60,503 bases of DNA from Amoebophrya sp. A120 (taxonomy: Eukaryota > Protista > Dinoflagellata). Positions 1 to 60,503 of the stretch are shown piece after piece. Where the stretch lies: the NCBI GenBank assembly GCA_905178155.1, contig CAJINV010000023.1, positions 690,834-751,336 on the forward strand, written 5' to 3'. Below the pieces are notes generated by a model. The model did not search any database, was not told where the DNA came from, and was given only the letters and a program-made list of their open reading frames with translations. Every line of letters begins with the position of its first letter. Position 1 is the first letter of the stretch. The position numbers and the translations under genes were made by a program.

Positions 1-113
1 GGGCCGCGCTTTCGCCGCGCGGCTGGTTTGGCTTTCGCGCTGGTTAGATTTTCGCGCACGCATTTGGTTACCAATATCGCCCTCCGGGCGCGATCTTCAT
101 AGAACTAACACAG

Positions 114-223
114 TAGAATCTGTCATGCTACGTCCTACATACCAGACCACAGACATGGGTCATGGAAAACCTGCATATACAAGCCCGGCATTCTTCCAGA
201 CCCAGACATTTCTGCAATCCATA
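114..223. mobile_element. Right half of family B introner, interrupted upstream by unrelated DNA
   Basis: Ends CTTCCAGACCCAGACATTTCTGCAATCCATA; internal part matches copy 42517-42778; exon follows. Confidence 0.8.
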
Positions 224-3200
224 GTGGTTGTGTTGACACAAAAGCGCGTAAAGAGTTTGCAGCGATTGCTCACGTCCTTGAGCGCTGGCGTGTATCCACC
301 GACCGGCGCGAAGATTGATGTGGAAGTCCGGGTAGACGGCGTCGCGAGCGGGGAAATGCGGCAGGTATTCCAAGACTTTGCTTGGCCGCCAACTACCTCC
401 TCCAGCACGATCCAGGGCGTGAAGAAGCTCGTCGAGCTTCCGGAAGGAGGCAAGGGTCTCGCGCAAGCCTGGTTCCAGGCGTGGCGAGCGCCCCTGCGGG
501 ACGACTACGGCGAGCAGGAGGCGTCCCGGCACCGGGCCATCATCCTGGAGGACGACGTGGAGCTATCGCCACTGTGGTACTGCTGGCTCCTTCTAGCGTG
601 GCAGCACTACGGGTCGCGCACCGATCTGGCCGGTATTTCCCTGGAGTATTGCAAGGGAAAATGCCCCCTCCCCATATCGCAAAGGCACGCCTCAGAGAAT
701 TTGTGATGCGGATTTGTGACCACAAATCGTGTCTGTCTTGCAAGAAAGCAACGGCATAGGCTCCGACTCATTAGGCAGGCGGTTTGTGATGCTGTTGGGC
801 CTACAGCATAGACGTTCCTCGTGCTAAGTGCTGAGGCCAAGACCTCTCGGCACTGGCATGATATGGGCCTACAGTCCTCGACTGCAAGACAAATCTGATT
901 TGTGTACACAAATCCAGCATCACAAGTTCCGTTTTGATATGGGGAGGGAGGATCTTTCCTTTCGATATGGAGCGCCAGCTGTTCGTGAACAAGATGTCCA
1001 AAGTATCAAAGTGAAAAAAGCCCCCTCGTCCCCATATTCAGACGGAAATTTCTGTTGCTGGATTTGTGTACACAAATCAGCGCTGTATTGCAGCAAGCGC
1101 TTGCAGGCAATTTTTCCTGAGTACTAGCGGTAGCCTGGTTATAGGTATGCAAAAGGCTAGTACTCGTCAGGCATGACAGACAGCTCTGCAGTAGGCAGAA
1201 GCGCATGACAGCTTGGCTGTGGAATGCGCCACACGGCTATCATCTGCCTCATATGCAAGACAGAGCTGATTTATGGTCACAAAGCAGCATCACAAATTTC
1301 AATTGTGAGCTTGGGGACGAGGGGGGATCATTTTTCCTCACGATACAAAGCCGGCCGCTCGGGGCTCAACGCGGCGTACCGAGCGGGCAAACCCTTCCTG
1401 TATAAACAGCTAGGCTCAATTGGATTCAGTCCGCACCCGCTGGTGTGGAAGAGGTTTCTGCAGTGGATCCAAGCGTATTGCGAGGAAAAATCACCCCTCC
1501 CCATACCAGAAAGGGATACTTCTGAAAATTTGTGATGCTGATTTGAGACCACAAATCGTCGCTGTGTTGCAAGGAGGCAAATCCAAAAACTCCGCCGCAT
1601 TCTGCGGGCAATTTGTAATGCTGTATGGCCTACGAAGGACGCGCCTGCCTTGCTAGGCGCCTACACCAAAGCGCCCCTACCCTGGCTCTGTATCTGGTTG
1701 CGATCTTTCACTGCAAGACGAAGCCGATTTGTGTACAGAAATCCCGCACCACAGAGTTCCATTTCGATATGGGGAGGGGGGATTATTTCCTTTCGATAGG
1801 GCGGTAGACGTGACCACGGTCGATTTGGCCATTCCCGGGCTGATGAGCACGTCCTGGTGGAAGGTGCTGAACCGCAAACAGCTGTGGACGCTATAGCAAG
1901 AAAAAACTGTTTCATTGTGAACTTGTGATGCATGAAATGGAACGCTGAACTATTCGTCTTGCTACACCTCCAACGCATTGGATTTTTAAGCGTCTTTTCC
2001 TTTGGGAAGCGCGCATGGCACGTTTTCTGTGTCATGTGTAGCAAACTTGTATATGGGGATCTTGCAAAACCATCACAGTGAAACAGTTTTTTCGTGGGAT
2101 AGACGCATCATTTTGTCTACTTCTGCTACCACAGCAAGACCCCTCTCTTCACGCTGTACTACGCCGCCGCGTCGTCCGGTGCTGGTGCCACCAGCACGAC
2201 CTCTGAGAAAGCTAGGACCATGGCTGCCCATTGGCGGGAGAAAGGAGCGCACTACGCGGCGAGCCTATCAAATGCAAACATGTCTGGGTTAGGAAGGATG
2301 CGAACTTGTGATGCGCATTTCACAACACAGACGAATCTCTCACGCATAGGCAGCAAAAGGCGCCCATTTCCTGTCACCAAAATGGGCGATTTGTCATGCG
2401 GATTAAGCAAAGCGGAAGCTTCTTGAAATCTGTGATGCTAGGGCTTCCATGGCAGACATTTTGTGCCATGCAAAAGCAGCATGACAAAAATCTGCATTCT
2501 TCCAGACCCAGACATTTTTGCATTTGATAGAGCCTCGGGCGCGACCACCCCTTGGTGAACCGGGCGGAGTTCTGGCTTATCAAAGAGAAAAATCCGCCAT
2601 CCCTATATCGAAACGAAGTTTCTGATGCTGGATTTGCGTACACAAATAAAGTCTGTCTTGCTGGAGAGGACTGCCGGCATATGCCAAGCCTGAGTCGACA
2701 GGTTTCGACGTAGGCGACTAGCATGACAGAGGTTGATGCTGTAAGCCCAACAGCATCACAAACCGCCCGCATAATGCGGCGGACTCTCGTCTGGGCTTGC
2801 CTTCTTGCAAGACAGACAGGATTTGTGGTCACAAATCTGCATTACAAATTCTCAGACGGATGCGTTTTCAATATGGGGAGGGGGGATTTTTCCTTCTGAT
2901 ATGGCTCTTTCCGCCACTGTTGCAACAACTCGACTGGGACACCACCACGGTGAATGCGCAAGATTTTCCAGCCCAGAACGTAGCCGGAACTGTATCCTAT
3001 GCAAAAACGTCCCCACACCATAGTCAAGATGGGGACTCGGCTAGGCAAATTCACAAGCTTTGGCTGTTTTGCATGACAAATCTCGACTCGTATTGTAGTG
3101 CTGTTAGAGCTATCTGAGCAGCATCACAGATCTAGGATACCATGCTGATTGAAGCATGACAAATTATAAAACACGACTGGAAAACGCCTCTCATGGGGCT

Positions 3201-5737
3201 CCGCATGACAAACATTGTCAGAATGCAGACTTGCATGACAACCCTGGGATGGGGACGCTTTTAGATACGATAAACTGGGGAGGGTGGGGCCGCGCCCGGG
3301 TCAGGGTTCTCCTCGCAGCAGAGCGAAGAAGCGCCCGCCCAGGTGCTCCGGTTAGGTACGCAATACGGGGGGTGGAAGTTTGAGGGCTCGGCGCTTTCGG
3401 AAAGTTCGGTAATCTACTCTGTGGGGCTCGGCGAAGACATCTCGTGGGACTTGGGGATGCTCGAGAAGTACCGGTGCCAGGTTTTCGGGTTTGATCCCAC
3501 TCCCAGGGCCGCGCAGCACGTGGAAAAACAGGAGCAGGCGGGAAAGATGCAAGTCGGTGGCTCCCGTATTGTGAGGGAAAATCCCCCCTTTCCATACTGA
3601 AAAGGTATGCTCCTAAAAATTTGCGATGCTGATTTGTGACCACAAATCCTGTGTCTCTCGCAAGGGGGCAAATCAAAAGAATCCGCCGACTTATACAGGC
3701 GATTTGTAATGCTGTTACGGCTACACGGCAGGCTTCTGCTATGCTAAGCACCTACGCCAAAACACCCCTGCACAGGCTTAGGCTTTGCCTGCAGTGCCTC
3801 ACTGCAAGACAGATGTGATTTGTGTAGACAAATCCCGCATCACAGATTTCCGTTTTGATATGGCAGGGGGGATTTTTCCTTTTGATATCCCGCCTCAGGT
3901 TCAAGTTCACGCCGGAGGGGTTGAGTGGCAAGGATGGCACCTCCACCTTTGTACTGCCGGCCAACCTATCCTGTGCAAAAGTACTATCGTACTCGTAGCA
4001 ATCGCAGTCATGCATTACAAGTTATTGTCTAGATGTAAATCCGCATGACAAGCTTTCTTTCTCATGCTGGGGAAATTTGTAATGCAATTATACGAGTTGT
4101 ACGATACTTTTGCAATGCATACAACCCCGCACACGTGTCCATGTCCGAGGCCTCGAACGACTCGCGGAACGTGAACGCGGAGAAGAAGACCCTCACCGTA
4201 TCAGAAGGAAAAATCCCCCCTCCTCGTATCAAAAACGAAATTTGTGTTGCTGTATTTGAGTACACAAATGACATTTGTCTTGCAGTAAAGGACTGCACGC
4301 AGTAGATCGTAAGCCTAAGGGGGGGCTTCTTGGTCTAGGGGACTAGCATGGCAGACGTCTGCCCTATAGGCCTTGCAGCATTACAAATCGCCTGCATATC
4401 GAGGCGGAGTCTCTGAGTTTGCCCTCTTGCAAGAGAGATAGGATTTGTGGCCACGAATCAGCGTCGCAAATTTTTGGAAGCAAGCGTGCCTTTTGAGTAT
4501 GGGGAGGGGGGATTTTTCCTTTTGATGCACCGTGCCGGTCGCGACGCTGCAGACCTGGCTTGCCAGAAACGGCCACTATCAAATGCAAATATGTCTGAGT
4601 CTGGAAGATTCCGCGATTTGTCATGCAGTTTTTCCAAGATCCACCAAGTCTATAACGCAGTGCCTAGCATCACAGGTTCTACAGCGCCTTGGTGATGCCT
4701 ATTCTGCATAAGAAATGCTTCTCAGCATGGCCAGAAGTGGGGACCTTTTGCAAGTCATGCAACACAGATCTTCGTATGATCCGCAACACGCATCACAAGT
4801 TCGCATCTTTCCAGACCCAGACATATTTGCATTTGATAGGCACGAAAAAGTGGACATCCTCAAGTTGGACATTGAAGGCTCGGAATACGCCCTGCTGGAG
4901 CAGTATGGGGGTGTCAGAATCGAAATCGACAAAATCGAAAAACCTGTAATGCATCAAATGCAGGGCACGTATGGCCTGTATTGGGGAGCAGGCAAATGAG
5001 ACCGATTGCAAGTCTGTTTAGGAGGAGGCGACGCGCTGCCAGAGCAGCATGACAGGAGCAGTCTTCTTTGCCCAAACAGCATGACAGACTGCATTTTGGC
5101 GCTCCCGAAATTCGTCATGCGCCAGTTGGAAACTGAGGCTCCAACTGGTATCGATTTTATGCGTCGCAAATAATTTCGATTTTGTTGATTTCGATCCTGA
5201 CGCTCCCATAAGCAGTGGGCTTTGGTCGATTACGCCACGAAGCCCTTCCCCGCAACGCAGCTACTGGTGGAGTTTCATCACCGTTACCTGGGCACCCAGG
5301 GGTTATCAGGAGGAAAAATCCCCCCTCCCCATATCAAAACGAAATTTCTGATGCTAAATTTGAGTAAACAAATCAGCTCTGTATTGCAGGAAGGCACTGC
5401 AGCCAGATTCCCAGGCTAGGTAGGGGCGTATGGGTCTAGTTGTTCAGCATGGCAAACGGCTCCCCTTTAAGCTGCCCAACAGCGTGACAAATCGCCTCCA
5501 TAATGGGGCGAAAGCTTCTGCCCTTGTCTTATTGCAAGACGCGTGCGATTTGTGACCTCAAATCAGCAACGCAAATTTTCGGAAAGATAGCTTTTCAATA
5601 TGGGGAGGGGGGATTTTTCGTTTTGATAGGGGTTGGCCCGCCACCAGAAGGTCCTCAAGCTCCTCGAACAGCGAGGGTTTAAAGTTTTCTACAATGACAA
5701 CAACCAAGAGATTGGCTTTATTCAGCACAAGTTGTAG
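224..5737 (+). CDS. 5'-partial GT-A (GT2-like) glycosyltransferase fused to C-terminal FkbM/Methyltransf_21/22-type SAM methyltransferase; 13 non-canonical introns
   Basis: Exons 224-646,973-1003,1351-1475,1804-1891,2107-2265,2535-2577,2907-2992,3278-3566,3893-3966,4127-4198,4533-4576,4844-4903,5216-5303,5634-5737 = 1686 nt, open to TAG. Motifs VVLTQKR..SLQRLL, IILEDD, AGISLER, PFLYKQLGS, HWREKGAHY; then LGTQYGGW, VIYSVGLGEDISWD, GFDPTP, DILKLDIEGSEY, QLLVEFHHR. Confidence 0.85.
647..967. mobile_element. Introner family A (TIR core AAAAATCCCCCCTCCCCATAT)
   Basis: TAT..ATA, DR TGGAG/TGGAG; removal gives ISLE|RQLF. Confidence 0.9.
1004..1345. mobile_element. Introner family A
   Basis: DR CAAAG/CAAAG; frame restored. 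Confidence 0.9.
1476..1798. mobile_element. Introner family A
   Basis: DR AAGCG/GGGCG (imperfect); frame restored. Confidence 0.85.
1892..2101. mobile_element. Introner family D (TIR core AAAAAACTGTTTCACTGTGA)
   Basis: DR GACGC/GACGC; frame restored. Confidence 0.9.
2266..2529. mobile_element. Introner family B (TIR core TGCAAAAATGTCTGGGTCTGGAA)
   Basis: DR GAGCC/GAGCC; frame restored. Confidence 0.9.
2578..2901. mobile_element. Introner family A
   Basis: DR TGGCT/TGGCT; frame restored. Confidence 0.9.
2993..3272. mobile_element. Introner family C (TIR core AAAAACGTCCCCACNCCAGAGT)
   Basis: DR AACTG/AACTG; frame restored. Confidence 0.9.
3567..3887. mobile_element. Introner family A
   Basis: DR TCCCG/TCCCG; frame restored. 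Confidence 0.9.
3967..4121. mobile_element. Introner family J (single copy, 155 bp)
   Basis: TIR TGCAAAAGTACTATCGTACTCGTA / TACGAGTTGTACGATACTTTTGCA; DR CAACC/CAACC; frame restored. Confidence 0.85.
4199..4527. mobile_element. Introner family A
   Basis: TAT..ATG, DR CACCG/CACCG; frame restored. Confidence 0.9.
4577..4838. mobile_element. Introner family B
   Basis: DR GCCAC/GGCAC; gives RNGH|EKVDILKLDIEG. Confidence 0.9.
4904..5210. mobile_element. Introner family G (TIR TATGGRRGTGTCAGAATCGAAAT)
   Basis: DR AGCAG/AGCAG; frame restored; inverted relative at 28232. Confidence 0.9.
5304..5628. mobile_element. Introner family A
   Basis: DR GGGGT/GGGGT; frame restored. Confidence 0.9.
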
Positions 5738-6020
5738 ACGAGGCTGGCTGGTGGATCGCATTATTTTGCGCTCTCGGTATATAAAAGTAGCGCCGTACTA
5801 AATGTTAAAATATGGATATTTGCTTTGCAAATGCAAATTCAAAAGACTTTCACTCACCATTATTTTTTCGTCAACTTGGTAGCAGTTGCTCCCCACACGA
5901 CAGGATAGTTCTATGAGCATAAATAAGTTGAGGATTGAAATTGCTCTATGTGATGTCAAATCCTAATGGTAAGCCGGCGTATCTTGTTGTAGCACGTGAT
6001 TCGAAAAAGACTCCCAGATT

Positions 6021-7966
6021 GAGTAGGTGTGGGCCTGTAGGCCTAAATTCCGGTGGGTTGGTCGGTTGGTTGGTTGGTTTTGGACAGACGACATTTGATC
6101 GAATTTCCGAACTATGCAAACACGCCCACAGGTTTCGGGCGCAGGACGTGTTGCAGCTGCAGGCAGTTGTCCGTAACTTCCTTGGAGACGGACCAGGCTC
6201 CTACACGGTACTTGAGCCCACAAAAGATTTCGGTCGACACTGAGCGAAGGGCAGCATAGGTGCGACGGACCCCAAGCACCAGCATCCCGAACTGCAGAAG
6301 CTCAGACCTCCCCTAATTTCGCCAAGAAAAATGAAAAGTGGATCGAATGAAACAAAATGAAGAAACAGATGCTACCACTGATCTGCGCGACGGCCCGAAG
6401 CGCAGGGCCTTTCTGCTCTGTGGTGCGGCTTTTGTTTTGATTTTGATCACATTTCCACGCCCCCACACTGTGTCCTTTTTTTCGTTTTTTGTGACAGGGA
6501 GCGGGAGCCAACTGCTGTGCACAAAAACAAGGCGTCGCGTGATTTGAATCAATGCGAAGCTGCTGAAGCTTCAGACAGAGTGATAGCCAAGCAACCCAAT
6601 CCGACCGGCGTCCACTTTCACCGACCGGCCGCGGGCGGGTGGGCTGGTAGGTGGGTAGGCGTGTCCAGCAGGCCGCGCAGCCCCGCCCCGGCCGAGGCAG
6701 GGGGCGCTTGGGTGGGTAAGCCGGCAGGTGTGGCCAAAACGCAGGCACGCAGGCAACGCGCAGGCAGACAGACCGCAAAGGCAGGGAGCTGGGTGGGCGG
6801 GCTAGCGGGCGAGGCCAACGGGCAACGCGCACCCGCCCAGCTGCCCAGGCGGACAGGCCGGTAGGCCGGCACGTGTGGCCAACAGGCGTCGCACGCCCGC
6901 GCGCCCCTGCTCGGGCAGGTGGGAGGGAGGGTAGGTCGGTCGGCAGGCGTAGCCAGCAACCAAAACAGGCCGGCCCACGCACCCTTTCCCAGGAAGGTGG
7001 GTGGGTAGGTCAGCATGTGTGGCCACCAGGCGACGCGCCTGCCTGGCACACGCACCCCGGGTCAGGCGGGTCGGCGGGTGGTTGGGCAGGCCGGCACGCG
7101 CGATCAGCAGGCTGCGCACACCCGCCCCGGCCCAGGAATGGGGTTTTTAGGTCGGCAGGCGTGGCCACCCGGCAGCGCATGCGCCCCTCTGGCAGGTCAG
7201 GTGGGTGGGCGGGCCGGTAGGCCCGCGGGTTCGGTGGGGGGCGTGGCGACAGGGCGGCACGCCCCGCCCCACCCCTGCCCGGGCAGGTGGGTGGGCGGGT
7301 CGGCTAGCAAGCCGGGCCACCAGGCAACGCGCGCTGGACCAGCCACCCCCGCCAGAGCAAAAGGGTGGGTGGGTAGGTCGGCTGGCGCGACCAGCAGGCA
7401 ACACACACCCACACTGGCCCAGGCGGGTGGGTGGGTCGGTGGGTATGTCGGCAGGCGTGGCCACCAGGCAACGCGCGCGCGCCCGTCCCCGCCGAGACAG
7501 GCGGGAGGGCGGGTGGGTGGGTCGTCAGGCGTGGCCACCGGGCGGCGCGCCCTCACTCCTGCCAAGGGAGGTGGGTGGGTAGGTCGGCGCGTGTGGCCAG
7601 CAGGAAGAGCATGCTGGCTCACCCGCGCCAAGGCAGGTGGGTCGGTAGGCGTGGCCAATAGGCAACGCATGCTCGCCCCACCCCCCCACCAGGCGGATGG
7701 GTGGGAGGGTAGGTCGGTAGGCGTGGCCACCGATCTCCTCTGGGTGGAAAGGAATAGGTAGGTAGGTGGGTCGGTGCGATCACGAGAATACAATCGAAAA
7801 GAGAGCTGGTGGGTGGGTAGGTAGGCAGCTTCAACAGTAGTAGTAGACGAACCTCAGAAAAACACAACACACAATGCAGCGGGTTCGATCAAATGTCGTC
7901 TGTCCAAAACCAACCAACCAACCGACCAACCCACCGGAATTTAGGCCTACAGGCCCACGCCTATTG
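6021..7966. mobile_element. Non-autonomous TIR DNA transposon, hAT-like (8-bp TSD)
   Basis: 83-bp near-perfect TIRs (6021-6103 / 7884-7966); TSD CCCAGATT at 6013-6020 and 7967-7974; no transposase ORF. Confidence 0.8.
6630..7830 (+). repeat. Degenerate G-rich minisatellite (unit about 60-65 bp) inside the hAT-like element
   Basis: Recurrent GGGTGGGTGGGTAGGTCGGCAGGCGTGGCCACCAGGCAACGCGC..CCCC units. Confidence 0.8.
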
Positions 7967-8324
7967 CCCAGATTATACCAGCGCGTCCGAAAATTTATTT
8001 TCAGTATGCCTTTAATAGTTCTTGCGCTGCGTCCGGAACATTTCAGGCAGCAGGCAGATTTGCATCACAAGTTGTCCTCTGGGGCCGCGCGGGGGGCCCC
8101 ACTTTCACAACTACACAGGATAAGAAGAATCTACTTCGGAGACCACTTTTTAAGTCCTTTATTGGTCTATAGACTGGTGTTCTTTTGCCTGATTCTTGAA
8201 ATTCGGTATCAAAGACCCCTGGAACTTCTTCCTTGTATAAATTCGTTGGCACACGAGGACCACACGGTAGTTCATTCCTATAATCAGTTCTCTGACTCTT
8301 TTTGTCACTAGTAGTGAAGAGCTA

Positions 8325-8619
8325 TATCCTAAGTAAAAACGTGCCCGCCCCAGAGTCAAGATGGGAATTTTGCAGGACAAATCGACAAGCTTTGGCTGTT
8401 GCGCACGAGAAGTTTTGTCCCCTCGTAGTGTAGTCGCGATTTTTTAGATAGTGCAGGAGCATCATCTTCATCACAAATCTAGCCTATTATGCTGATTGGA
8501 GCATCACAAATTTCAAAACAGCGCTATAGAATGTGTCTCATAGGTCTCCGCATGAGAAACATTTTAAGCATGCAGATGTGCATGACGACTCTGGGGTGGG
8601 GACATTTTTCCTCAGGATA
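8325..8619. mobile_element. Family C element, intergenic
   Basis: TATCCTAAGTAAAAAC..CTCAGGATA; DR decayed (AGCTA/AATCA). Confidence 0.8.
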
Positions 8620-8639
8620 AATCAGACCGCGTGTTTCAT

Positions 8640-8891
8640 TATCAAATGTAAAAATGTCTGGGTCTGGAAATTTGTGATGCTGGTTGGCGTATCATGAGGC
8701 GGCCACAAGTGCTGGCTCAGCATGACAAGTTTCTGAGCTCCTAGGTGTTGCCTATTCTGCATGACAAACTGCGCTTCTGCATCACAGAAACGCGGAGCTC
8801 TTGGGTAACGTGCATGACAGATTTAAGAGCCATGCCAGACAAGCATGACAAACGCGAATTCTTCCAGACCCAGACATTTTTGCATTTCATA
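8640..8891. mobile_element. Family B element, intergenic
   Basis: DR TTCAT/TTCAT. Confidence 0.9.
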
Positions 8892-8935
8892 TTCATCCAC
8901 AGATCAGCTCTCCGCCACGTGTGTCACGTGGTGGA

Positions 8936-9197
8936 TATCAAATGCAAAAATGTCTGGGTCTGGAAGAATGCAACTTGTGATGCTGAATTTGGATTCCAAA
9001 AAAATCTGTATTGCATGAGCAGCAAAGGGAATGCAATTTTTGCTACGCGGAGAGGGCATTTGTCATGCGGAATAGGCATCGCGAAGCCCTCAAAAAATCT
9101 GTGATGCTGGGGCATGCATTACATGAATCATGGATCATACAAAATATGCATCACAAATCTCAGAATCTTCCAGACCCAGACATTTTTACATTTGATA
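8936..9197. mobile_element. Family B element, intergenic
   Basis: DR GTGGA/GTGGA. Confidence 0.9.
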
Positions 9198-9363
9198 GTG
9201 GAGGAAGGGGTCCAATTTATTTTGCACAGCCTCCAATCATGTATATCAGTTTATTTTCCCGTTAGTAGTAGAACTACATCAACTACGCACAAATGTAATT
9301 CATACTCGCGGCGGGCCACGCCACGTCAACGAATTGCGGCAAGTCTGCAGATGGACGACTTCT

Positions 9364-10412
9364 TATCAACTGCACCAAATTAATATGTCTGGGTCTGGAA
9401 ACTTGTAATTACACAAGTATGAACACACTTCTTCTATATTCCCAATTGTGTGCTTCAACGTTTTTTATCTTTCCTTCTTCAGCGCGAAAAAAGCTTTTCC
9501 TTCCGGGCCTTGAGCGCTAGCCTAAACCACAAGAAAATCTTGTAGCCTATCCGATATGCGGCCCATCTGCTTCCACTGTAAGGTTGGTAAAGGTGGAGCC
9601 AGGTGGTTTTTCATGTGTTGTTTCTTCCGGTTCATTTTCGTTCTCCCTCGAGTCAAATTCCAAATCCGTTTTTTCTATTTTCCATTTCCGAACTACTACT
9701 ACTCCTACTCGCGGTTCGTGATCACAATTTGTTTGTAGTTGTTGCTGATCGGATATTTTTTGCTTTTCGTGGACCGATGCTATGCAGTATTTTTTGCAAC
9801 TTTTGAAAAAAAGACGTCCATTTCTAATTGTTTTTTATTTTTGCAAGACGACATGCATTTTTTGAAAGATTTTTCTGTACCTATTTTCCTGTGGTTGTTT
9901 CAAGCTGTGTAAAGAGAGCAATACAAATCCAGAAAAAAGCTTCCATATAAACTTCTTTGCCAGAACTACAACAGGAAAGCAGGTGTAAAGATGCATTTTA
10001 GATCGGGTTGGATGGACGTCTTTTTCACTTTTGCCTTTGTAAAAAATTCCATCCAGAGCCCGAAATGTATGCGACGTAAAGATTGCTGGGAAAGTCATAA
10101 GCTTATGTGGTAACACTCTTCAAGATTCCCAAGCCGGCAGCGTTTGCAAATGTTCCCTACGATTAGTTTCTGCTTCCATTTAAATCTAAAAGTGGATGAT
10201 AGCCGGACTGCAATACGCAGCCAAGCATGACAAATTTTTGAACTGCTATGTATTGCGTATTTTTCCGCATGAGAAACAACGTTTTTACATGACAAATAGG
10301 AGAGCCTTTATTTCGTGCCCATGCATTACAGATTCTCGAGTCATGTCAGACATGCATGACAAAAACAAATGTAAGAATCTTCCAGACCCAGACATTTTTT
10401 TTGCAATCCATA
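9364..10412. mobile_element. Long (1049 bp) family B element with about 780 bp extra internal DNA
   Basis: B TIRs at both ends, DR CTTCT/CTTCT; aligns to reverse complement of 13009-13259 except for about 9410-10185. Confidence 0.8.
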
Positions 10413-10422
10413 CTTCTAGCAG

Positions 10423-13400
10423 ATGGACGATTTCGGCGTGATCGTTCCTATCCTGAGTAAAAACATCCCCACCCCAGAGTTGTCATGCAAATCTGCATGC
10501 CAAAAAAGCTTGTCATGCGGAGCGCCATGAGAGGCATTCTCTAGTCGTGTTTTGGAATTTGTGATGCTATAATGAGCATGATATACTAGATCTGTGATGC
10601 TGCTGAACTACCTAGACAGGGTTACACTACGAGGACAAATTTGTCATGCCAAACGACCAAAGCTGGCTGATTTGTCTAGCAGATTACGCATCTTGACTCT
10701 GGTGCGGGGACGTTTTTACAAACGATAGTTCCGCCAGCAGCGTCAGGCACCGCGCCGGCATGCTCTGGCAGCACTGCGCAAGTTGGTCACGACTATGTGG
10801 ACATCCAGCTTGACTCTGACGACGAGGATCTGGACGGACGCGGCGGCGCAGATGCGAAGCGACGCGGTGGAACAAGCAGCGGCGGCCTATCAACTGTAAA
10901 AATGTCTGGGTCTGGACGATTCTGACACTTGTCATGCACGTTTTGCATGAGCCCTGATGTCTGTGATGCATGCCCTAGCATCACAGCCTTTTTGAGAGCT
11001 TCTTGATGCATATTCCGCATGACAAATGCCCTCTCCGCGTAGCAAAAAGAACATTCCTTTTGGTACTCATGCAATGCAGATTCTTGTGGAATCCAAATGC
11101 AGCATCACAAGTTGCATTTTTCCAGACCCAGACATTTTTACATTTCATACGGCCTCAGGCGTGCTGACAGTCAAGGTTGTAGCGCGACGAAATCACACCC
11201 CCGGGACGACGGGGACTCTCTCGACGTCGAAGCCAGAAAGTCTTCCACGTGGTGTCCTCCGACAAACGCGCTCCCTTTGATGACCCCTCGCGCCCTCCGG
11301 TTGGTTGTGTCTTACGGCCTTTGCCTGGCCTTGTGCCTCCTCGTTGCTGTGCGGTTCAGTGGCTGGATTTTCAACGTCTTCATCTTTGACTACGCAGCTC
11401 CGGGCGCCTATTTTTGGCGGGCCGCACAAGTTGACGGAAGTTTGCGAGGGGCGGCGGGTGCAGCAGGAGCAGGAGCCGACCGCCCATTAGAGAATATCGA
11501 GCCTCCGGAAGGCCGACGAATCATATTACAATTAAAAATGCCCTCACCCTGGAATTTGAAAATAAAGTTTCTCATGCAAAGTTTCCAAATGAAAGCTTTT
11601 TGTCTTGCATGAAAGGACTACGAGCCTTTCTGATATGCAGAACCTAGACTGCGCAAGGTAGCTTTTGCATCACAGATCCGGCTGTTATTGGGCTCCTTTG
11701 CAACACAAATGTGAGCTATTCAGGATGGGAAATTATTTGTCGTGCTGATATAGCAAGACGGGGAATGTTTCCATTGGAATGGTTTGCAATACAAATGCTG
11801 CCAAGTGCAGGGGTGGGTGCATTTATCACTGTGATAAATCGGGTACGGGATTTTGACCGGGTGTAATCGGTTCCCGCAGATCGCAGACCAGCTTTATCGA
11901 GTGCAAATATCCCTGGATGTCTGGAAGAGTGCGCGATTTGTCATGCAGCTTTTCCATGACCCATGAGGTCTGGAATGCAGGACCTAGCATGACAGATTCT
12001 GTGCGATCTGTATGATGCCTATCCTGCATGAGAAACTCCCTCCCGACTTGGCCAAAACTAGTAGACGACTTTAGTAATCACGCAACACAGATTTTTGCAT
12101 GGTTAAGATTTTGCATGACAAGTTCCACTCTTCCAGACCCAGGCATGTTTGCAATGCATAAGCTTCGAAGTCTCGGAAAAATGGGGGTCCCGGCCGAGGA
12201 CATCCAGGTAATGCTGACGATGTGCGGGCCTTCGGCTATCTACGGCAAGACGACACAGGAAGACTGCGAGCTGTTCGCCAACAGCGCCCGGGTCGCACAA
12301 TTTTGGACAGACACGGAGCTCGCAAGCCTGGCGCAATTCCAGCACATGACGGCGTGGAGGAGCAAGATGCAACCCATCACCAAGCAGGACGCTATCCGTG
12401 GCTACTACGAGCACAAGGATCTGCGCCACTGCGGAGCTCCTGGAGGTGCTGCTGGCGGTGCAATTACTGCTAGTAGTAGTACATCAGAGGCGGGACGAGC
12501 AGGGGGTGGAGCGGCGGCGGGTATAATCCAATTAAAGCGAAAGCAGAATTCGGTCGAGCCCAAGGAGGAGATGAATAGCGGAACGCGGGCTGGTGCTGGA
12601 GGTGAGCAGATATCAAAATGAAAAATCCCCCCTTTTCCATATTGAAAAGCTATGTTTCCGAAAATTTGTGTTGCTGATTTGAGGTCACAAATCACATGTG
12701 TCTTGCAAGACGACAAAGGCAGAAGCTTCGGCCCCATCATGGAAGCGATTTGTCATGCTGTCGGACTTAAAGCGGAGCCGTTTGCCATGCTGAACAACTA
12801 GACCCATACGCCCCTGCCTAGCCTGGGGATCTGGCCGCAATGCCTTCCTGCAATACAAAGGCGATTCGTGTACACAAATCCAGCATAAGAAGTTTCGTTT
12901 TGATATGGGGAGGGGGGATTTTTCCTTGCAATAGCAGAACAAAGTTGACGATAGAAAAAGTGGCGGCGCCAACGACGCGAGCGAGGGAGCGAGCCTCCAT
13001 TCTACTTTTTTCAAATGCAAAAATGTCTGGGTCTGGAAGAATACAACTTTGTAATGCGTGTCTGGCATGACTCGGGAATCTGTGTTGCATAGGCACGAAA
13101 GAGCCCTCTTGACTGTCATGCGAAAAGGCAGTTTGCCATGCGGAATACGTAAGACATGGCAGCCACAAAATTTGTCATGCATAGCTGCGTATTGCGGCGC
13201 GTCTATCATTCACTTTTAGCACTACAAGTTTCCAGACCCAGACATTTTTGCATTTTATAACTTCCACCGCGGATCAGCGAGAAGAACTACATGCAGCCAC
13301 GGCGAGCGGACTGAGTGTCGTCTCCGAGCTACCCACGCACCCAGCGGGAGCAGACGCCTGGATTCGCGCCGAACCCCTGCCGCCGCATGGTCGAGAGTGG

Positions 13401-16400
13401 CGGAGCACCACGACGGTGGCCCCCGACGCCGGGGCGGCAGCAGCTCTGCTCCGCCTGAATAAGCAGGGGCAGGAACAAGGAGAGGACAGGAGAGCTGCAC
13501 CGGGAAAGCAGGCAGGACAGCGGCAGCAGATGATGGATCCGGTCATCTTATCCTGAGTAGAAACGGGGCCGACGACACCCCATAGTCAAGATGGGAAATT
13601 TGCTAGACAAATCTACACGCTTAGGGTGTCGCGCATGACAAGTTCGGCCTCGTACTGTAATCCTGTTTAGTACCTCGCTCAGAAGCATCACAAATCTAGC
13701 CTACAATGCTGATTGGAGCATTACAATAATTCCAAAACACTACTAGAAAATGCCTGTCATGGGGCTGCTCCGCATGAGAAACATTTTGGGCATGCGTTTT
13801 TGCATGACAACTCTGGGGTGGGGTTGGGCACGTTTATTTTACTCAGGATACATCTCTGTGGCGACGCGGCTCGCGACGCAGGGCGATGTCGTCTTGCCGT
13901 CCAGCTACGGTGCTGGAGACCACGGTGCCGCTGGCACAGGAATTACGTCCTCTTCTACCGCTATGGCAGCGGCAAAGACTTTTTTCAAAAAAACTTTCTT
14001 TTTTCGCCACATATGATTTTACGGCACTTCAAAGGCATACAAGCGGGCAAGCGCAGAATAGATCTGCATAGGCGTAGAGATTCCGCTTGGTACTTGGCTA
14101 GCTACCCGAAAGCCAGGAGAAAAGTGGCCTCAGGAGCAGCCGCGGCCATGGATTCAGTCCTTGGCGCTGTGGCCTCGTGGTACATAACACGCAAGGCCTC
14201 GGCCACGACTTTGGTGTATGGGCAGGGCCTTCGGGATAAGTCAGCGACATTCTGACGGGTTCGCCTAGAAGCGGCGGTCTGAAACGCGCACCGCCTCGAG
14301 ACATGTCCCGTCCTGGCTTTGGAAGTGCCCCAAGAGGCAAATACAGAGCACGCGGACACCTTCGGCGCCCTTGAATTTATTCCCCGCCAGGCTGTGCAAG
14401 TCTCCGTCTTGGCCGAATTCGCGCGGTCACTGTTCAAGACATATTTTATCAAAATCTGCGAACTTGCGCAAACGAAAAGCGGGGTCGGGCCCCCCCTTGA
14501 GGGGGGGGGGTTTGGGGGACCCCCTTTCGTGGAGATACCTATGGGGAGTAACTCTCTTAAAAGGCCCCAAAGGAGGGGGGGTTTGGAGGACCCCTCGGGG
14601 GCACCCCAAGAGGATTTCGGCTTTCAGCCCAGGAGGGAGCTCTGCTGGCCTCCGTGCAAAACAGCCGGGGCGAAGAAACGCCCCCGGAGATCCAGGGCCG
14701 GAAGAGCGCCGCGGCCGCGGCATCAATGTCATCGGCAATGCGGCGCATGGCTTTGAATTGTTCAAAAGCTACGCGCGGGCGTCTGTTTCGCCTGTTAGGG
14801 CGTGGGCCTTTTGTTGGCTCCAGCCGACAGCGCCTCCGGCTTTGGGCTGGCCGCGTATCGCTGTCATTAAACCGGCAGCACTGCAGGGGCTGGCTGTTCG
14901 ACATCTGCGCCGGCCATGACGGACCCACAGCCGTGGCGCCGTGCGCCACCAATGCGGCCATCTTCCTGCCTCCAGGCTACCGAGCTCAGAAGACCTTGGC
15001 AGAAGCTGTCGCCACGCAATCGATTTTCGCCTCCAGCAAGCTATCTGCTAACCGCGACGGGCGATCCTTATGTCGCAAAAAAAAAAAGTTTTTTGGAAAA
15101 AAGCGCCGCTGGCACAGGAATTACGTCCTCTTCTACCGCGCGGACTACAGGACTAGCACACATCAAAGATCAGGAGCAGGATAATACCGGCTTTTCGATA
15201 ATTCGCGCGATGCCGAACCTGGACCACAAGTCGGCTTTTCCTGTCTTCAACCAGCGGTTTTGGAACGGCATATCGTGGTGGAAAAAAAGGGTTACAGTTA
15301 CACACATAGTCTATGCAAGGCCGGCAACACAGACAGCCTTTGTCATGCAGGACATGCTTGGGAGCCTCGTTTCCTTCCTGTTTTCCCTTAATATGATCTT
15401 CGCATCACAAGTTTTCTCTGCCACACAGAAAAAATTTGTGATGCAGAAACTCCAACAAATGTGTAACTGTAACATTTTTTTCTCGTGATATGGCAAGGAA
15501 AACGGGTACTACGCGGTGCTGCAGGACGCTCCCAATACTCACCCGGCCATTATCAAAAGGAAACATCCCCACTCCCCATCATGACCAGGTACGTTTTCGA
15601 AAATTTGTGTTGCTGATTTGTGACCGCGTATCGTCTCCGTATTGCATGAAGGCAACTCCACAGGCGCCGCCGCATTCTACAAGCGGGCTGTCATGCTCAT
15701 ACTCCTACAGCGTAGACGTCTGCCATGCTAAGAACCTAGGCCAAAACCTGTCTTCTCAGGCTTGATATGGGCCTTGTGTCCTCGCCAGCAAGACAGCACT
15801 AATTTGTGCGCGCAAATTCGGCAACAGAAGTCTCCGCTTCAATATGGGGAGGGGGGATTTTTCATTCTGATAGCCATGTGGGGCCACCCAGACATCCCCC
15901 CGGCAGTGACTCCGTTTCAGCAGCAGCACTTTCGCGTGACCAATTTCTTCATGTGGATGTTTGGGATTTTGTTTAGCCAATACGAGTACGCGGCCGTGCT
16001 AGAGGACGATTTGGGGCTTTCGCAGTACCTGCACCAATTCTTCTTGCTTAGCTCTTCGGTGATGGACCTGGATGACACGTTGGCGGGGGCCAGCGCCTGG
16101 CACGATAATCAGGTCGAGAAGGCCCCCACTCTCGACATTCTCCGCCAGAATCACTTCGGCGGACTGGGTTGGATGACAAGTCGGTCCGTTTTTCTCGGGT
16201 ACATGATGCCCTGGATGCGGCCAGACCGCGGACACCTCGGGTGGGACACCATTTTATCCTTTGACACGGACAAGATGATGGTTTCGCCGCGGCCGACGAA
16301 CAAAATCGGACAGGAGGGAGGTGCACCACAGCAAATGTTGAGGTCCGCTTCGCTACTGGGTGCAAGGACATCAACTGAAGCGGAGCAAGGAGAAGAAAAC

Positions 16401-18880
16401 TTTCGCGGCGCGCACGGAGTGAATAGCAAGGGTGGGATATGCAAGAAAAAAACTGTGTAAGTGTAATGACTCTGTAATGCAGAACATGCAAGAGAGTTTA
16501 CACCTGTCATGCCGGACAACCATGAAGTCCTCTTTCCATGTGTGCTTTCCCTTACAAGCCACGCATGACAGGTTTTCCACCCTGTCATGGCAGACAAACT
16601 TGTGATGCTGCTTTCCCAAAAAAGACTTACTACAATAACATAGTTTTTTTCTTGCATATGGGATTTTGGTTAAGGCGAGCAGCCAAGGCAGTGCAGCGAG
16701 CAGCCGAACCGCAGCACTGTACTTCGATATCGAGAGGAAAAATCCCCCCTCCCCATTTCAAAAGGAAACTTCTGAAGATGCTAGATTTGTGTACACAAAT
16801 CAGATTTGTCTTGCAGTAGGGGACTGCAGGCCGATATCATGCCAGTGCGCAGAGGTTTTGGCCTAGGCACTTAGCATGGGGAACGCCTATGCTGTAGGAC
16901 CAACAGCATTACAAACCGCCTGCATAATGGGGCGGAGCGGATGCCGTTGCTTTCTTGCAAGACAGACACGATTTGTGGTCACAAATCAGCATCGCAAATT
17001 TTTGGAGGCGTTCCTTTTCGATATGGGGAGGGGGGATTTTTCCCTACGATATTCGAAGACTTGGCTTTCGACGCGTTTGTCCCGAAGTCAAGCACGTACC
17101 GATTCTTCTCCGCCGACGAGCAGTCCGGGGGACCTTCGCACAAGGAACGGCTCTGCTTTCTATATCCGTCTGTGGCATTGACCAGGCATTTGAGCACCAA
17201 CACCCACATTTCCGGCACAAAAGCCGAGTATAAACGGTTGGAGTCTCTAGGATTCTGGCCGGATTTATCGCGAGAAAAAAGTGTTACAGTCACACACTTG
17301 TTGGAGTTTCTGCATCACAAATTTTCTCTGTGTGGGAGAGAAAACTTGTAATGCAAAGATCATAAGGGAAAATTCATAGGAAACGAGGTTCGCAAGCATT
17401 TTCTGCATGACAAAGGTTGTCTGTCTTGCGGCTCCTGCAACATAATGTCTAACCAGCCACCCCCCGGCGAAGGCCGCCGGGGAGGGGGCTGCTCGGTGGA
17501 GGTGTTCCGGTGGGGAAGGTGGCGCCAGCAATGAATCGCTGCGCGCCGCTACACAACCAAAGTAATGAAAAAAGCCCGGCCAATGTTTCGGCATGGGCGG
17601 GCACCATGCCCGGCCTTTGTAGCTGCGCGCCGTTGGGAAATGCACACAGGAAACTACTTCCGGGCGCCAACGTTGAAGAAGCCACAAGGGCGACGCACCT
17701 GCTGCCAGCGCGCGCGCGCGCGGTGGGAAAGAAGTTGCGGCCACCCTAGGTGGCCGACCAGGTTAATACGGGGCGCCGCGCCCCCTCTGGGGGACGCAGA
17801 GCGGCGCACGCACTTTGAACGGCCGCTCTGATCTGAAAGCGAAAACAATGCCAGCCGGCCGCTGCGCCCTAACGAGCTTCTATAGGGGGCGCCGCGCGCA
17901 GACAAGAGGGCAGGCTGTGCTCCTGGAGGTGGTCCGCGAGAGGGTCCCGGAGAGGGTCCGGGAGAGGGTCCGGGAGAGGTTCAGAGAGGGTCGGAGAGGG
18001 TCCCGGAGAGGGTCCGGGAGAGGGTCGGAGAGGTCCCGAGAGGGTCCGGCGAGAGGTAAAGTAGAGGTTTCCGGAGAGGTTTGAGGTAGAGGGTCGCCTA
18101 GAGGGTCGCCCTATACTACGCACCCTCTCCGACCCTCTACACCCTCTTCCCCTACCCTCTATTTTACCTCTGTCCAACCTCTACCCACCCTCTGCGCGCG
18201 TATAGCCGCGCTTTAAGGCCGTGCATACTACGCACCCTCTCCCTTACCTCTACTTTTCCTCTCGTTTTACCTCTCCCCGACCCTCTTATTTTGCCCGACC
18301 CTCTATCTTACCTCTCCGACCCTCTATTTTACCTCTCCCGAACCTCTCCCCAACCTCTACCCTACCCTCTCCGGCCCCAAAGTTTGCCTTATATAATATA
18401 TATAATTGTGACACTTTTTCCTTGCGATAAGATTCCATCCAGCCACAATGGCCAAATGCAGCTACCTTGTTGGCTTGGAACTACGAGCGCCACGTGTTGG
18501 AGAAGGCGCTTCTAGGACTTCAGCACGTGGTCTCCTCTTCGGGGAAGCTACCTGCAGTTCCGGAGGGGGTTCCCGGAATAGAATTCCAACGCGGCGCACA
18601 GCGGCCGCCGACCACGCAGCTCGGAGGCGGGGGCTTCACTTTGCAAGAACGCCGCCAGACCATTGCGGCGAATGCGAAGGTGCACTGCCTGGCTAACTGT
18701 CTGGACGATACGGATGCGGAAGGGTGGAACTACATGCGGGAGCGGTTCCACATGATCGGAGTTGGATGGGGGGGCACTCCGAGGCAATCGTACAAGGGAA
18801 CCGTAATGGTTTACCAACACCCCCATCGGCACTTCGTGGTTGCGGAATATTCTCCCTATTACAAGCTGCTTTGCACTTAA
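10423..18880 (+). CDS. GT13-family (GnT-I/MGAT1/POMGNT1-like) glycosyltransferase, type II membrane; 13 non-canonical introns
   Basis: Exons 10423-10448,10733-10887,11155-11523,11842-11894,12166-12610,12939-13008,13265-13548,13856-13961,15140-15270,15496-15550,15878-16437,16664-16727,17057-17265,18435-18880 = 2973 nt open. TM LVVSYGLCLALCLLVAV; AAVLEDDL, D.DDTLAGASAWHDN, RQNHFGGLGWM, GWD, PRQSYKG. Start codon is inferred. Confidence 0.8.
10449..10727. mobile_element. Introner family C
   Basis: DR GTTCC/GTTCC; frame restored. Confidence 0.9.
10888..11149. mobile_element. Introner family B
   Basis: DR CGGCC/CGGCC; frame restored. Confidence 0.9.
11524..11836. mobile_element. Introner family F (TIR TATTACAATGAAAAATGCCCCCACCCCTG)
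   Basis: DR AATCA/AATCG; frame restored. Confidence 0.85.
11895..12160. mobile_element. Introner family B
   Basis: DR AGCTT/AGCTT; frame restored. Confidence 0.9.
12611..12933. mobile_element. Introner family A
   Basis: DR GCAGA/GCAGA; frame restored. Confidence 0.9.
13009..13259. mobile_element. Introner family B
   Basis: TTT..ATA, DR ACTTT/ACTTC; frame restored. Confidence 0.85.
13549..13850. mobile_element. Introner family C
   Basis: DR CATCT/CATCT; frame restored. Confidence 0.9.
13962..15116. mobile_element. Large foldback introner-like element (family K) with 35-bp exon duplication
   Basis: Starts TATGGCAGCGGC; subterminal IR CTTTTTTCAAAAAAACTTT..CCACATA / TATGTCGCAAAA..GTTTTTTGGAAAAAAG; exon 35-mer at 13927-13961 repeated at 15105-15139. 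Confidence 0.75.
15271..15490. mobile_element. Introner family E (TIR core AAAAAAGTGTTACAGTTACAC)
   Basis: DR CGGCA/TGGCA; frame restored. Confidence 0.85.
15551..15872. mobile_element. Introner family A
   Basis: DR GCCAT/GCCAT; frame restored. Confidence 0.9.
16438..16658. mobile_element. Introner family H (TIR TATGCAAGAAAAAAACT)
   Basis: DR TGGGA/TGGGA; frame restored. Confidence 0.9.
16728..17051. mobile_element. Introner family A
   Basis: DR TTCGA/TTCGA; frame restored. Confidence 0.9.
17266..18429. mobile_element. Introner family E carrying a nested insert of about 950 bp
   Basis: E body (cf. 37500-37710) breaks at 17448 and resumes at about 18403; DR GGATT/AGATT; frame restored. Confidence 0.85.
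17449..18402 (-). mobile_element. Helitron-like non-autonomous element nested in introner
   Basis: Minus strand starts TATATATTATATAAGG and ends with hairpin CCCCGGCGGCCTTCGCCGGGG about 13 nt before ..GTTAG; no TSD; internal AGAGGG / CCCTCT repeat foldback 17930-18375. Confidence 0.4.
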
Positions 18881-19519
18881 ACAAACTTCTACACAAAAAA
18901 CACATCACTGGAGAGGACTCTCATCTACACAGAAATGATAAATTCAAAGCTTCATGTTATGATTCGATCATTTCATCTTAGTCGAGTTACGAATAAAAGC
19001 AAATAAACTAAAGACGTAAACGTATTTATTTTCCTTATTTTTGCCGCAAAGAGCAGCTCGGTGTTGTTCTAAAAGAAATTCTGGCTAAATATCAAAGTAC
19101 GGAGCGTATGCATCGCATCACAATTTATTTTCCAACTTGATCATTTGATTACCACGACCCGGACACGCATACATTACCACAGAGCAAACGAGAAAATTCC
19201 CACCGAGTCACATCAACACTGTTTTGCGTTTTTTCTTCTTTTTCGACTCTGTGATAGTGTTGGAGCAAGCGAGAGCATTCGGAGCGGTTCGATTTTTGAC
19301 AGTCGCCTACCGCGAGCTTCTATAAGCGCGACAATTCCAGCTAGGTCCTGGGAAAGTTTGTTTTTTCATTCAACGAAACTCCTCCGCAACAAATCTGCTA
19401 TGCACAGTTGACAGATAACGCGTCAGAAAACAGGATGCGTGCACCAAAAAAGTGTTTTTTTTTTAAAAAAATAGAAAAAAGTAAATTCGCAGACATGATG
19501 TAAGTATCAAAGTAAATTC

Positions 19520-19633
19520 GTAGTGTGTTTTCCGTTACAAGCCACGCATGACAGGTTCTCTGTATCATGTAGAGCAAATCTGTGATGCTGTCAGCCCAAG
19601 GAAGTTACACTAACACAGTTTTTTCCTTGGATA
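19520..19633. mobile_element. Truncated family H element (right half)
   Basis: TTACAAGCCACGCATGACAGGTT..TTTTTTCCTTGGATA similar to 16550-16658. Confidence 0.65.
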
Positions 19634-19924
19634 ACTGAAGTCTTTTCTTTTCAATCCAGTCAATGGATCGATATTTTCATCTCGCGATCTACTTTTGAAC
19701 GAACTGTGGTAAGTGATCCGAATACAACTTGTTGGCTCTTGTGTTTTATTTTTTACAAGTGATGTTTGCTATTGACACTTGTAGTAGTGCCAAAAAAATT
19801 ATCGAGTATCGAGCATTTAATATTTTTTGGCTTTGTACTTGTATCGAGGTTGACCACTATGACTTGTTCTCATTTATTTTTCCCGCAATTATGCATTTTT
19901 AAATTCGGCTCGCTGTTTTTGAAT

Positions 19925-22900
19925 ATGACCCGAACTGCCAGCAGGAGATCTTGCCATCTTCTCGGTGGTGTGCGGCGGCGATCTTGTTATCAACTACACC
20001 TCGTCTGCCTCATTATGCTCGCATCCGTTTTTATATCCTGATTGAAAACGTCCCCACACCAGAGTCAAGATGGGGACTTTGCAACACAAACCTAGGAGTT
20101 TTGGGAGTCACGCATGACAAGTTTTAGTCGGTAAGGTAGTGCAAGTTAGCAAGGAAAGCCGCACCACAAATCGATCTACTGATCCTGTTTACAGCATTAC
20201 AAGTTCCCAAACACGATTGAAAATCCCTGTCATGGGGTTGCGCATCACAAATGTTCCTGTCATGGCAAATCTGCATGACAACTCTCGGGTTGGGGACGTT
20301 TTTACACAGGATATTTTACCACGCGAGTTCTTGTCACGACCAGGGTGCTTATTATTTGCAAAAACGTCCCCACCTCAGAATTGTCATGCAAAGTGGCATG
20401 CCTAAAATGTTTCTCATGCGCAGGTAAGGCACAAATGGTCCAGCCTCCCCTGTCCGGGCGGGGTTGCGGGTTAGGGGAGAGTCTCGCCCCTTAACCCAAA
20501 GGGGTACGCCGTCTCTTCCGTGAGAACAAAAACGTATGGCGTAAAATGGGTCGGGTCCTGGATCGTTCTGTATGTTCGGCTGTCGCGCTCGGCTAGGTGG
20601 CCGGGCTATACTGATCAGGTGTGGTGGGTAGCTCCCGACTGGTTGGCACTTTTCTTGGGGCGACTTGCCGTGGTAGCGCTCGGCTTTTGTATGATGAGGT
20701 TGCCGAAAGTGCTTCCTCGCCCACCCCCCGGGGAGGGGATCCTTGACCTGTGGCGCTGGGAGCGGGTGTCCACTACATGATGATGATGATGATGATGATG
20801 ATGCGCAGCCACATGAAACTTCCAGATAGCATTAAATGGTGCTATCTGGAAGTATAATGTGATGGTGGAATCACGATGAGGTAGTCGATTTGTGATGCGT
20901 CTTCAAAACTACCTCAAACAGCACTACACTACGAGTCCAAATTTGTCAAACGAAACAGCCAAAGCCTCCAGGTTTGTGTTGCAAAATCCCCAGCTTGACT
21001 CTGGGGTGGGGACGTTTTTCCTCCGTATATTGCTGGCGTCATCGCTACCACGCGCCGCCGACCCTAGGAACAGCTGCCTCGACCTGTTATGGATTGCAAA
21101 TATACCTGGATGTCTGGAAACTTGTAATGCCGAATGGTCATGATTGACTGTCACTGTGCCTGTAAGTGCAGTGCAGCATGACAAATGTTCTTTCGAACGC
21201 TTTCTCATGCGCGGAACGCATTACATACTGCGTTTTTGCATGACGAAAGTTGTGTGGTGCTTTATTTGTTGCTTATGCAATACAGATTTTTCAGAAATGA
21301 GAAACATGCAAAAATAGGCCCAGATCGATATTTGCATTTGATACCTGTCGGACATGTGCGACGAACGCGTCGCACTTTCGAAGCGGTGCCAACTTCAGCC
21401 AGACACCTCGAGGAGGTCGACCACAGGAGCCGTTGAAGCGCAGCGTGGAATTGCGCTTGCTACAACAATATGGATTGCAAAAATGTCTGGCTCTGGAAAG
21501 TTGGAACTTCTGATGCTAACTTTGGACTCTAAAAAAATCTGTATTGCATGATCAGCATGGAAAAGCCTAGTTTGTGCGACGCGGGGAGGGCATTTGTCAT
21601 GCGGAATAGGCATCAGGAAGGGTTCTGAAAATCTGTGACGGTAGGGCATACATCACAAACAATCCTGGGTCATGCAAGATATGCATGACAAACCCGGCAA
21701 CATTCCAGACCCAGACACTTTTGCATTTGATAAAGACCGACCGGGAAAAAGTCTTTGCAGGACCACGACCTACCACAGCAAGACTTGTATCCCGTGTGCC
21801 CCTCTCCCCGAGCGACGAAACAAGGGACGAGCCGGGAGATGACGAAAAAGAAGCCTGCCGGTGCAGCTCCAAGTGAAGATGGCGGCGCAGTCGGTGCAAG
21901 AGGCGGCATACAGGAAGACGCTTCTGCGCGAAAGCTTTCTTTAGCTGATTTAGAGGCCGGGGCGCTGTTGAAGGAAGATGAAAGCCAAACCTCAGCGAGC
22001 AGTAAAAATCGGCGAGAGAAAATGAAGACGCCTGTGCTGTACATCAACCTTGACCGCGATCTTCAGCGCGGGCAGAGGATGAACCAGACGCTCGGCAAGC
22101 TATTTGATTATGTTGAGCGTGTGCCCGCACTCACGCTGACGTACTTGCGGCAGCAACTCGTGAAAATGGACGACGCGGAAAAGTTTGCCGATATTCTAGC
22201 CGATTTTAATGACCGACTCAACTATGGCGTCGATCCAGCCAGGGCGCGAGCGGACCCGGGACGCAACGCGCGGGAGGGGGTTTCGCAGCCGCACCAGCGG
22301 TATGTGGGCGCTGCGTTCGCGGCTAGCTTGCTGAAGATCCTGGACGATTCGGAAGACTTGCCGCGGCAAAAAGAAAGTCTGCGTAGTTTCGCCGTGATAG
22401 CGAGCCATCTGAAGGCCCTTCGCCGCGCGCGCGAGCTCTTCTCAAGCGGCGTTCCAGGAGGCCGGGGGGATATACAAGCCGCTTTGATACTAGAAGACGA
22501 CGTGAGTTTCGGGCTTTTGCCCTTCTGGGAGCAAGATCTAGACCAGTTTGTGGCCTCCCTACCGCCCGACTGGGGCGTCGTTCAAGTGGGCCTAACGCTT
22601 GTAAAGGATAACTACAAGACCGACGATCCGGACCCCGCTGTCCCCGTGTTTCCGGACACGGTTGGCAGACAGGTACGCGGTGGAGAGCGAGATGGGGACG
22701 CTGTTCTACAACTTGACGGCGCGGCGGTACAACTAAAGCCTCAACGGCAGGGAGGGCGGCCGAGCCAGGAGCTGCAGCCCGACCTCAATATGCGTGCAGG
22801 GGGAGGGGGACCACCAGCACCACACCCGAAAAAGAAGTACATGCGGAAAACAAGATATTGGGGGGCCTTCGCGTACTTGGTCAGCAGGACCGGCGTGGAT

Positions 22901-24883
22901 CAGGTTCTAGATCGAGACCTAGAACAACTCCGCTACGAGTGCCAGCCGCATGCGCGCATTGCGACCCTGGGAGTCGGCGGCTTCACGTCGGACGACTGTC
23001 TCCTGGCCTTCAATCCGGTCGAGTACTGTCCCCTGCTCGGCAAATTCTTGTCGCCGATCAACTCGCCACTCACGTCACGGAACCACCCTGTGTGTCCCAC
23101 CGACCTTGCGGAGTACCTGAGTCCGCGGTTTTCCCGTAGACGCGAGAACCACGAGCGCGAGCTGCGGCACGTCCTCAAGTCCTTGCTGGAGCACGGACTG
23201 GAAAACGCGTTTGAGCAAATCCGGACCGCCCACATTTATCCTGAGTAAAAACGTACCCACACCAGACTTGTAATGCAGATTTGCAAAGAGAGGAAGACTT
23301 GTAATGCGCATTTCCATAAGAGCCATTTCCACTCGTGTTTTGGAATTTGTGATGCTGTGAACAGGATGAGCAGATGAATCTGTGATGCGGCTGCACTTGC
23401 TAACCTGCACTACACTGCATAGTGCAACTTGTCATGCGTGACTCGCAAAGCTCCTAGGTTTGTGTTGCAAAATCCCCATCCTGACTCTGGTGTGGAGACG
23501 TTTTTACAAATGATAGCACTCACCTAAACTTTAACTTGACCAACTACCACACCAACGGGAACCAGTTTCCGCCGCACGTGATCCCCCGCATGGCCTTGGT
23601 GCACCAGGTGAAACACTACGAGGAAGCGAAAACAAGCAGGGGCGAGATGAATAAAGGTGTTCTTACACGAGCGGCCGCAGTCCCAGGGGATGGTACTGGT
23701 CGTGAACAACAACAACAGCATATTGAGCGGAAAAATCTCCCTTCCCCATGTTGAAAGCGCATCCGTTTGAGAATTTGTGATGCAGATTTCTGACCACAAA
23801 TCGCGTCTGTCTTGCAAGAAGGCAAGTTCAGGCTGTCCGCCACGTTATGCAGGCGATTTGTAATGCTGTAAGGCCTACACGGGCCCAGCCGTCTACCATG
23901 CTAGGCGCGTGCACCAAAAGGCCCCTCCCTAGGCTTGCAATCTGCGTTGAGTGCTCTACTGCAGCACAGATTTGATTTGGGTATTCAGATACAGCATCAC
24001 CAGTTTCGCTTTCGATACGGGGAGGGGGCTTTTTTCACTTTGATAGAATGTGGTCCTCACGTCGACCTGCATACTGAGACGAAAAATCCCCCCTCCCCAT
24101 ATCGAAAACGTATGCTTCCGAAAATTTGTGATGCAGATTTGTGACCACAAATCCTGTCTGGCTTGCGAGAAGGCAAATCCAGGCTCTCTGCCACTCTATG
24201 CGGGCGATTTGTAATGCCGTAAGGACTACAGGACACCAGCCGTCTACCATGCTAGGCGCCTACACCAAAAGGCCCCGAACTAGGTTGGCGACCTGCGTGC
24301 AGTCCTCTACGGCAAGACAAATCTGATTTGTCTACGCAAATCCAGCGCCACAGATTCCCTTTGCGATATGGGGCGGGGGGATTTTTCCTTTTGATACTGC
24401 AACGACGGCCACCTCACGTCATCCAGCTCGAGGGAAGCAGCGGGACCGGAAGTATGATAGAAGATTTCTATCAAATGCAAAAATGTCTGGGTCTGGAAGA
24501 GTCATGCTATTTTTGCATGACACAGAAGGTCTGGCATGGAAGCTCTAGCATCACAGGTTTCGAGAAGCTTTCGCCATGTTAAATCCGCATGACAAGTCCC
24601 CCAGTTTGGTGACAGAAAGTGGGCAGCTTTTGCTATCTATGCATGACAGATTTTTCTGTCTTCTGAAATGCGCATCACAAGGTACATCCTTCCAGATCCA
24701 GACATTTTTGCAATGCATAATTTCCGGGCGGCGGCAACTTGGTACGCCACCCCGCCGTTCATCACTCTGAATGCGGAGGAGCCGTCCACCGTCGGCCACA
24801 CGCAAAGCTTTTTGAATGATACAATATGTGCGGCGGTCCTGGAGCAGTATGAAGCGCATCGGCGGTGCGACCTGGTGGTATAG
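19925..24883 (+). CDS. GT25-family glycosyltransferase, type II membrane; 8 non-canonical introns
   Basis: Exons 19925-20033,20319-20349,21035-21087,21349-21468,21738-23236,23521-23720,24051-24071,24402-24468,24725-24883 = 2259 nt open. PVLYINLDRD..R, SHLKAL, ALILEDD, LPPDWGVVQVG, WGAFAYLVSR, YATPPF..STVGH. Start codon is inferred. Confidence 0.8.
20034..20313. mobile_element. Introner family C
   Basis: DR TTTTA/TTTTA; frame restored. Confidence 0.9.
20350..21029. mobile_element. Introner family C carrying nested retroposon
   Basis: DR GTGCT/TTGCT; frame restored. Confidence 0.85.
20424..20800 (+). mobile_element. SINE-like / 5'-truncated non-LTR retroposon with (ATG)8 tail
   Basis: 8-bp TSD ATGCGCAG (20416-20423, 20801-20808); trinucleotide tail 20777-20800. 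Confidence 0.7.
21088..21343. mobile_element. Introner family B (degenerate right TIR)
   Basis: DR CCTGT/CCTGT; frame restored. Confidence 0.85.
21469..21732. mobile_element. Introner family B
   Basis: DR AACAA/AAGAC (3/5); frame restored. Confidence 0.85.
23237..23515. mobile_element. Introner family C
   Basis: DR ACATT/GCACT (3/5); frame restored. Confidence 0.85.
23721..24045. mobile_element. Introner family A
   Basis: No DR (CAGCA/GAATG), but element+5 nt removal restores frame. Confidence 0.8.
24072..24396. mobile_element. Introner family A
   Basis: TAC..ATA, DR CTGCA/CTGCA; same subfamily as 23721. Confidence 0.9.
24469..24719. mobile_element. Introner family B
   Basis: DR ATTTC/ATTTC; frame restored. 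Confidence 0.9.
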
Positions 24884-24938
24884 TCGACGAAGCGCGGTGG
24901 AGGTCTGGAGACCACGCGGCCAGCACTCTGGAGCTGCT

Positions 24939-25208
24939 TATCTATCAAATGCAAAAGTGTCTGGGTGTGGAAGGTTGCAACTTGTGATGCTGTCTTTGGA
25001 AGGTAAAAAAAATCTGTATTGCATGACCAGCAAGAGGAGTTGAGTTTGTGCTACGCGGAGTGGGCGTTTCTCATGCGGAATACGCATCAGAAGGCCCTTG
25101 AAAAATCTATGTCGATGCTAGGTCATGCATCACAGGCATCATGGGTTATGCAGAATATGCATGACAGACCTGGCAATCTTCCAGACTAAGGTATTTTTGC
25201 ACTTGATA
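24939..25208. mobile_element. Family B element in probable 3' UTR
   Basis: DR CTGCT/CTGCT; duplicated TATC at left end. Confidence 0.85.
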
Positions 25209-25744
25209 CTGCTAGCCCGGCTACAACGTCAACTGGAGGTATAGCTACAAGATGAACCGGGACGAGGCGTAACAGCATCAACAGGAATCTTCTTGCTACT
25301 TATCCACTTATAGGTCGTCCAAGAGGAAGTAGAAACCTCCTCCACTACGATGATGAAAGAGTACTATGCACAAACTTCCAAGAAAAGAAAAGGCATGTCT
25401 CCCCCGCCCAAAGTGTTCGCTTCATCTAAATAAAGTCGTGATGATACAATTATTTCATTTTGCCGAGTTGAATATAATAATTTCCGTTCTGATTATTTTG
25501 TTGTGATTGTCGTGCTGATGTGGTAGTGGTGGTCCTCCTGCGCAGCAGTGCAACAAAAGCGCATTTGATGTTGTCCGGGACTGTTACAGTGGCACAAAAT
25601 AGGATATGGGGCAGCTGCAAGGAAAATATGGATTTTTCCTTTTGATGCTGTAAAAGTTCTTTGCAACGCCTCTTTGCTTCGGAAGTGGGCACCCTGCGAG
25701 GAGAAAGTGCAGTGGGCGGACCCTAAACGCCTCGCTCGCAAAAA

Positions 25745-27564
25745 ATGTCCGCTGCATCGCCGCACCGCCCCATCGCCGCGGCAGGGAGCAGCTGCACAAC
25801 AACTTCTCCCAGTCGCACTGCAATCAGCGTGGATCCCAAATCTTATCTCTCCAACGAACGGACCTATTATCGCTATCTGCATATGTCTCTGCTTCTCTTG
25901 GTAACTTCGTTGCTGTATTGACAGGAAAAATCCCCCCTCCCCATATTGAAAAGGTATGTTTCCGAAAATTTGCGTTGCTGATTTGTGGCCACAAATCAGG
26001 TCTGTCTTGCAAGAAGACAAGTGCAGAGGCATCTGCCCAATTGTGGAAGCGATTTGGCATGCCGTTGGTCCTAGAGGGTAGCCGTTTGCAATGCTGAACA
26101 GCTACACCGGAGCGCTCCCACCTAGGCTGCGGATCTGGCCGCAGTGCCTTACTGCAAGACAAGTGGGATTTGTGTACGCAAATCAGCATCAGAAATTTCC
26201 ATTTTGATATGTGGTGGGGGGTTTTTTCATTTTGATATGCTGCTGCTGCGGTTCCCCAACTCGTTCACTGGCACGGACCCCGATCAAGCTGCTACAACGA
26301 TATGGATTGCAAAAGTGTCTGGGTCTGGAAGAATGCAACTTGTGATGCTACTTTTGGAATCCAAAAAAATCTGTATTGCATGAGCAGCAAGAGGCGTCCA
26401 GTTTTTGCTCCGCGGAGAGGGGATTTCTCGTGCGGGATAGGCATCAAGATGCCCGCAAAAAAATTGTGATGCTGGAGCATACATCACAGACATCACGGGT
26501 CATGCAAAACCTGCACGACAAACCTAGCAATCTTCCAGACCCAGACATTTTTGCATTCGATAAAGGCGGCTTTGTGCGTATTTCCTGGCGGTGGTTGCAG
26601 TCTTCGTTGTGGTGTGGAGCTACGTCGTTTTTCACCGTCGTGTATCGAAAGGAAAAACTCCTCTTCCGCATACTGAAAAGGTATATTTTCGGAAATTTGT
26701 GATGCTGATTTGTGGTGGTCACAAACCGCGTCTGTCTTGCAAGAAGGCAATTCCGCAGGCTGCGCCGCATTGTGCCGACGGTTTGCCATGCTGGTGGGCC
26801 TACAGCGCGGACGTTTTTCATGCTAAGCGACTAGGCCAAAGACCCTCTATTCGGACTTGGTACGGGCCTGCAGTGCTCTCCAGCAAGACCGCGGGGATTT
26901 GTGTACACAATTAGCTTCGCCCCATTATACAGGCGGTTTGTAATGCTGTTCGGCCTACAGCATAGACGTTCCTCATGCTAAGTGCCTAGGCCAAAACCTT
27001 TCTACAGTGGCATGATATGGGCCTGCAGTCCTCTACTGCAAGACAGACCTGATCTGTGTACGCAAATCAGCATCAGAAATTTTGTTTTGATATGGGGAGG
27101 GGGCATTTTTGCTCACAACATCGTGTTGCTTTTCTCGGACGCCGGACCACACGGAGCAATCCTATCGAATGCAAATATGTCTGGGTCTGGAAGAGCCGGG
27201 AATTATTTTCATGCACATTTTGTATGACTCGTGAGGTCTGTGTTGATACTGGTGCTAGCATCGCAGATTTTTTGAGTGCTTCTTGATGCTAATTACGCAT
27301 CAGAAATACCCTCTCCGCGTGCCAAGAACTGACTCCTCTCGCTGCTCATGCAACACAGACACTTTTAGAATGCGCAGACAGCGTTACAAGTTCCACTCTG
27401 TCCTCCAGACCACCCAGACATTTTTGCATTTCATAAAGCCCACAGCGGAACATGTACATGTCAACGAAAACCACCGCACCTATGTCACTGCTCTGGGCCC
27501 GGAATTGCTGGCAGTGGCGCTTTGCCTCGGCTTTGGCGGTTGTTTGTTAGTGCATCTGTGTTGA
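25745..27564 (+). CDS. VTC1: Vtc1-like (DUF202) vacuolar transporter chaperone subunit; 4 non-canonical introns
   Basis: Exons 25745-25915,26243-26300,26568-26642,27126-27162,27441-27564 = 154 aa; VDPKSYLSNERTYYRYLH, 3 TM segments, YVVFHRR, LGPELL. Not visible in the ORF track. Confidence 0.75.
25916..26237. mobile_element. Introner family A
   Basis: DR TGCTG/TGCTG; frame restored. Confidence 0.9.
26301..26562. mobile_element. Introner family B
   Basis: DR AACGA/AAGGC (3/5); frame restored. Confidence 0.85.
26643..27120. mobile_element. Chimeric/partly duplicated family A introner (478 bp)
   Basis: TAT..ACA, DR TCGTG/TCGTG; central A body occurs twice, junction about 26910. Confidence 0.85.
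27163..27435. mobile_element. Introner family B
   Basis: DR AATCC/AAGCC; frame restored. Confidence 0.85.
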
Positions 27565-27888
27565 GGTGGAGATGAATAAAAAAGACTGTAAACTGTGATT
27601 GCAGATAATGTGGTCCTCGCACGCGGCTGCAGGAGGAGTTTTGGCTTCCCTGGTGTCACCAGACACTGGAAAATAAATGATGTCGGTGTTGACTGGCCTT
27701 CATACGGTGCTGTTGACTGTCACTTTTCTTCATACGTGTTTTGATATTCCCTTAGGATCATTCAAGGAGGCATTGCAAGTGTTTAATATTTCTCTGTAAT
27801 GCAGAGCAAGTTTGATGCAACAAATGTGTATTAACTCTAGTGCTTTTTTCTTGGGATATAATAAGTGTAGTAGCGTACAGTCGAGGTC

Positions 27889-28168
27889 TATCATGCGTAA
27901 AAATGTCCCCACACCAGAGTCAAGATGGGAAATCTGCTAGACAAATCGGCCAGCTTTGGTCGTTTGGCATGACAAGTTTGTCCTCGTAGTGTAATCCTGT
28001 TTAGGTAGTTCAGCAGCATCAGAGATCTAGTATACCACGCTGATTGTAGCAACACAAATTCCAAAACACGACTAGAAAATGCCTCTCATGGCGCTCCGCA
28101 TGACAAACTTCTTTGGGATGCAGATTTGCATGACAAACTCTGGGGTGGGGACGTTTTTACTCAGAATA
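27889..28168. mobile_element. Family C element, intergenic
   Basis: C TIRs; no matching DR. Confidence 0.8.
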
Positions 28169-28231
28169 TCCTGCGGCTCATATTGTTGATCCTAATGGTG
28201 TTGCGGACCATAATATTGTTTCTCGGTGGCG

Positions 28232-28537
28232 TATGGAAGTGTCAGAATCGAAATTTAATAAGTCTTTCAATTTGTGATGCATAACATCGATACCAGTTGG
28301 AGCCTCAGGGTGTAAGTGACGCATGACAAATTTCGGGAGCACCCAAATCCAGTCTGTCATGCTGTTTGGGCAAAGAAGACTGCTCCTGTCATGCTACTCT
28401 GGCAGCGCATTCCATATTCCTAGACAGGCTTGCAATCGATCTCATTTGCCTGCTCCCCATTACAGGCATCGAGTGCCCTGCGTTCTATGCATTACAAATT
28501 TTTCGACTTTGTCGATTTCAATCCTGACACATCCATA
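28232..28537. mobile_element. Family G element, probable 5' UTR
   Basis: DR TGGCG/TGGCG; reverse orientation to 4904-5210. Confidence 0.9.
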
Positions 28538-28560
28538 TGGCGGCATTTGATGATGGCAGA

Positions 28561-31086
28561 ATGAGTGCGACAACCTCGTCGTTTCGTCAGCAGTATCCTG
28601 AGTAAAAACGTACCCACACCAGAGTCAAGATGGGGAATCGGCTAGACAAATCCACAAGTTTTGGCTGTTTTGCATGACAAATTTGGATTCGTAGTGTAGT
28701 GCTGTTTGAGCTAGCTCAGCAGCATCACAGATCTAGCATACCATGCTGATTGGAGCATGGCCAATTGCAAAACACGACTAGAAAATGCTTCTCATGGGGC
28801 TCCGCATGAGAAACATTTTCAGCATGCAGATTTGCATTACAACTCTGGCGTGGGTACGTTTTTACTCAGGATAAGCAGCAGCAGGATCATATGTTGGAAA
28901 AACACGAACCCCACGCGACGTCGTCCAGGGAGCAGGAGGACACTCACGTCGGAGCAAGCATGTCGAGACGACGGCTCAGCCTCGGCACCGCCGCGTGTTT
29001 GGTCCTTCTCTTACTGCAGATCGGGCTTACGCGGATTCTGCTTGCTGCGGTGCAGGTAACAGATGGTGGAGGAGCAGTCGTGTGTGTCAAGACACAGCAT
29101 CATGATCCGGGGACATCAAGTGCACGCCCACAAGGTGTAGAACTACAACCAGCAGGACCATCTACTTCCCCATCGGTGCCTGTAGTCCGCGGGGACAGAG
29201 AAAAGAATCAAAGCACAAATAAGAACGTAGAATCTTTACAAAAAATACCCAAGAAGGGAGTAGTCCTCTCCTGCGGGAATGGTGCGCCAACCCTGGAAGC
29301 CGGCCCGGGCGGGCGATTCTCATCGGAGGAGCTGGACAAGTTTGACTTGGAAGACCCTCGAGTGAGTCGGTTTCAACTAGTCGACACCGTGAAGCGGTTC
29401 CGAAAACGCGTGAAGCAGCTGGACGAGATGAACGCACAGCTGACTGCGCAGGTCTTGCAAGCAACAGAAACGCAGAAAATAACCGGCGGCGCTGCCTCGT
29501 CCAGCAAGTCGGCGGGAGGTACGACTTCTACCAGTACTAGCGCGGGCTCAAAATCTTCAAAAACGTCACTGCTCGGCGGGAAAAAGGGCGGAGGTGGCGT
29601 GACGAAGCAGAAAGGCGCGGCGAATGATCCATGCGGCGGCAATGCTAATAAAACGGATCAGTTTCTAAGACCGTCAGCGATTCCGGACAAATCAGTAGCA
29701 CCATGCGCAACGGCGTGGGAAAGAGTGGCGCCGTCACGGGACGCCGGCTTTGAAAATGACACGAGGTACGCGGGCCCTTGCGACGTCGCAGCGGTGGACG
29801 GCAACATCACGAAAAAGTATGATGTCTGGCGGTGCCCAGAAACCGCGACGCGCGGCCACTTTTTCGTCCGAAACCTGCGCTGTCAGGAAGGAAGCGTGAC
29901 TTTTTCCAATGATGCCGCCTACGTGCAGCGTGTCAAGAAGCTGGTTGGGTCCGACGAGTTCGAGTTCTACCTGTTGGGGCCGGAGCTTCACGCACTAACG
30001 GACCCCTCGGGTTTTCGAGTCCTCGGGGACTGCCAATACCAGCTGCTGTACAACGTGACGACGCCGGGACGCTACCGCGCCGAACTGTGGATGCAGCGGG
30101 AGCGGTGGAGGGGAATCAGCGAAGCGGAGCCGAGAAAGTGGATAGCAGGGAACAACGACGACGTTCTGGGCTCGCGGGTGTTCATAGACTTGGGTGGAAC
30201 AAGTGGAGCTGCTGACGTCCTAGCTGCCGGAACCGCTCAACAGCAGCTTCCTCGGTGCGACTTGAAGAAAAATCCGGGTGACTTCGGGTTTGGCCGCTGG
30301 GTTTTTCGCGGCAATGGCACCGCGAGAGACGCGAAGCTGGCCGCTTACCGCCCAGAAATGGTGGCCCGCGAGAATTTGGGAGCCTTCAAGGATCACTACG
30401 TGTGGGAGCCGCGCAACTGCCACCTGCCGTACTTGGCTGGGGACCGCGCCGCGCAGTGCCTGCAGGGCAAGGGCATCCTGGTGGTGGGCGACTCGCACGC
30501 GCGCACGCTCTACAACGCCCTCGTGAACCACATTTGCGGGCCCAAGGGGCCTCTCGGTGGGTGGGCCTCGAATTCCTGCCTCGAAGGCAAAAACCTCCCG
30601 GACCGCTGCAAAAACATCAAGCTGTGCGTGCAGCACGACGTGTTCAACACCCGGCTGGCGCAGACGCCCGAGCAGTTGAATCTTCAGAACTTTGACCTGG
30701 TCATTGCCGGGATGGGCCAGCACGCCTCTGCGGGTAATTCCCGCTGGAAAACAGCGCGGTACGTGGAGACAGTTTCGGCTCGCGGTGCGGGTTTTGCGGC
30801 GGCGGTGAAGAAGTTCGGCAAGCCGATTTACTGGCACGATTTGAACGACTTTCCGTTTCGCAACGACGGGTTCGTGCGCGGCTTCCAGGATCGCCGTGGC
30901 CACTCTTTCATGCGGCTCTGGAACACGTACGCCGCCGAGGAAATGGAAAAAAAACATATTCCGGCTCTACCCGCGTTTCCTAGCAGCCAAGCCTGGCAGC
31001 GCCACACCGATGCCCACATGCCGCTGCCCATTGTTCAGGCGAGCGTGGCACAGTTTATCTGGAACGTCCTTGGCTGTAGTACGTAG
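28561..31086 (+). CDS. NXPE/PC-esterase (TBL-like SGNH) acyltransferase/esterase, type II membrane
   Basis: Exons 28561-28593,28879-31086; TM LGTAACLVLLLLQIGL; YNVTTPGRY, GRWV, YVWEPRNCHLP, CLQGKGILVVGDSHAR, terminal TDAH. Confidence 0.75.
28594..28873. mobile_element. Introner family C
   Basis: DR AGCAG/AGCAG; frame restored from ATG 28561. Confidence 0.9.
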
Positions 31087-31129
31087 TTGGAGCGATCCTC
31101 CACTCAAAAGCTCCACCCCAGAGCGACCG

Positions 31130-31185
31130 TATAACCTGCAAATATCGGTCTGGGTCTGGAAGGTTGGAACTTGTATGTGCTGCTG
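31130..31185. mobile_element. Family B left-end remnant
   Basis: TATAACCTGCAAATATCGGTCTGGGTCTGGAAGG without a right TIR. Confidence 0.6.
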
Positions 31186-31632
31186 GTTTTTCTACCTTGT
31201 TCCTGTGAATAAATCTGTGGGCATCGTCGACCTGCACGGGCTCCATGTGTACCGGAAGTAGCAGTGCAGCTACTATGTGAGATGATTTTTTTCTGCTTTC
31301 CCCGATAGAGAAAAGTGAAAATGAAACGAAGGATAAGCAGCCAGCGGAAGGATCATGACAAGCATGACGAGAAACCTTTTTGCCGCCCCCTTCTTTAGAA
31401 GTGCAACTTACAACTCCCTTGCAAGTATAGTGGACCAAGAATGTAAAGTAGTGCAGTTGCAGCGTGCATAAACTTAGCCAATCAGATTGCGCGGAGATCA
31501 GATGTGCTAAAAAAATGAAACTAAACTATGCTGGTGCGGCGCGCTGAGGCGCGCCCCTAGTAGACTTAAAGTTCGAGAAGAGCCTCCCTGAGATGCCTCC
31601 GGAACAACGGCCCACATCAATCTGGCCTCGGA

Positions 31633-33743
31633 ATGTTGATGGCGCTGGCACGTTTAGCGTTGAAGACTTTGGTGCTCGCTGCTGTGGTAAAGAACGCACG
31701 CGGGCAATACTTGTCGATCCTACCTACGGAGAGCAGCGCATGGGCCGCCCACTTTTTTTCCTTCTTTAGTATTGCAAGGAAACACTCCCCCTCCCCATAT
31801 CAAAACGAAGTTTGTGATGCTGGATCTGCGTACACAAATCTGATTTGTCTTGCTGGAGAGGACTGCAGCCCCATACTAAGCCTGAGCAGAGAGGTTTTGG
31901 ACTAGGCTCTTAGCATGAGAAACGTCTGCGCTGTAGGCCCAACAACATCGCAAACCGTCGACAGAGTGCGGCGGACTCTCTAGATTTGCCTTCTTGCAAG
32001 ACAAACAGGATTCGTGGTCACAAATCAGCATCACAAATTTTCAGGCGCATGCGTTTTCAATATGGTGAGGGGGGATTTTTCGTCACAATATTTAGCGGGG
32101 CTGCTTCTCGGTTCCTTGCCTCGAACACCACCGCCACCACGCAGCCGCACACATCAGAAACAACGGCTCCATGGGTACCATCGTCGGATGCCTTGCCTGG
32201 TCGTGCTCTTACGAGCGCAGACGAACAAACGGGGACAACTCCTAGCGTGAACGTCCAGTGGGACGCACTAGCAGCGCAGCTGGATGAAGTATACGCGACA
32301 CCAATGCAAGTTTATGAGCACATTGCCACCCTGGCGAACAGAAAGCGCTACGTCGATATTGGTGCCCGTGATACCAAGCGGGCTGGCATAGTGGCAAAAT
32401 TTGCTCGATCGAGCACGTTCGTAGAAGCGGACCCGCAGAACTGCAAACATTTTCACGCTCTAGCACGCCAAGGCACCGAGGCAAACCGGGTGTCCGTTCT
32501 TTGTCCGACAAAGTTTGGTGCGGAAACGGTGACAGGGCTCACAGCTGAGCGAATGTCCGGAGTGCAAGCAGCGGAGTTAAAGCGCGCAGAGCTGGGCCTG
32601 GTGGAGGGCGACGTCTACTTCACCTGGCTCCCGGGAGAGGCTGTGTTGCACTTTTTGAAGCAGCTCAGAAAGGGGGTGAAGGCGGACGCTATACCTGCTT
32701 CGGGGAAGCTGGTCTCATGGGTGCACGCCTGTATGGGCCGGTGCCGCAGAGAGAAGAGCACTGGTCTCGCGGTGCACTATCGAGTGACGCGTCAGAGTGC
32801 AAAAGCCTTTCGCGAGCGGCGTTCTGTTTCGGGGGCCGGAGGCACAGCCACCGCCACCAGTGCTGACCCGAAGTGGCAAGAAAGCAGCGCGAACGGGCCC
32901 GCGCTGTCCAGTGTTGCTTCGCGACGTACGGAGAAACGCATCCAGGCGACCACGCGCGGCTGGGAAAACCTCAAAAAACAAAAAGCGTCTGGCAGACCGC
33001 TGGCGCCCCCCTCTCTCGCGCAATTTAGTATCATCGTTCTTGAGTTTGATCTGAGCGATATCGTAAGGAAAAACTCCCCCTCCCCATATCGAAAAGGCAC
33101 GCCACAGAGAATTTGTGATGCTTCTTGTGACTACAAATCGTGTCTGTCTTGCAAGGAAGCAACGGCACAGACTCCGCCTCATTATGCAGGCAGTTTGCCA
33201 TGGTGTTGGGCCTACAGCATGGACGTTCCTCAGGCTAGGTGCCTAGGCCATCAAAACCGCTCTGCATTGGCATGGTATGGGCCTGCAGTCCTCTACTGCA
33301 AGACAGGTCTGATTTGTGTACGCCAATCCACCTTCACAGCTTTCCTTTTGATATGGGGAGGGTGGATTTTTCCTTTTGATAAGCGAACCATGGGAATTAC
33401 TAGACATGGAACGCGTTCGGGGATGCGAAGAGAAGGTCGATAATGTTTTTGGCGTGTGTGATATCGCAAGAAAAAACTGTTTCACTGTGAACTTCTGATG
33501 CGTAGAATGGAACAAAGAACTATTTGTCTTGCTACACCTGCAAGACCTTGACTCTTTAGAGGTGTTTTCCTTTTAGAAGCGCGCATGGCAAATTTATTTC
33601 TGTGTCATGTGTAACAAACTTGTGATGCAGATCTTGCAAAATCATCACAGTGAAACAGTTTGTTTCGTGGGATATGTGACAACGTGTCGCATACGATGAA
33701 TCTCGAAAAGCCGCTTGGTTACGCTCATCCGCCGTGGTGGTGA
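31633..33743 (+). CDS. Signal-peptide protein with class I SAM methyltransferase-like motifs; 3 non-canonical introns
   Basis: Exons 31633-31769,32096-33058,33387-33461,33680-33743 = 1239 nt; hydrophobic N-terminus; YVDIGAR and FVEAD motifs. Confidence 0.6.
31770..32090. mobile_element. Introner family A
   Basis: DR TTTAG/TTTAG; frame restored. Confidence 0.9.
33059..33381. mobile_element. Introner family A
   Basis: DR AGCGA/AGCGA. Confidence 0.9.
33462..33674. mobile_element. Introner family D
   Basis: DR TGTGA/TGTGA. Confidence 0.9.
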
Positions 33744-34239
33744 ACACGCGAGCCACTCCGGTGCTGAGATCATGCCGCGACGACCGAGAAGTCCGCGCAC
33801 TGCTATAGAAAAAGTACTGAATAATAGCCACGATAATTTTGAGGACTACTCACATGTGCGAGCTCCAACCTGCGGCTGGATCAAGAAATAATTTTTCCGA
33901 AGAAGAAAAGAGGATGCACGCCTTGTTTCGACACAGGAGGTGCTAAATATAAGAGCTCAAACGTTCTACAAGAGTACAACAGACAAGAACGGTCTTCGGT
34001 TCTTTCTCTTCTCTTCTTGTTGTTCCATGAAACAGGTTTGGCTGCTCCAGCTTTGCCGTAGTGAGTTGCCGAACTACGCTCTAGCCAGGCAGTTTTGTTG
34101 CTTTACTTTGTTCTAACAGGCAGGAAATCGCTTTCGTGCGTATTATTGTAGCGTATTATTGAAGCAAACTGCTACTTGTCGTGCGAAATACGTTGTTGTT
34201 CTTCTTGTCGTGCGTATTATTGAAGCAAACTACTACTCC

Positions 34240-37200
34240 ATGGGTAGCGTTTTCGGAGTTGTGCTACCATCCCCGCAGGGCACTTCCAAATCTTCCACTT
34301 TCTCCTGTTTCAGCCTGACCAGGGGTTCCGCGCTGCCATGGATTCTGTTTCCACTAATGGCATCACTGTACATCGATCGTGTCGGGTTTCCGATACTCTT
34401 GCGGAAATTTTTGGCGGAAAGAGCAGCGGCAGGGGAGGTGGACAACTACAGCGCAACGTCGCGTCAGGATTCTGGGAATAGCTCGTCGCGTCAGGGTAGT
34501 AGCCCGCACCGAGTCACCGACGAGGTTCGCGGCCACATTCTGGGAGCCTTTTTTGTTGGCTATGCCATCTCGCAGATTCCGGGGGGTGTGCTAGCGCGGA
34601 AACTGTCTCGGCGTGCAACCGAGCGCGGTCAGAAAGGCTTCGGCTTCCTGCAGCTCTATGCCAGCTGCGCCGCCTGGTGTTGCTTGAGCGCAGCGTTGGT
34701 CTGGTATGTCCACGGTGATGCCCCCGCACCGTACCTCCATGCTCGACAAGAACAGATGCAAAACAGCGTCGGCACATCGAAAACCTCATCTCCGCCAAAC
34801 GTAAACATTCCGGCGCTGCGACCGCAGTTTCGTCGTTCCCTGGAGGAACCGATCAAAACCGACAGGGAACAACATCAAGCCTCCACCAGTAGTAGCTCGA
34901 GCGACTTAGGCAAAAATGGCGCGCCGGGCGGAATCATTATTAATTGGGACGACGCGGCAAGTACAAAACCGGCGGCACCGGGACAATCCGGATCAGCTTC
35001 AACAAGAGCAGTTGCGTCAACTTCTACTATGGAAGGAGAGGACCACAACATCAAAGCTGTAGCTGCCACTGCTTCTGCTGTATTCAATAAGGCAGCTGCA
35101 GACGATATATTGTTGATTAAGGCGCCAAGTAGTGCTAGTCGTACAAGAACTCTGGTGGTAGAAGCTCCTTCCGCCCACCAGCTGCAAGAGAAACCGGAAA
35201 CAATTCGCACAGAAGTCCCTGTGCTGGCACTTGGCGGCGGTCGTTTTCTCGCAGGGATTTGCCAAGGGCTCGTGATCCCCGCAATTCACCAAATCTTGGC
35301 GGACGAGTGCGAGCCGAGGAGCCTGGCCAACGCAGTTTATTGTGAGGAAAAATCCCCCCTCCCCATATCAAAACAGGACTTCTGATGCTGGATTTGTGTA
35401 CACAAATCAAAGCTGTCTTGCAGTAGAGGATTTGAGGCATATGCCGTGCCGGAGTACAGAGCTTCTGACGTGGACGCTTAGCATCACAAATGTCTATGCT
35501 GTAGCCCAAGCAGCATCGCAAACCGTCCGCATAATGCGGCGGAGACTGTGGAGTTGCCTTCTTGCAAGACAGATGTGATTTGTGGCCTCAAATCAGCAGC
35601 GCAAATTTTCGGAGACATACCCTTTCAATATGGGGAGGGGGGAGCTTTCCTTTCAATACGGTGAGCGGCACGGTCTCGGGCATGTACCTCGGAGGGCTCG
35701 TGGCAATGGTGTACGCGGCCGACCTGCTCGAGGCCTACGGTTCGATCGCCGGCTTCCTGGCTTCGGTAGCCCTGCCCGTATGCTGCGCGCTGTTGCTCTT
35801 GCTGTTTGACAGGGCCTGCTTCCCACGGGGTGATGTGGTTCAAGAAGGTGCGCTCTTCTCCTGTTTTCGCTCCGGCAGCGGCGCAGGTAGTGCCACCACC
35901 TTCCGGTTTGACTATGCCGACCTGAACCGCGGTCGCGAACACGTCGAGCAGTCTGCCGCGGGGGATCTGGTCGATCTTGCTGCTGTAGAGGATGAGACGC
36001 GAGACCAGATTATATGGATTGCAAAAATGTCTGGGTCTGGAAGATTGCCAGGTTTGTCATGCAGGTTTTCCATAACTCATGAGGTCTGGTATGTAGGACA
36101 TAGCATGACAGATTCTGCGAAGCCTTTCCAATGCCTATCCTGCATGGGAAACTGCCTCTCGATTAGGTCAAAAGTGCGCAACCTTTGGCAATCATGCAAC
36201 ACAGCTTTTTGCCTGATTCAGATTTAGCATGACAAGTTGCATTCTTCCAGACCCAGACACTTTTACATTTGATAGATTAGCCACGCGCACAACAACGAGA
36301 TCGGCGAAGACAATGTCAAATGCAAAGATGTCTGGGGCTGCCATGCAAGCCCTCGCATCACCCGTCTTGCGAAGGTGTCCCAATGTTGCCTAATCCGCCA
36401 GAGGAATGAGTCCCCTAGTGTGGTGTCAAGTTTTGGGCCGCATTTGCTGTTAATGCATGACAGACCCTTGTGCTGCCTCAAATTTCTTGTATGATCACAA
36501 ACTGCATTCTACTTCCAGACCCAGACATATTTGCAATCCATAGACAATCCACGTGCACCTCTACAGATAGTTGAAACTGTCCCACCAGGGGCTGGCGCGA
36601 GTGCAAAGCCGGACGCAGGGCGAGGAGCGCTGGCTCCTGCAGATGAGAGGCCAACGAGGCAGCTTGTCGCGCCGCCCTCGAATCATGTTGCAAAATCAAA
36701 CCCAAAAAGCAGCCCCGATGTTGTTGCGAAGGAGGTGCGCCCTTTGGTTCTTGCCGAGATGCGGTGCGAGCGGCCCCCCGGCGAAGACGTCGCTCTTGGG
36801 CGCGCAGGAATTGCTGGGGGAACAATTATTGGTGCGCCGTTCAGTGATGACGATGAGGAGCGAAAAGCCGCAGGGCCCTTTGTAGAGGAAGTTGTTTTTG
36901 GGACGAGTGCTCAAAATTCTATTGCAATGAAAAATGCCCAGACCCCAGATGAACTTGGCAGCATTTGCATTGCAAATTTTTCCAATGCTGGAAACATTCC
37001 TCGTTTTGCATATATCTGCATCAGAAGTTTTCCATGCTGATTCGCTCAAATTTGTGTTGCAAAGGAGCCCAGCAGCAGGATCTTCTTTTATGCAGAAAAT
37101 ACCTCAAGAACCTAGATTCTGCACAAGAAAGGCCCGCAGTCCTTTCATGCAATACAAAAAGCTTCCACTTGGAAACTTTGCATGAGAAACTGTTCGCAAA

Positions 37201-39132
37201 TTCCGTCGTGGGGGCCTTTTTCCTTTTGATAAATTACGTAACTCCTTCAAAAGCGGAGCAAGAAGATTATCACGCTATTAGAAGCAGCGACAAGGCCTTG
37301 CTGGCACATCCTGCGGTGCAGGTCATTTTGTGCAGCAGCTTTGCGTTCCATTACGCGTTTTACCTGCTTATGAGCTGGCTTCCCACATTTCTGGAGGAAT
37401 TTGCGCGGTGTGGCGGGGCGCGACAGGGGACCGCCAACAAAGCTGCACCCTACGGCCTGATGTTCGTGGCTACCAATCTTGGCTCGCGCGCAAGCAACTT
37501 ATCACAAGAAAAAAGTGTTACAGTTACACATTTGTTGGAGTTTCTGCATCACAAATTTTCTCTGTGTGCCAGACAAAACTTGTAATGCAAAGATCATACT
37601 GGTAAATACGTAGGAAACGAGGCTCGCAAGCATTTCTCGCATGACAAAGGTTGACTGTCTTGCGGCTCCTGCAGCACAATGTGCAACTGTAACCCTCTTT
37701 TCTTGCGATGCAACTGGCTTCGAGACTACTACTTCTCCCGGCGGGGGGGCGGGGGAAGTAGGAAAACACCACTTGACACGACGCCGGACATCACTGCGAG
37801 TGGCCCTGAGGACCTCAACGCAGCCGCGGCTGCAGCTGCAACTACAGCCTGCAACCCATCTTCATGCCCTGTTGCCACTTCTCGCGCTCGCAAATTCGTC
37901 AACGCTGCCGGCATTGCGGTCGCGTCTGCCTCCCTGCTCTGGATGCCCCTCGTTGTCGCCTCTGGTGCAGCCGGAGGTGATGAAGATGGTGCCCGCGCAA
38001 ATGTTTTCGCGGATGCGGCGGGTAGTAGTTCCTCGGCGCTGCTCTTGCCTGCTAGTAGTGCTACGGCCGCACCACCAGCCGGCGCAGCAGCTCCAGCGCC
38101 AACAAGTCGAACAGCTTTACTTCCTAATGTGGACTACCATGGTGATCATGTTCATGTTGCGCCACGACCTGCTGCCACAAGGACGTCGACCCCAGATCGC
38201 GCTAGTCGTGCGCGCCGCGCCGTCTTCGAGGCAACGACGCCATCTGCAGGGGGGGAGGCGTGTATCAAAAGGAAAATCAATCCCCCCTCCCCATATCGAA
38301 ATGCAAATCTGTGATGCGGGATTTGTGTTGCAAGAACACAAATCGGATGTATTGTCTTGTAGTAGAGCACTGCAGACAGATGTAGAGCCGCATCATGGAT
38401 GTTTATTTGGTGTAGGCGCCTAGCAAGACAGGCATATTCTCAGTAGGCCATACAGCATTACAAATTGCCTGCAGAACGAGGCGGGGTCTTTGGATTTGTC
38501 TTCTAGCAATACGGAAGCGATTTGCTGTGGCCTCCAATCCGCGTCACAAATTTTGAGAAGAATCCCGTTTTGGTATGGGCAGGAGGGGACAACTTTTTCT
38601 CACAATAACGTGGAGATCCTCGTCGCCCACCGTGAGCAGTCAAAGCGAATTGGAAGAGCAGGCACTAGACCGCAATAAGCAGTTCGGTCCTGGTGGGGAG
38701 GTACTTGCAGTCGGCCGGTCTTCAAACACCAGAGGCGGCGGTCCATCGCGAACAGGGGGCCACCAGAACGCCAGCACGACGCCCACGACCTTTCCTGCTG
38801 GCACGTCGACTACATCATCAACTTCTAGCGCAGCCTGCGCCAGCTTGGCTATAAGCGCGGCCTTTTTCGGGTTGGGCTTCTCACGGGGCGGCTTCGGGGT
38901 GGCCCATCTGGATATCAACGATGGAAAAGACGCTGGCTACCTCATCGGTGTCGTAAATCTTGCAGGGACTCTGGGAGGCGTCCTCAGTGTTCCGGCTACT
39001 GGTTACATTCTCACCGCCTCCGGCGGTGCGCCAGTGCGCAGCGGGTGGATGATCACTTTGGCAGTCGCAGCAGCGTGGTGTCTCGTCAGTGCGGTTTTTT
39101 TCTGCCGGTACGCAAAGGCCGGACGGCTGTAA
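34240..39132 (+). CDS. MFS anion:cation symporter (SLC17/sialin/PHT4-like) with long low-complexity loops; 6 non-canonical introns
   Basis: Exons 34240-35337,35664-36012,36280-36313,36548-36919,37237-37499,37716-38262,38613-39132 = 3183 nt open; YIDRV, GAFFVGYAISQIPGG, RFLAGICQG, SGMYLG, LMSWLPTF, HLDI..AGYLIGVVNLAGT. Confidence 0.85.
35338..35658. mobile_element. Introner family A
   Basis: DR CAGTT/CGGTG (both encode AV); frame restored. Confidence 0.85.
36013..36274. mobile_element. Introner family B
   Basis: DR GATTA/GATTA; near-identical inverse of 42517-42778. Confidence 0.9.
36314..36542. mobile_element. Introner family B (degenerate)
   Basis: TGT..ATA, DR GACAA/GACAA; frame restored. 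Confidence 0.85.
36920..37231. mobile_element. Introner family F
   Basis: DR AATTC/AATTA; frame restored. Confidence 0.85.
37500..37710. mobile_element. Introner family E
   Basis: TAT..ATG, DR CAACT/CAACT; frame restored. Confidence 0.9.
38263..38607. mobile_element. Introner family A (degenerate)
   Basis: DR GCGTG/ACGTG; frame restored. Confidence 0.85.
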
Positions 39133-39888
39133 TGCGATTCCTGGCATGGAGCCTCCGATTTTTTCGTACAGGCGAATAGCAAGTACTTAAAAATGTCTCG
39201 AAAAGAGAGATAATGGAAAAAAAGAACTCTACACGAATAAAAAGATGCAAGAAAATCTGCATTGTTTTAGGCTTTTGTTGTGCGCCTCTGTTTGTTGCTT
39301 TTGGCATTAGTTGCCCATCAACCAATGCACATCAGACAGCGTCGTAAAAAAGACAAAAGGCTTAGAACGAAAAAAATTGTAGCGCGCCTTTTTTTATTGC
39401 GCGCAACAGGTGTCGTCCTCTTCCGTCGCGCAGAGGTATGAAAGACCTGCGGCGTCGTGTTCTTCCCGCCAAAAGATGATAGAATTACTTCACGATAAGT
39501 AACATGGAAGATGAACAGCCGCACACTCAGTGCACGAATGCACGACGCGTGCACAACTAAATACATAGCCCTCTTTCGGCGGATCAACTATGCAAAAATG
39601 GCACAGCATTTCTACTAGCGTTCTTTCGAAAATTCAACAATCTGGTCTGCACTGCCAGTCCAATTCCGGATGGGTAAGTAGAGGTTTTGCGTGAATAAAC
39701 AGAGATGGCTTAGTAAGCGAAGCAACCAACCAACCGAGTCGCATCCCCGGCCCAGGAAAATCGAGCTACAAAAGGACCGCGGGGTCCTCTGTGCGGTGGT
39801 TTTCCGGCATTTGCGTTGTGCCGCGGAGCTTCCGAGAATTTGAGAAAGGCACTTCTTCGTCCCTGATCAGTTCGGAAGTCGGACGAAG

Positions 39889-42800
39889 ATGCCCGAATTA
39901 GGCGCGGGGTTGTGCTGCCCGCGGCCCTTCTTACAATGGGTGGGGCTGTCGCTTCTGATCTGTTGGATGCAAGTGTGGCGCCGGCGGTCCACGCAACCAG
40001 ATTTGTTCCAGCACTCCTGCAGCAACGAGTTGAACAACGTGCGTCAGTCCGTGCGTGGAAATAAACTCATGCGAAACGCAGACGACCCCCCGAGAGGACA
40101 GGCCATGGCCGGCGCGGTAGTTAGTGCAAAAAAAGCTTCTGCTATCGCAAAAGACGAACAAACTACGTCTAGCGGACTATCGACGTCAACAGATCCTCAA
40201 CACGCTGGCGCTGCCGTCGAGACGGGCACAGCAGGAAGACCTACACTCAGCGGCGGCACGGATCATGTCCCTGCGGGGACAGGCACAGGAACCGGCGAAG
40301 CTGCTGCTCCTTATCGCAGGAAAGAAGTGTTACAGTTACACACCCTGATGCAAGACCAGCAAGAAAGACAACCTGTGTCATGCAGGAAATGCTTTCCAGC
40401 CTCATTTCGTGCGTGTCTTCCTTCATAGCCTGCCACGCATTACAAGTTTTCTTTGCTAGTATGCAGAGCAACTTTGTGATGCTGAAATTGCACCAAATGT
40501 GTAAGAACTGTTCACACTTTTTTCCTGTGATACTGCTGCGTCCCCACCTAGTAGTATTACCACCCCATCCACGACCACTGGAGCAGTAGTAAACATGGAA
40601 AATAATAAAGATACCTCCCCGACGTCGAGCGACGTAAAGACGACAAAACCAGCAGCACTCCTCGGGCAGCTGAGGAAGGAGTTTGCGCAGTCATTCTGCC
40701 ACCCCGCGGAAACGCCCTCGTATCCACGATCCTGCTTCAAGCACGGGAAGAACTGCCCGCGGCGCATATTACAATGAAAAATGCCCCCACCCCTGAACTT
40801 GGGAGCATTTGTATTGCAAACCTTTCCAAATGAAACACTCGCCCTCTTGCATCTATCAGCATCACAGGTTTTCAATCGTTAAGAGCAAAAATTTGTATTG
40901 CAAAAGACCCCAGCAAGAGCGGCGCTTGTCATGCAAGCGATGCGATACACGCCTACATTCTGCATCAGAAAGATTCATACTCCTTTCATGCATGACAAAA
41001 AGTTTTCATTTGGAAATTTCGCATCACAAATTTTTGCAATTTAGGGGTGGGGGGCACTTTTCACTGTAATAGCGCATGGACTCGACCTGTGCGAAGGCCC
41101 CCGAGGATTTTACAGGGATCCCGGCATTTTTGGTCGAACACGAGCGGTTTTACTATCAGATTCTCAAACGTTTTTACATTCTCAGCTGTTACATGATTTG
41201 TCATGCAAAACTACCATTATCATCTACACGGTCAAGCTGTTCTGCATGACAAATTCTGGGAGGGCCAAACAGGCTGATGATCTGTGCCAAATCTGTCATG
41301 CAAGACGCGCAATGCCCCTCCTTTCACTTTTCCCATTCTTGCATCAGCACAAATCCATCTAACAGCTGAGAATGGAACAGTTGAGAACGCCATATTTACC
41401 GGACGGCGCGGGGGAAGGTCACGTTCGACGCATATCAAGTGAAAATCTGTCTGGGTCTGGAACAAAGCAACTTGTCATGCTAAATCTGAACCATGTGAAA
41501 ATCTGTTTTGCATGATTACCAAAAGCTGTCCACTTTTGACCTACCTCCGAGACGCAGTTTCTCATGCAGAATTATAGGCATGGTAGCACAACTCTCGCAG
41601 AATCTGTCATGCTATGTCCTACATACCTGACCTCATGGGTGATGGAATAAAACCAGCATGACACTAAGTCTGGCCGCATTCTTCCAGACCCAGATGACAT
41701 TGTTGCAGTTGATAACGCACACCGTTTGACGAAGTTTTACGGCCCGCACCTATCGGAAGAGGAACGGGAAAAGATGGCGAAGGAGTATCGTAAGGAAAAA
41801 TCCCCCCTCCCCATATCAAAATGGAAATTTGTGATGCTGATTTGTGGTAACAAATACCCTCTGTCTTGCCTCTAGGGGAATGCGAACGATGTGGCGCATT
41901 CCACAGCCAGTCTGTCACGCGCTTTTGACTACTGCAAACCTGTATCTCATGCCTAATTGCTAGCCTTCTGCATATCCAAACAGGCTTAGAAAATGCCGCC
42001 AAGCACCTTCTGCAAGACAGATCTGATTTGTGTACGGAAATCCAGCATCAGAAACTTCCTTTTGATATGGGGAGGGGGGATTTTCCCCTCCTATAAGGAG
42101 ATCGCGGACTACATGACCGTGAACCATCGGCCCTTTGTATCGAAAGGAAAACCCCCCCTCCCCATATTGAAAAGGTATGTCTCAGAAAATTTGTAATGCT
42201 GATGCGCGACTACAAATCGGCTCTGTCTTGTAAGAACTCAACTCCACAGGCTCCGCCGCATTCTGCAGGCGGTTTGTCATGCTGTTGGCCCTACAAACTA
42301 GACGTCTGCCATGCTCAGCGCCTAGCCCAAAACGTCTCTACTCAGTCCCAGTAGAGGCCTGCAGCCCTCTCCAGCAAGATCAATCCGATTTGTGCACGCA
42401 CATCCAGCATTAGAAACTTCGTTTTGATCATATGGGGCGGGGGGATTTTTCCTTGTGATTCTTTGTGGTGATTCCCAATTACTGGACAACGGAGCAAGTC
42501 GACAAGGCACTGGAAGTATCAAATGTAAAAATGTCTGGGTCTGGAAGAATGCAACTTGTCATGCTAAATCTGAATCAGGCAAAAAGCTGTGTTGCATGAT
42601 TGCCAAAGGTTGTGCACTTTTGACCTAATCGAGAGGCAGTTTCTCATGCAGGATAAGCATTGGAAAGGCTTCGCAGAATCTGTCATGCTATGTCCTACAT
42701 ACCAGACCTCATGGGTTATGGAAAACCTGCATGACAAACCTGGCAATCTTCCAGACCCAGACATTTTTGCAATCCATAGGAAGAGGTGGATAAATTTCAG

Positions 42801-45511
42801 CAAGAAGGATGTCACAACCACCGCGGAAACGGGTTTGACTCCCGGTCGTTTGCGTATCAAACGGAAAAATCCCCCCTCCCCATATCGAAAAGGAAGTTTG
42901 TAATGCTGGATTTGCGTACACAAATCAGATTCGTCTTGCAGTAGAGGACTGCAGTTGTGTGCCAACTTTGGGAAGCAAGGTTTTGACATTGGCGTCTAGC
43001 ATTACAAATGTCCACACTGTAGGCCCAGCAGCATCACGAACCGCCTGCATAGTGCGGCGCAGCCTGTGGACTTGCCTTCTTGCAAGACAGAGACGATTGC
43101 AAATTTTCTGTGGCTTCCATTTCGATATGGGGAGGGGGGTCTTTCCTTACGATATTGCGGCGGAGAAGTTCTCGCGGCAGGCCAAGAGATTCAAGGAGGA
43201 CCGTATTGAAGGGAAGAACTCCCCCTTCCCATATTGAAGAGGTATGTTTCCGAAAATTTGTGTTGCTGATTTGAGGTTACAAATCACCTCTGTCTTGCAA
43301 GAAGACAAGGGCAGAAGCTTCCGCCCCATTATGGAAGCGATTTGTCATGCTGTTGGGCCTAAAGGGGAGCCGTTTGCCATGCTGAGCAACTAGACCCATA
43401 CGCCCCTACCTAGGCTGGGCATCTGGCCGCAATGCCTTCCTGCAATGCAAATTTGTGTACACAAATCCAGCATCAGAAATTTCGTTTTGATATGGGGAGG
43501 GGGGGCCTTTCCTTTCGATAGACCGGTTCCCGTGGCTGGTCGCGAAGCACTTGTATCAGCGGGACAAGGTACAGCTTCACCGAGGGAAACTGACCACCTT
43601 GGTGGGCGTAGTAAAGTGGAACGGGAAGCCCGCAAACTCCGGGGGTCCCTGGCACAAGGATGACTTCTATCTCGGCGCCAAGGCCATCCTGTACCTAAAC
43701 TATCGTAAGAAAAAACTGCTTCACTGTAAGGATTTTGCAAGTTTTGCATTACAAGTTCGTTACACATTACAAAGAAAGCTTGCCATGCGAGTATCCTACG
43801 GGAAAACACTCTAAAAATCACTTGTCTTGCATGTGTAGCAAGAGAAACACTTCTCTTCAGTAATGCCTTTTCTGCATCACAAGTTCACAGTGAAACAGTT
43901 TTTTCTTGCGATATAAACGACGTGTTGGACAATGGTCCTTTCAGCATGGTATCAAATGTAAAAATGTCTGGGTCTGGAAGAATGCAACTTGTCATGCTAA
44001 ATCTGAAGCATGCAAAAATCTGTGTTGCATGATTACCAAAAGTCGTTCAGTTTTGGCCAAGTCGGGAGAGAGTTTCTCATGCAGGATAGGCATGAGAGAG
44101 AGTGCACAGAATCTGTCATTTTAGGTCCTGCATTACAGACCTCATGGGTCATGGAAAAGCTGCATGACAAATCGCGCATTCTTCCAGACCCAGACATTTT
44201 TGCATTTGATACATGGCTATCGATTGCAAATATACTATATATCGATCTGGGTCTAGTAGAGGAATGCGCTTGTAGTTTCGATCATGCATCTGCTTTCAGA
44301 TCATGACACAAATAATGTCTGATGCACGGAAATAAAGCATATTCAGGTTCTTTTGCGGACGCCTCTTGATCCCTTGTCGCCCCCGTGAGACATAACTGCC
44401 GACTTTCGTCGCAAAAAGTGGGCAGCTTTCTTTGGCGTGTCCGAAACACAATAATTTTTGTGTGCTCCAGCAGAGTTGGCATCTCACAATGTATAGGTAA
44501 TGCAACCCTTCCAGACATCCAGTGATAAAAATTGTTATGTTTGCAATGCATAATGGCAATTGACTACCCAGACGCCTCCCTCCGCCCGGATCTGCCGGCG
44601 CAGACGAAGCTTAACTTCGAGGACGTCCCAGGTGGTGGCTCCGAGTGGCCCGATAGTCCAGAAAAGCGGACACAGTTTCACCACCGCACCATGAGCACGA
44701 AGCTGGCAGAGGGAACGATCCGAGCCATCGTGCGACTGGCCGCGCCGCCCGGCTCCATGATTCTGTTCACGAGCCACAACATTCATTATGGCGAACCGCT
44801 TCGCAACGGCACCCGTGTCACCATGTATTTAAATGAAAAATACCCCCTCCCCATACCGAAAACGAAATTTGTGATGCTGTATTTGAGTAGTACACAAATC
44901 GACTTGTAACGCTAGAAGGCCAAGAGACGCAGCTGTGGCCTCGTTTGCAGGCTATTTTTCATGCTGTTTCGCGCTTCGAGTTGCTTCCTGTCATACTGAA
45001 GCCGCAGGACTTTGTTCCCACGCCAACCAGCACTAGAGTCCGCATCTTTTCCCTTCGAGCATGACAGAGCTGATTTGTGACCACAAATCTGCATCACAAA
45101 TTTCTAGTTTGAGTATGGGGTGGGGGGATTTTTCATTTTGATACCATGACGAACTACTACAATGGAAACCCGTCACAGGAAATCGAGCGGACCTGTAAGC
45201 TTCCCCGAGTGGATATCATTTGTAACAACGTCCCAACCACAGACTCGTCATGCAGATTTGCAATGAAAAGAACATTATGTAATTCGCATCTACTCTATGA
45301 GAGGCATTTCTAATCGTGTTGTGGCATTTGTAACGCTGTATTAACCAGGGTAAGCAGATGGATTTGCGATGCGTTTCACCCTGCTGAGCTGCACTACACT
45401 ACGGACTGCAAGTTGTGATGCCGAAATCCCAAAACTATTAAGCTTGCTTTGCAAAGTCTCCATCTTGACTCTGGGGCGGTGACGTTTTTACTCAGGATAG
45501 TGGATCTGTGA
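39889..45511 (+). CDS. PhyH-like 2-oxoglutarate/Fe(II) dioxygenase with N-terminal membrane anchor; 14 non-canonical introns
   Basis: Exons 39889-40311,40538-40766,41077-41153,41400-41432,41720-41785,42101-42137,42466-42516,42784-42854,43160-43203,43526-43700,43919-43949,44217,44558-44825,45149-45213,45505-45511 = 1578 nt; FVVIPNYW, SGGPWHKD, KAILYLNDV.DNGPF, GSMILF..NIHYG, RVTMTNYY. Confidence 0.85.
40312..40532. mobile_element. Introner family E
   Basis: DR CTCCT/CTGCT; frame restored. Confidence 0.85.
40767..41071. mobile_element. Introner family F
   Basis: DR GCGCA/GCGCA. Confidence 0.9.
41154..41394. mobile_element. Introner family I (single copy)
   Basis: IR TTCTCAA..CATTCTCAGCTGTTA / TAACAGCTGAGAATG..TTGAGAA; DR TTTAC/TTTAC. 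Confidence 0.85.
41433..41714. mobile_element. Introner family B
   Basis: DR ACGCA/ACGCA. Confidence 0.9.
41786..42095. mobile_element. Introner family A
   Basis: DR AGGAG/AGGAG. Confidence 0.9.
42138..42460. mobile_element. Introner family A
   Basis: TAT..ATT, DR CTTTG/CTTTG. Confidence 0.9.
42517..42778. mobile_element. Introner family B
   Basis: DR GGAAG/GGAAG. Confidence 0.9.
42855..43154. mobile_element. Introner family A
   Basis: DR TTGCG/TTGCG. Confidence 0.9.
43204..43520. mobile_element. Introner family A
   Basis: DR GACCG/GACCG; same subfamily as 12611 and inverse of 5304. Confidence 0.9.
43701..43913. mobile_element. Introner family D
   Basis: DR TAAAC/TAAAC; gives YLN|DV. 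Confidence 0.9.
43950..44211. mobile_element. Introner family B
   Basis: DR CATGG/CATGG. Confidence 0.9.
44218..44552. mobile_element. Introner family B (old, degenerate)
   Basis: DR ATGGC/ATGGC; only 6 nt from the previous element. Confidence 0.85.
44826..45143. mobile_element. Introner family A
   Basis: DR CCATG/CCATG. Confidence 0.9.
45214..45499. mobile_element. Introner family C
   Basis: DR GTGGA/GTGGA. Confidence 0.9.
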
Positions 45512-45527
45512 CCGCAGTACTTGTAGT

Positions 45528-45831
45528 TATCCTGTGTAAAAAACTTTAAAGCGTTCCTATAATCCCAATACATTTGTCCGGCAAATTTGCAAACCGAAAA
45601 AGTTTCTCATGCGCAGCCCCATGAGGAGCGTTTTTTCATGCTATCTGAGAGCATATCATGTCGCAAGAACCAGGATTATAAGATCGAAGTGTGATGCTGC
45701 TGCAATAGCTGAACACAATTACACTTCGAGCCCAAGACACCTGTCATGCGCAGCGAGGACAAGGAGTTGATTTGTGTAGCAAAATTTGCCAGCTTGAATT
45801 TGGGCTGGGAACGTTTATTTTGCAGTGGATT
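45528..45831. mobile_element. Degenerate family C-like element, 3' of gene
   Basis: TATCCTGTGTAAAAAA start and C-type internal motifs; ends and DR decayed. Confidence 0.55.
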
Positions 45832-45883
45832 AGACTCCGAGCAAGGGAAACAACTTTTGCTGCTCAAGGGGCTCCTGTGAAAA

Positions 45884-46227
45884 TGTTAGAAGCCTAGACG
45901 CACGATAGTAACAACAGAGGTAAACGAGATGGGAACAAGCACTAGCAGTACTAAGTGACTACGAGTCACTGTGTGTTTACTATCTGTTATCGACGCACTA
46001 GTATGGGTACTAGTCGCAACCTGCAGGGGTGTGATGAGATATCAAGAGGATGGACAATATGCATGACAAACAGGATGGCTACGGCTATCGGAGGAGGATC
46101 ATGGATTTCAGATCGAGGGCACTACAAGCCCGAGGGATTTGACATCAGACCAGATTTGCATCGCGATTTACATCGTAGTATGCTTCTGATCGTCACTAGG
46201 TCATTTATGATTCCGATCTATCCAACA
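45884..46227 (-). repeat. 3' LTR
   Basis: TGTTAGAAG..CTATCCAACA. Confidence 0.95.
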
Positions 46228-46306
46228 TTCCCCCTTCCGAAGCTATAGTAACCACTGTTCACCTGTAGCATATACCTCATTCCTCCTTCCTTTTTGGCAC
46301 AAACGA

Positions 46307-49300
46307 CTAGGCAAAGTCGTAGGGCTTTCCTTCGATCTGGATGGTCAATCCAGATGCTTTACTTAGCTTCGCAGTCAACATCATAACAGTGGCGGGCTCT
46401 AGTACAATGGGCCGAAGGTCAGTCGACACATGAAACGCGCGCACTGTGTGAAGTTCTGCTTTTGGGTCCGTCTTGAACAAAGACAAATATTTTTCACCAG
46501 GCAGGCCCTTGGTCAGGGGGTCGGCCTTGTTTACTTTTGTCGGCACAAAACACAAATCCTGACAATGATCACGGACAATGTGATAACGCAAGTCAATATG
46601 TTTGGAACGCTTAGTGATGATACTACTCTTGCTGAGACTTAACGCACTTTGATTGTCTGTGAAAATGAGCGGAAGCGTTTCCCCTTCAGTTTCCATAAAC
46701 CAATCTGACCAGCCCTGGCTCAAGCACATTTTGATCGTGTCATGAATCGCAACATACTCAGCCTCACACGTGCTGGAAGCACGGACTGTCTGTCGTTTTG
46801 ACGACCAAGCGACTGGACAACCACGATAATACAGGATACTACCGCTGGTGGACTTCAGTGTAACTGTACACCCTGCAAAGTCGCTATCGCTGAAAGCACA
46901 CAAATCAGGACAATCCCGACTGGCCTCCTTTGTCACTTTGGTGTAAACCGTGCGAAAATCTTCTTCAGCTTTTGGCGAGTATTCTAAACCGATATCCCGA
47001 GTTGCTTTCAAGTAGGCCAAAATCCGTTTTGCTGCTTTCACCGCTTGGGGTGTCGGATTTGCTACTTCTCTTGCAACACGCTGCACCGCGTAGACAATGT
47101 CTACCCTGCACATACAAGCGATATATTGCAGGCTACCCACGAGGCTACGCAATGGGAATTTTGTTTCCGGTGCAGAAGTATCAACTTCAGTAGTCTGAAT
47201 TTCTGGCAACTGTCTTCCAGGAAGTACAGGCGTAGCAACTCCCCGACAATCAACCATATTGAATTTCTTCAAAACTCTGTCAATAGCCTCTGCCATGTGG
47301 ATCCTCATGGTCTTTTTCGATGCGTTGTATTCCAGAGTGGCCCCCAGGAGGTCGAAAACTTCGCAACCCTTTTCAACTGGTTTCGCTTTCGGCGGGATCA
47401 CTTTTCCAGGAAATTTGTCCAAAATTTTCCCCATCTCTTTGACGAGAATTTCTTCCGTGTCACCACTCATGACACAGTCATCCACGTACACGCTCAACGT
47501 AAGAACGCCTTTACGGAACAACCCCGGCTCCCGTTCACACATCTTCCAACCTAGTTCCTCCAAAGTCTTCCTGTAGGTATCGAACCAACGACGCGGGCTA
47601 ATTCGAAGACCATAAAGAGACTTCAGTAGGCGCACGACATCACCTCTCGGAACAGTGCTCCAGTGCTTCGGAAGACGCACGAAAACTCGCTCGTCACCTA
47701 AACTCGCACAAATGAACGCATTTGAAATGTCGAAAAATTTGATCCGTTTACCATTTGCAGCAGCGTCAACAAGTAGGGCTCTACTAGCTGCGTGCGAAAT
47801 GGTAGGACTGTAAATTTCGCCACAGAGTTCTTTCGACTGTAAGTTTCCAAGTGCCACCAGCCGCGCTTTGTATGTTCCACATCTATTCTTCGTGTAGATC
47901 ACGCACGACGGCACAACTTCGTCGCCTTTTTGTGGTTTCTCGTCTACTGTCCAGCACTCTTTTGCTAAAAGTCTGAGTCGTTCAACATCGTCGGCCTCTA
48001 TGTACTTCGGAGCATCAGGATCTCGAAGAATCTGCGCTCTGGTGAGTGACACCACATGAGCAAAAACTTCTTCACCTTCTTCCTCAATGCGCTTGGCATG
48101 GTACTCGTCCAAGTCTCGACCAAAGTCAAAATCATCAGGCAACTGAAATACGTTTCCAGCTTCTGCTGCTTTTGGCTTAGGACCTGGCTTTTTGCTTCCC
48201 GGTTTGTTCTTTGAACCTTTCGGGCGACCCTTTTTGTTGTTGACAACGACTGCAGGCTTCGGCTTTTGCTTTCTTTTCTTCTTGACGACCTTGGGCTTTG
48301 GGCGGGCGGGAGGTTCGTCAAGTTCTTCCGCTTCGGGAATAACTACCTCTTCCTCTGCTTGCGCAGCACTTTCCTCTTTGCCCCCTTCCACTGCTTTGCC
48401 CCCTTCCTCGACCTGTTGGTCTCCAGTAGCCCCATTGGGCCCCGAATCACCCTGGTCACGCGGAGCATCCTGATCGGGCTCATGACTTCCCGAGGGAGCC
48501 ACCAACGGATCAGGCATGTTCGACACACGCAATTTGTCGGGTGCGGCAAAGGGTACAAAGGTGCCACGGTTCTTTTCGCGAAGATCGTCAATGTCGGCGA
48601 TCGTACAAGATTCGTCAAACTTGCAGGATCTATTTTCGATCACAGTGAACCTTAATCCAACTTTCGTTCGTTTGTCGTCACGCCAAACACCCACTAAATA
48701 GCAAGAGTTTTTCGAATACCCCAAGAATACACCACGTTCATACCGAACATCGAGCGCACCTAAGTCCGTCGATTTCGTAACGTGCTTCCGAGCATAGCAA
48801 AGGACTCCGAATTTCTTGAAATACTTGAGCGAAGGCGCGCGATCGTGAACTTTTTCAAATGGACTCTTTTGCTCTTTCCGGGCTAACCGATTCCAAGTCC
48901 AGGGTATATACTTTGAACAATATGGCCAAAGACGAGGATCAACCCCGATCATATTCGCCCGCAGGGCATTTTTCGAAGTTTGGTTCCACCGTTCCACGAC
49001 TCCATTACGTTGCGGCGTAAACGGCGCAGACGTAGTTGGCTCGATCGGAGGACTCTGCTTCAAGCAATACTTTCTCCAGTCACTTTTCTCGCCTCGAAAA
49101 GTAGGATCGTTATCGCTTCTCACCCGTTTGGGCTTTCCAACTTCTAAACACCACTCACGCAGACCTTTCCACGCTTCATCCTTTTCCCGGTGAGGATAAT
49201 TCTCTACCCAGCCATGGAATGTCTCCACCCCTGACAAAAGAAATTTCTCCCCATCAAGACCCAAAGGATAACCGTAGGTATGATCCCAATCCACTTGATC

Positions 49301-50758
49301 TAGCCAAGCCTTTGGCTTACAGTGCTCCGGACGTTCTGACTTACACCCTTCTTGCCTCGACTTCGCTAAGTCACACAACGGACAACGTCCATACTCAAGA
49401 CCATCAATATGAAAGTGCCCAAACCTTTCATGTTGTCGAAGTCGCTCGGCGCGAGTCAGATTCACAAATGCTGGCTCGGACCACGCGGCCCGGCTCTTTC
49501 CGTTTTGCAAATCTCCAGCCGTATCCAGCTCACTCAAGCTGTGGAACGCAAAATCTATTTGCGGCAAATTTGTTAAAGTGTCCCGGCGCATCGGAATTTT
49601 GAAACCTGTTTTCTTCTTCTGGAGGTAGAGCGCGTCTCTCCCCTCAAAAACTACCCGGCAGTCATTTTCGTCGTTCAAAAGACTTACCGACACCAAAAAC
49701 AACTTTACGACAGGATGGTATAGGCCACCCATTAAACCTAAAGAGTTATGGTGGAAGTAACCACGGTAGGCGGGAGTGTCTAACGTTCGGTCGGCAACCG
49801 TTAACGTTACTGGATCATCCCAAAACACGATCTGAAAACAGCTCAAGTCCCCTGTCATGTGGTGCGAAGCACCACTATCAACAACTGCCGTTGTTTGAGT
49901 ACCATCCGGGCGGATAGTAATCCCGTGGGCGCTTTTCCCGTTTCCCTTCGACAAAAGTGCAAATGTCAAAGATGAAACAGCGCCGGCGGACTTTTCGCCG
50001 TTTTGATCTGTTTGACCCTTTTCCCGCTCTTTTGACCAATCACCAAACCAGTCTTGTGCCTCCTGGTTTTCGTTTTTCTTGTCCCTGCCCTGGTGGTGAC
50101 CATGCACCAAGACAGTGAAGCCCTTAGGAGTATCGGCAAAATCAAAAATTTGCTGATCTTTCACCCCGTTGCATGATTCCCCTACAAACTTGCACAAGTT
50201 AAAATAAGTCCAATCCACGCAGTTTCCTTCTGCTTTACGGGCGGAATCTGCCACCTCGTAATTTTTGTTCTTTGCCATCTCATGCGGGTTCGCTTTTCTT
50301 TTTAAATTGCTAGGATCATACAAGCGCGAAACCCCATGCAGAATAGGCATTTTTTGTAATGGATTTTCTTTCATTTTAGGTACTTTCACATTCTTAACAC
50401 GAGCGGAATCAAGTAGAGATTTTTCAGCTTCAATCTTACATGTAGTACCTTTTAATTTTGAATCACGAGCGAACGGCAAATCTTCAATCTTACAAATAGA
50501 TGCTTTTTCATCGGAAATAGAGGCAGTATCAAGTACACACTGATTGGATATAGGTGCTGTATCAAATACATTTGTTTTGCTTTCAAGTACTTCGACATTG
50601 TACACAGAGGGAGATTGTAGTTTTTGATTGCATGTAACATTACTACTTTGACCAGAAGTAGAGCCTGTTTCACAAACATGAACATTAGCAACATCGGTTT
50701 TTCGACGTTTAGCAGCATGAGAAATTTGACAATTCTCATCGGAACCCGGCCAGCTTCG
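46307..50758 (-). CDS. pol: Copia Pol (protease, integrase, RT, RNase H), copy 1
   Basis: VVDSGASHHM; HERFGH..CPLC; RSDN, NGVVER; KARLVALG, YVDD; FSDSDFA, DNQSA, ADPLTK; frame open up to the gag stop. Confidence 0.95.
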   Translation of the reverse strand, partial: RSWPGSDENCQISHAAKRRKTDVANVHVCETGSTSGQSSNVTCNQKLQSPSVYNVEVLESKTNVFDTAPISNQCVLDTASISDEKASICKIEDLPFARDSKLKGTTCKIEAEKSLLDSARVKNVKVPKMKENPLQKMPILHGVSRLYDPSNLKRKANPHEMAKNKNYEVADSARKAEGNCVDWTYFNLCKFVGESCNGVKDQQIFDFADTPKGFTVLVHGHHQGRDKKNENQEAQDWFGDWSKEREKGQTDQNGEKSAGAVSSLTFALLSKGNGKSAHGITIRPDGTQTTAVVDSGASHHMTGDLSCFQIVFWDDPVTLTVADRTLDTPAYRGYFHHNSLGLMGGLYHPVVKLFLVSVSLLNDENDCRVVFEGRDALYLQKKKTGFKIPMRRDTLTNLPQIDFAFHSLSELDTAGDLQNGKSRAAWSEPAFVNLTRAERLRQHERFGHFHIDGLEYGRCPLCDLAKSRQEGCKSERPEHCKPKAWLDQVDWDHTYGYPLGLDGEKFLLSGVETFHGWVENYPHREKDEAWKGLREWCLEVGKPKRVRSDNDPTFRGEKSDWRKYCLKQSPPIEPTTSAPFTPQRNGVVERWNQTSKNALRANMIGVDPRLWPYCSKYIPWTWNRLARKEQKSPFEKVHDRAPSLKYFKKFGVLCYARKHVTKSTDLGALDVRYERGVFLGYSKNSCYLVGVWRDDKRTKVGLRFTVIENRSCKFDESCTIADIDDLREKNRGTFVPFAAPDKLRVSNMPDPLVAPSGSHEPDQDAPRDQGDSGPNGATGDQQVEEGGKAVEGGKEESAAQAEEEVVIPEAEELDEPPARPKPKVVKKKRKQKPKPAVVVNNKKGRPKGSKNKPGSKKPGPKPKAAEAGNVFQLPDDFDFGRDLDEYHAKRIEEEGEEVFAHVVSLTRAQILRDPDAPKYIEADDVERLRLLAKECWTVDEKPQKGDEVVPSCVIYTKNRCGTYKARLVALGNLQSKELCGEIYSPTISHAASRALLVDAAANGKRIKFFDISNAFICASLGDERVFVRLPKHWSTVPRGDVVRLLKSLYGLRISPRRWFDTYRKTLEELGWKMCEREPGLFRKGVLTLSVYVDDCVMSGDTEEILVKEMGKILDKFPGKVIPPKAKPVEKGCEVFDLLGATLEYNASKKTMRIHMAEAIDRVLKKFNMVDCRGVATPVLPGRQLPEIQTTEVDTSAPETKFPLRSLVGSLQYIACMCRVDIVYAVQRVAREVANPTPQAVKAAKRILAYLKATRDIGLEYSPKAEEDFRTVYTKVTKEASRDCPDLCAFSDSDFAGCTVTLKSTSGSILYYRGCPVAWSSKRQTVRASSTCEAEYVAIHDTIKMCLSQGWSDWFMETEGETLPLIFTDNQSALSLSKSSIITKRSKHIDLRYHIVRDHCQDLCFVPTKVNKADPLTKGLPGEKYLSLFKTDPKAELHTVRAFHVSTDLRPIVLEPATVMMLTAKLSKASGLTIQIEGKPYDFA

Positions 50759-51628
50759 TCAGTTGGGACAATCCTTACGAACATGTCCAAGCTGCTTGCA
50801 CTTGTGACATTTGATCTTGGATTTGTCTCCACCGCCGCCTTTTCCCTTCTGCTGGTCTCCCTTGCCTCCTTTTCCGCCGCCCTTGTTGTTCTTCTGGTTG
50901 TTGTTCTTGTACGGGTGCTGGTTCTTGTTGACCCAGCGTCCACCCTTCTTCCCCTTCTGCGCAACAACTTCAGCAGCGATCGCTTTGTGATCGGCCTGCG
51001 TCAAGTTGAGAGAAGCGGGCTTTGCGGTGTCCTCTTCGGTGCCCCCGTCTTTCAAGACGGATTCGAACTCCTCCGCCAACTTCAACAAATTATCATTGTC
51101 CGGCTTGTCCTGAATGACGTGCGGCATGATAAAAGAATCGAAGGCGTTCCCGAGGTTGTAGAAGCATCCGAAAGTCATCAACTCGCTGCGGAAGACTTCA
51201 CCGCCCAGATCATCTCGAAAGATGTTTTGTTTCCGCTGAACGAACTCCCTTACCGTTTGGTCTTTGTCCTTCCGGGTGGTTAGTAAATCCTTAAGCGACC
51301 GCATTCGGGCGAATTTGGTCCGCTTATCGAATTCCAACAACAACGCACCCCAAGCCGTACTAATGCAAACGACTGTCTTTTTCTTCACGACCTCCAGCGC
51401 GTCCCCAGTCAACGCCACGCACAAGCGAGCGAAGAACTGCGCACCGATGGCCCTCGTGTCATCCTTCCATCCGTCAATAGAAGGCGTTTTCAAGAAGTTT
51501 TCGATCAAAGTCAAGATACCCAACATCTGCAACAAGGCTTGCACCTTAAACCGCCAGTCCGACCATCCCTTCGGATTCCCGTCGTAGGGCGGAATAGAGT
51601 ACTTTTCCACCTGGTTAGTGTCGACCAT
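50759..51628 (-). CDS. gag: Copia Gag, copy 1 (likely start MVDTNQ; ORF open to 51841)
   Basis: YDG..WSDWRFKVQALL N-terminus; CCHC knuckle CHKCKQLGHVRKDC. Confidence 0.9.
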   Translation of the reverse strand: MVDTNQVEKYSIPPYDGNPKGWSDWRFKVQALLQMLGILTLIENFLKTPSIDGWKDDTRAIGAQFFARLCVALTGDALEVVKKKTVVCISTAWGALLLEFDKRTKFARMRSLKDLLTTRKDKDQTVREFVQRKQNIFRDDLGGEVFRSELMTFGCFYNLGNAFDSFIMPHVIQDKPDNDNLLKLAEEFESVLKDGGTEEDTAKPASLNLTQADHKAIAAEVVAQKGKKGGRWVNKNQHPYKNNNQKNNKGGGKGGKGDQQKGKGGGGDKSKIKCHKCKQLGHVRKDCPN

Positions 51629-52077
51629 TGTGTTCAAAAGAAAACAATAATCGCGCTTAAATACAAATTCCCAATTTGTATCCCAATCGAGATTGTGGAA
51701 ATAGTTTGCAAATTGTGGGTCGCTAAGGTCTTCAACGTTCCAACCTTTGGAGCCGTAACACTTCGCGCCTAAAATGCACAAATCTCTATGTTTTCCAAGT
51801 TCTCTAGCTACGCAACTAGCACCAAAATGTCTGCATGACATTTAATTTCTTTTCTAAATTTTGCAGATAGACTTCTTGAAGTTGTGGGGGTGCGTTTTCA
51901 ACAAATACGTTCAAATTTGTAATGCTAATTCTGCAATTTTACAAGTAAATCTTACAAGATGTAGTGGCTGTTTTTCAAATTTTCTACACAAGAAAAATCA
52001 GTAAAAATTGTAGTTGCAAGTTTTCTAAACATCAAGAAAACTACTAAAATTTTGGCTGAATAAAGGTGCGACTAGAT

Positions 52078-52421
52078 TGTTAGAAGCCTAGACGCACGAT
52101 AGTAACAACAGAGGTAAACGAGATGGGAACAAGCACTAGCAGTACTAAGTGACTACGAGTCACTGTGTGTTTACTATCTGTTATCGACGCACTAGTATGG
52201 GTACTAGTCGCAACCTGCAGGGGTGTGATGAGATATCAAGAGGATGGACAATATGCATGACAAACAGGATGGCTACGGCTATCGGAGGAGGATCATGGAT
52301 TTCAGATCGAGGGCACTACAAGCCCGAGGGATTTGACATCAGACCAGATTTGCATCGCGATTTACATCGTAGTATGCTTCTGATCGTCACTAGGTCATTT
52401 ATGATTCCGATCTATCCAACA
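52078..52421 (-). repeat. Shared central LTR
   Basis: Same 344-bp sequence. Confidence 0.95.
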
Positions 52422-52500
52422 TTCCCCCTTCCGAAGCTATAGTAACCACTGTTCACCTGTAGCATATACCTCATTCCTCCTTCCTTTTTGGCACAAACGA

Positions 52501-55500
52501 CTAGGCAAAGTCGTAGGGCTTTCCTTCGATCTGGATGGTCAATCCAGATGCTTTACTTAGCTTCGCAGTCAACATCATAACAGTGGCGGGCTCTAGTACA
52601 ATGGGCCGAAGGTCAGTCGACACATGAAACGCGCGCACTGTGTGAAGTTCTGCTTTTGGGTCCGTCTTGAACAAAGACAAATATTTTTCACCAGGCAGGC
52701 CCTTGGTCAGGGGGTCGGCCTTGTTTACTTTTGTCGGCACAAAACACAAATCCTGACAATGATCACGGACAATGTGATAACGCAAGTCAATATGTTTGGA
52801 ACGCTTAGTGATGATACTACTCTTGCTGAGACTTAACGCACTTTGATTGTCTGTGAAAATGAGCGGAAGCGTTTCCCCTTCAGTTTCCATAAACCAATCT
52901 GACCAGCCCTGGCTCAAGCACATTTTGATCGTGTCATGAATCGCAACATACTCAGCCTCACACGTGCTGGAAGCACGGACTGTCTGTCGTTTTGACGACC
53001 AAGCGACTGGACAACCACGATAATACAGGATACTACCGCTGGTGGACTTCAGTGTAACTGTACACCCTGCAAAGTCGCTATCGCTGAAAGCACACAAATC
53101 AGGACAATCCCGACTGGCCTCCTTTGTCACTTTGGTGTAAACCGTGCGAAAATCTTCTTCAGCTTTTGGCGAGTATTCTGAACCGATCTCCCGAGTTGCT
53201 TTCAAGTAGGCCAAAATCCGTTTTGCTGCTTTCACCGCTTGGGGTGTCGGATTTGCTACTTCTCTTGCAACACGCTGCACCGCGTAGACAATGTCTACCC
53301 TGCACATACAAGCGATATATTGCAGGCTACCCACGAGGCTACGCAATGGGAATTTTGTTTCCGGTGCAGAAGTATCAACTTCAGTAGTCTGAATTTCTGG
53401 CAACTGTCTTCCAGGAAGTACAGGCGTAGCAACTCCCCGACAATCAACCATATTGAATTTCTTCAAAACTCTGTCAATAGCCTCTGCCATGTGGATCCTC
53501 ATGGTCTTTTTCGATGCGTTGTATTCCAGAGTGGCCCCCAGGAGGTCGTAAACTTCGCAACCCTTTTCACCTGGTTTCGCTTTCGGCGGGATCACTTTTC
53601 CAGGAAATTTGTCCAAAATTTTCCCCATCTCTTTGTCGAGAATTTCTTCCGTGTCACCACTCATGACACAGTCATCCACGTACACGCTCAACGTAAGAAC
53701 GCCTTTACGGAACAACCCCGGCTCCCGTTCACACATCTTCCAACCTAGTTCCTCCAAAGTCTTCCTGTAGGTATCGAACCAACGACGCGGGCTAATTCGA
53801 AGACCATAAAGAGACTTCAGTAGGCGCACGACATCACCTCTCGGATCAGTGCTCCAGTGCTTCGGAAGACGCACGAAAACTCGCTCGTCACCTAAACTCG
53901 CACAAATGAACGCATTTGAAATGTCGAAAAATTTGATCCGTTTCCCATTTGCAGCAGCGTCAACAAGTAGGGCTCTACTAGCTGCGTGCGAAATGGTAGG
54001 ACTGTAAATTTCGCCACAGAGTTCTTTCGACTGTAAGTTTCCTAGTGCCACCAGCCGCGCTTTGTATGTTCCACATCTCTTCTTCGTGTAGATCACGCAC
54101 GACGGCACAACTTCGTCGCCTTTTTGTGGTTTCTCGTCTACTGTCCAGCACTCTTTTGCTAAAAGTCTGAGTCGTTCAACATCGTCGGCCTCTATGTACT
54201 TCGGAGCATCAGGATCTCGAAGAATCTGCGCTCTGGTGAGTGACACCACATGAGCAAAAACTTCTTCACCTTCTTCCTCAATGCGCTTGGCATGGTACTC
54301 GTCCAAGTCTCGACCAAAGTCAAAATCATCAGGCAACTGAAATACGTTTCCAGCTTCTGCTGCTTTTGGCTTAGGACCTGGCTTTTTGCTTCCCGGTTTG
54401 TTCTTTGAACCTTTCGGGCGACCCTTTTTGTTGTTGACCACGACTGCAGGCTTCGGCTTTTGCTTTCTTTTCTTCTTGACGACCTTGGGCTTTGGGCGGG
54501 CGGGAGGTTCGTCAAGTTCTTCCGCTTCGGGAATAACTACCTCTTCCTCTGCTTGCGCAGCACTTTCCTCTTTGCCCCCTTCCACTGCTTTGCCCCCTTC
54601 CTCGACCTGTTGGTCTCCAGTAGCCCCATTGGGCCCCGAATCACCCTGGTCACGCGGAGCATCCTGATCGGGCTCATGACTTCCCGAGGGAGCCACCAAC
54701 GGATCAGGCATGTTCGACACACGCAATTTGTCGGGTGCGGCAAAGGGTACAAAGGTGCCACGGTTCTTTTCGCGAAGATCGTCAATGTCGGCGATCGTAC
54801 AAGATTCGTCAAACTTGCAGGATCTATTTTCGATCACAGTGAACCTTAATCCAACTTTCGTTCGTTTGTCGTCACGCCAAACACCCACTAAATAGCAAGA
54901 GTTTTTCGAATACCCCAAGAATGCCCCACGTTCATACCGAACATCGAGCGCACCTAAGTCCGTCGATTTCGTAACGTGCTTCCGAGCATAGCAAAGGACT
55001 CCGAATTTCTTGAAATACTTGAGCGAAGGCGCGCGATCGTGAACTTTTTCAAATGGACTCTTTTGCTCTTTCCGGGCTAACCGATTCCAAGTCCAGGCTA
55101 TATACTTTGAACAATATGGCCAAAGACGAGGATCAACCCCGATCATATTCGCCCGCAGGGCATTTTTCGAAGTTTGGTTCCACCGTTCCACGACTCCATT
55201 ACGTTGCGGCGTAAACGGCGCAGACGTAGTTGGCTCGATCGGAGGACTCTGCTTCAAGCAATACTTTCTCCAGTCACTTTTCTCGCCTCGAAAAGTAGGA
55301 TCGTTATCGCTTCTCACCCGTTTGGGCTTTCCAACTTCTAAACACCACTCACGCAGACCTTTCCACGCTTCATCCTTTTCCCGGTGAGGATAATTCTCTA
55401 CCCAGCCATGGAATGTCTCCACCCCTGACAAAAGAAATTTCTCCCCATCAAGACCCAAAGGATAACCGTAGGTATGATCCCAATCCACTTGATCTAGCCA

Positions 55501-56952
55501 AGCCTTTGGCTTACAGTGCTCCGGACGTTCTGACTTACACCCTTCTTGCCTCGACTTCGCTAAGTCACACAACGGACAGCGTCCATATTCAAGACCGTCA
55601 ATATGAAAGTGCCCAAACCTTTCATGTTGTCGAAGACGATCGGCACGAGTCAGATTCACAAATGCTGGCTCGGACCACGCGGCCCGGCTCTTTCCGTTTT
55701 GTAAATCGCCAGCCGTATCCAGCTCGCTCAAGCTGTGAAACGCAAAGTCTATTTGCGGCAAATTTGTTAAAGTGTCCCGGCGCATCGGAATTTTGAAACC
55801 TGTTTTCTTCTTTTGGAGGTAGAGCGCGTCTCTCCCCTCAAAAACTACCCGGCAGTCATTTTCGTCGTTCAAAAGACTTACCGACACCAAAAACAACTTT
55901 GCGTCAGGATGGTATAGACCACCCATTAAACCTAAAGAGTTATGGTGGAAGTAACCACGGTAGGCGGGAGTGTCTAACGTTCGGTCGGCAACCGTTAACG
56001 TTACTGGATCATCCCAAAACACAATCTGAAAACAACTCAAGTCCCCTGTCATGTGGTGCGAGGCACCACTATCAACAACTGCCGTTGTTTGAGTACCATC
56101 CGGGCGGATGGTAATCCCATGGGCGCTTTTCCCGTTTCCCTTCGACAAAAGTGCAAATGTCAAAGACGAAACAGCGCCGGCGGACTTTTCGCCGTTTTGA
56201 TCTGTTTGACCCTTTTCCCGCTCTTTTGACCAATCACCAAACCAGTCTTGTGCCTCCTGGTTTTCGTTTTTCTTGTCCCTGCCCTGGTGGTGACCATGCA
56301 CCAAGACAGTGAAGCCCTTAGGAGTATCGGCAAAATCAAAAATTTGCTGATCTTTCACCCCGTTGCATGATTCCCCTACAAACTTGCACAAGTTAAAATA
56401 AGTCCAATCCATGCAGTTTCCTTCTGCTTTACGGGCGGAATCTGCCACCTCGTAATTTTTGTTCTTTGCCATCTCATGCGGGTTCGCTTTTCTTTTTAAA
56501 TTGCTAGGATCATACAAGCGCGAAACCCCATGCAGAATAGGCATTTTTTGTAATGGATTTTCTTTCATTTTAGGTACTTTCACATTCTTAACACGAGCGG
56601 AATCAAGTAGAGATTTTTCAGCTTCAATCTTACATGTAGTACCTTTTAATTTTGAATCACGAGCGAACGGCAAATCTTCAATCTTACAAATAGATGCTTT
56701 TTCATCGGAAATAGAGGCAGTCTCAAGTACACACTGATTGGATATAGGTGCTGTCTCAAATACATTTGTTTTGCTTTCAAGTACTTCGACATTGTACACA
56801 GAGGGAGATTGTAGTTTTTGATTGCATGTAACATTACTACTTTGACCAGAAGTAGAGCCTGTTTCACAAACATGAACATTAGCAACATCGGTTTTTCGAC
56901 GTTTAGCAGCATGAGAAATTTGACAATTCTCATCGGAACCCGGCCAGCTTCG
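52501..56952 (-). CDS. pol: Copia Pol, copy 2
   Basis: Same motifs; a few substitutions versus copy 1. Confidence 0.95.
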   Translation of the reverse strand, partial: RSWPGSDENCQISHAAKRRKTDVANVHVCETGSTSGQSSNVTCNQKLQSPSVYNVEVLESKTNVFETAPISNQCVLETASISDEKASICKIEDLPFARDSKLKGTTCKIEAEKSLLDSARVKNVKVPKMKENPLQKMPILHGVSRLYDPSNLKRKANPHEMAKNKNYEVADSARKAEGNCMDWTYFNLCKFVGESCNGVKDQQIFDFADTPKGFTVLVHGHHQGRDKKNENQEAQDWFGDWSKEREKGQTDQNGEKSAGAVSSLTFALLSKGNGKSAHGITIRPDGTQTTAVVDSGASHHMTGDLSCFQIVFWDDPVTLTVADRTLDTPAYRGYFHHNSLGLMGGLYHPDAKLFLVSVSLLNDENDCRVVFEGRDALYLQKKKTGFKIPMRRDTLTNLPQIDFAFHSLSELDTAGDLQNGKSRAAWSEPAFVNLTRADRLRQHERFGHFHIDGLEYGRCPLCDLAKSRQEGCKSERPEHCKPKAWLDQVDWDHTYGYPLGLDGEKFLLSGVETFHGWVENYPHREKDEAWKGLREWCLEVGKPKRVRSDNDPTFRGEKSDWRKYCLKQSPPIEPTTSAPFTPQRNGVVERWNQTSKNALRANMIGVDPRLWPYCSKYIAWTWNRLARKEQKSPFEKVHDRAPSLKYFKKFGVLCYARKHVTKSTDLGALDVRYERGAFLGYSKNSCYLVGVWRDDKRTKVGLRFTVIENRSCKFDESCTIADIDDLREKNRGTFVPFAAPDKLRVSNMPDPLVAPSGSHEPDQDAPRDQGDSGPNGATGDQQVEEGGKAVEGGKEESAAQAEEEVVIPEAEELDEPPARPKPKVVKKKRKQKPKPAVVVNNKKGRPKGSKNKPGSKKPGPKPKAAEAGNVFQLPDDFDFGRDLDEYHAKRIEEEGEEVFAHVVSLTRAQILRDPDAPKYIEADDVERLRLLAKECWTVDEKPQKGDEVVPSCVIYTKKRCGTYKARLVALGNLQSKELCGEIYSPTISHAASRALLVDAAANGKRIKFFDISNAFICASLGDERVFVRLPKHWSTDPRGDVVRLLKSLYGLRISPRRWFDTYRKTLEELGWKMCEREPGLFRKGVLTLSVYVDDCVMSGDTEEILDKEMGKILDKFPGKVIPPKAKPGEKGCEVYDLLGATLEYNASKKTMRIHMAEAIDRVLKKFNMVDCRGVATPVLPGRQLPEIQTTEVDTSAPETKFPLRSLVGSLQYIACMCRVDIVYAVQRVAREVANPTPQAVKAAKRILAYLKATREIGSEYSPKAEEDFRTVYTKVTKEASRDCPDLCAFSDSDFAGCTVTLKSTSGSILYYRGCPVAWSSKRQTVRASSTCEAEYVAIHDTIKMCLSQGWSDWFMETEGETLPLIFTDNQSALSLSKSSIITKRSKHIDLRYHIVRDHCQDLCFVPTKVNKADPLTKGLPGEKYLSLFKTDPKAELHTVRAFHVSTDLRPIVLEPATVMMLTAKLSKASGLTIQIEGKPYDFA

Positions 56953-57822
56953 TCAGTTGGGACAATCCTTACGAACATGTCCAAGCTGCTTGCACTTGTG
57001 ACATTTGATCTTGGATTTGTCTCCACCGCCGCCTTTTCCCTTCTGCTGGTCTCCCTTGCCTCCTTTTCCGCCGCCCTTGTTGTTCTTCTGGTTGTTGTTC
57101 TTGTACGGGTGCTGGTTCTTGTTGACCCAGCGTCCACCCTTCTTCCCCTTCTGCGCAACAACTTCAGCAGCGATCGCTTTGTGATCGGCCTGCGTCAAGT
57201 TGAGAGAAGCGGGCTTTGCGGTGTCCTCTTCGGTGCCCCCGTCTTTCAAGACGGATTCGCACTCCTCCGCCAACTTCAACAAATTATCATTGTCCGGCTT
57301 GTCCTGAATGACGTGCGGCATGATAAAAGAATCGAAGGCGTTCCCGAGGTTGTAGAAGCATCCGAAAGTCATCAACTCGCTGCGGAAGACTTCACCGCCC
57401 AGGTCATCTCGAAAGATGTTTTGTTTCCGCTGAACGAACTCCCTTACCGTTTGGTCTTTGTCCTTCCGGGTGGTTAGTAAATCCTTAAGCGACCGCATTC
57501 GGGCGAATTTGGTCCGCTTATCGAATTCCAACAACAACGCACCCCAAGCCGTACTAATGCAAACGACTGTCTTTTTCTTCACGACCTCCAGCGCGTCCCC
57601 AGTCAACGCCACGCACAAGCGAGCGAAGAACTGCGCACCGATGGCCCTCGTGTCATCCTTCCATCCGTCAATAGAAGGCGTTTTCAAGAAGTTTTCGATC
57701 AAAGTCAAGATACCCAACATCTGCAACAAGGCTTGCACCTTAAACCGCCAGTCCGACCATCCCTTCGGATTCCCGTCGTAGGGCGGAATAGAGTACTTTT
57801 CCACCTGGTTAGTGTCGACCAT
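56953..57822 (-). CDS. gag: Copia Gag, copy 2
   Basis: As copy 1, one amino-acid difference (F/C). Confidence 0.9.
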   Translation of the reverse strand: MVDTNQVEKYSIPPYDGNPKGWSDWRFKVQALLQMLGILTLIENFLKTPSIDGWKDDTRAIGAQFFARLCVALTGDALEVVKKKTVVCISTAWGALLLEFDKRTKFARMRSLKDLLTTRKDKDQTVREFVQRKQNIFRDDLGGEVFRSELMTFGCFYNLGNAFDSFIMPHVIQDKPDNDNLLKLAEECESVLKDGGTEEDTAKPASLNLTQADHKAIAAEVVAQKGKKGGRWVNKNQHPYKNNNQKNNKGGGKGGKGDQQKGKGGGGDKSKIKCHKCKQLGHVRKDCPN

Positions 57823-58270
57823 TGTGTTCAAAAGAAAACAATAATCGCGCTTAAATACAAATTCCCAATTTGTATCCCAATCGAGATTGTGGAAATAGTT
57901 TGCAAATTGTGGGTCGCTAAGGTCTTCAACGTTCCAACCTTTGGAGCCGTAACACTTCGCGCCTAAAATGCACAAATCTCTATGCTTTCCAAGTTCTCTA
58001 GCTACGCAACTAGCACCAAAATGTCTGCATGACATTTAATTTCTTTTCTAAATTTTGCAGATAGACTTCTTGAAGTTGTGGGGGTGCGTTTTCAACAAAT
58101 GCGTTCAAATTTGTAATGCTAATTCTGCAATTTTACAAGTAAATCTTACAAGATGTAGTGGCTGTTTTTCAAATTTTCTACACAAGAAAATCAGTAAAAA
58201 TTGTAGTTGCAAGTTTTCTAAACATCAAGAAAACTACTAAAATTTTGGCTGAATAAAGGTGCGACTAGAT

Positions 58271-58614
58271 TGTTAGAAGCCTAGACGCACGATAGCAACA
58301 ACAGAGGTAAACGAGATGGGAACAAGCGCTAGCAGTACTAAGTGACTACGAGTCACTGTGTGTTTACTATCTGTTATCGACGCACTAGTATGGGTACTAG
58401 TCGCAACCTGCAGGGGTGTGATGAGATATCAAGAGGATGGACAATATGCATGACAAACAGGATGGCTACGGCTATCGGAGGAGGATCATGGATTTCAGAT
58501 CGAGGGCACTACAAGCCCGAGGGATTTGACATCAGACCAGATTTGCATCGCGATTTACATCGTAGTATGCTTCTGATCGTCACTAGGTCATTTATGATTC
58601 CGATCTATCCAACA
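58271..58614 (-). repeat. 5' LTR
   Basis: Two substitutions seen versus the other LTRs. Confidence 0.95.
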
Positions 58615-59080
58615 GAAAAAGAGCAGGACCTCCAAAATGAGCGGCCGCTGCTGCAGAGTTCCCTGCTCAGAGGAAATAAATAAATCCCTTCTTCGAAGGA
58701 AAAAACTATGCGTTGCTAGATTGATATAAAAACAAAGCTGGAAAAAATGCCAACGCGGGCTGGGGAAATCACAGTACAGCTGGAAAAATGAATTGCTGCT
58801 CTGTTCTTGCGGCCTTCGCTCGATATAATAATTCGAGAGGGCCACCACTTGTTCTGCAATTTTTACATTACAACAAAAAAACGCGACACCCATCGCAGAC
58901 CTCTTTTTATCGCGAAGCTCGAGGAGCTGCGTATTATATACCCAATCTGTTCGCGGCTTCTGCTTCTTTTTATTAGTTGTTGGCTCCTTCCCTGCACTCA
59001 GAAAAGGTTTGTCACCCGAGATTTTTTTTTTTGTAGGCCTTTATTTTTGGGAATAAAATTATGAAAGCAATTTCTTGAAG

Positions 59081-59266
59081 TATCATGTGGAAGAACATAC
59101 CCACCCTATATAGTATGTCCTGCAAATCACAATGCTATGCATCATGCCTACGAAGATGTCTGTCATGCGCAGCTCTATGACGTCCTCGAGGAGCATTTTG
59201 TATATATTGGTTGAAGATTTGCAACTTGTCACGCTCTATCCGGTGGGTGCGTTTTTCCTCAGGATA
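59081..59266. mobile_element. Short degenerate C-like element
   Basis: TATCATGTGGAAGAACATACCCACC..GGTGGGTGCGTTTTTCCTCAGGATA; no DR. Confidence 0.6.
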
Positions 59267-59295
59267 CTATACTTAGATAGTACCACAAACGCAGC

Positions 59296-59548
59296 TATCA
59301 AATGCAAAAATGTCTGGGTCTGGAAACTTGTGATGCAAGTCAGGGAAAAATGCGCATACTGTAATGCACTGCCAAGCATGACAAGTTTTTCCGTGGTTCA
59401 GACTTGCTTACTCCGCATGAGAAACTGCGTTTTTGCATGACAGGCAAGAGAAGCCCTTTGCGGCCACGCAATACAGACCTCTGAGTCATGCCGGACTAGC
59501 ATGACGAATCCCGGAATCATCCAGACCCAAACATTTTTGCATTTGATA
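59296..59548. mobile_element. Family B element
   Basis: DR GCAGC/GCAAC. Confidence 0.85.
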
Positions 59549-59607
59549 GCAACGAATGCTTTGGGACGCGGAGCGACCACGTGGGCGTTTCGGCACCCTT
59601 CAGCGAA

Positions 59608-59863
59608 TATCAAATGTAAAAATGTCTGGGTCTGGAAGAGTCATGCTGTTTTTGCATGACACAGGAGGTCTGGCATGGAAGCTCTAGCATCATTGGTTTC
59701 GAGAAGCTTCCGCAATGCCGAATCCGCAGGGCAAATCCCTCATCTTGGTGGCAGAATGAAAGTGGGCAGCTTTTGCTACCTATGCATGAGAGATTTTTCT
59801 GTGTTCTGAAATGCGCATCACAAGTTTGCTTTCTTCCAGACCCAGACATATTTGCAGTTGATA
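59608..59863. mobile_element. Family B element
   Basis: DR GCGAA/GCGAA. Confidence 0.9.
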
Positions 59864-60015
59864 GCGAACACGCGTCGCCGCGGAGTGCTCGGCGGCTTGG
59901 TCGGCGTGGAACCAATTCCAGTACTATCCGGAGAGGGCTTAGAACAAAACACGACACAAGATAAAACTACCAGCTGGCGTGGTCACTTCTACTACTAAAA
60001 AACGCCAAAACCAAA

Positions 60016-60503
60016 ATGGAAATCGGCGGCAGGCCGACCCGCGACTTGCTCGCGCTCTCTATTGTTTTCATTCTATGCGCTTATTGGCATCGGCTTTCGC
60101 GAATCTCTCGAGTTACGCCATTGTGTTCCTGGAATTCGGCCATCAGAAGCACGCATGGCGTCGGACATCAGACCCCATTTCCTGGGACAATAGCTCCCGA
60201 GCGGCTAGCTAAGCAGGCCCGGGCACCTGGCGAGGACAGAGAAAAAATGAAGGATTGCCAAGCCCACTCGCCGAAGCAAGCGAATCGCATAGGAGGCTGG
60301 CCGCGTCTTCCGCTGTCAGGACCGTGTTCAATTTGGTACATAGGTGCGCACACGCATGGCGGCGATGGACAGCTGCTTCATAAGCTTTACCCCTGCACCA
60401 TCCATATTTTTGAGCCAGTGGGCCCCTTCGTGGACAGTCTGAAGAAAGTTTGGGGCGCAAAGGGGCTGACTCGCGTTGAGTTCCACACCTTTGGCCTGGC
60501 CGC
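60016..60503 (+). CDS. 3'-partial FkbM-family methyltransferase, type II membrane
   Basis: Open to window end: MEIGG..LLALSIVFILCAYW..IWYIGAHTHGGDG..YPCTIHIFEPV..VEFHTFGLA. Confidence 0.7.
   Translation, partial: MEIGGRPTRDLLALSIVFILCAYWHRLSRISRVTPLCSWNSAIRSTHGVGHQTPFPGTIAPERLAKQARAPGEDREKMKDCQAHSPKQANRIGGWPRLPLSGPCSIWYIGAHTHGGDGQLLHKLYPCTIHIFEPVGPFVDSLKKVWGAKGLTRVEFHTFGLA

What the first reader, a model, noticed from the sequence alone, without database searches (positions are those of the whole stretch)
224..45511. Genes split entirely by transposon-like, non-GT-AG introns that follow one rule: TAT..ATA element plus 5 nt
Seen: 62 complete TIR elements of about 11 unrelated families interrupt 8 CDSs, in all three phases and both orientations; 45 have a perfect 5-bp direct repeat. 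Removing element plus one repeat gives uninterrupted frames with intact catalytic motifs in every gene. Sliding the boundaries within the repeats never yields GT-AG, and no canonical intron is needed in any CDS. The same families occur between genes, so they are MITE-like. Established: non-canonical introns and introners with inverted and direct repeats are described in Amoebophrya (Farhat et al. 2021); as far as I know the excision mechanism is unresolved. Inference: a structure-guided, sequence-independent precise excision system (RNA splicing of a hairpin, or DNA excision) makes these insertions harmless.
Basis: partly seen in the sequence, partly recalled or inferred. Interest (0 to 1): 0.93.

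Follow-up and report, generated by a model that had tools for sequence, protein, structure and literature searches.

The report
Transposon introns cut by a ruler
In the algal parasite Amoebophrya A120, small transposons that interrupt genes (a known oddity) are removed from the RNA at a fixed place, one letter before their start and four after their end whichever way they face, likely by a relaxed spliceosome guided by the transposon's own predicted hairpin, which makes an open question about their removal directly testable.

Summary
In detail: 69 TAT..ATA elements in 224-45511, 62 in eight reading frames, 45 of those with a perfect 5-bp repeat. The window is Amoebophrya sp. A120 (two proteins 100% identical), whose introner elements are published (PMC7789003), so the system is known. 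What is added: assembled RNA contigs (one sample) show element+5 nt removed at 38 elements, and junctions with mismatched or absent repeats fix the cut, 1 nt before TAT and 4 nt after ATA (12 of 12 informative junctions fit; no other register fits more than 8). The paper calls these borders variable or unknown. The register follows the transcript, not the element's orientation, and needs no repeat, so DNA excision and reverse-transcriptase artefact are unlikely. The cut is not sequence-blind: T at intron +2 almost never varies while its pairing partner does (1 doubtful versus 11). That is the GU position, so a relaxed U2 spliceosome with a branch A at -7 is my best guess (0.5). A Euglena-like hairpin nuclease/ligase is the rival (0.35). 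Lariat or circle reads would decide. One RNA gap is 6 nt off; the enzyme was not tested.

The parts
224..5737 (+). Gene 1 CDS (its 5' part lies before the window), 13 element introns
   Evidence: Open frame after removal; RNA contig of X5 lacks 7 and 6 elements at exactly +5.00 nt each in two gaps
10423..18880 (+). Gene 2 CDS, GNT-I family protein, 13 element introns
   Evidence: The -1/+4 model is identical to annotated A120 protein P0001 (996 aa); no other register is; Pfam; X5 contig
19859..24883 (+). Gene 3 CDS (start uncertain), 8 element introns
   Evidence: Frame; joints in X3 and X5 for 6 elements and a loose end for 20350
25745..27564 (+). Gene 4 CDS, weak DUF202 match, 4 element introns
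   Evidence: 4 of 4 joints in X3 and X5; Pfam below cut-off
28561..31086 (+). Gene 5 CDS, weak SGNH-like match, 1 element intron in CDS
   Evidence: Joint 28588->28874
31633..33743 (+). Gene 6 CDS, 3 element introns
   Evidence: 3 of 3 joints in X3 and X5
34240..39132 (+). Gene 7 CDS, MFS transporter-like, 6 element introns
   Evidence: Model identical to annotated A120 protein P0007 (1060 aa) when 1-4 repeat letters are kept
39889..45511 (+). Gene 8 CDS, 14 element introns
23720..24049 (+). Intron with an exact cut: element 23721-24045 plus 1 nt before and 4 nt after; repeat matches 1 of 5
   Evidence: Joint from 23719, next RNA letters begin at 24050, no slide possible
24942..25212 (+). 3'-UTR intron with an exact cut: element 24943-25208; repeat matches 1 of 5
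   Evidence: Joint 24941->25213, both=0, X3 and X5
27732..28216 (+). Intron found from RNA only: TAC(27733)..ATA(28212), no repeat, holds a nested element at 27889-28168; obeys -1/+4
   Evidence: predicted end pairing
13961..15120 (+). Long intron: element 13962-15116 (TAT..ACA), no 5-bp repeat, beside an unused direct repeat of about 35 nt
   Evidence: The junction residue in P0001 fits only -1/+4; the X5 contig gap is 6 nt shorter than this predicts, unresolved
17265..18433 (+). Long intron: element 17266-18429 with an internal insertion of about 950 nt
   Evidence: X5 piece restarts at 18431; gap sum +5.00 per element
44216..44216 (+). Predicted 1-nt exon between elements 43950-44211 and 44218-44552
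   Evidence: Dropping the base breaks the frame; no RNA laid here
8325..10412 (+). Four elements upstream of gene 2 (8325, 8640, 8936, 9364), likely 5'-UTR introns
   Evidence: The X5 contig length fits a start near 8196 if all are removed; low X5 depth at 9751-10400; indirect

Best explanation
The elements are transposon-derived introns of Amoebophrya A120 that are cut out of the transcript at a fixed register, 5'-exon|N-TAT...ATA-NNNN|exon-3', likely by a relaxed U2-type spliceosome for which the predicted terminal hairpin marks the intron. Shown: removal of element+5 nt, the -1/+4 register, and its independence of the repeat, the family, the length and the orientation. Inferred step 1: a TIR transposase inserts the elements with a 5-bp target duplication, so a 5-nt overhang restores the old exon exactly. 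Inferred step 2: pairing of the inverted repeats brings the ends together in place of U1 (not found in this genome per PMC7789003). Inferred step 3: the catalytic core reads U at +2 (the U of GU), uses the first A of the closing ATA (-7) as branch point, and sets the 3' cut by distance instead of AG.
For: RNA level and register: 17 of 17 introns seen as joints in X3 and X5 skip element+5, one more by a loose end, 20 more by summed length. 12 of 12 informative junctions fit 4 letters kept from the upstream repeat; 3 letters fits 8, the others 5 or fewer. P0001 is reproduced only by this register. Flipped copies of two families keep the same register. Spliceosome-like signal: the register puts T at +2 in 72 of 72 and A at +3 in 70 of 72, as in GTA donors, and A at -7 in 72 of 72. 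In sense orientation, variants at +2 number 1 (doubtful boundary) against 11 at its pairing partner -5 (window 0 vs 3, sister loci 1 vs 8; p=0.006), and variants at -7 number 3 against 11 at +4 (p=0.057). Table S4 of PMC7789003: all 9 predominant A120 pairs have T second and all 9 A25 pairs start TT. U2, U4, U5, U6 and 83 of 89 spliceosome proteins are reported for A120. An element in an NNAGG target gives a plain GT-AG intron in this same register (5 of 227). Tunicates are a precedent for spliceosomes that drop GT-AG.
Against: No lariat, branch point or snRNA contact was seen; the enzyme is untested. The hairpin would hide both the donor and the branch region from U6 and U2 (established spliceosome chemistry, recalled). 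G at +1 (74 of 227) and AG at the end (15 of 227) are at background, so nothing selects canonical signals. A at -7 has 3 exceptions among 275 strand-called sister elements, none RNA-checked. The +2/-5 contrast was chosen after seeing the window; the sister loci alone give p=0.039. Table S4 may be biased by mapper preferences. Ab initio canonical introns were too noisy to show a fixed branch distance. Euglena has the same kind of code and releases circles. The RNA is assembled contigs of one sample; one gap (13543-15873) is 6 nt shorter than P0001 predicts.
Confidence: 0.5

Rival explanations
1. A separate, non-spliceosomal machine (hairpin-binding endonuclease plus RNA ligase, as proposed for Euglena and diplonemids) would cut 1 nt before and 4 nt after the stem and join the exons.
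For: Same logic as the Euglena code, a paired motif with fixed spacers, longer on the 3' side (PMC12501133). Mean predicted pairing of the three terminal pairs is 0.74-0.80 over 68 elements. G+1 and AG are at background. U1 not found. RNase III-like and tRNA-like routes are proposed in PMC12621601.
Against: The two best-held letters are the ones a spliceosome needs, U+2 and an A near the 3' end. The register coincides with GT-AG when the target is NNAGG. A nuclease could also read a U, so this is not decisive.
Confidence: 0.35
2. The junctions would be reverse-transcriptase template switches across hairpins with direct repeats, and the genes would be broken.
For: Hairpin plus short repeat is the known setting for such artefacts (recalled; PMC2923612 seen as a search listing only). 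All RNA here is cDNA-derived.
Against: Three RNA junctions with 1 of 5 repeat letters matching use the same register; the long repeat at 13962 is not used; frames open only after removal and relatives align without gaps across junctions such as 11524, 11895, 15271 and 16728.
Confidence: 0.03
3. The elements would be excised from DNA at some life stage, and the RNA made from emptied loci.
For: Transposon anatomy. Empty sites could not be read because repeats flooded the joint table of the DNA-like run, and life stages were not separated.
Against: The cut is asymmetric and follows the transcript in both element orientations (23721 vs 35338; 24943 vs 27163). X1 contigs cross 7 exon-element borders with 31 or more letters on each side at depth 38.9-52.7, against 43.6 in unique intergenic DNA. 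UTR elements are removed as well.
Confidence: 0.02

Closest known systems
Amoebophrya sp. A120 introner elements (Farhat et al. 2021, PMC7789003; Gozashti et al. 2025, PMC12130899)
   Same: Same strain; inverted repeats starting TAT, direct repeats of 3-5 nt, RNA-supported non-canonical introns, many families (29,850 elements reported).
   Different: The paper gives the borders as variable or unknown and finds no dinucleotide signature; the 19 of 58 A120 family rows that I saw in the 2025 dataset list mixed repeat lengths (2-5) and mixed splice-site origins. Here one register, -1/+4, fits all informative junctions, needs no repeat, and holds T at +2.
Euglena nonconventional introns (PMC12501133; review PMC11282704)
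   Same: MITE-like origin, paired ends, slidable repeats, code of a paired motif plus fixed spacers (N3-CDG...CHG-N5-6), unknown machine.
   Different: Motif TAT/ATA with spacers of 1 and 4 instead of CAG/CTG with 3 and 5-6; unrelated lineage; circles are reported for Euglena and untested here.
Fritillaria borealis non-canonical introns (via PMC11282704 and PMC13326754; the primary paper is not held)
   Same: MITE-derived non-GT-AG introns with TIR and target duplication, attributed to an adapted U2 spliceosome.
   Different: They keep preferred end pairs (AG-AC, AG-AT) and U1; here +1 and the last four letters are free and U1 was not found.
Micromonas, Aureococcus and Symbiodinium introners (PMC9860276)
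   Same: Non-autonomous DNA transposons whose removal restores the exon by using part of the target duplication.
   Different: They carry or co-opt canonical splice sites; here canonical sites arise only by chance (5 of 227).
Hemistasiid diplonemid noncanonical introns (PMC12621601)
   Same: No GT-AG, paired ends, spliceosome present, mechanism open.
   Different: Short and G/C-rich at the ends; no TAT..ATA elements in the passages that I saw.

Membership tests
Amoebophrya A120 introner elements | Genome of strain A120 | tested here: met
   Exons match P0001 and P0007, named Amoebophrya sp. A120, at 100%; full models identical
Amoebophrya A120 introner elements | Inverted repeat starting TAT, short direct repeat at the borders | tested here: met
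   against section 11 of PMC7789003
Amoebophrya A120 introner elements | Removed from RNA, non-GT-AG ends | tested here: met
MITE / TIR DNA transposon | TIRs and a target duplication of constant length | tested here: met
   5 bp in 258 of 330
MITE / TIR DNA transposon | Autonomous partner with the same TIR | tested here: inconclusive
   No transposase domain in 14 ORFs inside four long window elements or in 6 ORFs of long TIR pairs in sister loci; only about 0.6 Mb was seen
MITE / TIR DNA transposon | Empty-site alleles in related strains | not tested
   No orthologous locus among the rows shown
U2 spliceosomal intron | GT (GC)..AG ends | tested here: not met
   0 of 72 at any slide
U2 spliceosomal intron | U at +2 | tested here: met
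   72 of 72; asymmetry test
U2 spliceosomal intron | Branch adenosine near the 3' end | tested here: inconclusive
   A at -7 in 72 of 72 window elements; 3 exceptions in 275 sister elements; p=0.057 against its partner
U2 spliceosomal intron | Lariat product and dependence on snRNPs | not testable with these tools
   Only contigs covered the locus; the raw-read runs laid did not
U12 spliceosomal intron | RTATCCTT donor (recalled) and U11/U12 snRNAs | tested here: not met
   C at +6 in 9 of 72; minor snRNAs reported absent
Euglena nonconventional intron | Paired terminal motif with fixed spacers to the cuts | tested here: met
   Spacers of 1 and 4; pairing predicted
Euglena nonconventional intron | CDG / CHG motif at +4 and -8 | tested here: not met
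   T at +4 in 70 of 72
Euglena nonconventional intron | Release as a full-length circle | not testable with these tools
   No back-joint among the rows shown, but contigs drop rare forms

The most novel reading that the evidence does not exclude
A120 runs a second mRNA-splicing machine that is not the spliceosome: it recognises a transposon's terminal hairpin plus one U, cuts by ruler at -1/+4, and makes any insertion in any orientation harmless, even around a one-letter exon. It would have arisen independently of the similar Euglena code, and N-TAT..ATA-N4 would be a portable intron needing no exon sequence.
Probability: 0.33. Interest if true: 0.9.

Novelty: already known. Interest (0 to 1): 0.62.

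Why it matters
The elements are published, but how they leave the RNA is open, and their borders were reported as variable or unknown. A single register turns about 30,000 introns into one rule. It predicts the exact excised molecule (element+5 nt), the first intron letter and a candidate branch A, so lariat versus circle can be looked up in total-RNA reads. Either outcome is notable: a spliceosome that needs neither G+1, AG nor U1, or a second splicing machine convergent with Euglena's. It also explains why these transposons could flood genes, and it gives a rule to correct A120 gene models.

Tried and rejected
No whole genome is held for the window, so snRNAs, Prp8, RtcB and transposases could not be searched. 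The DNA-like run X1 flooded the joint table (15 rows shown, 2,177 not), so empty sites could not be read. Rfam: 0 matches in the window. Viral contigs: 0 matches to the TIR pattern. No transposase domain in long elements; the 415-aa ORF inside a TIR pair in L067 had no Pfam or Atlas hit. Gene 8 protein search: 72 candidates, none significant. Ab initio canonical introns in sister loci: 208 candidates, mostly ambiguous, used only as a hint that donors look like AG|GTA. U12 reading rejected. Repeat-to-repeat removal at 13962 (1178 nt) rejected. My first guess that this element ends at ATT 15122 came from the X5 length and was replaced by 15116 after P0001. Earlier findings of the scan: nothing returned. 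Roy 2023 and Henriet 2019 are not held.

Full report
Observation. Scans for paired ends and one element revealed by RNA give 72 elements in the window, 69 in 224-45511, 62 inside eight + strand CDS, 45 of these with a perfect 5-bp direct repeat. Removing element+5 nt opens all eight frames; +0, 1, 3, 4, 6, 7 do not. No slide gives GT-AG or GC-AG in 72 of 72. In 134 loci (557,161 bases) of one metagenome record that hold the same families at up to 97% identity (their strain was not established), 414 distinct elements were found, and the repeat is 5 nt in 258 of 330 with perfect ends. The families are not unrelated: 66 of 72 share TGTVATGC at about 96 times the shuffled rate, and exons have none.

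Identity and prior art. Two exons match proteins named Amoebophrya sp. A120 at 100%. Farhat et al. (PMC7789003; I read the abstract, passages, sections 10, 11, 12, 16, 36 and supplement parts 2-3; figures, including Fig. 3 and S19-S25, are not visible and may bear on novelty) describe for A120 inverted repeats starting TAT, repeats of 3-5 nt, 29,850 elements, RNA support and no U1. The system is therefore known. The legend of Fig. [quoted passage not shown] Gozashti 2025 (PMC12130899; passages, supplement file 1 passages, 19 of 58 A120 rows of file 8; files 13 and 14 not searched) lists mixed repeat lengths and mixed splice-site origins. I found no fixed register in searches, nor in passages of PMC11282704, PMC9860276, PMC11453091 and PMC12005148. 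Roy 2023 and Henriet 2019 are not held, and most subscription papers are outside the library.

RNA. Runs X3-X6 hold 0.58-0.59 of the words of 28880-38800, near the 0.62 expected from CDS alone. Their RNA label is a guess, backed by zero X5 depth at 6501-7800 where X1 has cover. In gene 1 all 13 elements are missing at exactly +5.00 nt each by summed length, and in gene 2 seven are. A fourth gap with four elements is 6 nt shorter than element+5 predicts, which is unresolved; an alternative 3' cut at 15126, again seven letters after an A, would fit but was not seen. The 15 joints shown of 16 cover 17 introns, each skipping element+5 in both runs; a loose end adds 20350.

The register. Where the two repeat copies differ, the RNA shows which letters were kept. 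With k letters kept from the upstream copy: 23721, 24943 and 27733 give k=4 exactly; 21469 and 26301 give 3-4; 23237 gives 4-5; 27163 gives 3-5; 35338 gives 2-4; 17266 and 20350 give at least 1; 11524 and 13009 give at most 4. The last five rest on piece or loose ends and the tool's leftmost-joint convention. k=4 fits 12 of 12, k=3 fits 8, the others 5 or fewer; uniform independent cuts would agree on one k with probability about 1e-4. Element 27733-28212 is a blind test: my scans missed it, it has no repeat and carries a nested element, yet the RNA cut lies 1 nt before TAC and 4 nt after ATA. The annotated protein P0001 is reproduced letter for letter only by k=4, through a repeat-free junction at the 1155-nt element 13962; P0007 allows k=1-4. 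The intron is thus exon|N-TAT...ATA-NNNN|exon.

RNA or DNA. A cut tied to the element would become k=1 in flipped copies. Flipped members of two families (35338 against 23721, 27163 against 24943) exclude k=1, so polarity follows the transcript. All genes with register data are on the + strand, so the flip with gene strand was not seen directly. Contigs of the DNA-like run cross 7 exon-element borders at single-copy depth, though contigs drop rare forms. Template switching is unlikely because repeat-free junctions obey the rule, a long repeat at 13962 is ignored, and relatives align ungapped across several junctions.

What is read. Flanks are free: G at +1 in 74 of 227 and AG at the end in 15 of 227 are at background. 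The ends are predicted to pair (0.74-0.80 for the first three pairs, 68 elements; one long element, 26643, does not pair in its best fold). Sequence matters too. With ends located without using the terminal triplets and gene strand called by a codon model (51 of 51 calls correct in the window, 12 uncalled), 275 of 339 sister elements with at least 4 of 5 repeat letters could be oriented; 64 uncalled and 75 with weaker repeats were left out. Variants at +2 number 1 (a doubtful boundary) against 8 at the paired position -5, and 0 against 3 in the window (p=0.006 together, 0.039 for the loci alone). Variants at -7 number 3 against 11 at +4 (p=0.057; one subfamily contributes several). Table S4 of PMC7789003 agrees: T is second in all 9 predominant A120 pairs and all 9 A25 pairs start TT, although mappers favour some of these pairs.

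Mechanism. Shown: precise RNA-level removal at -1/+4. Inferred: a TIR transposase leaves a 5-bp duplication, so removal restores the exon; the hairpin defines the intron; the cutter reads U+2. I put a relaxed U2 spliceosome first (0.5) because the register places U and A where GUA donors have them, yields a plain GT-AG intron when the target is NNAGG (5 of 227), and leaves a nearly constant A at -7 as a candidate branch point, and because A120 keeps U2, U4, U5, U6 and 83 of 89 proteins. Tunicates are a precedent (PMC13326754, passages). Against it, the stem would hide the sites that U6 and U2 pair with (recalled), A-7 has exceptions, and Euglena uses the same kind of code, tested by knock-ins, with circles as product (PMC12501133, passages). 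A hairpin nuclease/ligase (routes proposed in PMC12621601, passages) gets 0.35. No autonomous element was found in about 0.6 Mb.

Verdict. Known elements in a known genome, with a cut rule that I did not find in print and that makes the open mechanism testable by one search for lariats or circles. Interest 0.62.

Noticed in passing
window 45883-58614, coding on the - strand: Two copia-type LTR retrotransposons in tandem sharing the middle LTR (LTRs TG..CA ending 46227, 52421, 58614), with gag-like (zinc knuckle) and pol (RVT_2) frames and a 5-bp target duplication around the pair. The duplication length equals that of the introners; PMC12130899 reports an A120 TIR family with copia-like ORFs, so a copia-type integrase is a lead for the mobiliser.
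   Followed up: partly
elements throughout the window: The motif TGTVATGC occurs on both strands in 66 of 72 elements of otherwise dissimilar families, more often in one orientation per half: a candidate binding site for the transposase or a splicing factor.
   Followed up: partly
window 44216: A one-letter exon between two elements is required by the frame; it implies sequential removal. No RNA laid there.
   Followed up: partly
window 25491-28900: One RNA contig in each of X3 and X5 runs from gene 4 into gene 5 with all elements removed: overlapping UTRs or a two-gene precursor; a contig cannot tell.
   Followed up: no
window 29024-30436: Single-letter differences in RNA contigs of gene 5 (A>G, G>A, G>T, G>C), four shared by X3 and X5 counting two inside an element: editing, a paralogue or alleles; no DNA run was laid there.
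   Followed up: no
window 13926-15139: A direct repeat of about 35 nt overlaps the right end of the 1155-nt element; splicing at -1/+4 leaves an 18-nt duplication in the protein P0001.
   Followed up: partly
window 6628-7732 and 17933-18372: A degenerate array of about 70-nt units without X5 cover between genes 1 and 2, and a 12-nt tandem repeat with its complement inside element 17266.
   Followed up: no
L046 (- strand gene): A short element remnant with a weak left TIR sits in a GCAGG repeat, so it reads as a GT-AG intron in the same register; ab initio only.
   Followed up: no
L067 476-2934: A TIR pair with a 5-bp repeat encloses about 2.2 kb of extra sequence with a 415-aa ORF; no Pfam or Atlas match.
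   Followed up: partly
runs X9 and X10 on window 3022-3075 and 12073-12142: Raw RNA reads match element interiors at 90-95% and run on into other sequence: related elements are present in RNA of those samples, from other loci.
   Followed up: no
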